From the NCBI GenBank assembly GCA_963932905.1, contig CAWVRN010000003.1, positions 32,001 through 96,000 on the forward strand: a stretch of 64,000 nt of DNA, given 5' to 3'. Shown here one piece after another: positions 1 to 64,000 of this stretch (positions within the stretch are counted from its first letter, which is position 1; the number at the start of each line of letters is the position of its first letter). The notes under the pieces are model-generated. The model made no database searches, was not told where the DNA came from, and saw nothing but the letters and a program-made list of their open reading frames with translations. This DNA comes from an uncultured Bdellovibrio sp. (GTDB lineage Bacteria; Bdellovibrionota; Bdellovibrionia; Bdellovibrionales; Bdellovibrionaceae). The translations under genes were made by a program, and so were the position numbers.

Positions 1-12
1 TTAGCTCCAAAT

Positions 13-651
13 TTGGGGGTTTTTGACCTCGGCCAATCTTTGCTAAATAGTAAAGTATCATTTGAAGCGGAATCTAGATTAAGCTTTCAAGCCGGAAAAT
101 ACCGCGAGTCACTTGAACTGGTTAAAAAGTGGCTAAAGTTTCAACCATTCAGTTCTCGACCAGCTATTATGGGATCATATATAGCTTCCGTTGCTCTAGG
201 TGATTTCGAGGAAGGAATTAACATTGCGAAAATTGGGCTTCTCACATCTCCTCATGAATTTATGCTTTTAAACAACTTAGCATTCTCGCTCATATCATTG
301 GATCGGTTGCCAGAGGCCGAAGAAGTTTTAAATCGTATGCCCTCAACGATTCAGATCAAGGCCGAGTCAGCAGTCTTTCTTGCTACCCAGGGAGCTTTTG
401 AATTCCGAAGCAATCGTATAGAACGCGGAAGAGAACTTTATCAAGAATCTATTTCTATATTTACGGAGCTTAAAGATGAAGTTTCGAAAGCTTTGGCAAC
501 GTATTTTTGGAAAAGAGAAGAGAGTCGAGTCAAAGATGATAGTTGGATTGATAAAGTAAATTACGAGCTCAATCAGCTTCTAAAAAAGACCGGATTGGAC
601 GAAGTAAAGTTATTCGTAAATGAAAATGAGAAAAAACCGCAATCAGAATAG
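13..651 (+). CDS. TPR-repeat protein, C-terminal part (probably begins before the window)
   Basis: Helical TPR-like repeats (e.g. LLNNLAFSLISLDRLPEAEEVL); ORF starts at the window edge. Confidence 0.65.
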   Translation: MGVFDLGQSLLNSKVSFEAESRLSFQAGKYRESLELVKKWLKFQPFSSRPAIMGSYIASVALGDFEEGINIAKIGLLTSPHEFMLLNNLAFSLISLDRLPEAEEVLNRMPSTIQIKAESAVFLATQGAFEFRSNRIERGRELYQESISIFTELKDEVSKALATYFWKREESRVKDDSWIDKVNYELNQLLKKTGLDEVKLFVNENEKKPQSE

Positions 652-685
652 TACGTAAGTGAATGCGGCTAAACCTTCGGGACGA

Positions 686-856
686 TTATTTATTTACCAA
701 CATGTTGTTTAATTCTTTAAAAGACACCCCTCCCTTTTTATGGGCGCGCACTGCCTCTTTACCAATTGAGTTTTTGGCCTCCATCAATGTGCCTGTTGCC
801 AGGCAGGCTATTGCAATCCAAATAATAGCTTTAATAAACTTAATCGGTCCAGACAT
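686..856 (-). CDS. Small single-TM/secreted hypothetical protein (56 aa, MSGPIKFIK...)
   Basis: ATG at 856 preceded by AAGGAGA; hydrophobic N-terminal helix. Internal start within the track ORF 686..985. Confidence 0.55.
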   Translation of the reverse strand: MSGPIKFIKAIIWIAIACLATGTLMEAKNSIGKEAVRAHKKGGVSFKELNNMLVNK

Positions 857-904
857 GTATTCTCCTTTTTTACTAGAAAAATAGCTGTGTGAGCGGCTTT
901 TGGG

Positions 905-937
905 TTGGTAGCAAATTGGTAGCAAAAAAGTAGCAAA
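905..937. repeat. Tandem 11-bp repeats TTGGTAGCAAA x2 plus AAAGTAGCAAA (integrase arm-type-like)
   Basis: Read directly; lies ~125-155 bp from the tRNA fragment. Confidence 0.7.
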
Positions 938-1060
938 GCGATGAAATTTGGCGACGTTTCTTGATATTTCAGAGTCGATTAGCAAAAACCAATTCTCGTG
1001 TTTTTAAGTACTTAGAACATTTTCATTTTTTTAATTTTCTGGATTTCTTCGAAAGAAGAA

Positions 1061-1112
<52 letters not shown>

Positions 1113-1464
1113 GCTTACCATCTTAAAGGCATAGGTCGGCCAAGGGGTGCCAGCGGAAAAGCTGACCCCGTGAGACGCTAAAAATTTTGGATTTGAATGA
1201 GCCTGTCGGCCCGATAAATGTCGCAAACGTGGATCTTTTAGACCCAGGCGAACGCTCGAAATTTTTTTTGATGTGATGTGGCGGGAGAGGGAATGTAACG
1301 CAGGCTGTCTTCACGATTAGCGTGAGAACGGCGATTTTTCCTATGACTTTTTCATCGGCTAGCCCATTCATCGGGCATCGGAGAGAGCCTTGAACTCCCA
1401 GGTGTGCCTGTCACACCGATGCGTATATCGCTATATTACGAACACGGAAAATTATGTTGGAGCG

Positions 1465-1734
1465 TTAGCCCCAATCAAAATCACCATCGTTCGCTTTCTT
1501 AATGAGTTCGTCGATGTCGACATAACGATTTCTATCCGCTGATGGATGAATGAGAGCGTAGTCTCTTAGAATTTTTCTTAGAGCACGTTTATTCCGGCAA
1601 TCATTTCGGCGTCCTGGAATAAAGTTTCTCTTAATGAACTCCTGAACAACATCAACGATAATTCGGTTCAGGATTTTTCTTAATGCTTCGTTCTCTGCTT
1701 TGGCTTTTAGGTAGGTTCTCTTTTTTACGAACAT
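1465..1734 (-). CDS. Small basic hypothetical protein
   Basis: 89-aa ORF starting 1 bp after the upstream gene's stop, with GAGG upstream. Confidence 0.5.
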   Translation of the reverse strand: MFVKKRTYLKAKAENEALRKILNRIIVDVVQEFIKRNFIPGRRNDCRNKRALRKILRDYALIHPSADRNRYVDIDELIKKANDGDFDWG

Positions 1735-1735
1735 T

Positions 1736-2071
1736 TTACGCCTCGACTTTCAGAGTCGGCAAAATCTCTTCAAGACTCGTGAAGTACTCGATGAATAGTT
1801 CGTCAGCCTCTGCGTAGAACTTCAAAGCGTAGGCTTTGCTTTTTTCCAGGTTATTCAAGTCGAAGTAATACCGAATCACCCGACATAGAGTTTCAAGATA
1901 TTCTGCCAAGACTTCTTGGTGAACCTCCTTCGGCATTCCAATATCGCTGAGGTGAAGATTGTCGGCTTTATCGAAACCGCAAGCGACGAAGAGACACTCA
2001 TGCTTCTCCACCATCCTGGTAATGGCATTTAAGTCGGACTGAATTCTCGAACTGGATTTCTGTTGCCCCAT
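1736..2071 (-). CDS. Hypothetical protein
   Basis: 111-aa ORF with AAGGA RBS and a sigma70-like promoter upstream. Confidence 0.55.
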   Translation of the reverse strand: MGQQKSSSRIQSDLNAITRMVEKHECLFVACGFDKADNLHLSDIGMPKEVHQEVLAEYLETLCRVIRYYFDLNNLEKSKAYALKFYAEADELFIEYFTSLEEILPTLKVEA

Positions 2072-2197
2072 AAATTTCCTTTCTTCTTTGGTTAAGAAGG
2101 AAATTTTCTAATCACCATGGGATGTGATTGAGGCACCCTTTTGTTTGAAGCGGAAAAAGGTAAGGTTCATTTCCAACCGCTTTATTCGTATAAGAAC

Positions 2198-2226
2198 AAT
2201 ATATCATTTTCCGTGCCACTCGTCAA
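2198..2226 (-). promoter_or_regulatory. Sigma70-type promoter TTGACG-N17-TATATT (extended -10 TG)
   Basis: Near-consensus boxes with 17-bp spacer, upstream of 1736..2071. Confidence 0.6.
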
Positions 2227-2255
2227 GTCAAAAGGCTAGTGATTACAGCTATTTA

Positions 2256-2272
2256 TGTCTCATTTTGAGACA
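2256..2272. promoter_or_regulatory. Palindromic operator-like site TGTCTCA-TTT-TGAGACA
   Basis: Perfect 7-3-7 dyad; degenerate copy AGTCTCATTTTTAGATA at 2986-3002. Confidence 0.5.
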
Positions 2273-2570
2273 GCCTACATGTGGCTTAGAACAGCCTTTT
2301 AACTCCGATTTAGTTTAACAAAATCGAACTAATGCCGGAGGCAAGCCGTAGCCCGCAGAGGCGAAGGCGAAGTCTTCGGTCATCCCGTAGTTCTATTAGG
2401 GATGACTTATTAAAGTTAGCCCCAGAAATTCAGAAAATACGCGATATACGCCGTATTTAAATTTTCTTTCGAAAAATCTCAGATTTCCCAAAATTTCTCC
2501 TATTTAAAAAAAGTGAAGTCGTTGGTGGTCAACGAACTCACTTAATCAAACAGCCTTCGGGCAAGGAGAA

Positions 2571-2813
2571 ATGAATATGAAACAGTTTATCTTAGCAAAG
2601 GTCCATTCGTGTTCTGCGAACTTGGAACCAAAAGATTTGGAGAAAGGGCTGACCCACATTGTGGTCATCGAAGCAACGAAGCGAATCGCTGATGTTGTGG
2701 TGCCAGATTTTTTGAAATGTAAAAGCCTGACTAAGCTTGAACCGGGAGAAACGCTTTTAGAGGTAGAGATGTTTAACATCGCACCTCCTGGCGGCGGTAA
2801 GTTACCACAGTAA
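2571..2813 (+). CDS. Small beta-rich hypothetical protein (possibly truncated)
   Basis: AAGGAGA RBS before the ATG; 80 aa. Confidence 0.45.
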   Translation: MNMKQFILAKVHSCSANLEPKDLEKGLTHIVVIEATKRIADVVVPDFLKCKSLTKLEPGETLLEVEMFNIAPPGGGKLPQ

Positions 2814-3082
2814 TTGGAGAATCAAGCTTTCCTGGAAAGGGATCTTTTTGAAGAAATCTACCTGAGCTTGAGTTCAATGATTCAACTAAATCAAGTGTAT
2901 TATTATGATAATTTTTATACTAGTGTTTGTAAAGCATATTAGATTATAAAGTACTCTAATTTAACCAATCGCCTTCTTGTTGGACAGTCTCATTTTTAGA
3001 TACAATAAAAATTGTCTAGACTAAAGTTATTTAATTTATAGTCCGAGATTTTTAGCGAACCAATCTTAAGGGGAGCCATCTC

Positions 3083-6000
3083 ATGTATCGCTTAACGGCT
3101 ATCGCTATTCTATTGTTTGCTCAGTTCGTCCTTGCTCAAAACACCGCAGATCAGGTTGTGGTCTTTCCTGATAAGACCTACCGTGGCTCCTTCAAATCGG
3201 TCAATCAAGTTACCGAAACAATTAGCGTCACTTCAGACGCAATCAAAAATGACTTTATCATTAAGATGAAAAACGCCGACGGTCAGAATCACGAAAATGT
3301 CGTCTGCGCGGGCGGACTACTTCAAAAATGTTCCTGCGGTCTTAAGAACCTTGCTAATTTACTTTATCGCACTTTTTTCAGAGTTGAATATGCTGAAATC
3401 ACTTGGAACGGCAAAAAGGTCGTCGATGCGAATACGTTTAATAGAAACGTAGCCACTCTTTCTGTTTCTGTAAAACCGGAGCTAAGCAATTCGCTCGTGA
3501 TCAAATATAAAGGACTATTTACTTCGTATTTCTCACTTGGAATATATCGCCCGTCTTCACCGAAGGACACTACTGCGCCGACTATTTTGACCCAATTACG
3601 TAGTAATACGTTCACAAATCAAAAATCGGCGAATGTTGAAATTCAGGATATTTCCAATGTCACATCCACAGTTTCCATCAATGGGGCCGTAGTTAAATCG
3701 TCAACGGCAAAAAGTTTTACTTTCGATCTTGTTAACGGAAACAATAACATTGAAATCAAATCTCAAGATCAGTTTAACAACATAGCTTCGCCTGTTGTGA
3801 TTTCAAATGTAGTTTTGGATCAATCAAACCCAAGTATTTCTCTGTCATCGAGCGATCCGGTTTATGTTAACTCACTACCGAAAACTTTAGCTGCCCAGTT
3901 CATATCAAACGAGCCTTTGAAATCGCTTCTTGTGAATTCAAATCAGGTGTCGCTTAATGAGAGTGGAAAGATTGGCGTCTATAATTTTAGCATTTTGCAA
4001 TCTGGCGCCAATAGTGTCGCTGTTCAAGCGACAGATCTAGCGGGAAATGTATCAAATCAAAATTTATCGCTTTCGGTAATTCTCGACAACACCTCCCCTG
4101 CAATTTCTTTTGGAATAGCTGAGGGAACACTAACTAATCAAAGCTTAATCGTAATCCCCATCAAAATCACAGAGGCCAATGATGTTCACTCGATAATAAA
4201 AGTTAACGGCGTGGATGTACTCAGAACCGGCGCCAAGGAATTTGATTTCGAAGCTAGTCTTTTATTAGAAGGTGAAAATCAAGTTCAAGTTGAAAGTACC
4301 GATATCGCTGGAAACATTTCACAATCACTAATTTTGAAAATTATAAAAGATTCAACACAACCCGTTCTTTCAAATATCCAGCCCGCGAACAATCGCAGAA
4401 TTGATCGTCTTGTTTTTTCAGTTACAGGCCGTGCAAATGAAAAACTGGATCAAATAAATGTCAATGGTCTGGCGCTAACTTTAGATGCAAACAGAGTCAA
4501 CTTTTCGGGAACCTATGTGGCTGCTAAAAACGGTACAGAAGAACTTTTGTTTTCCGCAACTGATCTTGCTGGAAATAAAACCGAAATTAGAAATACTATT
4601 CAAATCGACAATCGTTTATTGATACCGGAACTTGTGTCTATTAGCCCTAGTCCAGATCGGCTGCATTTAAATATAATAGGCGCGGCAGGGAGCGTAAGAT
4701 CTGAAATCAGCGTGAGCGCCTCTAGTGGACTTTTGGGATTTTATTCTGATAGCACGACGTCAACTGTAGATGGCAGTTTTATTTTAAAATTACCTCCATT
4801 TTCGACTGCAACTTTAAAAGTTAAAGATCAGCAAAATAACGAGGAGACAACTCTAACTCTTTCTTACGAAATCGGCACTCGACTGTCCGGCATTATCAAA
4901 GACACGGACGGAAATCCACTTCCGGGAGCCACTATTAGAATTTCTTCTTATGACGGCAGTGTCCTATCAGATAGCTCTGGGGTATTTAGCATTGCTAGCC
5001 CGGCCACTGGTGATCAGACTCTAACTGTTGACGGTTCTACAATTGCGCAATCAGTTACCGGACCTAGTCGTAAATTTTCAACTACACAAATTCAAATTAA
5101 CATCGGACTAGGCCAAGAAAACGTTTTAGAGCGGCCAATTTATCTAGCACCGCTAATTCTTAATGGCAGCGAAACGACAATCATTGCTGGAGAAAGTGCG
5201 ACAGTAAAAAATCCCCTAGCGGCCGGAGTGCAATTAGATATTCCTGCCAATTCGACGGTTTTTCCAGGTGGAGGTAGCAGCGGCTCTATAAACATTGCAA
5301 GTATAGACGCGAACAAATCCACTGTTCCAGTTTTAGCAAATGTAGTTCCAGATAAAGTAATCGCATTAGAACCTTCTGGATTAAAATTCCAACAAAGAGT
5401 TCCAGTAACGTTGCCAAACGATAGCGATTTTCCTGCTGGCGTAGAGATGTTTATTCTCTCGATGGATAGCTCAAAAGGAATTTGGGAAGTCGACGGCATG
5501 GCTAAAGTTTCTGAAGACGGAAGGTCCATTGAAACCAAACCTGGGCAAGGAATTTCACATTTTAGCTTGATCTATGCCGCCCCAGCAAAACCGGTTTTAG
5601 CAGCGGTAGACAATCCTAAACAAGCAGGTATTGATATTTCTCAAGGCTCGTTGAGCAGTTCGTTCAGTTTACCTTCATGGAAATCTCTTGGCGTAAGCAT
5701 CGCTCCAAGCTTGATTTACAAAAGTAATTGGGCAAACCCTACAGCCTATGTTTCAAATTATATTGATGTTCCTCGACAGGAGTACACCGCATCCTACGCA
5801 GATTCAGGCTCCGTTTCGTCAATTGAAGCGATAAAGGGTCGATATTGCGACACCGTTTTAGGTGTCCCGGTGAAATGCTACAATACCTATGATGAATACG
5901 TTTTGAGTGTAGAGTATAAAAACACTGCCGAAGTTTCGACTTGGTATCAACCAGATTCTATTAAGTCCCAGTTTTTTATTGGCGACCTGGCCTCAAACAT

Positions 6001-9000
6001 TATCGAGTATATCGACAATTCAACGCCGAACTATGAAAATACGGGTTCATCAAATATTCCAGGATCACTTTTTGCTGGCGGTTTTGGCTCCAACATTACA
6101 AACTACACAGGCATTCCCAATCGATCCATGATTTCCTATGCCGTCCCATTGAAATATTCAACTACGGGCGAGTATCTGCCTTCTGGGGTTTACCCGTCAC
6201 TTGCTAGATACGAATTGAAAATAAAAAACCTTACGATTCGTTCATCTACTGAATACGAAGCGTACTCAGTGAAATTTGTTGATGACAAATTTAGAGAAGC
6301 AAATCAATCGAACGTAATATTGACAAATAAATCGACTACGACAAAGTCGTCGCAAGTTCTAGATCAAATATTTCCTTCCGACGTTTTGGCTCCGTTGTTA
6401 GTGCAAAATAAAGTCAAATCACCTGCCGGACGTGGTTGGCATCTTGGACTTACGCAAAATATTCTAAATCCAGGCGGAAATCGTGTTCTAGTTGAAGAAG
6501 CGAGCGGAGAGCTATCAACTTATTCCGTCAGCAATACAATCTCTACCATTTATAACTCATCCACGACAGGCGTAGATACAAAATCAGCAATAGATTTTTC
6601 TCAGTGGCCAAAAGCAGTGGCGCTCTACCGTAACTCTTCAAAGGAAAACTATTTTGTTGAACTCGATCTATCAAGTTCTTCGCCGATCTTATCAACTTTA
6701 GAGAAAATTGAACAGTACTCTGGGTACTTTACCTATAGTCCATATTATACTGGGGCATGTAGTGCTGATCCTAGCTCTTCAAGTCCAATAAGCGATGTAA
6801 CCTATAGCTATAAAACTCAAAATGACCCAACATCCATAATTAGATTTCAAAATGGCGCGATATATGCCGTTAGTCAGCGAGATCATTCGCTTTACCAAAT
6901 CCAAAGCGGAGTTAATACCTATCTAATTGAAAATAGAACTGCGGCATTGCCGACAAATAGCGCTAAAACAGTGGCGCAGATTGAAAGTGAATGTCTTTCT
7001 ATATCGGGTCAGCCTTGTGATACTAGAGTCAAGAGAACGTACTCATGTGCAAATCCTGATGATACAGAATTTCCTTTCCGATCAATTAGCTTTTATAGAC
7101 CACAGCAGGCTATCACCCAAGGTATACCTGGTTCAGTACGCGGAGAATTCACAAATGCATTTGCAAGTACTCTAGCCCAAGCCGATCTTAACAATCCACA
7201 AGGTATGGTCGTATCTCCAGATGGCTTTTTAGTTATTGCCGACTCTGGTAACAATATGGTTCGTAAAGTCGATCTGACAAACAACCAAATTTCGACCATT
7301 GCGGGTGATGGCTCTAATATCGATCAGATAAACGAGGATTCCCCACTCGTATCGGGAATATTCCACCCACAAAGTGTCGTGTATGACCTTAACAAAAATT
7401 TATACATACTAACTGAAAATGGTTATATCCGCAAAATCAACTCGCAAGGAAAAATTTCGAGCTTTGCCGGCTTACCGCTTTCTCAAGGCGGCGTGCGATC
7501 AGATCAAGCCCCGATGCAGCAGATGGCATTCAATCACCCTCACGGAATGGTGTTTGATAATGTAAATCAGTATCTTTACGTGGCCGACACGGACAATCAT
7601 CGAGTGGTGCGAATTGATCTAAAGACCCAAATGGCTACTAACGTTGCCGGTGGAACGTGCATAGATTCTGAGGTATCCGATAACGGCCCAGCTCTAGGTA
7701 CGTCATTATGTAGTCCAAAATATATTGGTTTAGATTCTAACCAAAATCTTATTATCGTCGATTCAGGGCACAATCGAATCAGAAAAGTAAATTTTAATTT
7801 CTCAACCACTGGAGCACTTGCATTTTTACCTTCAGCGAAGGACGGTTCAAATTTATATAGATACAATGACGGCTCATGGTCTCGCACCTTAAGAAATGGG
7901 ACTATAACTTATTTTAATATCGACGGCCAAGAAATTAAGACGATCGACAGGGTCGGAAACGCAATAAGCTATGAGTACAATAGCCAGAAAAAGCTAACTA
8001 AAATTACGGATGCGGTAAATCAAGTTACGGTACTAAATTACTCAGGTGATTTGCTCTCATCAATCACTGACCCAGCTGGTCGAACTACGTCTTTTAACGT
8101 CAGTTCTGGAAAATTAACCTCCGTTACTTTTCCAGACTCTTCAGTCAAGTCCTTTGAATACGATGACAACGGTCTTATGACAAAAGAAACCAATCAAAAT
8201 GGATTCTCTAAAAAATATGCATATAACCAGTTTAATCGGTTGGCATCGGTTACTGATGAGCAAAATCAGGTAACAGAAGTAAACGATGTTCTTTCAAGCT
8301 CAATGTCAAATAACTATACTGGTGGAAATGTAGGACAACTTAATAATCAAGGTTCAGGAGCTTCTCAGCTTCACGATAGAGTGGTCGACGCAAAAAGTAT
8401 CGAAACTGAAATCACCAAAGATTTCAACGGCCTTATAACAAAAATAAAAGATGGAAAAGGGCAAATTACATCAATTGAACGAGATATCGAAGGATACACA
8501 AAGAAAGTAGTATTCCCGGATTTATCAGAAGTGACTTTAGAATATGATCCAGCAACCAAAGATCTTCTTAAAACGACCGATACTGGAACGGGAATTAGCA
8601 AGTCTCGTTTATTCAATTCGTTTGGACAAATAGTTTCTATAACTGATGGAAGAGGTTTTACTCAAACTAGACAATACGATCCAAGCACAGGTTTGTTGAC
8701 CCAAGAAACACTACCTAGTTCGCAAATTTTTAAATATACGTACACGAACAGTGGACAGCTCGCTTCAACTACCAAAGCCCCCATCGTCGGTGTCAATAAC
8801 ATCACTCTTTTTGAATATGATTCATTTGGAAATAAATCTAGAACCATTTTTCCAGATGGCAGATCAGAATCGTATCTTTACGACAACGCAGGAAACATGA
8901 CCCAAAAACTATTGCAAATAAATGCGAGCGTACAGGAAATCACAAAATATCAATATGACAAATTTAACCGCATTGTGAAAGTGATCTCGCCGAAAAATGA

Positions 9001-11008
9001 AGTAACCGAGTATAAGTATACTCAATCAGGTCAAATTTCGTACATTAGAGACCCTTTAAGCAACGAAACAATATTCAACTACAATGAAAAAGGTCTGCTC
9101 ACTAATAAGGTAGAACCGGGAAACAAAATATACAATTTTAACTATGATGCAAACGGCAACTTGGTATTCGAGTCCGATCCCAATGGCGTTACAAAGACTT
9201 ATACTATTGACGAACTCAATCAAATTGTAAAAATTAATTTGCCCGACGATGAATACAACTTTGCGTACTCAGCGAAAGGAGAATTGACTCTTGCTTCAAA
9301 TAACACCGCCACAATTTCGCAAAGTTTTGATACAAAGGGACGAATAGTATATAGCTCGACGAGCCTTGCCCCGAGTGTCGGCAACTACCCAAATGTTCCT
9401 ATTTCATATACGTACGATAAAAACGGAAATCGAGAAACTTTGAGATCAAGCGTTATCGGCTTAGATTATTTATACGACCAAACCAATCGCCTTGTAAGAA
9501 TTGACAATTCGAGCGGCGATCAATTTGCTTTTGAATATGACAATTCTAATCGCCTTACCAAAATTATGCGTCCAGGCACAATTACAGCTATTTCATATAA
9601 TTCTGACGATTCATTGGCCGCGATTGCTCACTCTAAACAAGGTGGCTTAATTGATCAAAATGTCTATTCGTACGATCAAAGGAACCTAACCACTCAAAAA
9701 AGAACAATCGCTGGAAGTGTCGACTATGGATATGACACTAACGGCCAACTTGTGTCTGCTAATTCTAATACCATAAGTGAAATCTTTTCGTACGATGAGA
9801 TTGGAAATCGAACTTCGGATAAAGTGGGCGCTTACACTTACGACTCTACTAAGCAAAATTTATTGAGGACATTGAGTAACGCCTACGCTAGTGACAACAA
9901 CGGAAATATTATTGAAAGATCTTCGCTGACGGGAAATCAAAATGAAAAATATATTTACAATTCATTGAATCAGCTAAAAGAATTGAAGATGTATTCCGGT
10001 TCATCTTTAGTAAAGACAATTAGATATTACTATGATCCCAAAGGTAGACGTGTTTTCAAGTCAGTTATTGACGAAGTGGACGGCTCAAAGTCTTTTTCTA
10101 GAGCCTATATATACGACGGTGAAAAGATTATTGCCGAATTTGACGGGTCTGGAAATCGACTTGCCACATACACTCATTCTGAGATTGGAAACGATGATAT
10201 ACTTGGGCTAGAAGTCTCTAACCAAGGAAAAATTTCAGGACTGGCAAAAAATCCCGGAAAATACTACTATCTAAAGGACCACTTAGGTTCAGTCGATTTG
10301 GTCACTGATAGTTCTGGTATAGTAGTTCAAAAATACTTGTACTCAGCTTTTGGTAAAATTGAAAAGATACTTGATGGAGGTAATACTGCGATCACCGACG
10401 CTCCGGTTGTTAACTCTTCATTTACATTTACTGGAAGAGAATTAGACTATGAATCAGGCTTGATGCACTATCGGACAAGGTATTATAGCCCCGAACTGGG
10501 GCGATTTATTCAGAAGGATTCATACGCTGGAAAAACTGAAAGTCCTGTTTCGATTTCCAACAGATATACATACGTTGAGAATAATCCAATAAAATATAAG
10601 GACCCTTCTGGAAGAATAAAAGATCCGTCAGATTTTACAAACGTGCATGGCGCCTACTGTGGCGCTACTGCAACCGGACAAACGCTAAATCAGTACGGAC
10701 AAATAGTGAATGTAGAACCCGAAGATTCACTCGACTGGGCCTGTATGAGCCATGATGAAGCTTACGCAACTAAGGAAATAGCTTTTAGTTCCCACATTAA
10801 CTACTCTCTAGGTCGAGTGGCGGGTGACTTAAATTTATTCTTGAATGGCGTCGCATTTATAACAATTAAGCCAGTAGATGGACTTCTAGTCGCGGGGGGC
10901 GGCGCGCTTTTTTTAAGCTATAGTTCCACAAGGGCCATCATGATCGATTTGCCTTTAAATTTTTGGTCTTCTTTGTTACAATTTATTGGGATTAAGGTTA
11001 ACCTCTAG
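3083..11008 (+). CDS. Giant secreted Ig-like/NHL/YD-repeat (Rhs, teneurin-like) polymorphic toxin with PLA2-like C-terminal domain
   Basis: Signal peptide; DxTxP/D.AGN Ig repeats; carboxypeptidase-regulatory-like segment (GIIKDTDGNPLPGATI); NHL repeats (LNNPQGMV, FNHPHGMV); YD repeats; Rhs core end (RYYSPELGRFIQKD...NPIKYKDPSG); tip HGAYCG...DSLDWACMSHDEAY. Confidence 0.9.
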   Translation: MYRLTAIAILLFAQFVLAQNTADQVVVFPDKTYRGSFKSVNQVTETISVTSDAIKNDFIIKMKNADGQNHENVVCAGGLLQKCSCGLKNLANLLYRTFFRVEYAEITWNGKKVVDANTFNRNVATLSVSVKPELSNSLVIKYKGLFTSYFSLGIYRPSSPKDTTAPTILTQLRSNTFTNQKSANVEIQDISNVTSTVSINGAVVKSSTAKSFTFDLVNGNNNIEIKSQDQFNNIASPVVISNVVLDQSNPSISLSSSDPVYVNSLPKTLAAQFISNEPLKSLLVNSNQVSLNESGKIGVYNFSILQSGANSVAVQATDLAGNVSNQNLSLSVILDNTSPAISFGIAEGTLTNQSLIVIPIKITEANDVHSIIKVNGVDVLRTGAKEFDFEASLLLEGENQVQVESTDIAGNISQSLILKIIKDSTQPVLSNIQPANNRRIDRLVFSVTGRANEKLDQINVNGLALTLDANRVNFSGTYVAAKNGTEELLFSATDLAGNKTEIRNTIQIDNRLLIPELVSISPSPDRLHLNIIGAAGSVRSEISVSASSGLLGFYSDSTTSTVDGSFILKLPPFSTATLKVKDQQNNEETTLTLSYEIGTRLSGIIKDTDGNPLPGATIRISSYDGSVLSDSSGVFSIASPATGDQTLTVDGSTIAQSVTGPSRKFSTTQIQINIGLGQENVLERPIYLAPLILNGSETTIIAGESATVKNPLAAGVQLDIPANSTVFPGGGSSGSINIASIDANKSTVPVLANVVPDKVIALEPSGLKFQQRVPVTLPNDSDFPAGVEMFILSMDSSKGIWEVDGMAKVSEDGRSIETKPGQGISHFSLIYAAPAKPVLAAVDNPKQAGIDISQGSLSSSFSLPSWKSLGVSIAPSLIYKSNWANPTAYVSNYIDVPRQEYTASYADSGSVSSIEAIKGRYCDTVLGVPVKCYNTYDEYVLSVEYKNTAEVSTWYQPDSIKSQFFIGDLASNIIEYIDNSTPNYENTGSSNIPGSLFAGGFGSNITNYTGIPNRSMISYAVPLKYSTTGEYLPSGVYPSLARYELKIKNLTIRSSTEYEAYSVKFVDDKFREANQSNVILTNKSTTTKSSQVLDQIFPSDVLAPLLVQNKVKSPAGRGWHLGLTQNILNPGGNRVLVEEASGELSTYSVSNTISTIYNSSTTGVDTKSAIDFSQWPKAVALYRNSSKENYFVELDLSSSSPILSTLEKIEQYSGYFTYSPYYTGACSADPSSSSPISDVTYSYKTQNDPTSIIRFQNGAIYAVSQRDHSLYQIQSGVNTYLIENRTAALPTNSAKTVAQIESECLSISGQPCDTRVKRTYSCANPDDTEFPFRSISFYRPQQAITQGIPGSVRGEFTNAFASTLAQADLNNPQGMVVSPDGFLVIADSGNNMVRKVDLTNNQISTIAGDGSNIDQINEDSPLVSGIFHPQSVVYDLNKNLYILTENGYIRKINSQGKISSFAGLPLSQGGVRSDQAPMQQMAFNHPHGMVFDNVNQYLYVADTDNHRVVRIDLKTQMATNVAGGTCIDSEVSDNGPALGTSLCSPKYIGLDSNQNLIIVDSGHNRIRKVNFNFSTTGALAFLPSAKDGSNLYRYNDGSWSRTLRNGTITYFNIDGQEIKTIDRVGNAISYEYNSQKKLTKITDAVNQVTVLNYSGDLLSSITDPAGRTTSFNVSSGKLTSVTFPDSSVKSFEYDDNGLMTKETNQNGFSKKYAYNQFNRLASVTDEQNQVTEVNDVLSSSMSNNYTGGNVGQLNNQGSGASQLHDRVVDAKSIETEITKDFNGLITKIKDGKGQITSIERDIEGYTKKVVFPDLSEVTLEYDPATKDLLKTTDTGTGISKSRLFNSFGQIVSITDGRGFTQTRQYDPSTGLLTQETLPSSQIFKYTYTNSGQLASTTKAPIVGVNNITLFEYDSFGNKSRTIFPDGRSESYLYDNAGNMTQKLLQINASVQEITKYQYDKFNRIVKVISPKNEVTEYKYTQSGQISYIRDPLSNETIFNYNEKGLLTNKVEPGNKIYNFNYDANGNLVFESDPNGVTKTYTIDELNQIVKINLPDDEYNFAYSAKGELTLASNNTATISQSFDTKGRIVYSSTSLAPSVGNYPNVPISYTYDKNGNRETLRSSVIGLDYLYDQTNRLVRIDNSSGDQFAFEYDNSNRLTKIMRPGTITAISYNSDDSLAAIAHSKQGGLIDQNVYSYDQRNLTTQKRTIAGSVDYGYDTNGQLVSANSNTISEIFSYDEIGNRTSDKVGAYTYDSTKQNLLRTLSNAYASDNNGNIIERSSLTGNQNEKYIYNSLNQLKELKMYSGSSLVKTIRYYYDPKGRRVFKSVIDEVDGSKSFSRAYIYDGEKIIAEFDGSGNRLATYTHSEIGNDDILGLEVSNQGKISGLAKNPGKYYYLKDHLGSVDLVTDSSGIVVQKYLYSAFGKIEKILDGGNTAITDAPVVNSSFTFTGRELDYESGLMHYRTRYYSPELGRFIQKDSYAGKTESPVSISNRYTYVENNPIKYKDPSGRIKDPSDFTNVHGAYCGATATGQTLNQYGQIVNVEPEDSLDWACMSHDEAYATKEIAFSSHINYSLGRVAGDLNLFLNGVAFITIKPVDGLLVAGGGALFLSYSSTRAIMIDLPLNFWSSLLQFIGIKVNL

Positions 11009-11014
11009 AGGTAA

Positions 11015-11641
11015 ATGAAAAAAATAAGATTTATAGCAATATTTTTGACAGTTTTATTTTTCGAGTTGGTTCACGCAAATAGCTTGAAAATAGCCGTTGA
11101 ACGGAACGCTCCATTGATTGGCGGTTCTAGCTCAAATAGAGATTTTCTCCAAAGTTCGGGGACACGCTCTGACATATTTCATGCATCCTACTTTTTCGGG
11201 GAAACAAACGGTTTCTATTTTGGTTTTAACTACTCTAAAGAATATTCTAAATACACACAACCCCAAACCCTGTCTCGACCATTCGCTGAGTTTTCTTCTA
11301 CCTTCACAAGCATTGGCCCCGAGATTGGTTTATGGATACAGCCATCAGAATTAATTGTGCTAGAATCCGGAATCAGTATTGGAACAGGTGGCTTTAAGTT
11401 TAGTAATTCTGAGTTAGGAGTATCAGCCTCACAAAATCCCCTAAAAATTGATTTTCATGTTGGGGCCGTGCATCCTTCTGATATTTTGGGATCACAAATA
11501 CGTCTAGATTTTTTTACTAAATTTGGAGGATATGTTGTTCAGTTGAAAGAATTTACCTATAACGATATTACTTACACACAATCTGAACTTGAGTTGAAAT
11601 ACTACATTTATATTAGTGTCGGATTGGGCCTAAGATTTTAG
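11015..11641 (+). CDS. Small outer-membrane beta-barrel-like protein, paralog 1
   Basis: Signal peptide, alternating aromatic strands, C-terminal ISVGLGLRF (BAM-type terminal Phe). Confidence 0.7.
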   Translation: MKKIRFIAIFLTVLFFELVHANSLKIAVERNAPLIGGSSSNRDFLQSSGTRSDIFHASYFFGETNGFYFGFNYSKEYSKYTQPQTLSRPFAEFSSTFTSIGPEIGLWIQPSELIVLESGISIGTGGFKFSNSELGVSASQNPLKIDFHVGAVHPSDILGSQIRLDFFTKFGGYVVQLKEFTYNDITYTQSELELKYYIYISVGLGLRF

Positions 11642-11676
11642 TAAAATTTAAATCTGTTGAGCTTAAGGTAAAACTA

Positions 11677-12309
11677 TTGGTGAATAAATTCGATCTTTTT
11701 TCGATTATCGGTATAACTCTGATTGCGACCTTGGCTTACTCCGCTGAAGTCAAATTTACTGCTGAAAAAATTATTCCGTTTATAGGGGGTTCTGACTACA
11801 ATAGAGATAATTTACAGAAATCTGGTCTTGTGAAGGTTGATCAGATCGGTGCATACTATTTTTTTGGCGAAGGCAAAGGTTTATATTTAGGCTTAATTAA
11901 CTCCAGTGAAAAAGCTGAATATACACAGTTTGAATCAAACGCCAGGCCGTATGGACATTTTTCATCAAGTTTCTCAAGTTTAGGTACTGATTTTGGCCTC
12001 TGGGTGCAGCCATCCGATATTCTCAGAATAGAAGGCGGCTTGGGGATAAGCCAGGGCACCTTCGAAATATCTGATTCTTCGTCCACAATCTCAAAACAAC
12101 CAAATACTAAAAAGTTAGATGTTCACTTTAGTTTTATATACCCGACTAATTTTTTAAGCCCCGATGTAAATATAGATTTATTTGTAAAGTTAGGATATTA
12201 TAAAGTTTTTATCAGCGATTTTAACTATAATGGGGTATCCTACTCCGCTCCTGAAATAAATTTAAAAACATATCTCTATCTCAGTTTTGGAGTGGGAGTT
12301 AGATTTTAG
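11677..12309 (+). CDS. Small outer-membrane beta-barrel-like protein, paralog 2
   Basis: Collinear with paralog 1 (P.IGGS..NRD.LQ.SG; FFGE..G.Y.G; GLW.QPS); ends LSFGVGVRF. Confidence 0.7.
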   Translation: MVNKFDLFSIIGITLIATLAYSAEVKFTAEKIIPFIGGSDYNRDNLQKSGLVKVDQIGAYYFFGEGKGLYLGLINSSEKAEYTQFESNARPYGHFSSSFSSLGTDFGLWVQPSDILRIEGGLGISQGTFEISDSSSTISKQPNTKKLDVHFSFIYPTNFLSPDVNIDLFVKLGYYKVFISDFNYNGVSYSAPEINLKTYLYLSFGVGVRF

Positions 12310-12396
12310 CTTTCTTGTTTAGAAGAACAGGAGCGCGAGTTTTCAAAACTTAGTGGTTACAGTTGAAGGGCATTTGATGTTGGTATTTAGGAAAAC

Positions 12397-13020
12397 ATGA
12401 TGGCAACTAGACTAGCCGTTATGATACTACTTGCTTGTTACGACTTTTCATTTGGCGGAGCTTACAAGGTGTCTATCCACACCGGCCAACCCGTATTTGG
12501 TGGTTTTTCGAAAGATTCGGAATCATTGAGGAATGGAGGCTCAAAAACTAAAGAATACCAAGTTTCGTATTTGCACGGTGAAAATAATGGCATTTTAATT
12601 GGAGTAATGAGAGGAATTGAATTCAGTAAATATGTTCAATTTACAACTACAAGTCGTCAATATGGAAAGTACTCCTCCAATTATCAGTATGATGGCATTG
12701 CAATAGGATACTGGCATAGTGTTAACCCGACTTTCAGATTTGAAACCGGATTAAATTACGGTGTTGGAAGCTTTGAATTTAATTTAGAAAATATAGACCC
12801 CATCATTCTAAATGATATTAGAATAACAAATTTGTTTTGGAATGGTATCTATCCCTATTCGTTTTTTAACGAGCAATTTAAAATAGATTTCATTGGTTCC
12901 ATGGGACTATACAAAATAAATGTGCCCGACTTTAGCTACAACCAAATTAGTTTTACTCAATCAGATTTAATGCAAAAATTATATTTTTATATGTCAATTG
13001 GAATAGGTTTTAGATTTTAG
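12397..13020 (+). CDS. Small outer-membrane beta-barrel-like protein, paralog 3 (more diverged)
   Basis: Same length and motifs (PVFGG, SKYVQF, DFSYN); ends MSIGIGFRF. Confidence 0.7.
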   Translation: MMATRLAVMILLACYDFSFGGAYKVSIHTGQPVFGGFSKDSESLRNGGSKTKEYQVSYLHGENNGILIGVMRGIEFSKYVQFTTTSRQYGKYSSNYQYDGIAIGYWHSVNPTFRFETGLNYGVGSFEFNLENIDPIILNDIRITNLFWNGIYPYSFFNEQFKIDFIGSMGLYKINVPDFSYNQISFTQSDLMQKLYFYMSIGIGFRF

Positions 13021-13224
13021 AACACTTCTGTCGCTTGAAAACTGATGTCTTTCAGCGCTGATGTATAATTCTGGAAATATTTTGGCATCGATAGTTCGTT
13101 CGAACTCAGAAGCTCTATAAGCAATTCATGCAAAGAAAGGACATGTTTATGCCTCATTCATTTTCAAGCATACAGGAAGCAAATCAATAATGAGTGGATC
13201 GCATGGAAGCCAAATCTTAAAGAA

Positions 13225-13788
13225 ATGGAACGCTACAACCAAAAAAATAAAGAATTACCAGAGCGCTACTTAGCACGATGGCATTGGTCTCCGAGCTGGG
13301 CGTCGCAGTTAAAGTTTCCAATTATTATAAAAAAAGAATGGAAATCAGATCCATTCTTTGATGGCAGCGGAAGTTTTCACTATCACGCTATTATGACTAA
13401 CGAAGATTTAACTAAAAACAGCTATCAAGATATTTACGAGCGTTACGCTCAGCGGGCCAATATGGAGAACTTCATCAAAGAAGCTAAAATGAACTTTGAT
13501 GCCTATCATTTGCCGTGCTTAAGCTTTAAAGCCAACCATGCATTTTTGTTATTGCTTCTCACTGCGTTTAATCTACTTCGTTGGATTTCAGTGATCACAA
13601 AACCAGAGAAGCCGCACTATGCAAAAAAACTACGTCGTAGTTTTATTTTTCAAGCCGGAAAAATTCAGCTTAGATCCAGACAAGTCTTTCTAAAGGTATC
13701 AGAAAAGTATTTCAAGGAGGTGCAAAGACTAAAAGAGGCATGGGAATCACAGCCGATAAGAATTTTCCCACAGTTCTCCACAGCATAA
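13225..13788 (+). pseudogene. IS1380-family DDE transposase, C-terminal remnant
   Basis: Y..R...EN.IKE.K motif (YAQRANMENFIKEAK), then SFKANHAFL..AFNL and LRR.FI...GK; the N-terminal half is missing. Confidence 0.8.
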
Positions 13789-14015
13789 CTATGTCAGTCT
13801 GTGGATAAAAGTTAGATCCTTGAAAACCTAAATACGGAATCGGAAATATTTTTTTGATTTTGAATTTGGAGTGGACAAGGGTTTGAACCCACGAACGCTT
13901 AACATAACTAGGTTATACCACCATGAGCTTTGACGAAGGCTCGTAAAAATACTATTGTCCGCGCGATCCTGACGATGAGCACATCGCCTGTAAGTCCACT
14001 CATCTAAGAGGTTTT

Positions 14016-14031
14016 ACTGTCGAATTTTGGG
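14016..14031. mobile_element. Probable right terminal repeat of the IS1380 remnant (ACTGTCGAATTTTGGG)
   Basis: Resembles IS1380-family ends (...GAATTTAGG-like) and lies ~230 bp after the transposase; the left end was not found. Confidence 0.35.
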
Positions 14032-14121
14032 CATGACAGGGCCTCCTCGTTGCCTTCGGCAACGCTGGAACATTTAAATTTTCAAATTTTTAAAATTTCT
14101 ATATTTTTTTGCTCAGCAGAA

Positions 14122-14145
14122 TTCAGATCTGGGTTCAGATCTGGG
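14122..14145. repeat. Perfect tandem 12-mer TTCAGATCTGGG x2 (integrase arm-type-like)
   Basis: Read directly, ~80 bp beyond the integrase stop codon. Confidence 0.7.
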
Positions 14146-14226
14146 CCTAAAGGGAAAAATGGTTGCAGGGAAATCCTGCTTGTCTTTTCATATAGTTACA
14201 CAATTTTGGCAGGGAATGGAAGGGTT

Positions 14227-15381
14227 TTATTTTGCCACCCTCGCGAGTGGCAAAATATCAGCATTCTTCGTCGATGGAACCTTAATTTGCAGCTTGTCCG
14301 TTGTGCCCATGAGTTCAGCACCCGATGAAACAAAGTATTCGTTTGTGGTAGCAATACGAGCGTGCCCAGCACTCTCCATTGTTACTCCTAGCGATACACC
14401 GTCGTTTAACATCAAAGTAATATAAGTTGACCTTAACTGGTGGTGCCGAATCTCTCGAATACCAATTTTTTTACAAAACTCTCGTAAAACTTGAGCTTGT
14501 CGTCCTTTTTCCCAGCCCAGGTTCTCAATCTCTATTACAAATTCGCTTTTAGCTCTTAATTTATATAAGCTCAAAAAAGGCATAATGAAAATAGGTATTG
14601 GAACCATCCTATCATTCCCATTTTTCAGTTTGTTAACAATTCCCTCTTTGGGTTTCTTCTGCCTACATAAGTGAGCCAGTCGCGTATTAAAATCTACATC
14701 CGACCATTTAAGACCAGCTAACTCGCTTCTTCGGAGACCTAAAGTCAAAGTTAGCAGCCAGATTAAAAAGAAAGGATGATTTTCCCGCTGTGCTTCAGAC
14801 AGTAGTTTTTCAACTTCTGAATGATTCAAAGCCGCCTTTTTCCTTTTTGGCCTACGACGATTCTTTAAATGAGCCATTGAATTGACTTTTAAAAAACCAG
14901 CTTCATGGGCAAAAACAAAAATGCATTTTACTTCTTTCTGTATATCATAGGCCCTCGACTCAGAGATCTTGCCTTCCTTAAGACGAGCATCGATATCTGA
15001 TTTAACAAATAACGGAGTAATTAGATCCAGTTTCTTAGAATTCCAATCGACCAAATGTTTTAAGCAGCCATTCTTATTTTCTATCGTTGCTGGACTCATA
15101 CCATTTATATTTTCTGGTGTTCGCTTATTTTGCTCCAACTTTTCTCTGTAATACTCGACAAGCTTCTGCCAGTTCTCAATCGTAGGGATATCCGGTCTTT
15201 CATAACGACACTGATGCCACAGCTGTTTGTATATCAATTCGGCTTTAGGGCGAGACTCTATTCCTCTTTTTTTTCTTTGTACCCTTTCGCCTGTATACTC
15301 ATTAATAGCTTCAGCCATAACCGTGTACACAGTTTTAAAAATTCCAGTCTTTACTTCCTTTTTTGAAATTGAAATTGCCAT
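14227..15381 (-). CDS. int: Tyrosine recombinase/integrase
   Basis: GLRRSEL (R), K, H-x-x-R (HQLR), GH and Y (GHARIATTNEY) catalytic set. Confidence 0.95.
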   Translation of the reverse strand: MAISISKKEVKTGIFKTVYTVMAEAINEYTGERVQRKKRGIESRPKAELIYKQLWHQCRYERPDIPTIENWQKLVEYYREKLEQNKRTPENINGMSPATIENKNGCLKHLVDWNSKKLDLITPLFVKSDIDARLKEGKISESRAYDIQKEVKCIFVFAHEAGFLKVNSMAHLKNRRRPKRKKAALNHSEVEKLLSEAQRENHPFFLIWLLTLTLGLRRSELAGLKWSDVDFNTRLAHLCRQKKPKEGIVNKLKNGNDRMVPIPIFIMPFLSLYKLRAKSEFVIEIENLGWEKGRQAQVLREFCKKIGIREIRHHQLRSTYITLMLNDGVSLGVTMESAGHARIATTNEYFVSSGAELMGTTDKLQIKVPSTKNADILPLARVAK

Positions 15382-15618
15382 TTAACCTCCTTGGATTAAA
15401 GAGACTATTTCTTTTTTCTTAAAACGAAGACTTTTCCCAAATAACCTGTATGACTTCAGTTTACCTTGATACACCCATTTCCGTATTTGTTTTGGAGATG
15501 TCCTCAAAAACTCAGCCACTTCTTTTGTGTTTAACCATATGCAATTTTCAAAGAGCATTTCTGACGATGATTTATTTTTATCAACGTCGTTGTTCGTTCT
15601 ATTTATATCGAATTTCAT
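15382..15618 (-). CDS. Excisionase-like HTH_17 DNA-binding protein
   Basis: WLNTKEVAEFLRTSPKQIRKWVYQGKLKSYR..LRF; abuts int. Confidence 0.85.
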   Translation of the reverse strand: MKFDINRTNNDVDKNKSSSEMLFENCIWLNTKEVAEFLRTSPKQIRKWVYQGKLKSYRLFGKSLRFKKKEIVSLIQGG

Positions 15619-15699
15619 TAAAAAAATCTATTTTAATTTTTTCAAATAAAATTTCAGATGCAATGCTCGTAATATCCAATAATCCATTTTTAACCATCA

Positions 15700-16062
15700 C
15701 TATTGCGAACTCTTCTCTACGGAATCTACTTTTAAATCCGCTTTAGCAGTACTGACAGAATCGCCTTTTGATTTCCGGCGAGGCGGCTTACTCATTGCGC
15801 TTGCAGCAAGCGATTCTCTAAGAGCCGCAATCAGTTCATCGTTGCTGGCGCTTCTTTTTAAATTCTCGCGCACAAGTTTTGATAAATTGGTAAACGCTTT
15901 AATCATAAATGGTTTTGAGGATTCAAAATGATTTGAGCTAAACTCGCGGACAATCCAAGATGTAATCTCCGAAGGGGTTACACTCACCCCTTTATTGGTT
16001 TTTAATTCTTTGGCCATCTGTTTTAAATCATTAGCGGCATCACTCGATAATATGACTCGCAT
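15700..16062 (-). CDS. Putative ribbon-helix-helix DNA-binding protein
   Basis: N-terminal strand RVIL, helix, then T-P-S-E-I helix pattern. Confidence 0.45.
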   Translation of the reverse strand: MRVILSSDAANDLKQMAKELKTNKGVSVTPSEITSWIVREFSSNHFESSKPFMIKAFTNLSKLVRENLKRSASNDELIAALRESLAASAMSKPPRRKSKGDSVSTAKADLKVDSVEKSSQ

Positions 16063-16068
16063 CAGATT

Positions 16069-16539
16069 TTACTTACCACCAGAGGGTTTCTTTTTGTGCC
16101 GCTTTGCCCACTCGGGTCGTTCAACAATAACTGATTCGCAGTGAGCCTCGATCAGCTTGTTTCCCCTGACGTCAGAATCAAAGCACTGCGTTTCAACCCT
16201 TGGTTGAGTCACAAAGTAGTCGCTTGGATCATCTTCACCGCTGGCAATACTCGGACGAGATACATTGAATCGATCTAGATTTAATAATGTTTCCTGACGA
16301 ACACGATTGTCCCTGTCTTCAAGACTTCCATGAATAAAATAACTTGTGGCAAGGCCAACGACCGCTCCAATCATAGCACCGTTGTTTTTGGCGTTATCAT
16401 TGTCCCTATCGATTTGGCTATTAAGTACCGCTCCACTGATGGCACCAATACCGGTACCTAGTAATAATGATTCTTTCATTGTTGCACATCCCATTAGTGA
16501 TATTACACTAATGCCCACTATTTGATTTCGTAATTTCAT
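16069..16539 (-). CDS. Lipoprotein with glycine zipper; TraV/VirB7-like
   Basis: Lipobox LMGC; GxxxG zipper; C-terminal P.V....D..G..L......V...W pattern reminiscent of TraV. Confidence 0.55.
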   Translation of the reverse strand: MKLRNQIVGISVISLMGCATMKESLLLGTGIGAISGAVLNSQIDRDNDNAKNNGAMIGAVVGLATSYFIHGSLEDRDNRVRQETLLNLDRFNVSRPSIASGEDDPSDYFVTQPRVETQCFDSDVRGNKLIEAHCESVIVERPEWAKRHKKKPSGGK

Positions 16540-16635
16540 AATTCTCCTTATAGAATTTTAAATTCCTTATATTTAAAACTGACTCTAACTTTTGCTTGTC
16601 AGTTGCTCGCTATTTCAATTATTTATAGCGCGTTC

Positions 16636-16666
16636 ACTAGCGGCGCGCCGTAACTACGCCGCTAGT
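16636..16666. repeat. GC-rich nested inverted repeat (candidate oriT)
   Basis: ACTAGCGGCG-N11-CGCCGCTAGT, overlapping the palindrome CGGCGCGCCG (16641-16650); next to the relaxase. Confidence 0.55.
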
Positions 16667-16678
16667 AAATTCAGCTTG

Positions 16679-17422
16679 TTATTTGATCTCGAATTTGACC
16701 TGATTTCGATTTACCAATGTCATTGATTCAGCTAGTGATCTGACATCCTGAAACAATATAAAATACATTTTAGAATGACCTTCGGGATGTAGCTCTCGCT
16801 CGATCTGCTGAATGGCCCTTACCGTCGACTCGTCTCTGCAAATATAAAAGACAAAATCTATTCCTGTGTTAACATAGTAATAAAGGATCTTGTCCCTATA
16901 TCTATCGATCCACTTCTTAGTTGGCTCATACTCAATAGCCACCGTTTTTAACTTTTCGTTCACTTTTAAAAACGCTGCCGCATCGGATTTCATATCAATC
17001 AGGGGTTTGAGTCTTACGTCAGAATGCAAATGGCCAAAGCATTGTAGCATGTTTTCAGTGAAATACTCTTCCAACATCAATGATTTTGCAAAACGGTTTC
17101 TAATATCTACTAATCCGACATCATGTTCAAAAGTGTAAGAATGAGTCGGCTTCTGGATGAATTCAACCTCAATAGTATTCATTGCATAAGCTAATCCCGA
17201 ATCAGTTAACTCGTAAAAAATGTCACTACGGCTGATTCGCTTTTGCATTTTGTCAGTGATGAATCCGACATTCAATAGCCGCTTTAGGTAATGGCTAAGG
17301 CTTTTTTTCCCAACGCTTGGAAAAATAGCCTGGTGAATTTGATTTCTGGTCATAACTTTGTTTTCAACAAGGCGCTCTAGCAAAAGCCTTTCACGAACAG
17401 TAAAAAGTTGTTTCTTTGCCAA
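16679..17422 (-). CDS. Replication-relaxation (Replic_Relax/MOBC-like, PD-(D/E)xK) relaxase
   Basis: N-terminal winged helix (TRNQI...LKRL...GF...YELT..G), HD motif (EHDVGL), D...ExE (SDA...AIEYE) and Y..K...Y. Confidence 0.75.
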   Translation of the reverse strand: MAKKQLFTVRERLLLERLVENKVMTRNQIHQAIFPSVGKKSLSHYLKRLLNVGFITDKMQKRISRSDIFYELTDSGLAYAMNTIEVEFIQKPTHSYTFEHDVGLVDIRNRFAKSLMLEEYFTENMLQCFGHLHSDVRLKPLIDMKSDAAAFLKVNEKLKTVAIEYEPTKKWIDRYRDKILYYYVNTGIDFVFYICRDESTVRAIQQIERELHPEGHSKMYFILFQDVRSLAESMTLVNRNQVKFEIK

Positions 17423-17424
17423 TT

Positions 17425-18912
17425 CTATTTAATACCTAAAGTAGGTTCAGCTTCATTCGTTGCTTCAACGATCGCCCTAAACGGCAACGAAAAATTTGAT
17501 CTGACGCCAGCTTCGTATTCAATCTTTATTTTATTGATTTCATCTTTCAATACGTCCTCTTTAACAAAAGGGGTTTGAACTTCCGTAAAAGTGGTCCCAT
17601 TTGCCCATACTGCACGCCCTTTAACGTCAGGGAGTTCAAATGCCATTTTATTTCCAAGTACGGTCAGTGATCCTTGAAGCGTATTTGCCCTGAAGCAAAT
17701 GCGACCACCCATATTTTCTTGAATTTTGGTATCAATGGTATCCGTAGTCACTTTTTGAGTTGCAATGATGAGATTCATTTTTGCAGCTCGACCTAGTTTT
17801 GCTAGATCGTCTGTTAGTTCTCGCGCTTGAGTCACATTTTTTGCGCGCTCTTTGCTGACTTTAGTCTTTCCATAAAGGACCGATGCTTCATCGACAGCAA
17901 TTACAATATAGTCCTTTTTATCCCTTTCTGGATCGATCGAAGTACGTCCATTTTTTTCTAAAAGATCAAAGCGGCTAATCATTTCTTGCCTTAGTTTAGC
18001 TAGAAGTAGATTCGCTTCGATTTCAGTTTTCGCAATGCTGACATTAGGTAAGCATGAAAATTCTTTCGCTTCGATGCCTTTTTTTAAGTCCAAAATGTAT
18101 ACTTGAATATTTTTGGTACTTTTAATTAAACTCAGAAGTGTTTGCTTAAAGAAATTACTTTTACCACCACCGGATGCCCCAGCGATCATCATATGTGGAA
18201 GACTCGACAAATATTGAATTTGAATTCCCGCCAGCGACTCACCGATAGGAAATGAAAGCGGTTCATTGATGGACTGAACCACATCTAAGTATGGAACCAT
18301 TGAAGGTATAATCTTGGTCGTGGTTAAAATTTCAACAAACTTGTTATTCGCTGTCGTCCTAATAGATTCAACTGTAGCGCCTAAGGCCATTTCAAGATCA
18401 GACTTTTTCTCTAAATACCGTTCAACACCAATTCCAATGCTAGATACTAAAACCCGCTGTCGATATTCGTCTAAATTTACAACTTTGCTAACTAAAGGCT
18501 CTCTTCCTTGTGCTGTTTTTAAACCTAGATGAGCTAACGCCTGAGAAATTTCTTTCTTTTTATCTTTCGTGACAATTCCAAATAAAAATCCAAAAAAGGC
18601 AATTGGACCAAGAATTAATATCAGCGTATGAATCAAAATCGGTAACGGCATTTCTTCGACTAAGATCTCAACTACAGTTGGCGTAAAAACATTTGGAAAA
18701 AATAAGTGCAACCATTTAAGATGTTTGTAGTTCCAAAATACCAATAGAAAACTTATCCAGCTCCATAAAAAGGCAATAAAATATAAACTCCTGAACCGAA
18801 TAAAAAGTTCGGCCGCTCCACGAATTGAAATTCCACCTAAAAATGAAAGAACTTTCAGGACCTCATCAAATCCTTTTGATGAATGACTCGCTTTGGCTTT
18901 TACCTGACTCAT
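17425..18912 (-). CDS. FtsK/SpoIIIE-type (TcpA-like) membrane ATPase, putative coupling protein
   Basis: N-terminal TMs; PHMMIAGASGGGKS; ILDLKKGIE; VIAVDE; LGRAAKMNLIIATQK. Confidence 0.85.
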   Translation of the reverse strand: MSQVKAKASHSSKGFDEVLKVLSFLGGISIRGAAELFIRFRSLYFIAFLWSWISFLLVFWNYKHLKWLHLFFPNVFTPTVVEILVEEMPLPILIHTLILILGPIAFFGFLFGIVTKDKKKEISQALAHLGLKTAQGREPLVSKVVNLDEYRQRVLVSSIGIGVERYLEKKSDLEMALGATVESIRTTANNKFVEILTTTKIIPSMVPYLDVVQSINEPLSFPIGESLAGIQIQYLSSLPHMMIAGASGGGKSNFFKQTLLSLIKSTKNIQVYILDLKKGIEAKEFSCLPNVSIAKTEIEANLLLAKLRQEMISRFDLLEKNGRTSIDPERDKKDYIVIAVDEASVLYGKTKVSKERAKNVTQARELTDDLAKLGRAAKMNLIIATQKVTTDTIDTKIQENMGGRICFRANTLQGSLTVLGNKMAFELPDVKGRAVWANGTTFTEVQTPFVKEDVLKDEINKIKIEYEAGVRSNFSLPFRAIVEATNEAEPTLGIK

Positions 18913-19910
18913 TTTTCCACATAGGTTTTTGTTAGGCTTACAATTATATCACGACCGGCTGGAATCGTAATATAGTCTTCGGTATCTTTGTAGGACTCGA
19001 TCTGTCGACTAGCTTCTTCCTGCGCCGAAGTGGATAGACCCTTCTTTATTGCATTCTCAAGGCTTGCTTTTGGCATAGTTTGGCCTAACGAGTTCATAGT
19101 TTCACGCTCAATCATTATTTCACTAGCACCCGAAGCAACACTCAGTCCGAGAGCAGCAAGTACCCGAGTATCAGACTCCGAGTTTGTATCACCGATCAGC
19201 CCAGTGGAATAGCTTTTAGGGTCCAGAACTTGGGCATTAATATCAAACTCCTGTTCCGATGGAAATAATCCCTTAGTGATTTGGATACCGACTTTGCGTC
19301 CTCGTCCAGAGTAAACAACCTGTCCAAAAAGAATAGTGCCTTTCGGAATTTCAGTTCCATATTTTGATCGACCACCATAGGGCAATAATATTTTTATCAA
19401 CTGTCCCGCCTCACGAGTGTCAATTGCCGTTAAAGTTTTTCCGATCATATTTGTTCCAATTGGGATGCTTCGCTCTGGGTCGCTAGTTCCATCGCGGACT
19501 ATAACTTGACCTGCTTTAAAGTTTATCTTTGCTGAGGGTATGCCTTGCATCGATCGCTCTTTACTGCCTCCGCCTCCACTTTTTGATACGGTTTTTCCTT
19601 CACTTAAAATTTTTCTCGCCGTGTCCGAATAGGTTCGCTTGTCATCGTGATCTAATTTCGATTCAGTCCTGGTTGGTTCTTTGGCAGCATCTACCAGTCG
19701 TTTCTCTGATTGCCCCAGAAAACTTGTGTCTTCATTACTTGATAAAACAAAAGCCGTAAGAATTAGCAAAAACAAAATAGGGCCTCCGAAGAGGCCCACT
19801 TGCTTTAGATTTATGACGTCTTTTTCGCCGTCTCGCTTCAAAAAAAACGCTTTAATGTTTGGAATTTTCCCTTTTAAAATATTCCATTTACATTTTTGTA
19901 CCGAATTCAT
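18909..19910 (-). CDS. VirB10/TrbI-like T4SS core protein
   Basis: One TM, low-complexity linker, IPIGT...IPKGT.L.G beta domain, C-terminal ITIPAG. Confidence 0.75.
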   Translation of the reverse strand: MNSVQKCKWNILKGKIPNIKAFFLKRDGEKDVINLKQVGLFGGPILFLLILTAFVLSSNEDTSFLGQSEKRLVDAAKEPTRTESKLDHDDKRTYSDTARKILSEGKTVSKSGGGGSKERSMQGIPSAKINFKAGQVIVRDGTSDPERSIPIGTNMIGKTLTAIDTREAGQLIKILLPYGGRSKYGTEIPKGTILFGQVVYSGRGRKVGIQITKGLFPSEQEFDINAQVLDPKSYSTGLIGDTNSESDTRVLAALGLSVASGASEIMIERETMNSLGQTMPKASLENAIKKGLSTSAQEEASRQIESYKDTEDYITIPAGRDIIVSLTKTYVEK

Positions 19911-20656
19911 AAAAATTCCTTTTTTAACGAAAAACTTTGATTTTCATTAGGTAATGATATCAACACCTTAATATCTTGTTTTAAAATACTAGAAAAAAAT
20001 ACACGTACTTTTGCTCCAGACTTACTTTCAATTTGAGATTTTTCTTTTACGATCATTTGCCTATCAAGGGTCAGACCATTTCGAACAACAAGTAGTTTTA
20101 AATCAGCGATATCCAATTTATTTTTTGTTACATTTTGTACAAATAAATCTAAAGCATTTAATTTCATTTCAGGAAGGTACTGAATATGCGCTGGTCTTAC
20201 AATCAAACCGTTTTTGAGTTTAACCTCAATACCCCGAATTTCCTTTCTCCTCGAAACCATAGCGGATCGAAAATTAAGTGTTGATCGCTGTCGATTTGTA
20301 GAATCCCATTCTATCTTTACAAGATCATCGTGATTAACACTTCCCACTTTGAGATAGAATCCATAGGTGCGACTCTCAGTATAGACAAACATATTGGTTT
20401 TGATTTGCCCGTGTGGTTGAATCGCAATATCATTTTCAATGAACTCGATCCCAAAATAGTTTTGATTTCCAATTACTATTTTCTTTGGCTTATCTTTAAA
20501 TCTTAAGACCGTTGACTTTCCCATGCTAAGGTTAATTGATTCCATTGCACTTGGCCCTGCTGTAACAGATCTAACTCCACCAGCTAAGGCAACATTGCAC
20601 AATGCCAGTATTCCAAGCGCTAGCACCAATAACCTAATCGCCTTTCGTGCCTTCAT
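19907..20656 (-). CDS. VirB9/TraK-like secreted T4SS core protein
   Basis: Signal peptide; STVLRF..P...IG...TNMFVYTESRTYGFYL; position in the operon. Confidence 0.65.
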   Translation of the reverse strand: MKARKAIRLLVLALGILALCNVALAGGVRSVTAGPSAMESINLSMGKSTVLRFKDKPKKIVIGNQNYFGIEFIENDIAIQPHGQIKTNMFVYTESRTYGFYLKVGSVNHDDLVKIEWDSTNRQRSTLNFRSAMVSRRKEIRGIEVKLKNGLIVRPAHIQYLPEMKLNALDLFVQNVTKNKLDIADLKLLVVRNGLTLDRQMIVKEKSQIESKSGAKVRVFFSSILKQDIKVLISLPNENQSFSLKKEFL

Positions 20657-21260
20657 GCTCTATGATACCGTTTACATATAGACCAAGAAGGTTCCAGTTA
20701 GTAACAGGACCATCAACAATTTGAAAGGACGCCTCACAGGGAACAACAAGAGGAATTCCCGCAATGCGAAGCACTTTATCATATGTCGCCGTGATTTCTT
20801 TTTCACTCACCTTGATTTTAATATGGGCAATGTCTTGAGAAACCGCCTGGTTTTTAAAATCCCGATCTCTTCTTTGAAGAAGAAGAATTTTAATTTTTTC
20901 AGTTAAAGCATCGCTCGTAAAAGGGCTTATTTCTTTTACGATTTTATCGGGTTCTAGTTTTTCCCATTTAAAATAAAGAAACAAATAGTCCGACAAGAAA
21001 CGACTAATTTGATCTTCATCAATTTTAAACGGCTTAGATTCACTTCTGAGTGGTATCTTATTCAATCCATCGTCATAAATCACAAGCGGTGACTTAAGCG
21101 ACTGAAATAGCACGACACATAGTAAAAGCATTCCAATTCCGGCACAGACCGCGCCGACTAGTTTATAAAGCTGTAACTGGTTATTTGTCTCAATCCAGTG
21201 GTCTAATGATGATTTCACTGTTTTTAAATTTTCTTTTTTCAAACTATCTTCGTTTGTCAT
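20634..21260 (-). CDS. VirB8/TraE-like bitopic protein
   Basis: One TM, NTF2-like layout, C-terminal N..GLYV motif. Confidence 0.7.
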   Translation of the reverse strand: MTNEDSLKKENLKTVKSSLDHWIETNNQLQLYKLVGAVCAGIGMLLLCVVLFQSLKSPLVIYDDGLNKIPLRSESKPFKIDEDQISRFLSDYLFLYFKWEKLEPDKIVKEISPFTSDALTEKIKILLLQRRDRDFKNQAVSQDIAHIKIKVSEKEITATYDKVLRIAGIPLVVPCEASFQIVDGPVTNWNLLGLYVNGIIEHEGTKGD

Positions 21261-22197
21261 TATTTCCTTTTCTTAAATCTTTAGGTAAAAATAGATTTTC
21301 ATATGTTTTTTTCATTTCATTCAGTTTTGGATTCACTCGACGCTTGAGCAATTCAGCTCTACCGACAAAGGGGTTCGTCATAGGCTTTGCCGCAAACTTT
21401 CCACCTGATACCACACCGCTCGCTATACCTTTAGCAAGTTTTGCCATTTGTGCTTTAAGCGCAACCCCTGTTGCCATTGTGGGAACAGCCGTGATGGCGG
21501 AAGCCGCGCTTTCCATACCATCATTAAGAAGTGATCTTGTCGCAATCGGAATGAAGAGCATACTAAGACCGATGGATAAATTAATGATTATAGACATCAA
21601 ATAATCTTCCATGCCAGTGACTTTGGGATTCATCGCTAATTTTAATAGCAACACCCCAAGAAGACTCCACAATATTTTCCAGAGCACAACTTGCACTAAA
21701 CCCTTGTAAAGACTAAACGTAACATGCTCAGTTTGCCGGGCCACATAAGCCAGTATCATCAGTGGCGAGCAGACAAATAATATAGTCCACACAAAGTGGA
21801 TCATCGCATTGGAAATAAAAAAACCAAGATAGGCGATGATATAGGCGGCAATATTAAAAATATAAAGTGCCGTTTCTCTTAGATTAAACCAGTCATTGCT
21901 AGCACTATTATAATTTGGCCCTAGATTTTTTAAAACGTCCCACAGTTTTTGAAGCCCGTCGATTTTTTCAGTAATGCTATCACCAATTGTCGCAATAGAG
22001 TTTAGCGTGATGTCAAAACTATATAGCAATAAAACTGAAACCAAGACCCGTCGAAAAATATCTTTAACATCTGGCTCATCACTTTTTAAAAATTCCATTA
22101 CTAGCAGTAGTAGAACAAGCGGAACAATAAGAACCCAGTAGGTCGAAACCAGCTCTGTACGCAGACTTCGACCCACATCGCTTAGATAATCAAACAT
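21244..22197 (-). CDS. VirB6/TrbL-like polytopic membrane protein
   Basis: Several TMs with a central periplasmic loop, SPL motif and Gly/Ala-rich tail. Confidence 0.7.
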   Translation of the reverse strand: MFDYLSDVGRSLRTELVSTYWVLIVPLVLLLLVMEFLKSDEPDVKDIFRRVLVSVLLLYSFDITLNSIATIGDSITEKIDGLQKLWDVLKNLGPNYNSASNDWFNLRETALYIFNIAAYIIAYLGFFISNAMIHFVWTILFVCSPLMILAYVARQTEHVTFSLYKGLVQVVLWKILWSLLGVLLLKLAMNPKVTGMEDYLMSIIINLSIGLSMLFIPIATRSLLNDGMESAASAITAVPTMATGVALKAQMAKLAKGIASGVVSGGKFAAKPMTNPFVGRAELLKRRVNPKLNEMKKTYENLFLPKDLRKGNNDKRR

Positions 22198-22926
22198 CTA
22201 GAATTTTATTAGACTCATTTTCGGATTTAGTTCTTGAAAGCTTTTCCCAAGATCCTGATTCACTCGCTGAAAGTTAGAAACACTATCTTTACCCATTTTA
22301 TTTTGCATCCCAAATTGCTCGCTTTGTAGCTTTAGCATCTGAGTATTAAGACGAATCAATTGAGACAGTGATCTCAGAATCTGCGCGCTGGTTTCAGCCT
22401 GCATTCTCATGGCTCCTTTGGGCGATGCCGCACGGCTGTCAATGGCCACTCGAATTGAGTTTTCTTCTTGCTTTACCGAGTATTCCTTGAAGTCATTTAT
22501 CATTCTCAAACTTTCAGAAATAGTTTGGTCATGCAGTCTTTGCATTAACTCTTCTTTACTTTTAGGAACGGCGCCGTAAATTTCTGATATTTTTTCCACC
22601 GCCTTTTTGAAATTGCGTATTTCAGATAGTACTCTTTCATCCTTGATGGGCAACGATTCGATAAGACCCAAAGAGTTATCTAGGCCAGAGTTAACTAGGC
22701 GTAGGTAATCCCGTTGGTCTTTAGCTAGTTCGATCATGGTTTTAAGTTGATAGTACCTTCGAATATTTTCCTCCAATATTTTAATCAGGTATGTCACTTG
22801 GGTCCATCCAGATCCGTCAGTAAAAGCAGCCGCTTTGGGCGGGTTCGCAAGACCAAAAACGACTACAACTAAGATAGGCATAAAATAAAGCCGCATTGAC
22901 ACGTTTTCTAATTTAGCTACTTTCAC
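22198..22926 (-). CDS. VirB5/TrbJ-like secreted helical protein
   Basis: Signal peptide, coiled-coil Gln-rich helices; sits between VirB4 and VirB6. Confidence 0.6.
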   Translation of the reverse strand: MKVAKLENVSMRLYFMPILVVVVFGLANPPKAAAFTDGSGWTQVTYLIKILEENIRRYYQLKTMIELAKDQRDYLRLVNSGLDNSLGLIESLPIKDERVLSEIRNFKKAVEKISEIYGAVPKSKEELMQRLHDQTISESLRMINDFKEYSVKQEENSIRVAIDSRAASPKGAMRMQAETSAQILRSLSQLIRLNTQMLKLQSEQFGMQNKMGKDSVSNFQRVNQDLGKSFQELNPKMSLIKF

Positions 22927-25340
22927 GTCTTGTCCACTCCGTTTTCAAAAGCCAGTCTTTGCAGAATTTGAATTTTTGATTCATTCGGATATTTATTCTC
23001 CATTTCTTGAATTTTTGCTTTTTCATTTCCGTCACTAGTGCAAATCCAGTAACTCAGTGGTTCGGGAACTAGTCTTAGTATGGCCTGATTCTCGTCTTGA
23101 ATGAGATAAAATTCAGAGTACTTTCCTTTTACGATTTCTAGGCTTTTTATCGCTTCCACTTGAGAGTCATTAAAATCAAAGCTTGATTTAAAATCACTCC
23201 AGTCAATTTTTCGTTGTCGCAATATAAACACATTTGTTGTGTTTGGCATTAAACTCTCCGCTAGGTCTTTATCAGATAAAAAATCCCGGTAATTTTGAGA
23301 AATACAATAAATGCCGGCATTGTACTTCCTGAATGTACGAAAACAATCTATCGCAAAATCTCTTCCACTTTCTGTTTTAAAAAGGCGCTGGGCCTCATCG
23401 ATTATAAGCAAGTACGGAGTTTGAAGGTCTCTCGCGGCTTCTGTCTTTATGTAACTTGTAAAAAGAAGTAAAAAAATGTCCTTCAGTTCTCGATGATTAT
23501 CTAAACCTTTAATTTCAATCGTGATTAAATCTGACTTTAATTTTACGTTGCTTTGCCGATCCAGCATCCGTCCATAGGCAGTGTCACCGGTCCAAGAAAA
23601 TAATATTTGAGCATATTTTCTCATTTCAGTTTCAGCGTGCTCTGAAAGAATTGATTTTAAATCTGATAAAACCGGAACTCTATCTTTTACATTTTGGTAC
23701 ATTCTAAAAATGGACTCTTCAAGAAGGGCCTTTTCCCGTTTAGGAAGTCCCTTTTTATCTTCATCCTTTAAAATCAGCTCTAACACTCCAAGCATCATTT
23801 TAATTCGTGATGGACTGGGTGACGATTCTCCGTCTTCCAGGTCAAATAAATTAATCGAGATTCCCGATTCTAACGTCAGATCAATAAACTCGCCATCTAA
23901 CACTTCTAACAACCGTTGCGATGAAGCGCCGTTATCAATCCAAATAATTTTCGGACTTGGTTCTTGCCCGTAGAATTGAAGCATTAACTGCGCAACGCTA
24001 AACGATTTACCTGAACCGCTTCCTCCAAACACAAGCCCATTCCAGTTAGGAAGCTCCTTAGCAAACGGGTCTAATGAAAAAAGTGAATTTTCCCTATTTG
24101 GTAGTAAACATACTGGCCTAGAATTACCTGACCAGCCGGAATAAAAGGGCAACAGATGGGCAGCGTTTGAGGTTTTGATTTTCTTAAGCCTAAACCCTTT
24201 ACAAATGGAGGGTGCGGCGGCCAAAAATGCATCAAGACCCGCGTAAGTTTCCTGAATTCCTTCGGCCTGATTTAACGATCGAAAAGACCGCAGAACTTCA
24301 TCGGTTTTTGTTTCAAGTTCTTCTTGATTGCTTGCCCAGATGATTACATTAAAATCCATCAACACAATCTTTTCAGAGCCTTCATGAAGTTCACGCGCTA
24401 GATTTTCAATATGTTCAAGCTGAGTTTCGCTTTCAATGTCAGATACATTTTTACTACCAGAGGCCATAGATCGGGCAACTCGTCGACTCAGTTCCAACTT
24501 ACTTAGCTCCTTTTTTTGATTCAGTGTTTTTAAATTTTGACTGATCCATAAATGAAATGGAAGCTTTGTAAAATTCTCAATCATCGCAGCATGAGTGTTT
24601 CCTTCAGGTAGTATTGCTAGCGTCAATACCCGAAATTTCAAATCGCCGATTGAAATTGCATCTTTATCCACACTCATGTCACTTAAAACAACTTGGTCAG
24701 ATAGAGTGTGATCAACCGAAATTGGACGAAGATGGGGAGGTCCCATGTTTTCCACTCGATGTTTATTAAAATAAGTGAAAATATTTTTGTACCACTCGAT
24801 TGGATCAATTTCACATGGAAGCAGTCCGGCTGATTGAAGGCCGCTATATATAAGCGTGAGTGTTCTTTCAAATTTTTGTCGATGCTGCGCGTACTCTTTC
24901 TTTGTCATGATCTCAAATAATTCTCGTTTTTCCCAAAATCGTCTTTGTTTCAAACGATAACTTGCAGACCTTACATAAACGAAAATTTCAGGGACAAAGT
25001 ACTGTCGATTCTCGGCGTTGTCTCTAAGAAAGTGGACTCTCGCCTTACGAATTGGCTGATAGCTCTCTTTACAGTTTAGGGACACATCTTCATGTTTTTG
25101 AATAATATTTTCCATCTCATGATTTAATTTGTAAAATAGCTGCAAAGAGTAGTCTTCAGGTAATGAATTTAGCAGCCCCTCTATTTTTTCCGAAAAATAG
25201 TTCACTTCGGTTGGAGTTTTTAAGCTAATATCATTTCCAATAATTTTAAATCCGGCACCTAGGGAGCCGTCATTAAAAACGACTAAATTGTCGTCTAGAT
25301 GCCATAACCCTAGCATGTCTTTAATGTGATTTGCCATCAA
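22923..25340 (-). CDS. virB4: VirB4/TraC-family T4SS ATPase
   Basis: Walker A GGSGSGKS, IDNGAS, INLFD, Walker B LLIIDEA, FRKYN..ISQ. Confidence 0.92.
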   Translation of the reverse strand: MMANHIKDMLGLWHLDDNLVVFNDGSLGAGFKIIGNDISLKTPTEVNYFSEKIEGLLNSLPEDYSLQLFYKLNHEMENIIQKHEDVSLNCKESYQPIRKARVHFLRDNAENRQYFVPEIFVYVRSASYRLKQRRFWEKRELFEIMTKKEYAQHRQKFERTLTLIYSGLQSAGLLPCEIDPIEWYKNIFTYFNKHRVENMGPPHLRPISVDHTLSDQVVLSDMSVDKDAISIGDLKFRVLTLAILPEGNTHAAMIENFTKLPFHLWISQNLKTLNQKKELSKLELSRRVARSMASGSKNVSDIESETQLEHIENLARELHEGSEKIVLMDFNVIIWASNQEELETKTDEVLRSFRSLNQAEGIQETYAGLDAFLAAAPSICKGFRLKKIKTSNAAHLLPFYSGWSGNSRPVCLLPNRENSLFSLDPFAKELPNWNGLVFGGSGSGKSFSVAQLMLQFYGQEPSPKIIWIDNGASSQRLLEVLDGEFIDLTLESGISINLFDLEDGESSPSPSRIKMMLGVLELILKDEDKKGLPKREKALLEESIFRMYQNVKDRVPVLSDLKSILSEHAETEMRKYAQILFSWTGDTAYGRMLDRQSNVKLKSDLITIEIKGLDNHRELKDIFLLLFTSYIKTEAARDLQTPYLLIIDEAQRLFKTESGRDFAIDCFRTFRKYNAGIYCISQNYRDFLSDKDLAESLMPNTTNVFILRQRKIDWSDFKSSFDFNDSQVEAIKSLEIVKGKYSEFYLIQDENQAILRLVPEPLSYWICTSDGNEKAKIQEMENKYPNESKIQILQRLAFENGVDKT

Positions 25341-25647
25341 TTCGAACTCCTATTATTTTTTTCCGATTTAAATCATTTTCTCCCGCAGCAAAGAATCCGT
25401 TGCTTAGATAGAATCTAAGTAAATGGATAAGATAGTCGTCGGGCTTTCCTCTTTTTCCAAAATATAAAATGCTTAGTAAAAGTGCTGGCAAGACAATCAC
25501 AAAAATAAATGAAAATGAGGTGCGACCAAAAAATAGGTTCATTACAGAAGCAAATATAAGAACCGCTAAAATGTCGGGGGCTTCCATGCCCCCAATTCTA
25601 ATTTTAGCGTCCAGCTTCCTGTGGACAGTTGATTCTTTATACTCCAT
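25321..25647 (-). CDS. VirB3/TraL-like membrane protein
   Basis: Two TMs, HR.LD...IGG, GKPD..L.H; directly upstream of virB4. Confidence 0.75.
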   Translation of the reverse strand: MEYKESTVHRKLDAKIRIGGMEAPDILAVLIFASVMNLFFGRTSFSFIFVIVLPALLLSILYFGKRGKPDDYLIHLLRFYLSNGFFAAGENDLNRKKIIGVRIDGKSH

Positions 25648-25958
25648 TACATCCCTGAAATACTTTGAAGCCAGCGGATCAACATCGGCGCCAAGAACCC
25701 AACAATACTTGCAACAGCCACTAACACCATTCTAGACTTTGCCTCAGCATCGCCGGTAGCCGCGAGTATCGCCGCATACACAAGCCCTAAAACACTCACT
25801 GCCGGTAGCAGCACATTAACAAGTCCCTTTGTTACACCGCCGACCTTACTCTGAAAATCTCCTCCTCCGTACTGGGCAAATGAGAGTTCCGGTACAAATA
25901 AGGTAATGCTGATAAAGGCAAGAGTACCCAACACAATCCAAGATTGATTTTTATTCAA
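25647..25958 (-). CDS. VirB2/TrbC-like conjugative pilin
   Basis: Long signal ending PELSFA, then two hydrophobic helices. Confidence 0.8.
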   Translation of the reverse strand: MNKNQSWIVLGTLAFISITLFVPELSFAQYGGGDFQSKVGGVTKGLVNVLLPAVSVLGLVYAAILAATGDAEAKSRMVLVAVASIVGFLAPMLIRWLQSISGM

Positions 25959-25961
25959 ACT

Positions 25962-26300
25962 CTACTCTTCTGCATAAAGTGATAGAATTCGGGTATAGGG
26001 TCCTAGCTCCATGTATATGTATGGGCCACCTGCACGGGAGCTTTTTCCTATACCAATGGGTGAGGATCTAACAAATTTACCATCTTTTCTAAGACTCACA
26101 TCGACTCGGTAATGGACGGTGTCACCGTCGGAGCCGGTTGGCCTTAAGAAAATGTACTTATCATCTGGCATGGCATCAACTTTAAGTCGAAATTCACCCT
26201 TATCTTCGTGGTAAAATGCCACTCCCGCCGGAAATTTTCTGCCGGTTTCCTTATCAATCCATTCAAGATCTAATTTTTTATTTTTTACTTTATTTTCCAT
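25962..26300 (-). CDS. Hypothetical beta-rich protein with internal two-fold repeat (DUF736-like)
   Basis: AGVAF...G.FRLKVD.P and IGIG....G.YIYMELGP halves. Confidence 0.45.
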   Translation of the reverse strand: MENKVKNKKLDLEWIDKETGRKFPAGVAFYHEDKGEFRLKVDAMPDDKYIFLRPTGSDGDTVHYRVDVSLRKDGKFVRSSPIGIGKSSRAGGPYIYMELGPYTRILSLYAEE

Positions 26301-26348
26301 AGTTATTTTTCCTTCCTAGAAACTAGTTTTTTGTTTAGCTACTCTGTT

Positions 26349-26594
26349 TTAAGCAGCTTTTAATTTTAAAAGTTCTTCTCTCATTAAGCTCAGCGCTTTC
26401 GCATGAGTTACTTGCACATCATAAAGTTCCATGCCAAGCGTTTGAGCAATGTGTTTTAGACCCATTCCTAGCCAATATCTTAGATACACGATGGCCCTTT
26501 CATCCTGTGGTAGATCCATAGCTATTTGTTTGACCTCCATTTTTTCTTTATCGCCTAACGGAAAACTCCATGTTTTCTGTTTTTCTATTTTCAT
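26349..26594 (-). CDS. Stand-alone sigma70 region-4 HTH protein
   Basis: LPQDERAIVYLRYWLGMGLKHIAQTLGM....V....KAL..MR. Confidence 0.8.
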   Translation of the reverse strand: MKIEKQKTWSFPLGDKEKMEVKQIAMDLPQDERAIVYLRYWLGMGLKHIAQTLGMELYDVQVTHAKALSLMREELLKLKAA

Positions 26595-26607
26595 GTGTAA
26601 CTACCCA

Positions 26608-26823
26608 TTATCCTAAAAAGTGCATTCGCATAAATTTAAGTTCATTTTCGCGCTTGATTTCATCGATCTTACGATCGTCAATTTCATAACTAAATATTCT
26701 CTTCCAAAAACTTGTCTTTAATTTCTTCTCTTCCAGTTTTTTTATGTTTTGATTCATTTCTTTAGGCGCATTCTTTATCGTCATTAGCGGCCTCCAAACT
26801 GTTGCAGATTTCATTCTCTTCAT
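26608..26823 (-). CDS. Small hypothetical protein
   Basis: ORF within the ICE leader operon; the start is probably internal. Confidence 0.4.
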   Translation of the reverse strand: MKRMKSATVWRPLMTIKNAPKEMNQNIKKLEEKKLKTSFWKRIFSYEIDDRKIDEIKRENELKFMRMHFLG

Positions 26824-26980
26824 AGGAAGTCATTTGCTTTGCTTCTCTTAGCGCTTGCAAGTTCGCTGTATCAGCATCGCTCCAATAATCTTCAAAATAA
26901 AAACAACTCACGCAGTGTGAATACGTCCGCAGAACCTCTAAAATTCCCCCGCAGCGCGGGCATCTTTGTGTTATTGCCAT
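26762..26980 (-). CDS. Zinc-ribbon protein (CPRC...CVSC)
   Basis: Two CxxC pairs; AAGGGGG RBS; first gene of the transfer operon. Confidence 0.6.
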   Translation of the reverse strand: MAITQRCPRCGGILEVLRTYSHCVSCFYFEDYWSDADTANLQALREAKQMTSYEENEICNSLEAANDDKECA

Positions 26981-27223
26981 AATTGGCCCCCTTTAAAAGG
27001 ACGCTTGTTTTAATGTCCTTTCACCAATTACTAATGCAAAAAGAGATAGACTTTGTGCCAGCAGATTAAAATATTGAATTTACTAGCAGATTCTATCTGC
27101 TGAAAAAAATACCTAGGTCAGGTAAGTTCGTTTTTGCGGAGTTTGAGTTCGCATAAAATAAAAATAGTCGCTGATTTGCTTTAGGTAGGCTCAAGTCGCT
27201 AAGGCACTCTTGTTAATAACCAG

Positions 27224-27637
27224 CTAGATGCTTTTCTTAAATTCAATAAGACGAGCCTGAATATTGTCCCGGGCTTCACGAAAGCGGAGTAGTGATTCTT
27301 GTTCGGAGAGAGGTTCTTTCGTTACTGGGTCTGGAAATGGCCAATGAAGTTTTTTTGCCGTTTGCGACGGAAGAACCGGGCATATCTCTTCCGCACACAA
27401 AGTAATAATATAATCGAGATTAGCTAAAAATTTGGGACTTAGCTCATTCTTCGATTTTGAAAAATGCTTTGAAATATCAAGATTGATCTCCTTCATCACG
27501 TGCACAGCAAAGGGAGTAAGTTTTCCTGGATGAGAACCTGCGCTTTGAACTTCAGCGTCTGGAAATAAACTACGAGCCAGTCCTTCAGCCAATTGGCTAC
27601 GAGCTGAGTTTGCAACGCACATAAAAAGTATTTTCAT
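27224..27637 (-). CDS. arsC: Arsenate reductase, thioredoxin-coupled LMW-PTP type
   Basis: CVANSARSQ P-loop, LC....CP, HWPFPDP. Confidence 0.9.
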   Translation of the reverse strand: MKILFMCVANSARSQLAEGLARSLFPDAEVQSAGSHPGKLTPFAVHVMKEINLDISKHFSKSKNELSPKFLANLDYIITLCAEEICPVLPSQTAKKLHWPFPDPVTKEPLSEQESLLRFREARDNIQARLIEFKKSI

Positions 27638-27669
27638 TGGTGACCCCCAAAAAGTCGCGCAGAGCCTAT

Positions 27670-28203
27670 TTAGATATGCGCTCGGCTTCGTCTTAGCCGA
27701 TAGCTGCCTTCAATCGAAACAAAACCACCAATCATTGCACCGACTATCCATAGGACAACAAATGTTCCAACAAGCTCAGCACCAAAGAAATAGAACGCTG
27801 CTAGGGAAGCAAGCCCAATGACTCCTGTTTGCAGCCATTCATAGCGCTTTATGGACTCAAGCTCTTCGAGACTTAAAAATAAATTCGCAAACATATAGGT
27901 CGTTGCCATAAAGAACAATCCACAAAGGAGCATACAAAAATTATGGCCAGCCACTTTCATAAACCAGTTCGTCAAAGATTGCTGAGTATCAAAGGGATTA
28001 AGTCCAAATTGATTACAAACAGCCAAAGACATAAATCCAACAACGACATGAATAGTAGTAACTTTACCAAACACAATCCATGGATTTGGAAAAAGACGAT
28101 TCTTTATTTGAGTAAATGTTGATCGCGGCACCTGCACTTGGTCCGTATTGATAGTAGAGAATTCTGTATATTCTTTAAGCCATTCTGTGTGTTCTTTAGA
28201 CAT
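27670..28203 (-). CDS. Membrane anti-sigma-like protein with intramembrane His/Cys cluster
   Basis: 3 bp downstream of the ECF gene; ~4 TMs; H...C.QFG and H.FCMLLCG. Confidence 0.6.
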   Translation of the reverse strand: MSKEHTEWLKEYTEFSTINTDQVQVPRSTFTQIKNRLFPNPWIVFGKVTTIHVVVGFMSLAVCNQFGLNPFDTQQSLTNWFMKVAGHNFCMLLCGLFFMATTYMFANLFLSLEELESIKRYEWLQTGVIGLASLAAFYFFGAELVGTFVVLWIVGAMIGGFVSIEGSYRLRRSRAHI

Positions 28204-28206
28204 AAA

Positions 28207-28743
28207 TTATTCTCCTTTTCCGTTAAAAGCTTGGCGCAGCTTTTTAATTCCGCGACTAACAAGCTGTCTTGCATTTTCTGGCGACGTTGAAAGTCGCGCG
28301 GCTATTTCTTCAAACGTTTCCTCATCATAGACACGCAGTCGAATCGCCTGCTGCTGTTGCTGAGGCAAAGTTTCTAAAACTTCAGTTAAATTCTTATCCA
28401 CAGCTTCCGGCTCTAAAATAGAAATTTGCTCAAGGTCTTTAACATCAACAGAGTCTTCCAAATTCTTCTTTTTAGAATAATCAAAAAGCACAGAGCGCGT
28501 GATCGAAAACAACCAGGGTGCAAACGGAAGAGTGACATTGTACAGATGCTTTGAGCGATGCAGTTTAAAAAAGACCTCTTGAAGAAGATCATTCGCTTCT
28601 TTCTTTTTGGCTATTCTTTGAGACAAAAAACCAAGAACACGCGCCGAGTGACGGTGAAATAAAATATCAAACGCAGCTACTATACCCTTTTGATAATTCT
28701 CCATAAGTTCTTCATCTGATTTTGTTTCCAAATCTTTTGACAT
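28207..28743 (-). CDS. ECF RNA polymerase sigma factor
   Basis: SDEELM, DLLQEVF, F..WL..I.R, LP.QQ..AI.L....F.EIA..L...RG. Confidence 0.93.
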   Translation of the reverse strand: MSKDLETKSDEELMENYQKGIVAAFDILFHRHSARVLGFLSQRIAKKKEANDLLQEVFFKLHRSKHLYNVTLPFAPWLFSITRSVLFDYSKKKNLEDSVDVKDLEQISILEPEAVDKNLTEVLETLPQQQQQAIRLRVYDEETFEEIAARLSTSPENARQLVSRGIKKLRQAFNGKGE

Positions 28744-28759
28744 CCCTTCTTGCTAGTTA

Positions 28760-28787
28760 ATACGATCGAAATACGGTAATTGTGACA
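28760..28787 (-). promoter_or_regulatory. ECF promoter TGTCACA-N15-TCGTAT (autoregulatory, sigma gene)
   Basis: One of four copies with identical boxes and spacing. Confidence 0.8.
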
Positions 28788-28840
28788 CGAGCTAATTAAA
28801 AAGGTCAAAACCCAAGTTATTTCAATGTGTTGCGTTTTTT

Positions 28841-28868
28841 TGTCACAAATGAGAGGTTTTCATCGTAT
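28841..28868 (+). promoter_or_regulatory. ECF promoter TGTCACA-N15-TCGTAT (cusCBA-like operon)
   Basis: Exact motif, 8 nt before ATG 28877. Confidence 0.8.
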
Positions 28869-28876
28869 CTACAAAT

Positions 28877-30079
28877 ATGAAAACATGGTTTCTTTGGTCT
28901 GTCTCACTTTTATATATTTTATCGCCATTAATGGCTAGAGCTCAGGTACTCACTCTAGATGCATTCTTAGAGTCAGTAAAAAAAGAGAGTCCTGATTTTA
29001 TTATTGAAAAAGCAAACCTTGAAGCCGCTAACGCCAAAGCCAGTGGTATTCGAATTAATCCACCCATGATTGGCCTAATGCAAATGAAGGAGAGTGGAAA
29101 CTCAAGAAATGGATATGAAGTTTCACAAGAACTTCCGTTTCCGACAAAAATCGCCCAAGACAAAAAAGTTCGCGACCTTGAACTTGAAACCCAGAAGGAA
29201 AATAGCAGCTACCAAAAAGCGCTCATCTTAAATGAGGCTAGAAATGCCTATCTTGGTTTTTGGAGTAACTATGAAAAACTTCAAATTTTAAAAGATAAAC
29301 ATCACTGGCTTAAACATCACGTATCTTTAACTAGATCCGCTACACGCTCAGATAGCCTGGCCCAAGTTCATCTTCTAGAAGTTGAGTCTGATAGTGACCT
29401 TGTTGAGAATGAGATTTTGAGTCTTGATGCGGATCTATTAGAAAAAAGAAATGCACTTAAAATGTATGCGCCATCATTAGACGTGGAATCATCTCTTCCA
29501 AAAGAGCCAGTTTTACCTGCAATTGAGATCGAAAAAGCGAGTCGATCGTTGGTGACATTAAAAGAAAAAGAAGTCGCTACTTTAGAAGCTCAAGAGAATC
29601 TTAAAAAGCAGAGCTATATTCCTGATCTTTTTCTAAGACTGCGATCCTTTGACGGGAGTGAAACAGCTTCAAGCAATCAAGAGATCATGGTTGGAATCAC
29701 CCTACCGTTTCTATATTTCTGGCAGCCAAACGCAGAAGTGGCTGAAGCCTCAGCGCAGAGAATGAAAGCCCAAGCAGAACTTCAGAAGACAAAAACTGCA
29801 TTTGATACGCGATTTTCCACACTCACGAAAAAGATGGAATCTCTAAAAGCCCAGCTTACAAATTTAAAAGAGAAACTGATTCCTAGAGCCGAGAAACGAA
29901 GAAAGCTTGTCACTAATCTCTCAACTCGCACCATGGAAGGCTTGGATGAACATAAATCAGTTGTGATCGGGTTATTAGATTTAAAAATGAAAGCCATTGA
30001 TCTTAGACTTGAATATGAAAACACCTTTAAAGAAATTTTAAAACTCACGGGAGCTGATTCAAAAGCAGATACATTATGA
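28877..30079 (+). CDS. TolC/CusC-family outer-membrane efflux protein
   Basis: Signal peptide; NPP....SQELPFP and YIPD...GITLP repeats. Confidence 0.85.
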   Translation: MKTWFLWSVSLLYILSPLMARAQVLTLDAFLESVKKESPDFIIEKANLEAANAKASGIRINPPMIGLMQMKESGNSRNGYEVSQELPFPTKIAQDKKVRDLELETQKENSSYQKALILNEARNAYLGFWSNYEKLQILKDKHHWLKHHVSLTRSATRSDSLAQVHLLEVESDSDLVENEILSLDADLLEKRNALKMYAPSLDVESSLPKEPVLPAIEIEKASRSLVTLKEKEVATLEAQENLKKQSYIPDLFLRLRSFDGSETASSNQEIMVGITLPFLYFWQPNAEVAEASAQRMKAQAELQKTKTAFDTRFSTLTKKMESLKAQLTNLKEKLIPRAEKRRKLVTNLSTRTMEGLDEHKSVVIGLLDLKMKAIDLRLEYENTFKEILKLTGADSKADTL

Positions 30080-30909
30080 AAAAAATAATTTTTTTTGGAT
30101 CACTTGTGATTACGGCTTTTTCATGGGCTCCCAAGGCTTACTCTCAAGATAAAGACACCAATTCGAAATCTCCTGCCATTGGTTCAAATCACGAGGACCC
30201 CGACGGATACTATACATGTCCTATGCACCCGCAGGTTCATGAACACAAAGCAGGAAAGTGTCCCATTTGCGGAATGCCATTAGTTAAAACCGCTGGAAAA
30301 AAACAAGAGGCAAAAAAAGAATCTATCGAGGACTCTGAGATTTCTGTCACCAATACTCAGTTGAGCCTTGCTGGTATCGGCAAATACACTGTGACTCGAA
30401 AGGAATTAATCTTTTCGGTACCCGTATCTGGCAGAATGATTTCATCAAGAGACATTGCTTTTCAGGTTTTTGAATCAGATCTTCAGGTTGTTAAGAATGG
30501 CCTTGAATTTACAGGCTCCCCGTCTTCATCTCCGGATAAAAAACTAAAAGGACAGATTCGCTCTGTTGATTCCATGCTTGATCCTTCCAGCCGTACCATT
30601 CGCGTGATTGGAACTTTGTCTCAAACCCCTAAAAGATTTGTACTAGAAGGAAGCTTTGATGGCGAAATTCAATCTAAAGAGAAAAACCAAATTACTGTTC
30701 CTGAAGACGCCGTTTTACACACGGGCAAAGGTAGTCTCGTTTATGTTTTTACTTCTGACAATAACCTTAAACCTGTCTCCGTAACTTTAGGAAAACGAGC
30801 CTCGTCTAAGGAATATCAAATTCTTTCTGGTTTAAACGAAGGCGATGTCATTTCAACTGGCCCCAATTTCCTGATTGATTCAGAAGCCAAGATTCGAGGC
30901 GCCCATTGA
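30076..30909 (+). CDS. CusB-like periplasmic adaptor with YTCPMHP metal-binding domain (short, no hairpin)
   Basis: YYTCPMHP..CPICGMPL; SRTIRV; VPEDAVLHTG; GLNEGD.I...NFLIDSE. Confidence 0.8.
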   Translation: MKKIIFFGSLVITAFSWAPKAYSQDKDTNSKSPAIGSNHEDPDGYYTCPMHPQVHEHKAGKCPICGMPLVKTAGKKQEAKKESIEDSEISVTNTQLSLAGIGKYTVTRKELIFSVPVSGRMISSRDIAFQVFESDLQVVKNGLEFTGSPSSSPDKKLKGQIRSVDSMLDPSSRTIRVIGTLSQTPKRFVLEGSFDGEIQSKEKNQITVPEDAVLHTGKGSLVYVFTSDNNLKPVSVTLGKRASSKEYQILSGLNEGDVISTGPNFLIDSEAKIRGAH

Positions 30910-33900
30910 TCAAACGTATCATCGAGTTCTCTGCTACAAACCGGCTTTTGATCTTGATGGTTACGGCCGTGTTTATGGGACTTGGCGTTTACTCGGTTCA
31001 AAAAATTCCCCTTGATGCCATTCCTGATCTATCGGACACGCAAGTGATCATCTATTCTAAATGGGATCGCTCGCCGGAGATTTTGGAAAAACAAGTTACT
31101 TATCCTATTGTAGCCGCATTACTTGGAGCACCTAAAATCAAATCGGTGCGCGGTTTTTCTGATTATGGTTATTCTTATGTGTACGTGATTTTTGAAGATG
31201 GTACGGATCTCTATTGGGCGCGAAGCCGAGTCGTTGAATATTTAAGTCGAATTACAAATCAATTACCACAAGGAGTGCAAACGGAACTTGGGCCTGATGC
31301 AACAAGTGTCGGTTGGGTCTATCAGTATGCTCTTGTTGATGAAACCGCAAAGCTTAATTCTGGAGATTTAAGATCTTTGCAAGACTGGACCATTCGCTAT
31401 CAACTTCAATCGGTTCCAGGAGTTGCCGAAGTCGCTAGTGTTGGGGGTTTTGTTAAGCAGTTTCAAGTTAAAGTCGATCCAAGAAAGCTTGAGCTCTATC
31501 AACTAACATTGTCGCAAGTCTTAGATGCTGTTAGAAACACAAATCAAGAATCTGGCGGACGAGTCATTGAGTTTTCGGGAACAGAAGCCATGGTCAGATC
31601 TCAAGGATTGATTTCATCGATTGAAGAAATTGAAAATGCGGTAGTTACCTATCCACTTAAAAGCCGCGCTCCTATATTACTTAAACAAGTAGCTCAAGTT
31701 TCCATCGGTCCTGAAATGCGCAGAGGCATCACAGACTTTAACGGCCAAGGTGATACCGTTGGCGGCATCATAGTGATGAGGCAAGGAGAGGATGCTCCTT
31801 CTGTTATTGATCGTGTTAAAACTAGGATCGCCGACATTCAAAAATCTTTACCCGAAGGCGTAAAAATTAAAACTGTCTACGATCGATCAGACCTTATTCA
31901 TCGAGCCATTGAAACTCTAAAAGGCACTTTGATTGAAGAACTTGTTATCGTGAGTCTTGTCATTCTTCTATTCCTTTGGCATGTGCCTTCCGCGATTGTT
32001 CCTATTGTTACCATTCCTATTGCAGTTCTTCTCTCTTTCCTTCCTCTTTGGCTATTAGGTCAAAGCGCTAACATCATGCTCTTAGCCGGTATTGCGATAT
32101 CCATTGGTGTTCTTGTCGATGGCGCGATTGTGGAAGTTGAAAATGCCTATCGAAAAATTCAGCTTTGGGATGAAGGCGGACGCAAAGAGAGTTTTTTTAA
32201 AGTCAGGCTTGAGGCTTTGACTGAAGTAGGTCCTTCGGTTTTCTTCTCTCTTCTTGTGATTGCGGTTGCCTTTCTTCCCATTTTCACCCTGGTGGATCAA
32301 GAAGGTCGTCTATTTAGACCACTAGCACTCTCAAAAAACCTGGCGATGGGGATTGCTGCACTTCTTGCTATCACTTTAGATCCTGCGATGCGAATGCTTT
32401 TTGCTCGGCCCGATAATTTTAAAGGCCCATATACTTGGCTCAATTCGATCGGAAATGTTCTTCTTGTTGGAAAATACTATTCTGAACACAAGCATCCGAT
32501 CAGCCGCAGACTTTTTGCTATTTATGAGCCAGTTTTGCACTGGGTTCTGGAGAGAAAGAAGTTTGTTCTTTCTATTGCATTTACTGCTGTTCTTTCGATT
32601 TTTCCTGGCTTTGCGATGCTGGGAACAGAGTTTATGCCAACTCTCCATGAAGGTAGCTTGCTCTATATGCCGACCGCCCTTCCTGGGCTTTCTGTTTCTG
32701 AAGCGCAAAGAATTTTAACGGTTCAAGATCAAATCCTTAAATCTTTTCCGGAAGTGGATACCGTCTTTGGAAAAGCTGGACGTGCAGAAACTTCAACTGA
32801 TACAGCACCGCTATCGATGATTGAAACGACGATTGTTCTTAAACCGAAATCTGAGTGGCGAAAAGAAAACCGTTTTTATTCATCTTTGCCAGAAATTCTT
32901 AAGGCGCCGTTAACGCGAATTTGGCCAGAAACGATTTCAGAAGAAGCACTTGTGAGTGAAATGAATGAGAAGCTCAGCTTCCTTGGAATGCCAAATATCT
33001 GGACTATGCCGATTAAAAACCGAATCGATATGCTTTCAACCGGTATCAGAAGCCCAATTGGTGTGAAAGTTTTTGGCTCGGATGTAAAGACAATCGAGAA
33101 GATCGGACGCGAACTTGAGAGTGTAATTCAAAAACTAGAAGGCGCAAGAACCGTCGTCGCCGAACGAATTGCGAGCGGCTATTTTTTAGATATTGATTTT
33201 GATCGTAACAAACTTAAAACCTATGGCCTCTCACTAAAAGAAGCGCAAGACCAAGCCATGGCAGCTATTGGCGGAGAAAACGTTTCAACCGCTTTGATGG
33301 GCCGAGAACGCTATCCGATCCAAGTTCGCTTTGCTGCTGATTTTCGCCAAGACATCGAACGAATCAATCGAGTCTTGATTTCAGCTCCCACGGGAGCTCA
33401 GCTTCCCTTAGGGGAAATCGCTAAAGTGAAAGTTAACGACGGCGCTTCCATGATCCGTGATGAAAACGCATCTCTTGTTGGTTACGTGTATGTCGATATT
33501 GATCCATCAAAAATCGATATTGGTAGTTTTGTTGAACACGCTAAGAAAGCCGTTAGTGACCAGGTTAAACTCCCGACAGGCTACACGCTTGCTTGGAGCG
33601 GCCAATACGAAAACATGGAACGAGTTAAAGAGCGCCTTAAAATCGTAATCCCTTTGACGCTTTTCCTTATTATTCTGCTTCTGCATTTTAATACCAAGTC
33701 GTGGATAAAAACTGGAATTATTCTATTAGCCGTTCCATTCTCGCTGATTGGCGCAGTGTGGATTTTAGTGGCGCTCGACTACAATCTTTCCATTGCGGCC
33801 TGGGTTGGAATGATTGCACTTCTTGGCCTTGATGCTGAGACCGGTGTTTTTATGCTGATGTATTTAGATCTATCTTATCATGATCGCGAAAAACGAGGTT

Positions 33901-34172
33901 TAATGAAATCCCGAAAAGATCTTCACGATGCTGTGATTGAAGGTGCGGTTCATAGAGTTAGACCAAAGCTAATGACCGTTATGGCTCTATTTATGGGGCT
34001 TATCCCAATCATGTGGTCTATCGGCGCTGGCGCTGATGTCATGAAACGAATTGCAGCCCCGATGATTGGTGGGCTTTTCACTTCGTTCATTTTAGAGCTG
34101 CTCATTTATCCAGTTATATTTTATATTTGGAAAGAAAAAGAACTTTTAACACAAACTAAGGAGATAACATGA
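30906..34172 (+). CDS. cusA: CusA/SilA-type Cu/Ag RND permease
   Basis: PLDAIPDLSD; Met triad context LLYMP / APLSMIET / WTMPI; RVRPKLMT. Confidence 0.92.
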   Translation: MIKRIIEFSATNRLLILMVTAVFMGLGVYSVQKIPLDAIPDLSDTQVIIYSKWDRSPEILEKQVTYPIVAALLGAPKIKSVRGFSDYGYSYVYVIFEDGTDLYWARSRVVEYLSRITNQLPQGVQTELGPDATSVGWVYQYALVDETAKLNSGDLRSLQDWTIRYQLQSVPGVAEVASVGGFVKQFQVKVDPRKLELYQLTLSQVLDAVRNTNQESGGRVIEFSGTEAMVRSQGLISSIEEIENAVVTYPLKSRAPILLKQVAQVSIGPEMRRGITDFNGQGDTVGGIIVMRQGEDAPSVIDRVKTRIADIQKSLPEGVKIKTVYDRSDLIHRAIETLKGTLIEELVIVSLVILLFLWHVPSAIVPIVTIPIAVLLSFLPLWLLGQSANIMLLAGIAISIGVLVDGAIVEVENAYRKIQLWDEGGRKESFFKVRLEALTEVGPSVFFSLLVIAVAFLPIFTLVDQEGRLFRPLALSKNLAMGIAALLAITLDPAMRMLFARPDNFKGPYTWLNSIGNVLLVGKYYSEHKHPISRRLFAIYEPVLHWVLERKKFVLSIAFTAVLSIFPGFAMLGTEFMPTLHEGSLLYMPTALPGLSVSEAQRILTVQDQILKSFPEVDTVFGKAGRAETSTDTAPLSMIETTIVLKPKSEWRKENRFYSSLPEILKAPLTRIWPETISEEALVSEMNEKLSFLGMPNIWTMPIKNRIDMLSTGIRSPIGVKVFGSDVKTIEKIGRELESVIQKLEGARTVVAERIASGYFLDIDFDRNKLKTYGLSLKEAQDQAMAAIGGENVSTALMGRERYPIQVRFAADFRQDIERINRVLISAPTGAQLPLGEIAKVKVNDGASMIRDENASLVGYVYVDIDPSKIDIGSFVEHAKKAVSDQVKLPTGYTLAWSGQYENMERVKERLKIVIPLTLFLIILLLHFNTKSWIKTGIILLAVPFSLIGAVWILVALDYNLSIAAWVGMIALLGLDAETGVFMLMYLDLSYHDREKRGLMKSRKDLHDAVIEGAVHRVRPKLMTVMALFMGLIPIMWSIGAGADVMKRIAAPMIGGLFTSFILELLIYPVIFYIWKEKELLTQTKEIT

Positions 34173-34501
34173 AAAATATATTAATCGCTCTCGTTGCAAT
34201 TTTTGGTTTACAGATGGCCTATGCGAAGGAAGAGACAAAGACAATCGCACTAAAGGTAACTGAAAATGGATTTGAACCCAGCGAGATCAAGGTTAAACCA
34301 GGAACTCACGTTATTCTAAACGTAACACGAATAACCAACAACACGTGTGCGACGTCCATCCAAGTAAAGGAAAAGAAAATTAAGGCCGAATTAAAAGAAC
34401 AAAATAAAATGGTTCCAGCTGATCTTGGGGTTGTTCAAAAAGGCAACATTCGCTTTGCCTGCGGTATGGATATGATTACAGGTCACATTGTTGTTGAGTA
34501 A
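34169..34501 (+). CDS. Cupredoxin-domain periplasmic protein (CupA-like)
   Basis: GFEPSEI.V..G, TCA, FACGMDMITG. Confidence 0.85.
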   Translation: MKNILIALVAIFGLQMAYAKEETKTIALKVTENGFEPSEIKVKPGTHVILNVTRITNNTCATSIQVKEKKIKAELKEQNKMVPADLGVVQKGNIRFACGMDMITGHIVVE

Positions 34502-34517
34502 CAGCTAATGCTAAACA

Positions 34518-34545
34518 TGTCACAAACTTTGCATCCTCATCGTAT
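34518..34545 (+). promoter_or_regulatory. ECF promoter TGTCACA-N15-TCGTAT
   Basis: Exact motif upstream of 34591. Confidence 0.8.
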
Positions 34546-34590
34546 TAAGTAATATCCGCAGATGATTTCTGCGTTAATTAAGGAGGTATT

Positions 34591-34950
34591 ATGAAAAACA
34601 TGATAGTCGCAATAGTAGGATTGCTGGCACTAAATTCTTTTGGTGCCAAAACAGTTAAGTACTCCCCTACTAACTCAAACACACAAGAAGTAAAAATTGA
34701 GTTAGGAGCATCGGATGGATTAAAAGTAGGCGATAAAATCAGAGCCTTAGAAAAAGATTGCACATTTGACGGGCGATCAAAAGGCTGTGGATACACAACT
34801 GTCGGATTCTTGACCGTTGAAAAAGTAGATGGTGAGAAATCAGTGATTGCTAAACCCGATTCTGATTTAAAACTGAATGAAAACATTTATTTTGAGAAAG
34901 ATAGCACTTGCCAAGATAAACGCACATCACGTGATAAAGGATGTTATTAG
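34591..34950 (+). CDS. Secreted hypothetical protein (small beta domain, 4 Cys)
   Basis: AAGGAGG RBS, signal peptide, LGASDGLKVGD motif. Confidence 0.7.
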   Translation: MKNMIVAIVGLLALNSFGAKTVKYSPTNSNTQEVKIELGASDGLKVGDKIRALEKDCTFDGRSKGCGYTTVGFLTVEKVDGEKSVIAKPDSDLKLNENIYFEKDSTCQDKRTSRDKGCY

Positions 34951-34958
34951 TCTTATTG

Positions 34959-34994
34959 GAACCTCTCCATACCATTAAAGAGATGGAGAGGTTC
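34959..34994 (+). terminator. Intrinsic terminator-like hairpin
   Basis: GAACCTCTCCAT-N12-ATGGAGAGGTTC followed by TAATTTT. Confidence 0.7.
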
Positions 34995-35128
34995 TAATTT
35001 TAAAATGTTATTTAACTAAAAAACTAAGCAAAAATAAATTTTTCTGCAATTCGACAAGTTAATCATTTCTTATAGGCAAGACTAACGCCTTAAATTAATC
35101 CAACTTCGCTGTTTTTTTTAGATAGAGT

Positions 35129-35156
35129 TCAAATTTTTAGATTTTTTTCCGATTAG
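35129..35156 (+). promoter_or_regulatory. Sigma28 (FliA)-like promoter TCAAA-N15-CCGATTAG
   Basis: Near-consensus boxes just before ATG 35163. Confidence 0.4.
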
Positions 35157-35162
35157 TCATTT

Positions 35163-35906
35163 ATGAAAAAAATTCTATTAATTTTATCAGTTTTCTTTGC
35201 GTTTGGTTGTTCAAAGTCAGATATCGATGTCAGTGATTTGGCCTCAACGGATATGGATCACATTGGCGAAGAACCGATTGGCTTGCCAGATGATATTCCT
35301 CCTGCACCTGAAGTTTCTAATCCAGAAGTAAGCTCTAGATCTTCAAATTTTTCGTTAAATAAGAATCCGCTGCAATTAGCCAATGGCCTTGCTCAAGTTT
35401 GGAATGGCTGCGATTCAAATTCAAATGTAATGGGTGGATACAACAGTGATACAATTTGCGGAAAAGGATACTTTCACCCGCTTTTTGCTCAACACTTGAA
35501 TAAGTATTTTTTCGAATGCGTTGAAGATGCCGCCGAGGCTGCGAAACTCCCTGCGCCAGTGCAAGTTTTTGTTAGGCACCTAGGAACATACTCAAACCGA
35601 AACGGTCGAGGATCTAGCGCATTGAGTATGCATGCCTATGCGCGCGCTATCGACATAGCTCAATTTAACTTGTTAGATCGAACAGGACAAATAACAAAAA
35701 TTAGCAACGAAATGAAAAATTACAAAGGGGCTACCTCAATTTTTTACGATAGCTTTAGAGCGTGCTGGAAGTCCTCACTTCCAGCAACTTGTATCCCTGG
35801 AAAGAAAGAATACAATGGTTCAATTGGACACCCTCTTTCTTCCTTGGGCGGCAACAATTTACACACGCGCCATATACATCTCTCATTTCCTTTTTGCGCC
35901 GAGTAG
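35163..35906 (+). CDS. Extensin-like C-terminal family lipoprotein (Zn peptidase-like H-D-H)
   Basis: Lipobox AFGC; GTY..R...SMHAYARAID; HTRHIHL. Confidence 0.75.
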   Translation: MKKILLILSVFFAFGCSKSDIDVSDLASTDMDHIGEEPIGLPDDIPPAPEVSNPEVSSRSSNFSLNKNPLQLANGLAQVWNGCDSNSNVMGGYNSDTICGKGYFHPLFAQHLNKYFFECVEDAAEAAKLPAPVQVFVRHLGTYSNRNGRGSSALSMHAYARAIDIAQFNLLDRTGQITKISNEMKNYKGATSIFYDSFRACWKSSLPATCIPGKKEYNGSIGHPLSSLGGNNLHTRHIHLSFPFCAE

Positions 35907-35999
35907 CTCAACTAGTGACTTGTTCAAAGAAACCTATTTTACTTATTTAAACGCAGTAAAACTGGGTCTTCTATTTATCACAAACTTTATATTTTTAGG

Positions 36000-36605
36000 C
36001 TACTCTCGCATCCTTTGCATTTCGCCAATTTCACGCGCTTGCGTATTTATAATATCCATTGCCATTTCCTTTAAATCCTCACGAGTTAAATGTGGCAATG
36101 ACTGATGGGCCGACGGAATTCCCGAGGCATGATGAGGAATCATGGTGTCGATAAATGCTATATCTAACGCGGCTCCAGACAAAGAACGAAGAGTCATCAT
36201 GTCTTTGTCCATATGAGGGTCTTTCATCATCGGACTATTCGAATTTCCGGTCAGTTGCTTGCGGGCTGCACTTAGAACTCTCAATTCTTCCGTTTGCGCT
36301 AAAATAATTTTCTGAGCCAGTGAACGAAGTTCTGAATTTGATCCACGTGCTACAACTTCTTTAGCCATTTCAACTGCCATCATATGGTGGGGTTGAAACA
36401 TATCGATAAATTGAAGGTTTGTTTTAGGGGTATAAGAAACTCGGGTATCGGGGCAACTTTTTCCCACCATTCCACCTCCTGATTCTTTTCCCATAGGAAA
36501 ATTTGAACCAAATGAACCTATCGCCTGAGAATCGATAGCCATAGAAGCGACCGAAACTAGAATAACCGTTAAACTCTTTTTAAGAAATGTAGATTGCGTA
36601 TTCAT
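36000..36605 (-). CDS. DUF305 (CopM-like) periplasmic copper-binding protein
   Basis: FIDM..PHH.MAVEMA and FIDTMIPHH repeats. Confidence 0.85.
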   Translation of the reverse strand: MNTQSTFLKKSLTVILVSVASMAIDSQAIGSFGSNFPMGKESGGGMVGKSCPDTRVSYTPKTNLQFIDMFQPHHMMAVEMAKEVVARGSNSELRSLAQKIILAQTEELRVLSAARKQLTGNSNSPMMKDPHMDKDMMTLRSLSGAALDIAFIDTMIPHHASGIPSAHQSLPHLTREDLKEMAMDIINTQAREIGEMQRMRE

Positions 36606-36735
36606 ATTTTTTACCTCGTTGTTTTTAAGTTTTGAGTGTTAAGTAATTCGCTTATCGAAAACCTTTTGTAGAATTTTCCAAGAGAATGGTACCTATATAC
36701 CCTACTAACCCGCTATACAAAGCAGGCAGTTTGAT

Positions 36736-37224
36736 TTAGTGTTTTTCAGTCATTTTTTTTAGCTTTTCTTTTTCCTGCCCTTGTTTTTGAGCCGTTTGCA
36801 AAGCAAACTGTTTTATCTTTTCGTTTTTTATTTCGGGCGACATTTTTTCAACCATATCAATCCCATCTTGGTGGTGCTTAGCCATCATTTCGGAAAAAGC
36901 TGCGTCGAATGCGTGCCCCTTTGAACTTTCTAAATCTTTCATATCCATCATGGGCATTTCCGAAGAACTCTTTTGCACTGAAGAAAACAGTTCTTTGCGC
37001 CACGATTTCATTTGATCAATTTCTTTAGATTGATCTTTCACCATCATTCGAGCCATTTTTTTAAGTTCTGGATTTTCGGCCTTTTTTTCAGCCATTTTCG
37101 CCATCTTAATCGCATCCATATGGTGTTCGCTGAATTGATCCAGGAATTTAGCATCGGTCGGAACAGATGTCTGAGCAAAAGCTGCAAAACAGAAAAATAC
37201 CGCCGCTGTACAAATTGACTTCAT
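36736..37224 (-). CDS. DUF305 (CopM-like) periplasmic protein
   Basis: EHH.DAI.MA...Q..EI..M; F..MM.KHH. Confidence 0.85.
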   Translation of the reverse strand: MKSICTAAVFFCFAAFAQTSVPTDAKFLDQFSEHHMDAIKMAKMAEKKAENPELKKMARMMVKDQSKEIDQMKSWRKELFSSVQKSSSEMPMMDMKDLESSKGHAFDAAFSEMMAKHHQDGIDMVEKMSPEIKNEKIKQFALQTAQKQGQEKEKLKKMTEKH

Positions 37225-37257
37225 AAATCCTCCTTCAAGGGCTTTGTTAATATATAT

Positions 37258-37734
37258 TTATAGTCGATTAAGAATGGCCTTCATTTGGTCAACTTCCTTC
37301 TGCTGGCCTTGCATAATCGTACTGCAAAGATTTTTAATTTCTTCATCGTTGATATTTGCTTCTTTGCACATGAGAATCGCACCTGCGTGGTGCGGAATCA
37401 TAGAACGTAGAAATTGTTTGTCTCCGACGCCTGATTGAAAACGAATCAGCGCGAAGAATAAGACCCCTGCCAGGATGCTTGACACTACAATCGCTAAGTT
37501 CTTCTTTTTGTTTGGATACATCATTTTCATCAAAACCATTTCAATAAAAACCATCGGCGCAGTCATAAGTGCCGCCATATAAACCTGATTAAAACTGCTG
37601 TAGACATTCTCAAAACGATCAACCATCGAGTACATCAGGACATACATCGAAATAAACGAGAGTACGGTCATGATGGCTAGATGCTTGTAGTGCATGTTGC
37701 CGTGATCATTGTGATCCATATTTTTGCCCTGCAT
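37258..37734 (-). CDS. Membrane-anchored DUF305 protein (Met-rich TMs)
   Basis: Three Met-rich TMs, then FLRSMIPHHAGAILMC; start moved to MQGK. Confidence 0.85.
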   Translation of the reverse strand: MQGKNMDHNDHGNMHYKHLAIMTVLSFISMYVLMYSMVDRFENVYSSFNQVYMAALMTAPMVFIEMVLMKMMYPNKKKNLAIVVSSILAGVLFFALIRFQSGVGDKQFLRSMIPHHAGAILMCKEANINDEEIKNLCSTIMQGQQKEVDQMKAILNRL

Positions 37735-37880
37735 AGTTACCCCCAATTTAACTCGAAAAAAAATAGATTCAGGGAATAATTCCCCGAACAACCTAAATTC
37801 CCACTGTTAAAATATAAGGAGCAAATTCAAAGCCAAGTATTGGTTTGATGACTAAATACTGCGACGCTGCCGCTAGAAAA

Positions 37881-40154
37881 TTAAAACTGATATTCTATGC
37901 CAGCGCCGATACTGTTTCTCGTAAACATGAAACCTGCGGTCCAGGACCAACTAGAAGAATACATAAGAGAAGATTCAATTTCGAGTTCGGATTCTCCACC
38001 TTGATCACCCGGTCGCCAAGTTACTTCAACATCTGAGAGTATATTCGTTGTCCACTGAAACTTTCTATTTACGTCTAAGCGAAACTGACCCTTGTGATTA
38101 ATTAGAAAGTTGGTCTCAAATAAGAATGGTAGTGTGTATCCTATTCCCGCGACCCCATAATATTTTGTGCCGTAACTGGTTCCACCTAATACTAGATTAG
38201 TCCAATTACTTATCCATCTCCGATACAGTAAATCGCCTTCGGCTTCCCAATTTTTTTCGAAAGAAAAATTTTTTCCTTCTCTGTTTGCCCCTTCAATCCT
38301 TGCGTCAACTTGGTTCCAACTCTGGGAAACCCTAAAGGCACCTTGTGCGTGATTAGACGAAAGTTCTAACTTTCCCTTGGTATACCAAGGGTCAACCCGA
38401 TGATGATCCATTTTTTCGTGGGCAAGGATTTCAGGAGGGGAAATGAAATTTGAGTATTTCACAACTTTCGCCATCCCAGCGTCCATATGATAAAGATTAT
38501 GACAATGTAACATCCACTGCCCAGGCTCATCCGCATAAAAAACAATGGTTCTTGACGACATTGGCGGAACATCAACTGTGTGCTTAAGGGGAGAGAAATC
38601 GCCATTTTCGTTTATAACCCGAAAAAAATGTCCATGAAGATGCATCGGGTGATGCATCATACTGTTATTTTGATAAGTAATGCGAACAACCTCGCCTGGG
38701 TTGATAATAATAGTTCGATCCTCCATTATCGTTTTCCCATTGATAAGCCAGACATAGCGTCTCATATCTCCATCTAGAACTAATTTTAGTTCATGAACTT
38801 TTACATTTTTCGGTAAACTCATAGGATTTAGCGCCTTTAAATTATCAACATTCAGCAATTCAACAGGTGCGTCTTTACTATCCTTTTTTTCTTCAGCAGG
38901 TTTGGTCGAATGATTCATGCCTGGCATGTTGTCCATTTCGCTTTCAGTTTCCATGGTGTGACTAGAATTTGGTTTCGATTTTGATTCACTTCCATGTTTC
39001 AAACTTTGTTCTTTACCATTCATATCCATATTCATATTTGAATGATCAACTTCTTTTGTTTTAGACGACTCTTCTTTCCCCATCGAAGAATGATCCATCG
39101 TAGACATTCCTGAATGCTCCATCACCGAATACAAATCGGGCTTTTCAACATCAGGCGCTAGGATTTTTTTTCCCATACCGATCCATCCAGATGAAAAACC
39201 GGTTCCATCTTGTGCAGTGGCGCGTAGCTCATAATTACTATGGTCTGGTACTTGAAAAAGGATGTCGTAAGTTTCAGCCATTCCAATGAGAACTTCATTT
39301 GCGCTTATGGGCTCTACGTCAATACCATCGGCCGAAATAATTTTCATAGGAAGTCCACCTAGAGACACTCGAAAGTAAGTAGAAGAGGCTGCATTCACAA
39401 TTCTGATTCGAATCTTTTCTCCTGGATGAGCTTCTAGAAGCTGCACGTCACGCTTGCCGTTAATTAGAAATGCATCATACCCGACATCTGAAAGATCCAT
39501 GCCCCCCATGCGTGACCACTCATTCCGAAACTGATTTTTCAGTTTTCCGGACTCAATAGCTCCAAAGTAAGAGCGCATCGTACCTTTTTTAAAGGTGTAG
39601 TAATCGCCATCTTTTTTTAGATTTCTCAGAATTTGATCCGCATTCTCATCCGACCAATCACTTAAAACAGCCACGATTTCCTTATCGGTTTTAATCGTTT
39701 CTTTTCTTGGGTGAATGACAATCGCACCATAAACGCCCTTTTGCTCTTGAAGCATTGTATGCGAGTGATACCAATAGGTTCCGTTTTGCCGAATCTTAAA
39801 CTTAAAAGTTCGTGACTGACCCCGGTAAATTGGAGGGGTATTTACAAAAGGAACGCCATCTTCTAAGGGCGGAAGCAAAATACCGTGCCAATGAATCGAA
39901 ACATCTTCGCCCGTCGGTATACTATTTTTTACCGTAATTTCGGCGTCATCTCCTTCGGTAAATTCAAGTGTCGGCGCCGGTATTCCTCCATTTACAAGTA
40001 TGGAAAAATCAACTTCCTTTTTTCCGGTAATATTAACTGGAGACTGAGTCACGTTTAGTTCATAACGGACCACTTTAGCAGTGGCCCGCTGACAAAATAA
40101 AATTACAAGAATGTTTAGACTAAAAATTAGAGCTCTCAAAAAAACCTCCCTCAA
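37881..40154 (-). CDS. Multicopper oxidase (PcoA/CopA-like) with Met/His linker and C-terminal beta-barrel-like domain
   Basis: HWHG, YWYHSH, HPMHLHGH, HCHNLYHM; C-terminal amphipathic strands ending GIEYQF. Confidence 0.9.
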   Translation of the reverse strand: MREVFLRALIFSLNILVILFCQRATAKVVRYELNVTQSPVNITGKKEVDFSILVNGGIPAPTLEFTEGDDAEITVKNSIPTGEDVSIHWHGILLPPLEDGVPFVNTPPIYRGQSRTFKFKIRQNGTYWYHSHTMLQEQKGVYGAIVIHPRKETIKTDKEIVAVLSDWSDENADQILRNLKKDGDYYTFKKGTMRSYFGAIESGKLKNQFRNEWSRMGGMDLSDVGYDAFLINGKRDVQLLEAHPGEKIRIRIVNAASSTYFRVSLGGLPMKIISADGIDVEPISANEVLIGMAETYDILFQVPDHSNYELRATAQDGTGFSSGWIGMGKKILAPDVEKPDLYSVMEHSGMSTMDHSSMGKEESSKTKEVDHSNMNMDMNGKEQSLKHGSESKSKPNSSHTMETESEMDNMPGMNHSTKPAEEKKDSKDAPVELLNVDNLKALNPMSLPKNVKVHELKLVLDGDMRRYVWLINGKTIMEDRTIIINPGEVVRITYQNNSMMHHPMHLHGHFFRVINENGDFSPLKHTVDVPPMSSRTIVFYADEPGQWMLHCHNLYHMDAGMAKVVKYSNFISPPEILAHEKMDHHRVDPWYTKGKLELSSNHAQGAFRVSQSWNQVDARIEGANREGKNFSFEKNWEAEGDLLYRRWISNWTNLVLGGTSYGTKYYGVAGIGYTLPFLFETNFLINHKGQFRLDVNRKFQWTTNILSDVEVTWRPGDQGGESELEIESSLMYSSSWSWTAGFMFTRNSIGAGIEYQF

Positions 40155-40211
40155 GAATTCACGGTTTATGACTCCAAGCGAAGATCGAAAGACGGGACAC
40201 TTGAAACATTT

Positions 40212-41309
40212 CTACAAATATATATTAAACATTAGCCAGCCGAAGTCAGTAGTTTCCTGCATATAAGACTTTTCCTTTCCTAAGAAAAGCATCAAATCAA
40301 AATGCGGATAAGGAAGCCACTGAGCACCAACTCCATAAGAGTCAAGCTGAGAATTTCGGTCAGAATTATCTAAGTTAGAACGATCAAATTGAATAAACGG
40401 AGTGAGACCCTTGACGGCTTCATAGCCGAGCCGTGAAAAGGAGGCATAGCCTCTTTGATGACTGGAATCACTTTTAAGAGTTTTATCTTGAAGAAAAACT
40501 TCTGTGTTCAAAAACAGTTTTTCGGTAATACTTATGGTCGCGTAGGGACCAAAAACAGTTCTATCGAAATCGCTTTGTCTGCCTTGGTAGGCACTTAAGC
40601 CAAGCCTAGAATTGTTTTTCCAAAAGTAACTTGAATTAAGAGAAACGCCTTGATCTTTTTTGACTGATTTTTCTTCTGGCGAATTCGAAATTAAAGTCAG
40701 TGTTTGATTGAACGATTCGCCAATGTAGTTCATCTCCAAATTGTAGGACTCAGATCCTTGGTCCCAACCTAATCCTCTGCGGGTGGCAGTGACATGATCC
40801 GGTCCGTTTAACCCAAATGACTGCATAAACTTTCCGATGCGGCCCACGACTTGATCAGTAAAGCGGTAAAGCGCGTAATGCCTACGAGAGAAAAATTCTT
40901 TTAAATCCTGAGAACTGTCATTTGCTCGAAAACCAAAAGTTGAGATGATCGCAAATTTCTCAAAATCAGCTCCAACCTCATAGTCTGCCTGCATGGGCAC
41001 AAACTTGGCCTTTTCAACTTTTGGAGTGTTTCGAAAAGTTTGCACACCTCGAAAAAAAATCTGTTGTCTTAACCATTGGATCTTTGATTCATCCTCAGGA
41101 TTAGAGAACAAAAATCCAGAGATTTTTGTGGAACCCCAGGTGCTCATCAATTCGTTAGAAAGTGATCTTCCGTAGAGAGTTAGAACTCCTCCGCCAGATG
41201 GAGAAACATGGCAAGCCGTGCATGAAAAATACCCATGCCGTACATTTTCAGGAAAAGCACGAGCTTTAAAACCACATAAAAAAGAGATTAGAATTAAAAA
41301 AGACTTCAC
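40212..41309 (-). CDS. Porin-like beta-barrel with N-terminal CxxCH heme motif
   Basis: Signal peptide; SCTACHVSPSGGG.L..YG; aromatic-rich strands. Confidence 0.7.
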   Translation of the reverse strand: MKSFLILISFLCGFKARAFPENVRHGYFSCTACHVSPSGGGVLTLYGRSLSNELMSTWGSTKISGFLFSNPEDESKIQWLRQQIFFRGVQTFRNTPKVEKAKFVPMQADYEVGADFEKFAIISTFGFRANDSSQDLKEFFSRRHYALYRFTDQVVGRIGKFMQSFGLNGPDHVTATRRGLGWDQGSESYNLEMNYIGESFNQTLTLISNSPEEKSVKKDQGVSLNSSYFWKNNSRLGLSAYQGRQSDFDRTVFGPYATISITEKLFLNTEVFLQDKTLKSDSSHQRGYASFSRLGYEAVKGLTPFIQFDRSNLDNSDRNSQLDSYGVGAQWLPYPHFDLMLFLGKEKSYMQETTDFGWLMFNIYL

Positions 41310-41899
41310 TTCACGATCTTCAAATCAACATTAATTTCTACTTCATCAGCAACTTTAATACCAATATAAGATGGAATATCAATTTTATGTGAAGTGATAG
41401 TGGTTTTTGTTTTTGCCTTTACAAGAATTTTTTTCTCGGTGGACTCGATATCAAACAATCCTTCAACATCAGATTCAGTATCATGAATTTTAAGTTTGCC
41501 TTTAAAAGGTAAGTCCTTATATACGAAAGTTGAGTTTATGGGGCTCTTCTCTAGTTTCAATTCTGAAATTTTCAATTCAGCATTTGGATATTTATCCGTT
41601 TGCAAATACTTATTTTTCATATGCTCATCACGAAGATCCACGCCAGTCGTAATTTCACTTAATGGTACAATAAAGTTGCCTGAGATTAGGGAATTATCTA
41701 TTTCCACCAATCCAGTCATTTTTCCACCCTTTCCATTAATTTTTAAAAGACTAGGTTTTCCAATAGCGATAAACTCTACCTGTGACTCTTGATCTTTAAT
41801 TTCAATTGTTTTTTTTAATATAACTGGAGCTTCTGTCTTATTCTCTTTTGCAAACAGACCAGCCGCAATAAAGACAAAACACAACAAATATTTTCCCAT
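41306..41899 (-). CDS. YceI-family lipid/quinone-binding protein
   Basis: TG..LRDEHM...YL...KYP.A; G.L.IH; start moved to MGKYLL. Confidence 0.88.
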   Translation of the reverse strand: MGKYLLCFVFIAAGLFAKENKTEAPVILKKTIEIKDQESQVEFIAIGKPSLLKINGKGGKMTGLVEIDNSLISGNFIVPLSEITTGVDLRDEHMKNKYLQTDKYPNAELKISELKLEKSPINSTFVYKDLPFKGKLKIHDTESDVEGLFDIESTEKKILVKAKTKTTITSHKIDIPSYIGIKVADEVEINVDLKIVK

Positions 41900-41912
41900 A
41901 CTTCCCTCGCAG

Positions 41913-43130
41913 TTATTCAATTACAAACGAACCGGCTGTTGGCTTACCTACACCGTGAAACCCACACGAAAACTTAAATTTTCCTTTTTTATCAAACGCA
42001 ATGGTTTTCTTTGCAAAACCATTTCTATCTGCCATTAGCTCAATTCCTAAATCTACAGACGTAAATTTAAACATTTTATCTGTCGCTTTTAATTTAAGAT
42101 CAGCCACTTGTCCTTGCCTCACTTCAATTTTACTTAACGAGCAAGTCCCGTCTGGTTTACCTTCTACTACTATTTCTAAATCTGCAATTCTTACTAAATC
42201 GACAATCTCTTTTCGTTGAGACTCGCCCGCAATATCAAACGCTGTTTTTCCCAGTGCATTTCTAATTTTCCTATCTGGATTACCTTCGAGAATTTGGTCC
42301 ACAACCCGACTATCCCCATTTTTTACTGCATACATTAACGCCGTGTTGCCTAGTTCATCCTGAGTATTGAAATCGGCATCAAGAGCAATAAATGTTTCAT
42401 AGACATCTGCAACACCCATTTTTGCTGCTTTAATCAACGCATTTTCTTTGTGGGCATCCAAAGTGTCTACGTAGGCTCCACTCGAGACTAGCAAATCTAA
42501 AACCTTTGGGGTTTTTGAGTAAAGTGATCGATACGAACTAGACGTATTTTGTCCGCATGTTGGTTCAACGGCAAACATCAAAGGGGTACAGCCATTTATA
42601 TCTGCCAAATTAACATTAGCTCCGCAATCAAGGGCGGTTTGTACTAAATCTAAATCCGAGGCTCTAATAGCCTTTAGTAAGAACAACTCTTTTTCGGCTT
42701 CAGTCGGGCACACGGGACGCGCAGGAAGATCCCCACTAATTTCACATTGAACGGGTTGATTAATAATTTTAGAGTCGTAGTTCATAACTACATTTTTAAC
42801 CATGCCCGTTTGATCGAGTTCGAAAGTCAAATTTCGTTTTTCAGCCAAAGAACCCTTAAATACAATTTTGTTTAGGTAGGTAGAAACAGAATCTGATAAA
42901 TCTATACCCGTATAAGAGGTGCCCGTTGAGAAAAAATATTTAATCGTTGCACGGTAGAAAGGCCCAAAGTTTTTAAAAATTCCTTTTTCGTCTTGTTTTA
43001 TTTCCACTTCGAATTTGGCATTTTCACTCGCATTTATATCATTTGTCTTACCTTCACACAATATACTCAACGAATGAGCGGATGAAATTAATACAAAAAA
43101 TATCAGAAAAAAAACTCTACTTTGTTTCAT
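41913..43130 (-). CDS. Secreted ankyrin-repeat protein with C-terminal cupredoxin-like domain
   Basis: GCTPLMFA, ENALIKAA, GNTALMYA, GKTAFDIA; tail KGKFKFSCGFHG...G.FVIE. Confidence 0.75.
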   Translation of the reverse strand: MKQSRVFFLIFFVLISSAHSLSILCEGKTNDINASENAKFEVEIKQDEKGIFKNFGPFYRATIKYFFSTGTSYTGIDLSDSVSTYLNKIVFKGSLAEKRNLTFELDQTGMVKNVVMNYDSKIINQPVQCEISGDLPARPVCPTEAEKELFLLKAIRASDLDLVQTALDCGANVNLADINGCTPLMFAVEPTCGQNTSSSYRSLYSKTPKVLDLLVSSGAYVDTLDAHKENALIKAAKMGVADVYETFIALDADFNTQDELGNTALMYAVKNGDSRVVDQILEGNPDRKIRNALGKTAFDIAGESQRKEIVDLVRIADLEIVVEGKPDGTCSLSKIEVRQGQVADLKLKATDKMFKFTSVDLGIELMADRNGFAKKTIAFDKKGKFKFSCGFHGVGKPTAGSFVIE

Positions 43131-43154
43131 ATAAAAACCTTTCAGAAGGAACCC

Positions 43155-43832
43155 TTAATCTTTGGCTCCATTATCAATCCATTTACGAATAATTTTCTTA
43201 GCTTCATCACTCAGAGGTGAATAGCCCTCCTTCGCAGAAGGCATTCTCTTATCGTCAGTACGTTCAAGAGCTATGATTAGACCGGATTCGTCAGCGTTTC
43301 CCGGAATAATAAGTTCTAGTGGCGAATCCAATAAAGACTGTTTATCCAATAAAATCCGCTTACCTGTTCCAGTTTCGTTGTGACAGTCTTTGCACGAAAC
43401 TTGAAAAACATTTTTATTGATCGACTCAAAGGTGGGTAACATAGGCTCAATCACTATCGGAGGCGTTCCATCTTCAGGTAGCTCTTGAGCTCCCTTTTCA
43501 AGCCAGTTCCATAAATATGACAGCTCTTCTTGCGTCAATACACCTTTTTTAGGCATCGTTTTTTCTAGAAAAACGCTCTTCTTAATCAATGCTACATTTT
43601 TTACAACTTCATTATAGCTTTCCAAATTCACGTTTCCAGATGAACCATGACAAGATACACATTTAGGTGAAAATATTTTTTGAGCTATCAAACTATAGGA
43701 TAACTGAGACAACTTTTCAGCAGGTAAAGAAAATTCCTGCTTTAAATTTTCAGGTTTTTCTTTGAGCTTTGTATAGTTACAGCTCGTAACAAAAAAAACC
43801 ATAGTGAAAAAAATAAAAATAAATTGCCTCAT
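43155..43832 (-). CDS. Diheme cytochrome c lipoprotein (planctomycete-cytochrome-like domains)
   Basis: Lipobox VTSC; CVSCH and CKDCH, each followed by MP...W...GA. Confidence 0.85.
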   Translation of the reverse strand: MRQFIFIFFTMVFFVTSCNYTKLKEKPENLKQEFSLPAEKLSQLSYSLIAQKIFSPKCVSCHGSSGNVNLESYNEVVKNVALIKKSVFLEKTMPKKGVLTQEELSYLWNWLEKGAQELPEDGTPPIVIEPMLPTFESINKNVFQVSCKDCHNETGTGKRILLDKQSLLDSPLELIIPGNADESGLIIALERTDDKRMPSAKEGYSPLSDEAKKIIRKWIDNGAKD

Positions 43833-43849
43833 TTATTTAGCTCTCTATC

Positions 43850-44437
43850 TTACTGAACTATTTCTGCTGATATAAATGTCCCATCCAGCTTTAAATAGAT
43901 GTTCAATTTTTCTGTTGTAGCAGAAGATGTCACTTGACCTCTGGCAACAGGTTGGCCCTTTAACACTCCTTTAGTTAGAGTAAAAGCGGTAGCTGCTTTA
44001 TCAAATAAACCAACTTTCGGATCTTTTGCATTTTCAAGGACATAGTGAAGCGCGTTTTCGGTAAGCTCTCCCGCAGACTTTTCTGTCCAACCTATATCTG
44101 GCCCTGAAACTCCATTAGGCAATAACTGAAAAGAGAGTGGTTTTCCATCATCATCAAAAGCAATATCCATCTGAACCGGATTTCCTTGGACTGGGACAGT
44201 TTGTGATACCCTTACTCTGTAATAAACAGGAGCTTGATTTTGCACAACCTCTACTTCAATTTTATCTAGTTTTTTTAAAAAAGATCCATCAATTTTATTT
44301 AAAGCGACAAGACGGTCGATTCTATGAGCAGCCAATTCAATTGCCTTCGCGCTAGTAACACCCGCTACACCACCATGAGAATACGCATTTAAACTTAATA
44401 ACACCCCAGTCATTGCTGCCATTGCTAACTTTATCAT
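43850..44437 (-). CDS. Secreted hypothetical protein with predicted mature N-terminal His and internal duplication
   Basis: AAAAGGAG RBS; AYS-HGG cleavage; SA....E.A.H repeats. Confidence 0.7.
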   Translation of the reverse strand: MIKLAMAAMTGVLLSLNAYSHGGVAGVTSAKAIELAAHRIDRLVALNKIDGSFLKKLDKIEVEVVQNQAPVYYRVRVSQTVPVQGNPVQMDIAFDDDGKPLSFQLLPNGVSGPDIGWTEKSAGELTENALHYVLENAKDPKVGLFDKAATAFTLTKGVLKGQPVARGQVTSSATTEKLNIYLKLDGTFISAEIVQ

Positions 44438-44474
44438 ATCAGTACTCCTTTTTAATAAATACAAACTCTATTTT

Positions 44475-44801
44475 TTAACTTTGCCCTTTCATAAGGGATA
44501 AAATTTCTTCTAACTTTTCTTCTGCGACACCGGTATCCCGACTTTTTATAGCGGCTTTTACACATTGCCTTATGTGCCCTTCCGCGATACTAAACTCCAA
44601 TCCTTTTAATGCTGAGCGAATGGACTTAATTTGAACAATTATCTCGGGACAGTATTTTCTATCTATGATCATTCGCTCAATACCATCTACCTGGCCTTTG
44701 ATTCGGCTCAATCGACGCAACTCAGCGCTATGATCATGGCCGATTTTTTTCGCAGAAGACTTATCTTTTCTCTTTTTAGTACTATTATCTAGTTCCATCA
44801 C
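44475..44801 (-). CDS. csoR: CsoR/RcnR-family metal-sensing repressor
   Basis: RL.RI.GQ..GI..M....YC..I..Q; H...C (C-H-C fingerprint). Confidence 0.9.
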   Translation of the reverse strand: MMELDNSTKKRKDKSSAKKIGHDHSAELRRLSRIKGQVDGIERMIIDRKYCPEIIVQIKSIRSALKGLEFSIAEGHIRQCVKAAIKSRDTGVAEEKLEEILSLMKGQS

Positions 44802-44818
44802 CTATACCTACTCAGACC

Positions 44819-44848
44819 ATAGGTATAGGGGGTATACCTATTTGTCAA
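44819..44848 (-). promoter_or_regulatory. CsoR-type operator ATAGGTATA-GGGGG-TATACCTAT next to TTGACA
   Basis: Perfect 9-bp IR flanking a G5 tract (44819-44841); minus-strand TTGACA at 44843-44848. Confidence 0.75.
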
Positions 44849-44904
44849 ATATTTATACAAAACTTTCTTTGTATCAAAATAAAACAACATATTTTTGTAA
44901 AACT

Positions 44905-44932
44905 TGTCACATTCGGACCTTCTCCCTCGTAT
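44905..44932 (+). promoter_or_regulatory. ECF promoter TGTCACA-N15-TCGTAT
   Basis: Exact motif upstream of 45012. Confidence 0.8.
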
Positions 44933-45011
44933 TTATCTATTGAGTATCTTAATTTTTAATTTCAATATTTGTTTTGATAGAGTTTAAAAGTTTTACATAA
45001 AGGAGCATATC

Positions 45012-45440
45012 GTGATGATTTTAAAAACTACTAGCTTGGCAATACTCTTTCTATGCACTGAATTAGCTTTGGCGCATGGCGAAGATAAACAAGGACCTAA
45101 TGGCGGGTTCATTCGAATGCCGGGTGCTTTTCACACGGAAGTTTTACTCACCAGCCCCAATGCTCTAAAGGTATTCCTTTTAGATATAGAATGGGCGAAT
45201 CCATCAGTGAACAAATCCGATTTGCAAATTGTACACAGCAGTAAAGAAAAGGCGGATTGTAAAATTAAGGAAAATTTTTATACCTGTGTTTTTCCAAAAA
45301 GTGTAAATCTGAAAAAGAAAGGAAGTCTTAAGGTAAACGCAACCAGAGAGAGTCAAAAGGGAAATGAAGTTTCCTACCCCCTTCCGTTAAAGCTAGAAGT
45401 TGTGGATGATGGACATACCGAACATCACGGGAATCATTAA
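45012..45440 (+). CDS. Secreted His-rich putative metal-binding protein
   Basis: ALA-HGEDKQGPNGG; C-terminal HTEHHGNH. Confidence 0.7.
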   Translation: MMILKTTSLAILFLCTELALAHGEDKQGPNGGFIRMPGAFHTEVLLTSPNALKVFLLDIEWANPSVNKSDLQIVHSSKEKADCKIKENFYTCVFPKSVNLKKKGSLKVNATRESQKGNEVSYPLPLKLEVVDDGHTEHHGNH

Positions 45441-45504
45441 ATAAAGAGAATTATCCACGATTACTTGTGTGCAGACGTTAAAAATTTTTTTAAGGATTTC
45501 ATAA

Positions 45505-46224
45505 ATGACTCAAATAAAAGTTCCTAGGGGAAACACCCAGAAAGGGGTGAACGAGACGGTTGTGCGTTTACTTAGCGAAAACGTTGACTTTACTGTTCCA
45601 AGTGTTTTGCTGGATATTCCGTGCGGTGCTGGTGAATTTGCTCGATATTTACAAAGTAGCTATCCACGTCTGAAAGTTGTCGGCGTTGATATAATAAAGC
45701 ACCCAGATGTAAATTTTGAATTTCACCAAATGGAAGCACATACGTATTTAAAAAATGTGAGCCCTGAAAGCTTTAATGTTATTACTTGCGTAAGTGGAAT
45801 TATGTGTTTTGATCAAATTAGGGATCTGTTTGCTTGTTTTCATGGAGCGTTGAATTCAAGTGGATTACTTATTGTAACAAATGATAACTTCATGACTGTG
45901 AGAGATAGGTTGAACTTTATTTTTTTTGGATGTTTTAAAAGATTTAAGTTAATTTATAATAACAATGAAGGAATATGGAATATTCTTCCGCCTCAAGCGC
46001 TAGCTATGCATTTAAGGAGAAATAATTTTAAGAATATTCGATTTGAATATGCATCAGTATATATGGAAGATTGGCCCTTAATTCCACTAGCGTTAATTGT
46101 TTATCCATTTTTTTTAACTTACTTGATTTTATTAAAAAGTGATCTATCAATTCGTGAACGTTTAAATTTGTTTCCCTTAAAATCGCTTATAGGCCGTCAT
46201 TATGTCGTTGTTGCACGCAAATAG
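45505..46224 (+). CDS. Class I SAM-dependent methyltransferase
   Basis: LLDIPCGAG, VVGVD, L...G.L. Confidence 0.8.
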   Translation: MTQIKVPRGNTQKGVNETVVRLLSENVDFTVPSVLLDIPCGAGEFARYLQSSYPRLKVVGVDIIKHPDVNFEFHQMEAHTYLKNVSPESFNVITCVSGIMCFDQIRDLFACFHGALNSSGLLIVTNDNFMTVRDRLNFIFFGCFKRFKLIYNNNEGIWNILPPQALAMHLRRNNFKNIRFEYASVYMEDWPLIPLALIVYPFFLTYLILLKSDLSIRERLNLFPLKSLIGRHYVVVARK

Positions 46225-46275
46225 ACTAGAAAAAGTAGATCAGGGTCTAGCAGAACCCAACCGTCAGGAGAGACC

Positions 46276-49200
46276 ATGTTAGATAGGATTATTAAATTTT
46301 CGCTCTCGCACCGAGTTTTCGTAGTTGCGTTGGCAGCCCTAATTCTAGCCTACGGCAGTTGGACCACTATTAATCTTCCGGTCGATGTTTTCCCTGACTT
46401 AAATCGCCCGACTGTAAATATAATGACAGAAGCGCCGGGTTTGGCTCCTGAGGAAGTTGAAACTCTTGTAACTTTTCCCCTTGAGACTGCACTTAACGGT
46501 TTACCAGGAGTTGAGCGCGTACGCTCTAGTTCTGGCGTTGGTTTAAGCATTGTTTACGTAGAATTTGAATGGGGCACGGATATATTTAGGAACCGGCAGT
46601 TGGTTCAAGAAAAATTAACTTTAGCAAAAGAGAAGATACCTAAAAACATCACTCCAATAATGGGCCCGATTTCGTCAATTATGGGAGAATTCCAACTGGT
46701 CGGATTAACTTCAAAAGATCCCAAGGTTAATCCGATGGACTTACGAACGATTGCCGATTGGACAATCAGACCTCGTTTATTAAGTATCCCGGGAATTGCT
46801 CAAGTTATCTCAATCGGTGGAGGGGTAAGGCAATATCAAATCCTACTTTCTGCTGAGAAGATGCAGCGTCTTCAGCTTCCCATGGATGATATCGAGAAAA
46901 ATCTTTCAATGATTAGTTTAAATTCTACTGGTGGATTTATAAACATCGAAAGAAATGAATCTTTAATTCGAGTTCTTGGGGCCATTCGAGATAAAAAGGA
47001 AATTCAAAACTCAGTTGTCGGAATGCATCTTGGACGCCCCGTTTTAGTAAAAGAAATTGCCGAAGTAAAGGAAGCGCCTCAAGTTATGCGGGGGGATGCC
47101 AGCGTAAACGCTAAATCCGGCGTCATTATGAGTATTCAAAAACAACCCGGCGCAAGCACTATTGAATTAACTGAAGAAATTGAAAAAGCCTTAAAAGATC
47201 TGCAAAAGACGCTGCCTGCGCACGTTGAACTTAATCCCCATTTATTCAAGCAAGCAAATTTTATTGAATCTTCTGTCGGTAATGTGAAGATTGCGCTACG
47301 CGATGGTATTATTCTTGTTATCATTGTGCTTTATATTTTTCTTCTTAATTTCCGAACTACTCTAATTACGGTCACTGCAATTCCATTATCTTTTGTAGTT
47401 ACTGCGATCGTATTTAAAATCTTTGGTATGTCCGTAAACACAATGACTCTGGGGGGGCTAGCCATTGCTATCGGTGAGCTAGTAGATGATGCCATTGTCG
47501 ATGTTGAAAACGTTTTTCGGCGGTTAAGAGAGAATAAACAAAGTGCAAACCCAAAAAATTCGCTCTTAGTTATTTATAAAGCGTCAAGCGAGGTTCGTAA
47601 CTCAATCGTTATTGCAACAATTATCGTTTGTTTAGTCTTCTTACCATTATTCAGCATGGGCGGAATCGAAGGAAAACTTTTCGTTCCATTGGGAGTTTCC
47701 TACGTAATATCACTTCTGGCGTCATTAGTTGTTTCATTAACCGTCACTCCGGCTTTATGCTCTTATCTTTTAACAAAAGGGAAGCTTCTAGAGCATAGCG
47801 ACGGCCCTTTGGTTCGCTTCTTAAAAAGAATTGATACTAAGATTTTGCACAAATCTTTGAAGCACCCCTACATCATTATTGGCTTCACAGGCGCTTTGTT
47901 TTTGGCATCGGTCGCATTAGCATTCACGATGGGACGTGATTTCTTGCCGAAGTTCAACGAAGGAACGGCAACGATTTCAATGATGGCCCAGCCTGGAATT
48001 TCTTTGGAGGAATCAAATAAACTTGGCCTTCAGGCCGAGAAGTTTATCCTACAGTCTTCAGAAGTAAAAGCTGTGTCACGTCGTACGGGGCGCGCCGAAC
48101 AAGATGAACATGCTGAGGGGGTACATTCTTCTGAGATTGATGTGGATTTTAACGAAGAAGGAAGACCTCGAGAAATCGTATTAAATGAAATCCGAACAAA
48201 TCTTTCGAAAATTGAAGGCGTTGTTGTTAACGTTGGTCAGCCTATTTCCCATCGTCTTGATCATTTATTATCGGGGGTTCGAGCTCAAATTGCGATTAAA
48301 GTTTTTGGTCCTGATTTAGCAACGTTAAGAGCGTCTGCCGCCGAAATAAAAAAATCTCTTGAAGGCACCGAGGGTCTTGTGGATCTTCAAATTGAACAGC
48401 AAGTTCTGATTCCCCAAGTGAAAATTCAACTGATGCGCGAAGAGGCGGCAAAATTTGGAATCGTCGTCGGAGATTTAGCTGGACTTATGGAAAAAGCTCT
48501 TCAGGGCGAAGTTGTTGGCCAAATTCTTGAGGGTCAAAGAAACATTGACGTCTTTATGCGTTTTGATGAAAAATCCAGATCTGATCTTGAACTCATCAAG
48601 AAAACCCCGATCAAAATCCTGCCTGACGGTTCGCGTGTCACGGTTGAAAAAGTAGCCGACGTTTTTGAATCCACAGGGCCAAATATTATTAACCGAGAAA
48701 ATGCGCAGCGAAGAATTGTTGTTTTAGGTAACTCTTCGGGCAGGGATCTTGATAGTCTTGTGACTGAAGTTCAAAGTAAAATAAATAAAAACGTAAAGTT
48801 AAAAGAAGGCTATTTCGTTACCTATGGCGGCCAGTTTGAAAGCCAACAAAAAGCCGCTCGTCTTATGACATTTTTAGCTATCTTATCGCTCCTGGGAATA
48901 TTTATAGTTTTATATATGCATTTTAAATCTTCATTTATTTCCGTACAGGTCATGCTGAATATTCCCATGGCTTTCATCGGTGGGATAATTGGAATATACT
49001 TAACAGATAAAACAGTTTCTGTAGCCAGCTTAGTTGCATTTGTTACTTTATGCGGTATTTCATCAAGAAATGGAATTATGATGATTTCGCACTACTTACA
49101 TTTAATGAAATACGAAGGTGAAAAATTTAGTGAGCACATGGTGATACGTGGATCTTTAGAGCGACTCATCCCAGTGTTGATGACCGCGTTAACGGCGATC

Positions 49201-49416
49201 TTAGGTTTGATCCCCTTTGCAATGGCAGGTGGGGAACCTGGAAAAGAAATTCTTCACCCAGTTGCCGTGGTTATTGTCGGCGGTCTAATCAGCTCGACGC
49301 TTTTGGATATGTTCGTAACTCCTGCCGTGTTCTACCATTTTGGTAAAGAATCTGCAGAGAGAAGTATTAAATTAACTGATGAAACAAATATCTTTGAAGG
49401 AGAAAAAAATGTTTAA
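46276..49416 (+). CDS. CzcA/CusA-family heavy-metal RND permease
   Basis: PVDVFPDL, GELVDDAIVDVEN, ERLIPVLMT. Confidence 0.92.
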   Translation: MLDRIIKFSLSHRVFVVALAALILAYGSWTTINLPVDVFPDLNRPTVNIMTEAPGLAPEEVETLVTFPLETALNGLPGVERVRSSSGVGLSIVYVEFEWGTDIFRNRQLVQEKLTLAKEKIPKNITPIMGPISSIMGEFQLVGLTSKDPKVNPMDLRTIADWTIRPRLLSIPGIAQVISIGGGVRQYQILLSAEKMQRLQLPMDDIEKNLSMISLNSTGGFINIERNESLIRVLGAIRDKKEIQNSVVGMHLGRPVLVKEIAEVKEAPQVMRGDASVNAKSGVIMSIQKQPGASTIELTEEIEKALKDLQKTLPAHVELNPHLFKQANFIESSVGNVKIALRDGIILVIIVLYIFLLNFRTTLITVTAIPLSFVVTAIVFKIFGMSVNTMTLGGLAIAIGELVDDAIVDVENVFRRLRENKQSANPKNSLLVIYKASSEVRNSIVIATIIVCLVFLPLFSMGGIEGKLFVPLGVSYVISLLASLVVSLTVTPALCSYLLTKGKLLEHSDGPLVRFLKRIDTKILHKSLKHPYIIIGFTGALFLASVALAFTMGRDFLPKFNEGTATISMMAQPGISLEESNKLGLQAEKFILQSSEVKAVSRRTGRAEQDEHAEGVHSSEIDVDFNEEGRPREIVLNEIRTNLSKIEGVVVNVGQPISHRLDHLLSGVRAQIAIKVFGPDLATLRASAAEIKKSLEGTEGLVDLQIEQQVLIPQVKIQLMREEAAKFGIVVGDLAGLMEKALQGEVVGQILEGQRNIDVFMRFDEKSRSDLELIKKTPIKILPDGSRVTVEKVADVFESTGPNIINRENAQRRIVVLGNSSGRDLDSLVTEVQSKINKNVKLKEGYFVTYGGQFESQQKAARLMTFLAILSLLGIFIVLYMHFKSSFISVQVMLNIPMAFIGGIIGIYLTDKTVSVASLVAFVTLCGISSRNGIMMISHYLHLMKYEGEKFSEHMVIRGSLERLIPVLMTALTAILGLIPFAMAGGEPGKEILHPVAVVIVGGLISSTLLDMFVTPAVFYHFGKESAERSIKLTDETNIFEGEKNV

Positions 49417-49801
49417 AAAAATAGTATTAGCGACGGTTCTGACGGTATCTCTTAATGTTTTTGCGCACGAAGGACATGACGAAGCGCCTGGATCACTAAA
49501 AGCCAATCACGGTGGAACTGTGAAGAAAGGTAAAGATATCAATTTAGAGTACGTCGTTTCTGGATCTGAAGTGAAACTCTTTCCGCTAAGTCATGAGGGA
49601 CAAGACTTGCCTCTGGCTGAAGTGAAATTGACTGCCACAAGTAAATTGCCGAAAGGAAAAGCAGTCCCTAGTAAACTTGAAGTCAAAGACAGCGCGTATG
49701 TGACTGAGATTGATTTTAAAGAGGCTTACCGAGTTGAAATGAATGTGGACGCTAGTCACAAAGGCAAGAAAAGCAGTTTTAAATTTCAGGTCGAAAAATA
49801 A
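49409..49801 (+). CDS. Secreted His-rich putative metal-binding protein
   Basis: AAGGAG RBS; VFA-HEGHD....ANHGG; resembles 45012..45440. Confidence 0.7.
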   Translation: MFKKIVLATVLTVSLNVFAHEGHDEAPGSLKANHGGTVKKGKDINLEYVVSGSEVKLFPLSHEGQDLPLAEVKLTATSKLPKGKAVPSKLEVKDSAYVTEIDFKEAYRVEMNVDASHKGKKSSFKFQVEK

Positions 49802-49817
49802 ATCATAAAGGATTGTT

Positions 49818-51059
49818 ATGAAACAGGCATTATTTTTAGCTACTTTTATTTCTATTTTGATTGGTGGTTTCAATTCACACGCTATAGAAGGAATGACAAG
49901 TATAGAAGATAAGCTTTATGTAAAGAACCCTGAACTTAGTGCCCTAAAGTTACAAACTGAATCTAGTAGTGCTCTGCTAACCGCAGCTAAATCCGCATTT
50001 TACCCGACCGTAAATGCTGTAGCTGGACGAGAACAAAATAAGACGGACGAGCTGATAGCCACGGAAAAAGGCACTGTGACCTACTTAGAAGGTAAACTAA
50101 ATCTCTTTAGCGGATTTAGAGACGTTTCAATAATTAATCAAAAAGGTGTGGAGCTTGAGTCATCTAAATTGGAATACGAACTGAAGAAACGAGAGCTTCG
50201 CCTCAGGCTGACTGAAGCCTTAAGTCAAATGATCTATGTCCATAAAGTCCAAAAAATATTAGAAGAAGAATTTAAGCTAACCCAGTCGCAAAAGCAAATG
50301 GCGGCAAGAAAAGTGGCAGCTGGCCTTACAGGCGACGTCGATAATTACGAATTCGACCTTCGGGAAAATGAAATTCAAATTGAGCTCAAGCAAATCAATC
50401 AACTTCACAATGAAGCTCATGAAGCATTAAATCAAATATTCGCAGAGAACGTTACGGATAATGATCTTGCAAGCATTGATTTTAGTTCATTTGAATCTCT
50501 TTCAAAGGCTTCAGTTCAAACTAAGGCCGAAGATACAATTGAATTTAAATTGGCGGAGCTGAATCGACTTAGAGTCGAATACGAACGGTCAGTAGTTAAG
50601 TCTGAATACATGCCTTCGGTAGATTTTTCTTATATGATGGGAAGAATTACGCCGACAGAGAGCTCCTCGATGCAGTTTAATGAATCCAAGTATTCTCTCT
50701 TACTTACTATTCCATTATTTTCAGGTTTTGATACGTATTATAAATCAAAATCAGCAGCACTTCTTTTACAATCGGCTGAACAAAGAAAACTGCAGGGGCG
50801 ACTTAACGCTACGGCCGACATAAATGTTCTTCAGTCGAAAATAACTGAACTTGGGGCGCTCTATCAGCTCAATGAGAAACGTCTTACTAGCGCTCAAAAG
50901 TATTTTGAACTGACTCTTACGGAGTATAGACGAGGAATTAAAAACTCTCCCGACTTAGTCGGCGCGACAGAAAGACTTTACTCATCAAAGAAGAGAAAGT
51001 TTGATTTACTCAAAGAGCTTGAAGTTCTTTCATTGCGAGTATTAAACCTAAAGTATTAA
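49818..51059 (+). CDS. TolC-family outer-membrane efflux protein
   Basis: NP.L, FYP.V, NLFSG; YMP.V, IPLFSG repeats. Confidence 0.88.
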   Translation: MKQALFLATFISILIGGFNSHAIEGMTSIEDKLYVKNPELSALKLQTESSSALLTAAKSAFYPTVNAVAGREQNKTDELIATEKGTVTYLEGKLNLFSGFRDVSIINQKGVELESSKLEYELKKRELRLRLTEALSQMIYVHKVQKILEEEFKLTQSQKQMAARKVAAGLTGDVDNYEFDLRENEIQIELKQINQLHNEAHEALNQIFAENVTDNDLASIDFSSFESLSKASVQTKAEDTIEFKLAELNRLRVEYERSVVKSEYMPSVDFSYMMGRITPTESSSMQFNESKYSLLLTIPLFSGFDTYYKSKSAALLLQSAEQRKLQGRLNATADINVLQSKITELGALYQLNEKRLTSAQKYFELTLTEYRRGIKNSPDLVGATERLYSSKKRKFDLLKELEVLSLRVLNLKY

Positions 51060-51086
51060 CCTAACAATTGATTAGGAGATCAGTCT

Positions 51087-51497
51087 TTACTTTTGCTCTC
51101 GGTTTCCTAGATCGCTCAAAATTGGACAATCCGGTCTATGATCACCATGACAATTTTTAGCCAAATGCTTCAATGTATTTACCATTTCTTGTAGCTCTAA
51201 AATTTTCTGTTCCATCTCTTCGATGTGTTTAACTGCAAGATTCTTCACCTCTGAGCTTGCGCGGCTCTTGTTGCGCCACAAACTAACGAGCTTTTTGATC
51301 TCTTTCATTGAAAAGCCAAGGTTCCGCGAGCGTTTCACAAAAGAAAGTATGTGAACATCTGGCTCTGAATAGGTTCGGTAGCCCGCATCGCTGCGGCTCG
51401 CCTTGGGAATAATACCTATAGATTCGTAATGACGAATGAGTTTAGCGTTTACGCCTGAAATTTTAGCTGCCTCTCCGATGTTAACAGACTTACTCAT
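51087..51497 (-). CDS. cueR: Cu(I)-responsive MerR-family regulator
   Basis: NIGEAAK.SG...IRHYE; GYR.Y; CHGDHRPDCPI loop. Confidence 0.93.
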   Translation of the reverse strand: MSKSVNIGEAAKISGVNAKLIRHYESIGIIPKASRSDAGYRTYSEPDVHILSFVKRSRNLGFSMKEIKKLVSLWRNKSRASSEVKNLAVKHIEEMEQKILELQEMVNTLKHLAKNCHGDHRPDCPILSDLGNREQK

Positions 51498-51542
51498 AAG
51501 ATCCTTTCTTGAAGACTACATAGAGCCTCAAAGATAGAATCA

Positions 51543-51573
51543 AATATAAAGCTTCCCACTATGGGAAGGTCAA
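51543..51573 (-). promoter_or_regulatory. CueR-box promoter for cueR: TTGACC-N19-TATATT with CTTCCCA-N3-TGGGAAG dyad
   Basis: 19-bp spacer containing the dyad. Confidence 0.85.
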
Positions 51574-51631
51574 GAGACGTCCTAGTTTAGACTTATCTCT
51601 ACCCTAGTGCATTAGAGATTGTTTTTTTCTA

Positions 51632-51662
51632 TTGACCTTCCAATAATTGGAAGGCGCATGAT
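51632..51662 (+). promoter_or_regulatory. CueR-box promoter for copA: TTGACC-N19-CATGAT with CCTTCCAAT-A-ATTGGAAGG dyad
   Basis: 19-bp spacer, perfect 9-1-9 dyad. Confidence 0.88.
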
Positions 51663-51679
51663 GTCTTTAAGGAGAACCT

Positions 51680-54109
51680 ATGGACCATTCACACAAAAAC
51701 CACAATCACGCTCATGGACACTCGCATTCAGGTGATCACGCATGCTGCTCCATCAAACCCCAGGAAAAGACCACTCCAACTCTTGTGAAAGATCCTGTTT
51801 GCGGAATGATGATTGATCCAGCCACAGCTAAAGGCGGTAGCACTCAGTACAAGGGTGAAACCTTTTATTTTTGTAATCCCAAATGCAAAACCAAATTTGA
51901 GGCCGAGCCATTGAAATATCTCTCACCAAAAGTGGAACCGCTTTCAAAAGCTGACTCTGAGGCGATCTACACTTGCCCGATGCACCCTGAAATCAGACAG
52001 AAGGGACCTGGCAATTGTCCTATTTGCGGGATGGCACTTGAGCCCGAAGAAGTGTCTTTAGGTGAAGTTGAAAATCCAGAACTTGTCGATTTTACTAAGA
52101 GACTCAAAGTCAGTATCCCTCTAACTATTCCTCTTTTGCTACTTGCTATGTCGGATCTTATTCCAGGGCAACCCGTACAGCACGCAATCCCTAACTGGAT
52201 AAATGCTGGAGTCCAATTTCTGTTCGCAACTCCTGTCGTGCTTTGGGCTGGATTCCCGTTCTTTGAAAGAGGCTGGGCGTCTCTGAAATCCCGAAACTTT
52301 AATATGTTCACGCTGATCGCACTAGGAACTGGCGTTGCTTATCTGTTCAGTCTAGTCGGCACATTTTTTCCTTCGGTTTTTCCAGATAGTTTGAAAGTTC
52401 ATGGCGGAATGGTGCCGCTCTATTATGAGGCTGCCGCAGTTATCACGGCCCTGGTTCTTCTCGGACAAGTTCTGGAACTTAGAGCAAGAAATAAAACTGG
52501 AAATGCGATTCGAGCGCTTTTAGGCCTTGCCCCGAAAACAGCTCGAAGAGTTAAGCCTGATGGTACAGAGGAAGATGTTCCGGTTGAACATATTCATGTC
52601 GGAGATTTGCTTCGCGTGCGCCCGGGCGAAAAAATTCCTGTTGATGGTGAAGTTACTGAGGGACGTAGTCTCATAGATGAATCAATGATTACGGGCGAAC
52701 CTATTCCAGTCGAAAAGGATTTAGGTGATAAAGTCACCGGAGGAACCGTCAATGGCACGGGTTCTTTTGTTATGCGTGCTACAAAGGTTGGGTCAGATAC
52801 ACTGCTCTCTCAAATCGTGAAGATGGTCTCTCAAGCCCAGCGAAGCCGCGCTCCTATCCAAAAACTTGCCGATACTGTTTCAGGATATTTTGTTCCTGCC
52901 GTTGTCTTGATTGCGATTTTGACGGCTCTTGTTTGGTACTTCGTAGGACCTGAGCCACAATTCACTCATGCTATTGTGAATGCAGTCGCAGTACTTATCA
53001 TTGCTTGTCCTTGTGCTTTGGGGCTTGCTACTCCTATGTCGATCATGGTCGGCACTGGTAAGGGCGCAAATCTTGGCGTCTTGATTAAAAACGCGGAAGC
53101 ACTTGAAGGCCTAGAGAAAATCACGACACTCGTTGTGGATAAAACAGGAACCCTCACTCTCGGCAAACCAAAATTAGCCGATGTGAAAACTTTAAATGGC
53201 TTTTCCGAATCTGATGCTCTTGCAGCCGTTGCTTCCCTTGAAAAATCAAGTGAACATCCTCTAGCTGAGGCCATTGTTCAGGGAGCAATTGAGCGAAATC
53301 TAAAACTCGAAAATGTCACAGATTTTGAATCTATCACTGGCATGGGAGTGAAAGGTAAAATTCAAGGCCGAACTCTCTTGGTCGGAAACAAAAAGCTTCT
53401 TGAGAAGTTCGGAATTGATTCTACCGAACTCTCTCAAATAGCAAAAGAACTTCAGAGCAGCGGCCACGGAGCAATGTTAGCGGCAATTGATGGAAAGCCT
53501 GCCGCCGTCATTGCAGTGAAAGATCCTATCAAAGAATCTGCAAAACCTGCGATTGAATACTTCCATTCAAAAGGCATTCAAGTCGTTATGGTCACAGGCG
53601 ACAACAGGCATACCGCTGAAGTCGTCGCAAAAGAAATGGGAATTGACCAGGTTGAGGCCGAAGTTCTTCCTCAGCAAAAGAATGAAATTATCAAAAGACT
53701 TAAATCTGAAGGAAAAATCGTCGCTATGGCAGGTGATGGCATCAACGATGCGCCTGCTTTAGCTCAAGCAGATATTGGGATCGCGATGGGTACAGGAACT
53801 GACGTTGCGATGGAAAGCGCTGGAGTCACTCTTGTTAAAGGTGATCTCACCGGCATCGTTCGCGCTCATCACTTGAGCCAAGCTACCATGAGAAATATCC
53901 ATCAGAATTTAATGTTTGCTTTTGGTTACAATGTACTTGGTGTTCCAATAGCTGCGGGACTTCTATATCCTGCATTTGGTATTTTATTGAGCCCAATGAT
54001 TGCTAGTCTCGCGATGAGCTTGAGTTCTGTTTCAGTTGTAGGAAATGCTCTTCGCCTTCATAAATCAAAATTTGACTATAGCATTCCTAGTACATCGCAG
54101 GGACACTAA
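51680..54109 (+). CDS. copA: Cu(I)/Ag(I) P1B-type ATPase with His-rich, YHS and YTCPMHP domains
   Basis: DPVCGM..FC..C; TGE; CPC; DKTGT; SEHP; GDGIND; YN and M..SS. Confidence 0.95.
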
Positions 54110-54139
54110 TTTAAACGATGCCGGTCAGGTTTGGGAATT

Positions 54140-57100
54140 TTAATGTACTGACGGTGTTCTTGCCGGGTCCACTTTCATATAGCGCTCGAAAATTAAATAC
54201 AAAGTCGGCAACACCAAAAGCGTAAGTGCCGTGGCAGAAAATAAACCACCGATAACAACGGACGCCAGCGGCCTTTGCACCTCCGCACCAACACCGGTTG
54301 ACACCATCATTGGTAGAAATCCAAACATTGCAACTAAGGCAGTCATAAGAACCGGCCGAAGCCTAAGCAGTGTTCCGTGTTTAACTAGCCCAACACCACG
54401 CAACCCTTTTAAATGTAAATCATTAAAACAATTTACGAGTACGATACCATTTAAAACTGAAATTCCCGAAAGCGCGATAAAACCAATCCCCGCAGAAATA
54501 CTGAAAGGAAGCCCGTTGAGTTTTAATCCTAAAACACCACCTACTAAAGCAAGCGGTACGCCTACAAATACAAGTGCTGTTTGAGGAAGACTTCTAAAAG
54601 CCCAAAACACCATTGCTAATACCAATAATAAAACGATGGGAGCAAAAATCAAAAGTCTTAAACGTGCCACTTGAAGATTTTTAAAATTTCCACCCCATTC
54701 AAGATAATATCCAGGAGGGATTTTAACTTTTTCTGCGACCTTTTTCTGGGCATTTAAAACAAAAGTCTCAGTATCAACTCCTCTTGGATTAATCATAACC
54801 GCAGTCCGGCGTTTAGACTGTTCGCGATTAATTGCTCCAAAAGTTTCATCAAAGCGAATGTCAGCAACTTGTTTAAGCGGAGCTGTGGCTCTTTCTCCAA
54901 CTTCCACGGGGAGATTTCTGACAAGCTCTAGATTCATACGGTCCGCTTCATTTAGACGTACAATAATAGGAAATCTTCTAACACCTTCGAAAATATGGCC
55001 TACTTCTTCGCCGCCCAAAGCAATGCCGACAGTTTCAAGCACTTCTTTTCCTGGAATACCTATGTTTGAAAGTAAACTAGCTTTCGGTATGATTCTAAGC
55101 ATAGGAGACGTTCCTTGAACTTCGACTTCAACATCCCCTGAACCTTTTACTTCACGTAGAGCCTTCGCAATTTGCTCTGAAATTTCAGTCATGGTCTCCA
55201 TCTCTTCACCGAAGACCTTGACTGACACATCTGCGCGAGTTCCCTCTAAGAGCTCATTGAAACGCATCTGTATAGGCTGACTAATAAGAACTCTTTGCCC
55301 TGCAATTTCTTCTTCAAGACGGGCTTGAATTTTAGAAGTCACTTCTGCCCACGTTTTACTTGCGCCTTCTCCTTTGGGCCATTCTGAACGATCTTTAAAC
55401 ATAATAAACGTATCCGCTAAATTTACGCCCATTGGATCTGTTGCTACTTCAGCAGTCCCTATTCGACTAAAAACCGTTTTTACTTCAGGAAATTCAGATA
55501 TGATTTTTTGCGACTTTTTCTGAAGAACTACGGATTGATCAATTCCGATATTAACGGGTCTTACAAACTGAAAAGTTCTAGAGGCTTCATCCATTTGAGG
55601 TAAGAACTCTCCTCCAAGGCGTGAGAACAAAAAGATTCCTAATATTAATGAAATAACCCCTACAGCTACAGTTGCTTTTCGAAATCGAACTGCTAACGCA
55701 AGAAATGGAGAATAAAGTCTTTCCGCTAGCTGCATCAGCCACGGCTCTTTTTCTTTAAGATCCCCTTTTAAAAATAAACTAGCTAAGGCTGGTACGGTAG
55801 AAAATGATAAGATTAACGCAGAGAAAACGGCAATAGCAAACGTAGCAGCCATCGGCTGAAACATTTTTCCCTCAATTCCTTGAAGCGCTAATACGGGCAA
55901 GAAAACCACTACAACTATCAGTTCACCAAAACCGGCTGCCGTTCTGATTTCAACTGTTGCGTTGTAGACCGTCGCTTGAACTTCATCACGACTTAGAGAT
56001 CGATTTAGATCTTTTGCCCTGTCCCTTATTTTTCTCACGCAGTGATCAAGAACAATGACCGCTCCGTCGACAATAATCCCAAAATCTAAAGCACCTAAAC
56101 TTAAAAGATTTCCGGAGATTCCAAACCGCTTCATCGCAATGAAAGTCAGCAGTAAAGATAATGGAATTACAAAGGCCGTTATTACGGCTGCTCTGATATT
56201 ACCTAACAGCAAGAGCAGTATGACAATAACAAGAGTAGCCCCAATTAAAAGATTATGCTCAATCGTACTTAAGGTCGCATTCACAAGCTCCGAGCGATCA
56301 TAAACTGGCGTGATTTTATAACCCGCTGGTAGACTCTCTTGAATTTCTTTTAGTCTTTCGGCAACTCGTGTTGAAACGATACGGGAGTTTTCTCCAAGAA
56401 GCATCATAGCTGTTCCAAGAACAGCTTCTTCTTCTCCCACCAGCGCAGCACCAGTCCTAAGTTCAGAGGCAAGCGTAACTTGTGCAATGTCTTTAATTAA
56501 AATTGATCGAAGGGAGTCGATATTTTTAACAGGTGTACTTTCAATATCTTCAACAGAGGTAAAAAGCCCATTACCTTGAACTATAAACTGTTCACTTGTT
56601 TGCTGGATATAACCCCCGCCAGTATTGCGGTTAGTATTTTCCAAAGCCTCAGTAATATCTTCAAAGCTAATTCCAAATTCTGTAAGCTTTCGAGGATTCG
56701 GTTGAATATGAAACTGCTTTTCAAAGCCCCCAATGGTATTTACTTCCGCCACTCCTGGAACTGTTAAAAGCCGAGGCTTTACAAGAAACTCTTGAATCGA
56801 GCGAAGTTCCATAAGTTGTTCTAGTCGTTTTTCACCCGTTTCTATTTTTGCTGCTTCAATTGTGTAAAAAAATATTTCCCCAAGCCCTGTCGTAATAGGT
56901 CCTAGTTTGGGTTGAGCCCCCTTAGGTAAATCAGACTGCACACTAATTAAACGCTCTGAGACCATCTGCCGAGCTCTATAAATATCCATACCGTCTTCAA
57001 AAACAACTACGACAACAGATAATCCAAAGCGACTCAGAGAACGAAGTTGTTCGACCCCCGCAATACCTGACATTGAAGTTTCAACAGGGTATGTAACAGT

Positions 57101-57289
57101 TCTTTCAATTTCTTCAGCGGATAGCCCCGGAACCTGGGTAAAAATTTGCACCTGATTATTTGTGATATCAGGAACTGCATCAATTGACATATGAGTAAAG
57201 CCATACCAGCCAATGCCTGCAAATAAGAGCGTTAAAAATAGTACAATATTTCGATTATAAACGGAAAAATGGATTATCTTATTAATCAT
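54140..57289 (-). CDS. czcA: CzcA-type divalent-metal RND permease
   Basis: IDAVPDIT.NQV, LGALDFGIIVDG, RLRPVLMT, GAEVQRPLA. Confidence 0.9.
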   Translation of the reverse strand: MINKIIHFSVYNRNIVLFLTLLFAGIGWYGFTHMSIDAVPDITNNQVQIFTQVPGLSAEEIERTVTYPVETSMSGIAGVEQLRSLSRFGLSVVVVVFEDGMDIYRARQMVSERLISVQSDLPKGAQPKLGPITTGLGEIFFYTIEAAKIETGEKRLEQLMELRSIQEFLVKPRLLTVPGVAEVNTIGGFEKQFHIQPNPRKLTEFGISFEDITEALENTNRNTGGGYIQQTSEQFIVQGNGLFTSVEDIESTPVKNIDSLRSILIKDIAQVTLASELRTGAALVGEEEAVLGTAMMLLGENSRIVSTRVAERLKEIQESLPAGYKITPVYDRSELVNATLSTIEHNLLIGATLVIVILLLLLGNIRAAVITAFVIPLSLLLTFIAMKRFGISGNLLSLGALDFGIIVDGAVIVLDHCVRKIRDRAKDLNRSLSRDEVQATVYNATVEIRTAAGFGELIVVVVFLPVLALQGIEGKMFQPMAATFAIAVFSALILSFSTVPALASLFLKGDLKEKEPWLMQLAERLYSPFLALAVRFRKATVAVGVISLILGIFLFSRLGGEFLPQMDEASRTFQFVRPVNIGIDQSVVLQKKSQKIISEFPEVKTVFSRIGTAEVATDPMGVNLADTFIMFKDRSEWPKGEGASKTWAEVTSKIQARLEEEIAGQRVLISQPIQMRFNELLEGTRADVSVKVFGEEMETMTEISEQIAKALREVKGSGDVEVEVQGTSPMLRIIPKASLLSNIGIPGKEVLETVGIALGGEEVGHIFEGVRRFPIIVRLNEADRMNLELVRNLPVEVGERATAPLKQVADIRFDETFGAINREQSKRRTAVMINPRGVDTETFVLNAQKKVAEKVKIPPGYYLEWGGNFKNLQVARLRLLIFAPIVLLLVLAMVFWAFRSLPQTALVFVGVPLALVGGVLGLKLNGLPFSISAGIGFIALSGISVLNGIVLVNCFNDLHLKGLRGVGLVKHGTLLRLRPVLMTALVAMFGFLPMMVSTGVGAEVQRPLASVVIGGLFSATALTLLVLPTLYLIFERYMKVDPARTPSVH

Positions 57290-57291
57290 GT

Positions 57292-57741
57292 TTAGTCCGC
57301 ACAGGCATCTGCTTCTGGGCCAAAAATATCAAGTTCCACAACACGAATTAGTCCCCCATTTGCAACAACAACCTGATCTCCAGGTATTAGTTCCTTTGTT
57401 GAGAAAACAGCCATGGCGCCTTGAACACGGGGTTCAATTTCTACCATGCGAAACCAACCATCACGCAAGCGATAAACGGCCATGAAGTCTTGAAACTGAA
57501 CTAAAGCTGAAGTAGGAACTGTAAATTCACCTAGTGAGTTTATTTTTTTAAAGCTAAGAGAAAAATTCTTAATGGCCTTTTCCGATAGCTTGAGCCCATC
57601 TTTTTCAGACGCGGCTAATACCGCTTTATTTGGCCCAACACGATCCTTTTTACCGCCACCCTCTTCTGCCTCTTCCGCGCTAACTATAAGAGAAACACTT
57701 AAGAAGGATAAAATTAATAAAAATGATTTCAAATTTTTCAC
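57292..57741 (-). CDS. Minimal CzcB-like adaptor (membrane-proximal domain only)
   Basis: 149 aa; VP.SALV....VY....F..V.I; L.PGDQVV..G. Confidence 0.65.
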   Translation of the reverse strand: MKNLKSFLLILSFLSVSLIVSAEEAEEGGGKKDRVGPNKAVLAASEKDGLKLSEKAIKNFSLSFKKINSLGEFTVPTSALVQFQDFMAVYRLRDGWFRMVEIEPRVQGAMAVFSTKELIPGDQVVVANGGLIRVVELDIFGPEADACAD

Positions 57742-58943
57742 GGTAACTCCACTGAAGAAGAATTAGTTAAATATTGAAGACGCACCCACATTTGCCAAGC
57801 CGACAACTCTGCATGATGGGTTTGCTCTACTAGCTCCATCGACGATCGATAAGTTTCAATTAAAGATGTCGGCGGAATTAATCCTCGAGAAAATGAACTC
57901 TCACTTTCTTTAATAGAATTCACTATTAGTTCTGATTTTAAGTTCTTCTCAAGCTTTTGCACAACCTTATGATAACTGGCTCGTAAAATTTCGAAGTCTT
58001 GCTGAATTCTTTTTTTGATAGCTTCAGTTGTAAGCTTTTTAGCATTTAATTTTGCCTGCGCAAGATTGCGTCCGCCCTGATTTTGATTCCAAAGCGGGAT
58101 CGTGACGCCTGCTTTTATGCCCCAAGAGGTTTCTTTACTTTCTGACTCATGCTCATAACTTGGGCCAATCTTAAAATCAGGCCAAGATTCGCTGTTGGCT
58201 AGAGACGATTCCGCCTGGGCAAATTTTTGCTGGGCTTTAGCTAATCTAATCTCTAAAAGGTTTTCTATGTTTAAAACATCAAACTTGGGCCACTTATCTA
58301 GTGGAGCAAGCCCTAGCTTGTCCGAGGCCTTAATTGGACGGCCGATACTGAACTCAATAGCCTTAGTTACTTTCTGAATATCTTTTTCGAGCTCCATCTT
58401 TTTAAAATCGATCGTTCCGAGATAAAGTGTAAAAAGGCGAAGCGACGCTTTTTGATCAGGAGGAAGTGCTACCTTTCGTTTTAAAACTGAAGTGATTTTC
58501 TCTATTGCCGAAGTTGTTTCAATTAAAATTTGCTCCTGTTCCCTAAGGTGATGCAGGCGTGCTAAAGCCTCAATTGAATCAGTCAAAATTTGAACCCGCG
58601 TAATTTCATCTTCAGCACTAATAGTTTCATTTTCACTTTTAGCAACTTCAATGCGGGCTGATCTTTTTCCACCGAGTTCGAGTTTTTGAACAAGATCAAT
58701 TTCTACTTTTTTCTCTCCTGATAAATTAGTTTTCGCATCAAGTTCTGGATTTGGAAGCTGGCTTGCTAACGACTTGCGGGCTTCGAACTCCGTAGCCCGT
58801 GTTTCTAAAACCTTAAGCTCTGGATGATTCTTAACTATGCAAACAAGCGCTTCCCTAGATGACTTTAAAACCTCTGGACAGGAAGACGCCAGAGTTGTCT
58901 CAAAAACTAACGCGAAAAAAATGATAACTAGGACCTTGTTCAT
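57738..58943 (-). CDS. CzcC/TolC-family outer-membrane protein
   Basis: PNPEL, Q.LELGGKR.AR, WPD...GP, IPLWNQNQG. Confidence 0.88.
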   Translation of the reverse strand: MNKVLVIIFFALVFETTLASSCPEVLKSSREALVCIVKNHPELKVLETRATEFEARKSLASQLPNPELDAKTNLSGEKKVEIDLVQKLELGGKRSARIEVAKSENETISAEDEITRVQILTDSIEALARLHHLREQEQILIETTSAIEKITSVLKRKVALPPDQKASLRLFTLYLGTIDFKKMELEKDIQKVTKAIEFSIGRPIKASDKLGLAPLDKWPKFDVLNIENLLEIRLAKAQQKFAQAESSLANSESWPDFKIGPSYEHESESKETSWGIKAGVTIPLWNQNQGGRNLAQAKLNAKKLTTEAIKKRIQQDFEILRASYHKVVQKLEKNLKSELIVNSIKESESSFSRGLIPPTSLIETYRSSMELVEQTHHAELSAWQMWVRLQYLTNSSSVELP

Positions 58944-59359
58944 CCCATACCTCTACCTTTGACTTTTTTTTCACTTTGTACAAAGCTTGGACCCTCTTTT
59001 TTACAGCGGCTACCTGTTCGTTTTTCGGTTTCTTCCCGAAACCTCTTTTCGTCTTCTTTAAAAATCTGTTCAAAACCTTGAAGGTCTTCAACCAAGCGAT
59101 AGTATGGCTTTAACCTGACATCGTTTATAAGGCGGTGATAAACCCATCTGCCATCCTTTTGAGCGCTTAAAAGACCGGACTGCCTTAGAATTTTCAAATG
59201 ACGTGAAACGTTGTACTCAGGTTCTTGCAAACTGTCTGAAAACTCACATAAGCAAGCTTCTTCTTTTGGATTTTTTAAAAGCACACGCAAAATTCGCAAT
59301 CGTGTTCTATCAGATAGAGCTTGAAGTATCGTGATTGGATCAATATTTATAGAATACAT
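58940..59359 (-). CDS. ArsR/SmtB-family repressor
   Basis: ALSD.TRLRI, CLCE, VSRHL..L..SGL....DGRWVY. Confidence 0.92.
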   Translation of the reverse strand: MYSINIDPITILQALSDRTRLRILRVLLKNPKEEACLCEFSDSLQEPEYNVSRHLKILRQSGLLSAQKDGRWVYHRLINDVRLKPYYRLVEDLQGFEQIFKEDEKRFREETEKRTGSRCKKEGPSFVQSEKKVKGRGMG

Positions 59360-59383
59360 ACTTGCATACTAATGCAAGTATGT
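59356..59383. promoter_or_regulatory. ArsR-type operator ACATACTTGCAT-N4-ATGCAAGTATGT
   Basis: Perfect 12-4-12 IR overlapping the arsR start codon, between divergent genes. Confidence 0.8.
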
Positions 59384-59418
59384 TAAAAATTCAAGAAATA
59401 CTTTTTGGAGGTTAAAAT

Positions 59419-59664
59419 ATGTCTTTTTCAATTTTACGTGGTCTTGTTATCGCTGCAATGATGCTCACATTAAGCCCTTCTGCATTTGCAGAAGAAAAAT
59501 TCGACTTGGTTTCGGTATGTAAGAAAGATTGCCCCAAAGCTAAAAATAATGAAGAAGCACATAAATGTGCAGAAAAAATCGGGCGACTTAACAAAGAATT
59601 TCGAAAATCTAAGTGCTGGGAAGTGAACGAGCAGTATGAAAAAACTCGTGAATCAAAAGAGTAA
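59419..59664 (+). CDS. Small secreted 4-Cys protein
   Basis: GGAGG RBS, signal peptide ending AFA; CKKDC...HKC...KC. Confidence 0.7.
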   Translation: MSFSILRGLVIAAMMLTLSPSAFAEEKFDLVSVCKKDCPKAKNNEEAHKCAEKIGRLNKEFRKSKCWEVNEQYEKTRESKE

Positions 59665-59680
59665 CAGCTAAGCGGCAACC

Positions 59681-59706
59681 CCTCCCAATTCTGTAGATTT
59701 GGGAGG
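59681..59706. terminator. Hairpin between convergent genes
   Basis: CCTCCCAA-N10-TTGGGAGG. Confidence 0.55.
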
Positions 59707-59711
59707 ACCTG

Positions 59712-60560
59712 CTACTTACTACCAGCGTTTGAACTAGAGATTTTTAAAATTGCAATGGCTCCTCTAAAAACCACGATCGCGATTAGAAAACCAATAATCA
59801 AATCTGGCAATCTAGAACTTGTTGCTGTAACCAGAATACCAGCGATAAGAACGCCAATATTAGCAATCACATCGTTAGCTGAAAAAATTTGACTGGCCTT
59901 CATATGAACGCCACCATCTCTGTGGCGAGATATCAATACAAGGCACGTCACATTTGCGGCGAGTGCAACCAAAGATACCCACATCATATAGCTTGCCTCC
60001 GGATCACTTCCGAATGCAAATCGCCTAACTACTTCGATAAGTGCAAAAGCAGCAAGAAACATTTGTGCGTATCCGCTTAACCTGGCCGCTTTGTCCTGTA
60101 GAACTATCGACTTGCCAACGGCATAGAGACTCACCCCATATACCGCGGCATCTGCGAACATATCCATTGAATCGGCAATAAGCCCAGTACTTTGCGCAAT
60201 CACTCCTAAGATAATTTCAAAAACGAACATAGCTGCATTGATACCAAGTAGGATTTTGAGCACCCTTGCTTCAGAGCCCTCAGCGCCGCTGGCCTTCGCT
60301 TTTTCGAGCTGAAGAAGGTTTTCCTCAACCTCTGAAAGCTCATTGGTTTCAACGTGTACAGCACCAAAATTCAAAGGTTCTAGCTTTTTTAGAATTTCTT
60401 TTTCGTCTGCTTCATGAAATGCGGTTAATATTCTTCCCGCCAGATCAAATTGAAGATGTGAAATTCCAGCCTGGCTACTTAATGCCATTCGAATCAACTT
60501 CTCTTCGGAAGGACAATCCATTTTCGGAACATTAAATTTTGACCGCTTTATCTCTCCCAC
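59712..60560 (-). CDS. CDF-family cation efflux transporter with N-terminal HMA-like domain
   Basis: MDCPSEE; LIADS.DM.ADA.VY; SAND..AN. Confidence 0.9.
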   Translation of the reverse strand: MGEIKRSKFNVPKMDCPSEEKLIRMALSSQAGISHLQFDLAGRILTAFHEADEKEILKKLEPLNFGAVHVETNELSEVEENLLQLEKAKASGAEGSEARVLKILLGINAAMFVFEIILGVIAQSTGLIADSMDMFADAAVYGVSLYAVGKSIVLQDKAARLSGYAQMFLAAFALIEVVRRFAFGSDPEASYMMWVSLVALAANVTCLVLISRHRDGGVHMKASQIFSANDVIANIGVLIAGILVTATSSRLPDLIIGFLIAIVVFRGAIAILKISSSNAGSK

Positions 60561-60964
60561 TACTTCCTCAATTTTCGGATTTCATCGGTGACTTGGCTCG
60601 CCTGACGACAACGACCAGCTTCTCTTTTGCTGAGACGTTTTTCAAATCTATGAAGGTCATGCGCGGCTTCGCTATCGAAATCAGGAAATGCAGCCACAGC
60701 TTTGTGTATAAGCTTTAGGAATTTTTCGCTTTGGACGAGTGAATGATAAATCCATTTTCCATCACGCACGGATGCAATAACACCTGAACTTCTTAAAATT
60801 TTTACATGTCTCGAAAGCTTGTACTCAGGCTCTTTAAGTGCTTCCGACAGTTCGCATAAGCAGAGCTCAGTTTTCGAACTCAGCATAAGCCTCAAAATAC
60901 GAATTCGATAAGGGTCGGAAAGCGCTTGAAATATCTCATGGAGGGTAATGTTTATTCTATGCAT
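60560..60964 (-). CDS. ArsR/SmtB-family repressor (paralog of 58940..59359)
   Basis: MHRINI..FQALSD aligns with MYSINI..LQALSD, fixing the start at 60964; ELCLCEL. Confidence 0.92.
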   Translation of the reverse strand: MHRINITLHEIFQALSDPYRIRILRLMLSSKTELCLCELSEALKEPEYKLSRHVKILRSSGVIASVRDGKWIYHSLVQSEKFLKLIHKAVAAFPDFDSEAAHDLHRFEKRLSKREAGRCRQASQVTDEIRKLRK

Positions 60965-60985
60965 GGGCATAAACATATACATCAT

Positions 60986-61001
60986 TTGCGTTTATATGCA
61001 A
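60986..61001. promoter_or_regulatory. Second ArsR-type operator core TTGCGT-N4-ATGCAA
   Basis: One mismatch to the TTGCAT-N4-ATGCAA core at 59362-59377. Confidence 0.6.
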
Positions 61002-61083
61002 CTGTTTGTCATTTAGTTTTCAGCTCTGGTGATTTTTTTGATTTTTACTTTTAATTTGGCAATAAATAACATAGGACGATTAA

Positions 61084-62967
61084 ATGAAAAACTTAGCTCT
61101 GATTGCCTGGTTCACACTATTTAGTTCCACTTCTTTTGCCCAGTCCCAAGAATCAAAGTCCTCGCCTGAGCTAGTAGTTCATCTTCTTGATTACCTGGCT
61201 AAAGATTATGGCGGCGCCGTTCATGACGGAAAAGTAGTTAGTGCCTCAGAGTATGCAGAGCAAATCGAATTTGCTGATATTGTCAGGAAGAATGCTTTAG
61301 GAACCGAAAAACTAAATACCGACAGTGCCTTTTTGGAAGAGGTTAAATCTCTTCAGGAAATAATTCGATCAAAAGGCTCCACAGACAAAGTTGCTAAACT
61401 TGCCCGCAAACTTCAGCAAGACGCAATCAGGATTGCAAAAATTGATGTTGCACCCAGCAGCACCCCCGATTTATCAAATGGGGCTAAACTATATCAAACA
61501 AGTTGCTCTGCCTGCCATGGAAATACAGGCTTCGGTGACGGAGCTGCTGGAGTGGGACTAGATCCAAAGCCTGCAAACTTTCATGACCTAGACCTAGTTT
61601 GGAATAGCGCTCCCTATAAGTTTTTTAATACTATCCGTCTCGGTGTACCCGGAACAGGAATGGCCGCCTTCGCACAATTGTCTGATAAGGAAATTTGGGA
61701 TTTGGCTTTCTATTTAAAGGCTCTTCCATTTAAAAATAATATTCATAGCCACCGTCCCGCCAAGATAAGCCTTAAAGACACGGCTACCCTTACGGACCAA
61801 GAAATCTCGCTTCAGCTTGGTGACGACAGTAAAGAGACTCGCCATGCAATTGCATCTCTTCGAGCAATCGGCTCGGTGTCTGAAAATGGCAATCCATTAG
61901 AAACGGCTGAAAAACTCCTTTCAGAAAGTGTTGAAGCGGTAAAGTCCGGTGATTACAATAAAGCTAACGAGCTTGCTCTTAGGGCTTATCTAGAAGGTAT
62001 TGAGCCCATAGAGCCAAAGATGAAAGCGAATCTTCCCGGCTTTGTGGAAGAAATTGAAAGCCTCATGAGCGTATATCGCGCGCAACTCAACAGGAAAGAA
62101 TCAATACCTAAAATCGAATCTCAAAAAAAAGAAATTTTCGGAAAGCTTAATGAGGTTAAAAAACTTTTTGCGGAAACGAAAATGTCCCCAGGGGTTGCAT
62201 TCGGAGCTGCTTTTTCAATTTTTCTTCGTGAAGGATTTGAAGCCGTTCTGATTATTATTATTTTGATCAGCATTTTAAAAGCTATGAATCAACCTCAGGC
62301 AATACGATGGGTTCACGTAGGTTGGGCATCTGCAGTCGCTGTAGGAATTGGTGGATGGTTTGCTTCTGGATTACTTTTTTCAATGAGCGGCCTGAGTCGC
62401 GAGCTAATGGAAGGCGGCATCTCACTTCTTGCTGTCATTGTTTTAGTATACGTTGGGTTTTGGCTACATCGATATGCAGAAATGAAGAAATGGCGCGCTT
62501 TTCTTGAGAGCAAACTTAAGGCGGGCCTTACCAAAGGAAACTCCTTTGGGTTAGCGGTCGTAGCATTTATGGCCGTCTTTCGCGAGGCATTTGAGGTTGT
62601 CTTATTTCTTCGCGCAATCTGGATAGATCTTGACCCTTCAGGACAAAATGTGGCTGGGCTTGGAATTCTGGCATCACTTGTGATCCTAGTTGTACTTTCA
62701 TACTTTGCCATTAGAGAAAGTAGGAAACTTCCTTTGGGAGTACTTTTTCAAGTTTGCTCTTGGACAATGATGGCTTTAGCTATAATCTTGATCGGCAAAG
62801 GAATTCATTCACTACAAGAAGCCGGCTTCATTGGCATTAACCCAGCGGGCGTTGCCGTTCGGATTGACTTGCTAGGAATATACCCGAGCTATCAGACGTT
62901 GTTTGCACAACTAATTCTTATATGCCTATTTGCGGTCTTGCTATTAAAAGACCGCAAAAATCAATGA
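61084..62967 (+). CDS. Cytochrome c-FTR1/EfeU (PbrT-like) iron/lead permease
   Basis: LLDY...DY..AV...EY.EQ.EF; CSACHG..GTGM; REGFE and REAFE motifs; LQEAG. Confidence 0.9.
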   Translation: MKNLALIAWFTLFSSTSFAQSQESKSSPELVVHLLDYLAKDYGGAVHDGKVVSASEYAEQIEFADIVRKNALGTEKLNTDSAFLEEVKSLQEIIRSKGSTDKVAKLARKLQQDAIRIAKIDVAPSSTPDLSNGAKLYQTSCSACHGNTGFGDGAAGVGLDPKPANFHDLDLVWNSAPYKFFNTIRLGVPGTGMAAFAQLSDKEIWDLAFYLKALPFKNNIHSHRPAKISLKDTATLTDQEISLQLGDDSKETRHAIASLRAIGSVSENGNPLETAEKLLSESVEAVKSGDYNKANELALRAYLEGIEPIEPKMKANLPGFVEEIESLMSVYRAQLNRKESIPKIESQKKEIFGKLNEVKKLFAETKMSPGVAFGAAFSIFLREGFEAVLIIIILISILKAMNQPQAIRWVHVGWASAVAVGIGGWFASGLLFSMSGLSRELMEGGISLLAVIVLVYVGFWLHRYAEMKKWRAFLESKLKAGLTKGNSFGLAVVAFMAVFREAFEVVLFLRAIWIDLDPSGQNVAGLGILASLVILVVLSYFAIRESRKLPLGVLFQVCSWTMMALAIILIGKGIHSLQEAGFIGINPAGVAVRIDLLGIYPSYQTLFAQLILICLFAVLLLKDRKNQ

Positions 62968-63592
62968 TTCTTCTTTGAACTAAAAAGCAATTCGAAGACT
63001 GTGGTTATCCCTAACAGCAACAGCCTGGCAGATGTTGAAGTATTGCATACTTATATTTCGATATGAGATCTTATTCCTTATGCTTATCAGAAAGAAGCGA
63101 AAATTTTAGCTGCATAAGAAAAAGAATTCCTGACAACATTCCAAATGGTAAACCTGGCCCCTCACATCCCTTTTCAAGTATGATCCCGTTTTCGCTAGCA
63201 TATCTTTTATATGTTAGGAGTAGCATTAGCGAAACTGCCATAGATAAAAACCATTGAAATATAATAATGATGTTGGAATTCCATCTTACTTTTGGAACTC
63301 TTACTTCCACGGCCTCAATCAAAAACTGCATTTGGTTTGAAAACGGCTTCATCACTTTAATAGTGTTGCCTCAGGATACTATTGTCAATTTGTGTCCCGA
63401 CTCGTTTATGACTACGGACGTTCTAATATTGTAGTGATCACTAAAAGAGAGTCTCTTGTATTTATCGAGTATAGTATTGACCCTTACTGCTCATCATGTT
63501 TATCATCTTTGAAGATGGATAATTTGAGAACCGTGTTTATAGAAATACCAATTGTTCTATTTTTTTTTGGAATCAAAACAGGTAAATAATCA

Positions 63593-63976
63593 ATGAATTG
63601 CCTTAGCAAAATCGTACGGAATAGTTTAAATACACTCTCGATATTCATGATTTTTGTTCTTGCGACCGTTGCCATTCAACCCGAAATTGATCGGTGCATG
63701 GATACTTCATTACTTGGATCACTTGATAAACCTCCAAATTCTGGAAGCAAGGTAATGATTCTCGAATTATCTGAACGCAATTCTTCTGAAACAAACCAAT
63801 CTAAATTACCATTCAACTTTTTTTGCCATCAAGGGGACCTTTGCCATTTAGCATTCATGTCTATACATAATTACGTTTCACCCCTAGTAAAAAAGACACC
63901 TCAATCGGTAGTTTTTTTGCCTCCCATGCAACCGGATTTAGATGGGCCTTTTCAGCCGCCAAAAATCCAGATTTAA
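63593..63976 (+). CDS. Hypothetical protein with CH...CH and C-terminal QPP (DUF2946-like)
   Basis: Hydrophobic N-terminus; CHQGDLCH; PDLDGPFQPPK. Confidence 0.5.
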   Translation: MNCLSKIVRNSLNTLSIFMIFVLATVAIQPEIDRCMDTSLLGSLDKPPNSGSKVMILELSERNSSETNQSKLPFNFFCHQGDLCHLAFMSIHNYVSPLVKKTPQSVVFLPPMQPDLDGPFQPPKIQI

Positions 63977-64000
63977 TTTTACCATCTGAAAATTAAATCT

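Follow-up and report, generated by a model that had tools for sequence, protein, structure and literature searches.

A conserved conjugation-type module of Bdellovibrionota with an FtsK/TcpA-type ATPase, a Replic_Relax/MOBC-like relaxase candidate and a VirB9/VirB10 channel

Analysing a stretch of 64,000 nucleotides from an uncultured Bdellovibrio sp. (the window), we found that one co-oriented gene run on the minus strand, present at 14227-26980 as originally predicted, brings together an FtsK/TcpA-type ATPase, a Replic_Relax/MOBC-like protein and a channel with VirB9 and VirB10, which are markers of diderm systems. This combination is real and conserved: a Gram-negative-style secretion channel is joined by a putative DNA pump of a kind described so far only in Gram-positive conjugation. 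The module represents a family spread through the phylum Bdellovibrionota. The 13-kb run is probably the backbone of an ICE of ~59 kb at tRNA-Met, carrying ~38 kb of heavy-metal-resistance cargo.

Composition of the gene run

The ORFs of the run were searched against Pfam and NCBIfam and judged against the curated cut-offs (Table 1). VirD4, VirB11, VirB1 and HUH relaxases were absent from all scanned ORFs of 14227-26980, in agreement with the original prediction. Among the gene names proposed there, int, xis, Replic_Relax, FtsK ATPase, VirB10, VirB4, sigma-r4 and the 4-Cys motif were upheld by family search or reading, and VirB9, VirB3, VirB2 and VirB6 by weaker matches, whereas DUF736-like, TraV-like, RHH, VirB5 and VirB8 were not confirmed.

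Table 1. Features of the element, in window positions
Feature	Position	Strand	Basis
attL junction	14154..14168		core TGGTTGC 14160-14166; same-integrase homology from 14154
Tyrosine integrase, 384 aa	14227..15381	-	Phage_integrase E 1.9e-18 (Pfam)
Excisionase-type HTH protein, 78 aa	15382..15618	-	HTH_17 E 4e-13; TIGR01764 34.7 bits, above cut-off
120-aa protein	15700..16062	-	no Pfam/NCBIfam family; in 19/80 related loci
Lipoprotein with glycine-zipper region, 156 aa	16069..16539	-	lipobox LMGC; in 50/80 loci
Candidate oriT	16600..16678	-	inverted repeat and ATTGAAAT motif
Relaxase candidate, 247 aa	16679..17422	-	Replic_Relax; winged helix and PD-(D/E)xK-like domain
FtsK/TcpA-like ATPase, 495 aa, putative coupling protein	17425..18912	-	FtsK_SpoIIIE E 8.9e-13
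VirB10/TrbI-like, 333 aa, one N-terminal TM segment	18909..19910	-	TrbI E 2e-13, above cut-off
VirB9/CagX-like, 249 aa, signal peptide	19907..20656	-	CagX 28.4 bits vs cut-off 34.2
Bitopic 208-aa protein, VirB8/TraE position	20634..21260	-	one TM segment; position only
Polytopic 317-aa protein, VirB6/TrbL-like (weak)	21244..22197	-	at least 5 hydrophobic segments
Secreted helical 242-aa protein, VirB5 position	22198..22926	-	in 44/80 loci
VirB4 ATPase, 805 aa	22923..25340	-	TraC-F-type E 1e-80
VirB3/TraL-like membrane protein, 108 aa (weak)	25321..25647	-	TraL E 3e-3
VirB2/TrbC-type pilin, 103 aa	25647..25958	-	TrbC 26.8 bits vs cut-off 27.9
Conserved 112-aa protein (orf112), upstream of pilin gene	25962..26300	-	in 31/80 loci
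Regulatory head of operon, three ORFs	26349..26980	-	family search and reading
Sigma-70 region-4 protein	26349-26594	-	in 5/80 loci
71-aa ORF	26608-26823	-	in 4/80 loci
4-Cys zinc-ribbon ORF, 72 aa	26762-26980	-	CPRC...CVSC read directly; in 2/80 loci
Conserved non-coding leader, nested inverted repeats	26981..27175		backbone of same-integrase copies ends 27175
ICE cargo	27176..64000, onward to window-equivalent 73535		family search

The VirB9-like protein matched the TIGR VirB9 model (NCBIfam) at E 4e-8 and its paralogues score above the cut-off, as does a paralogue of the pilin. The 317-aa protein itself matched no family; TrbL was matched below the cut-off by 3 of 18 relatives and by two paralogues from the same genome. 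For VirB4 the F-type TraC model is closest, yet its score (271.6 bits vs 567) lies under the cut-off, and every NCBIfam VirB4 model is far below its own. The Myxococcus plasmid carrying the plasmid VirB4 with the best E-value is 'non-mobilizable' according to MOB-suite. These two points are hints that standard MOB/MPF typing may miss the module, as originally suggested. The predicted membrane topologies agree with the VirB roles.

Neither the protein in the VirB8 position nor any of 20 relatives matched that family (Pfam), nor was there a PDB match; the protein shares 26% identity with a paralogue from its own genome that matches TraE, and two distant paralogues match VirB8 or TraE. The protein in the VirB5 position gave neither a Pfam match to any family (0/20 relatives) nor a PDB profile match. 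DUF736 was matched at E<=1 by none of 19 members of the 112-aa family, the only lead coming from the atlas (0.76), and the supposed RHH protein matched no family in Pfam or NCBIfam. TraV was matched by the lipoprotein in no search; it gave glycine-zipper matches instead, below or near the Pfam cut-off. Similar glycine-zipper lipoproteins occur in paralogous modules of the same genome, and a role as VirB7-like outer-membrane partner is possible. The three ORFs of the regulatory head are kept in close relatives only, and the leader upstream of them is likely a promoter/operator.

Coupling ATPase and relaxase candidate

The ATPase has N-terminal hydrophobic segments (residues 40-61 and 83-117), a Walker A motif GASGGGKS and a Walker B motif DEAS. 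Its best solved relative is the 'DNA translocase coupling protein' TcpA of pCW3 (6o1z, E 2.3e-23, query residues 122-453); FtsK matched at E 6.5e-9, and no VirD4, TrwB or DotL chain did so at E<=1 among the solved structures. Among plasmid genes, pCW3-family tcpA (28% identity) and Bacillus FtsK-like genes (30%) come closest, and none of the 1041 matching records covered 80% or more of the query. In a tree with 29 rows, the 16 Bdellovibrionota ATPases all fall into a single clade (support 96/91) on the FtsK/TcpA/TraB side, and the four VirD4 rows stand apart from it (99/98). Within that side, the Bdellovibrionota clade, TcpA, the Bacillus proteins and FtsK meet in an open polytomy. The unusual mix that had been claimed, with an ATPase of TcpA/FtsK and not of VirD4 type, was borne out.

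At a threshold of E<=1e-25, the ATPase is present in 96 of the 401 sampled genomes of the phylum and in 78 of 203 genera. Across 80 named loci, of which almost all come from Bdellovibrionota MAGs, the order orf112-B2-B3-B4-B5-B6-B8-B9-B10-ATPase-relaxase-lipoprotein recurs, and the relaxase-candidate gene comes next after the ATPase gene in 73. The genome itself holds at least eight related modules. An FtsK-like gene fills the slot between VirB10 and the Replic_Relax-like gene in five modules and a VirD4-type gene does so in three sister modules; in the VirB4 tree, both coupling types are mixed within clades (support 98 and 100). TrwC, MobA_MobL and TraI_2 relaxases were not found in this genome, the only MOBP relaxase is encoded on a different contig, and neither the element nor its surroundings on the contig contain a canonical relaxase or T4CP.

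The 247-aa protein scores barely above the Pfam cut-off for Replic_Relax (25.6 vs 25.3 bits), a family matched by 16 of its 21 relatives (best E 1.1e-12), and far under that of the NCBIfam model MobC_subf (22.9 vs 200 bits). Its AlphaFold model (pLDDT 93 at full length, 93.4 for the C-terminal domain alone) consists of an N-terminal winged helix (residues 1-85) and a restriction-endonuclease-like domain, the latter resembling LlaBIII (Z 8.9), R.BspD6I (8.1), BstEII (7.9), BsaWI (7.6) and FokI (7.0). About 30 of the best 50 structure matches to this domain are nucleases by title, and the fold matches are middling (Z<=8.9; Foldseek best E 1.6e-2). H100, E123 and D147 are invariant; for D101, E164 and K170 conservation stays at 90% or more even when distant paralogues are counted. 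E123, D147, E164 and K170 belong to the restriction-endonuclease-like domain. We consider the protein a candidate for a divergent Replic_Relax/MOBC-like relaxase, with a predicted PD-(D/E)xK-like domain.

Directly 3' of its gene lies an inverted repeat with 13-bp arms (16633-16669), followed by the ATTGAAAT motif at ~16613-16618. Such a repeat occurs at 43 of 71 loci against a shuffle mean of 6.15 (max 9), and the motif after it at 14 of 71 against a mean of 0.15. This arrangement makes the region a candidate oriT; the inverted repeat could instead be a terminator.

Instead of acting as coupling protein and relaxase, the ATPase and the Replic_Relax protein might look after the element once it is excised, by initiating its replication and by segregation or dimer handling, as they may do on Bacillus plasmids and phage-plasmids. 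Transfer would then proceed without a dedicated coupling protein or with a VirD4 borrowed from another element in the cell. On Bacillus thuringiensis plasmids the same ordered pair lies beside partition and phage genes, and because no T4SS genes were found around it in the two stretches examined, the pair could serve replication or segregation. The family name, 'replication-relaxation', and four VirD4-type genes elsewhere in the Bdellovibrio genome also speak for maintenance. We regard it as rather unlikely, since the ATPase gene overlaps the end of the VirB10 gene, the relaxase-candidate gene so regularly follows, and VirD4 occupies the same slot in sister modules ahead of the same relaxase-like family. 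Moreover, the ATPase is anchored in the membrane at its N terminus, as coupling proteins typically are, and its best solved relative is a coupling protein described as a T4CP in its review (PMC12857230).

Ends and extent of the element

The core at the integrase end corresponds to the final bases of tRNA-Met, read on the plus strand. Over 76 kb, TGGTTGC[AG]G is present at just three positions, 1061, 14160 and 73536, the last at an intact tRNA-Met (C3:105536-105612) ~59 kb away. With these short (7 bp) att cores, the ICE would span window position 14160 to window-equivalent 73535, its right end lying beyond the window. The cargo comprises arsC, an ECF sigma/anti-sigma pair, three RND efflux systems, a multicopper oxidase, cupredoxins, three DUF305 proteins, a CsoR-like repressor, MerR, a P-type ATPase, a CDF transporter, two ArsR and FTR1; a five-gene sensor/transport block and then tRNA-Met form the far end. 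Copies that share the integrase align with window positions 14154-27175. In the related copy of G280 the integrase end adjoins the downstream flank of tRNA-Met, and in G400 the left flank lies beside tRNA-Met with the ICE absent between them. In a paralogous element, C1, the core reads TGGCGGA and is present both at the integrase end and at tRNA-Ser 36.4 kb off.

The original prediction was a compact ICE of ~13 kb. An autonomous element at 14154-27175, with the metal region, the five-gene block and tRNA-Met as separate islands or chromosome, would hold all that transfer needs and would agree with homology stopping at 27175 for the G280/L036 copy and at 27152 for the C1 copy. Moreover, an intact tRNA or tmRNA directly adjoins the integrase in 24 of 80 relatives, a different arrangement in which the elements need not be long on that side. 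However, neither the core nor any att-like repeat was found at 27175, the core recurring only at the distant tRNA-Met, and the C1 element is of the same design. The two share three collinear blocks over their whole length, two of them near the tRNA end (78% and 84% identity), and G280 has a matching five-gene block 2.7 kb past the backbone. A compact element is improbable on these grounds, and we favour the ~59-kb ICE.

A T4SS for DNA release or uptake or for protein delivery to prey, or a decaying relic, would suit a predatory phylum, the missing VirB11 and the two fragmentary modules (C11 and C45, both without VirB4), but is very unlikely given that none of the 18 ORFs in the window copy is disrupted, that the element has its own integrase, Xis, relaxase-like gene and att cores, and that the genome carries two copies which have diverged (80% nucleotide identity), have exchanged integrases (only 26% identical) and occupy different tRNA genes, as repeated acquisition by transfer would give.

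Proposed transfer and comparison with known systems

In the ICE that we propose, the integrase and Xis would act on the 7-bp core to cut the element out. The 247-aa protein, as its fold and conserved residues suggest, may then bind and nick at oriT, for which the inverted repeat next to its gene is the best candidate. Judging from homology and from the gene slot it occupies, the membrane-anchored ATPase, presumably a hexamer, would replace the VirD4 coupling protein and pass the DNA to the secretion system. The latter would be a minimal diderm T4SS of pilin, VirB3, VirB4, VirB6-like protein, VirB9 and VirB10, together with the glycine-zipper lipoprotein and the two unassigned proteins that take the places of VirB5 and VirB8, and without VirB11 or a lytic transglycosylase.

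According to reviews (PMC3548315, PMC12857230, PMC5357655), coupling proteins of the TcpA type occur only in MPF_FA systems of Firmicutes, and in streptococcal mobilizable elements the partner of MobC is VirD4, never TcpA. We found no described ICE family of such make-up in the literature searched. The suggestion of a distinct class holds in part: the mix is conserved and matches no family described in that literature, but the DNA-processing pair itself has a precedent in Bacillus, where FtsK-like and 'replication-relaxation' genes are commonly paired on plasmids and phage-plasmids, as they are in the Bdellovibrionota module.

Gene run, predicted ends and probable cargo of the element

The original prediction for this DNA was largely right: the gene combination at window 14227-26980 is real, conserved and, in the literature searched, unreported. 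The element is an ICE with a T4SS, while its framing as compact was wrong and part of the gene naming was unsupported. We infer all functional steps from homology, gene position and comparative structure.

The run consists of 18 co-oriented ORFs on the minus strand with short or overlapping junctions. Among the names first proposed, those of the integrase, excisionase, Replic_Relax protein, FtsK ATPase, VirB10, VirB4 and sigma region-4 protein were retained, while DUF736-like, TraV-like, RHH, VirB5 and VirB8 found no support. Neither Pfam nor NCBIfam gave a match to VirD4, VirB11, lytic transglycosylase or HUH relaxase families among the ORFs of the run, so that the claimed absence of VirD4, VirB11, VirB1 and an HUH relaxase holds for these ORFs.

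Features of the gene run and of the surrounding element in window coordinates (positions past the window end are counted on along the contig)
Feature	Position	Strand	Evidence
Exact 52-base copy of tRNA-Met 3' part	1061-1112
attL core TGGTTGC	14160-14166
Tyrosine integrase	14227-15381	minus	confirmed (Pfam, NCBIfam)
Excisionase-type HTH protein	15382-15618	minus	confirmed (Pfam, NCBIfam)
120-aa protein	15700-16062	minus	no family match (Pfam, NCBIfam)
Lipobox protein with glycine zipper	16069-16539	minus	glycine-zipper matches only
Inverted repeat, 13-bp arms	16633-16669
247-aa protein (relaxase candidate)	16679-17422	minus	Replic_Relax, 25.6 bits, cut-off 25.3
495-aa ATPase	17425-18912	minus	FtsK_SpoIIIE
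VirB10	18909-19910	minus	TrbI
VirB9	19907-20656	minus	CagX, weak
Two membrane proteins and one secreted protein	20634-22926	minus	no family match
VirB4	22923-25340	minus	best model TraC-F-type, 271.6 bits, cut-off 567
VirB3	25321-25647	minus	TraL, weak
Pilin	25647-25958	minus	TrbC, just under cut-off
112-aa protein (orf112)	25962-26300	minus	no family match
Sigma-70 region-4 protein	26349-26594	minus	confirmed
Two small ORFs	26608-26980	minus	four-cysteine motif in one
Collinear block 1 with C1 copy	15600-27152		80.5% nucleotide identity
Resistance region	27224-64000
Collinear block 2 with C1 copy	65120-72207		78.4% identity
Collinear block 3 with C1 copy	72299-72683		83.7% identity
tRNA-Met	73536-73612		intact; C3:105536-105612, outside the window

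Membrane topology was judged by a simple hydropathy scan for hydrophobic 19-mers, not by a topology predictor, and the profiles agree with VirB roles across the run. The pilin has a signal sequence and two more hydrophobic segments, residues 18-67 of the VirB3-like protein form overlapping hydrophobic stretches, the protein in the VirB6 position is polytopic and those in the VirB8 and VirB10 positions are bitopic, and signal sequences are present on the proteins in the VirB9 and VirB5 positions. Paralogues from the same genome (24-31% identity) lend indirect support to the VirB6 and VirB8 assignments, as they match TrbL, under the cut-off, and VirB8 or TraE, over the cut-off. None of 20 relatives of the VirB8-position protein and none of 20 of the VirB5-position protein matched in Pfam (four references with internal stops left out), and PDB profile searches with both gave no match under E 0.2. 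The 112-aa protein had no meaningful Pfam match in any of 19 members and an empty PDB profile search; its nearest named atlas cluster, DUF736 (0.76), is a lead only.

The idea of a compact ICE of about 13 kb was not borne out. The element is predicted to span about 59 kb rather than 13 kb, with a core at 14160 and the tRNA-Met at 73536. No att or direct repeats beyond chance flank 14227-26980, and the att cores were recognised only by comparing element copies. Two copies with the same integrase (90% identical), on locus L036 and on contig C39 of the related genome G280, align to window 14154-27175. The left end of the element reads GAAAAATGGTTGC directly followed by AGGG, and the plus-strand text of the tRNA-Met begins TGGTTGCGGAGG; within 76 kb, TGGTTGC[AG]G occurs at 1061, 14160 and 73536 only. 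In G280, the integrase end abuts a homologue of the flank that lies downstream of the tRNA-Met fragment (window 928-1055), and the joint reads GAAGAATGGTTGC directly followed by AGGG.

The window's own genome carries a paralogous ICE on contig C1, which shares three collinear blocks with the window element and has an integrase of 26% identity. The sequence TGGCGGA lies about 80 bp beyond this integrase gene, and the same seven bases start a tRNA-Ser 36.4 kb away. The second block encodes a DUF4135 protein, a histidine kinase, a solute-binding protein, an MFS transporter and a sigma-54 response regulator; in G280 the five-gene block follows 2.7 kb after the backbone. In G400, a genome of the same genus that lacks the ICE here, tRNA-Met and the stretch to the left of the window attL are separated only by a 470-bp remnant of an integrase. 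No exact empty site came to light: G349 has no usable flank matches and G400 holds the remnant. What is expected of an ICE is all there, namely an integrase with an excisionase, a T4SS, a candidate relaxase and, at a tRNA gene, att repeats, with short cores (7 bp).

Between the blocks, the window copy carries a dense set of heavy-metal and arsenic resistance genes, which we read as cargo of the ICE. It comprises arsC, an ECF sigma factor, a multicopper oxidase, cupredoxins, three DUF305 proteins, three RND systems with outer-membrane factors and HMBD-domain adaptors, a CsoR-like repressor, MerR, a P-type ATPase, a CDF transporter, two ArsR proteins and FTR1. The C1 copy has a 2704-aa Rhs protein as cargo instead.

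Several further observations concern the surroundings of the element. The tRNA-Met copy at 1061-1112 bounds a separate Rhs island of about 13 kb (3083-13788), which stands in tandem with the ICE and encodes a 2641-aa Rhs-repeat protein, small downstream ORFs (one with a weak Ntox46 match) and a truncated DDE transposase; it takes in 3083-11008 and neighbours. Window 13594-14100, left of attL, is repeated in relatives, in five places in G349 and also in G280 and G400, and part of it matches contig C31 of the same genome at 91%. Neither a tRNA or tmRNA nor an Rfam family was found within the window, and a tRNA-like 3' end read by eye at 13867-13960 (minus strand) was discarded, being called by neither ARAGORN nor Rfam and lying inside the repeat common to the relatives. 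In G400, contig C90 (about 60180-60740, L150) encodes a truncated tyrosine-integrase C-terminus beside tRNA-Met. The third collinear block (386 bp; L143:8299-8683), near the tRNA end, is more similar between the paralogous ICEs than the coding backbone. It was rejected as oriT because its repeats are only weak and two small ORFs (66 and 58 aa) lie on its minus strand.

Putative coupling ATPase and relaxase candidate

The putative coupling protein carries a PF01580 FtsK/SpoIIIE domain (Pfam, E 8.9e-13) with Walker A and B, and G245, G250, K251, S252, D341 and E342 are invariant in 23 sequences. The hydropathy scan places an N-terminal anchor of at least two hydrophobic segments at 40-61 and 83-117. 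Compared with all PDB sequences, residues 122-453 matched best three constructs named 'DNA translocase coupling protein' (6o1z, 6o1x and 6o1w; E 2.3e-23), followed by FtsK (6.5e-9) and EccC, with VirD4, TrwB and DotL chains absent at E<=1. We take these constructs to be pCW3 TcpA because excerpts of a nomenclature review describe the TcpA structure (PMC12857230) and the same gene tops the plasmid matches. The domains T4SS-DNA_transf, TrwB_AAD_bind and TraG-D_C were not among the Pfam matches of the ATPase at E<=0.01.

A search of 72,556 plasmids gave 1041 matching records, 440 of them from Bacillus (310) and Priestia (130). The nearest genes were pCW3-family tcpA (28% identity, E 2e-19), with pCW3 itself among the matches, and FtsK-like genes of Bacillus plasmids (30% identity, E 9e-24); query coverage of 80% was reached by none of the 1041 records. 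We then placed 16 Bdellovibrionota ATPases of three module types in a maximum-likelihood tree of 29 proteins, together with pCW3 TcpA and TcpB, Enterocloster TcpA, a Tn916-type protein, pSG5 TraB, three Bacillus/Priestia proteins, the genome's own FtsK and four VirD4 proteins. The 16 Bdellovibrionota proteins all group in one clade (support 96/91), and a split with support 99/98 sets the VirD4 proteins apart from them. This clade stands in an open polytomy with TcpA, the Bacillus pair and FtsK, and several reference rows are long branches. The PDB E-values, the Pfam domains and the tree split, by which the ATPase does not group with VirD4, agree with the original prediction, and on these comparisons the protein is of TcpA/FtsK type and not a VirD4.

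The 247-aa protein passes the Replic_Relax model PF13814 marginally, at 25.6 bits against a gathering score of 25.3, and 16 of its 21 relatives match the family (best E 1.1e-12). The NCBIfam model MobC_subf is matched over the whole length but weakly (E 4.3e-5; 22.9 bits, under the cut-off of 200), and a PDB sequence search with the whole protein gave nothing meaningful (E 0.53). PF13814 is the MobC profile of CONJscan according to an excerpted table of Coluzzi et al. (PMC5357655), and MOBC relaxases are described in excerpts of the review as PD-(D/E)XK-related, with an active site confirmed by mutagenesis (PMC12857230).

An AlphaFold model of the protein, built from 21 sequences, had a mean pLDDT of 93.1. 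Residues 1-85 resemble MarR/PadR-type winged helices (Z 10-12.5), and FokI and Cdn1 were also listed in the whole-chain Foldseek search. Since the fold searches with the whole model were swamped by winged-helix regulators, the C-terminal domain (residues 90-247) was folded alone (pLDDT 93.4), and the searches then brought up nucleases. In the VIA all-against-all comparison, this domain matched the nuclease domain of LlaBIII (Z 8.9), AF1548 (8.1), R.BspD6I (8.1), BstEII (7.9) and N.BspD6I (7.7), then BsaWI (7.6), SdaI (7.6), PaqCI (7.2), Cdn1 (7.1) and FokI (7.0), and lower down Can2, NucS, Card1, Bax1, AgeI, Vsr, NgoMIV, HindIII, Cfr10I and others; by our own count, nucleases make up about 30 of the 50 rows by title. 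Foldseek ranked BsaWI (E 1.6e-2, probability 0.96), PaqCI and BamHI highest, with no row at E<=0.001. The enzymes in the nuclease list have the PD-(D/E)xK fold in common. As the Z values (7-8.9) are middling, the weight of the nuclease reading lies in the consistency of this list.

In an alignment that includes distant paralogues, H100, E123 and D147 are invariant, and D101, E164, K170 and R174 are at least 90% conserved. A strand of the model begins at D147 and the next strand holds E164. We read D147/E164/K170 as the D...E..K pattern of the PD-(D/E)xK superfamily, a residue assignment that we infer. By homology and predicted structure, the protein is a winged-helix and nuclease-fold member of the Replic_Relax family and a relaxase candidate.

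Directly after its stop codon lies the inverted repeat, which is kept with changes in the C1 and L036 copies, and ATTGAAAT is found about 20 bases past it. In 43 of the 71 loci with at least 120 bases available, the relaxase-gene stop is followed within 110 bases by an inverted repeat whose arms are 8 or longer; in twenty shuffles this was so in 6.15 loci on average and in 9 at most. TTGAA[AT] follows within 45 bases of the repeat in 14 of the 71 loci (shuffles: mean 0.15, maximum 1). The sequence of the arms varies between elements, and in several loci one arm recurs directly upstream. The region fits a candidate oriT, in which a relaxase-specific recognition hairpin would stand beside a more conserved site, and its repeats and inverted repeat beside the relaxase gene presumably resemble the oriT of pAD1. 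The inverted repeat may instead be a transcription terminator.

The family in Bdellovibrionota and its coupling genes

Using the ATPase as query (E<=1e-25), we found relatives in 96 of 401 sampled genomes of the phylum, the window's genome counted in, and in 86 of 337 high-quality genomes and 78 of 203 genera. From species-representative genomes, 600 stretches matched the search patterns, 111 of which encode a relative, and the best 80 of these were taken. They are nearly all MAGs, labelled Bdellovibrionaceae, Pseudobdellovibrionaceae, Bacteriovoracaceae, Oligoflexia or 'Deltaproteobacteria'. The 18 window proteins were compared with them by tblastn, and many of the loci end at contig ends. 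The relaxase gene lies directly after the ATPase gene in 73 of the best 80 loci; VirB10 was found in 53, VirB4 in 51, the lipoprotein in 50, VirB9 in 48, the VirB8-position protein in 47, VirB6 in 46, the VirB5-position protein in 44, VirB3 in 36, VirB2 in 33, the 112-aa protein in 31, the integrase in 22, the 120-aa protein in 19, Xis in 16 and the three regulators at the operon head in 5, 4 and 2. The unusual gene mix that had been claimed is real and conserved: the gene run is a member of a family in which the ATPase-relaxase pair is tied to a T4SS.

About ten loci have the same ATPase and relaxase, but with an F-ordered set (TraE, TraK_C, TrbI, TraC) and xis-int. By our own count, 24 of the best 80 relatives have an intact tRNA or tmRNA beside the integrase, encoded on the other strand at 3.9-6.2 kb past the start of the ATPase. 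The family therefore targets tRNA and tmRNA genes, and does so in more than one arrangement. One locus labelled Candidatus Nomurabacteria (Patescibacteria; L081) encodes the pair at 38% and 28% identity, which could be a binning error or a transfer outside the phylum.

The window's own genome (4.55 Mb) contains at least eight T4SS modules of related design, on contigs C1, C3, C11, C12, C22 and C45. Three of them (C3:233500, C11 and C45) have an FtsK-like ATPase of 27-29% identity, those on C11 and C45 without VirB4. In three others (C12, C1:519000 and C22), VirB10 and a relaxase-like gene flank a VirD4-type gene that matches TraG-D_C, T4SS-DNA_transf and TrwB_AAD_bind. The VirD4 genes of this genome are on other contigs or far from the gene run. 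The relaxase-family profile found ten ORFs, one beside each module (E 1.7e-82 to 1.4e-7). TrwC, MobA_MobL and TraI_2 relaxases were not found in the genome, and one MOBP relaxase is part of a MOBP/VirD4 module on C16. Some modules carry large serine recombinases and N6/N4 DNA methylases in place of the tyrosine integrase.

In a VirB4 tree of 21 rows (quick search, SH-aLRT supports only), the window type forms one clade (100), the FtsK-like-coupled C3 module joins three VirD4-coupled modules (98), and the F-ordered TcpA-coupled loci join the VirD4/MOBP module of C16 (100). Since the ATPase clade is monophyletic and the VirB4 clades mix coupling types, the simplest reading of these trees is that the coupling gene was swapped between VirD4 and FtsK type at least twice within these T4SS lineages. 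In the plasmid collection, the nearest VirB4 genes (24-26% identity) are on Thermus and Myxococcus plasmids, and both plasmids examined, Myxococcus stipitatus pYRE (L124) and Thermus thermophilus pAA2-2c (L153), carry VirD4-type genes. They also have compact pilin-VirB3-VirB4 clusters and are 'non-mobilizable' according to MOB-suite.

In this element and its family, which is present in about a quarter of the phylum genomes sampled, a TcpA/FtsK-type ATPase and a nuclease-type relaxase candidate are combined with a VirB9/VirB10 channel, and in the window's genome sister modules have VirD4 in the slot of this ATPase. A farther-reading proposal, which we consider improbable, is that a single lineage of diderm T4SS and MOBC-like relaxase exchanged its coupling ATPase between VirD4 and FtsK/TcpA type more than once, and that the FtsK type may move the element through the VirB9/VirB10 channel in a manner unlike relaxase-piloted ssDNA transfer; such a mode may involve, for example, dsDNA or the lack of a covalently bound pilot protein. 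If this were true, the ICEs would offer a natural matched pair with which to learn what is demanded of a coupling protein. Should the system prove functional, the TcpA-type solution would not be bound to the monoderm envelope, coupling proteins would be interchangeable modules, and surveys that demand VirD4 or a canonical relaxase may undercount ICEs in Bdellovibrionota. That a predatory lineage carries so many metal-resistance genes is ecologically interesting with regard to gene exchange between predators and prey communities.

Comparison with known systems

The channel shares some features with MPF_F systems: the best curated VirB4 model is TraC-F-type, VirB3 is TraL-like, and paralogues and a sister variant match TraE and TraK_C. 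However, VirB4 scores far under the TraC-F-type cut-off (271.6 against 567 bits) and is 22% identical to IncC TraC, and a Pfam scan of the gene run gave none of the F hallmark proteins TraU, TraW, TraN, TraF, TraH and TrbC. For MPF_T, VirB4_CagE reached 183.4 bits, under the cut-off of 643, and T2SSE/VirB11, SLT and VirD4 families are absent from the gene run in Pfam.

Streptomyces TraB and Thermus thermophilus TdtA are likewise FtsK-superfamily ATPases that export DNA, TdtA in a diderm (excerpts of PMC5365140). Unlike the system described here, they need neither a T4SS nor a relaxase, and TraB falls outside the Bdellovibrionota clade of the ATPase tree. With the Tn916/ICEBs1/ICESt3 superfamily and streptococcal IMEs, the element shares the order coupling ATPase, relaxase, excisionase and tyrosine integrase (excerpts of PMC5357655), and on an Enterococcus plasmid an FtsK-like gene is followed by MobT. 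Those elements, however, use a Rep_trans rolling-circle initiator as their MOBT relaxase and occur in Firmicutes, with a monoderm T4SS of FA type.

The relaxase candidate resembles MOBC relaxases such as pAD1 TraX and CloDF13 MobC in the Replic_Relax matches of its family, and TraX, as described in excerpts of the review (PMC12857230), in a restriction-endonuclease-like catalytic domain with conserved acidic and lysine residues. It differs from them in being very divergent, as seen in its MobC_subf score, and in its pairing with a TcpA-like ATPase instead of VirD4. According to excerpts of Coluzzi et al. (PMC5357655), MobC of streptococcal IMEs occurs with VirD4 only and TcpA never with MobC.

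The same two families, in the same order and with overlapping ends, are found in Bacillus as an FtsK/SpoIIIE gene and a 'replication-relaxation family' gene, the ATPase domain being 30% identical (E 9e-24). The Bacillus proteins are shorter (ATPase 393-431 aa, partner 181-204 aa). The pair is on Bacillus thuringiensis plasmids, one of them a phage-plasmid (L125:8617-10351 and L126:8590-10402), and no T4SS genes lie near it in these two fetched stretches; a phage paper names the Replic_Relax gene in a list of plasmid-like genes (PMC7685451). Monoderm counterparts of the DNA-processing pair therefore exist.

Excerpts of Guglielmini et al. (PMC3548315) place TcpA homologues in Firmicutes only, co-localised with MPF_FA VirB4, and those of the 2025 nomenclature review confine the TcpA family to a subset of MPF_FA systems and report a suggestion of dsDNA transfer for pCW3/TcpA (PMC12857230). 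Textbook and review accounts recognise two groups, diderm systems with VirD4 and Firmicutes-only systems with FtsK-like TcpA and non-canonical relaxases (PMC3548315, PMC12857230, PMC5357655). The term 't4cp2' in CONJscan-based papers was considered as a name for TcpA and proved not to mean it. A search of open-licence PubMed Central and bioRxiv texts brought up neither a diderm T4SS that has a TcpA/FtsK-type coupling protein nor ICEs of this kind from Bdellovibrionota; an account of them may exist in subscription papers.

The Tcp locus of pCW3 (MPF_FA) offers the best solved relative of the N-terminally anchored FtsK/SpoIIIE-domain ATPase, and its coupling gene also lies beside the relaxase gene (tcpM-tcpA) and T4SS genes. 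TcpA is only 28% identical to the ATPase, however, and the tree leaves the two in a polytomy. Moreover, pCW3 has a monoderm T4SS without VirB9 and VirB10 and a tyrosine-recombinase-type relaxase, TcpM, whereas the Bdellovibrio element has both VirB9 and VirB10 and a nuclease-type relaxase candidate.
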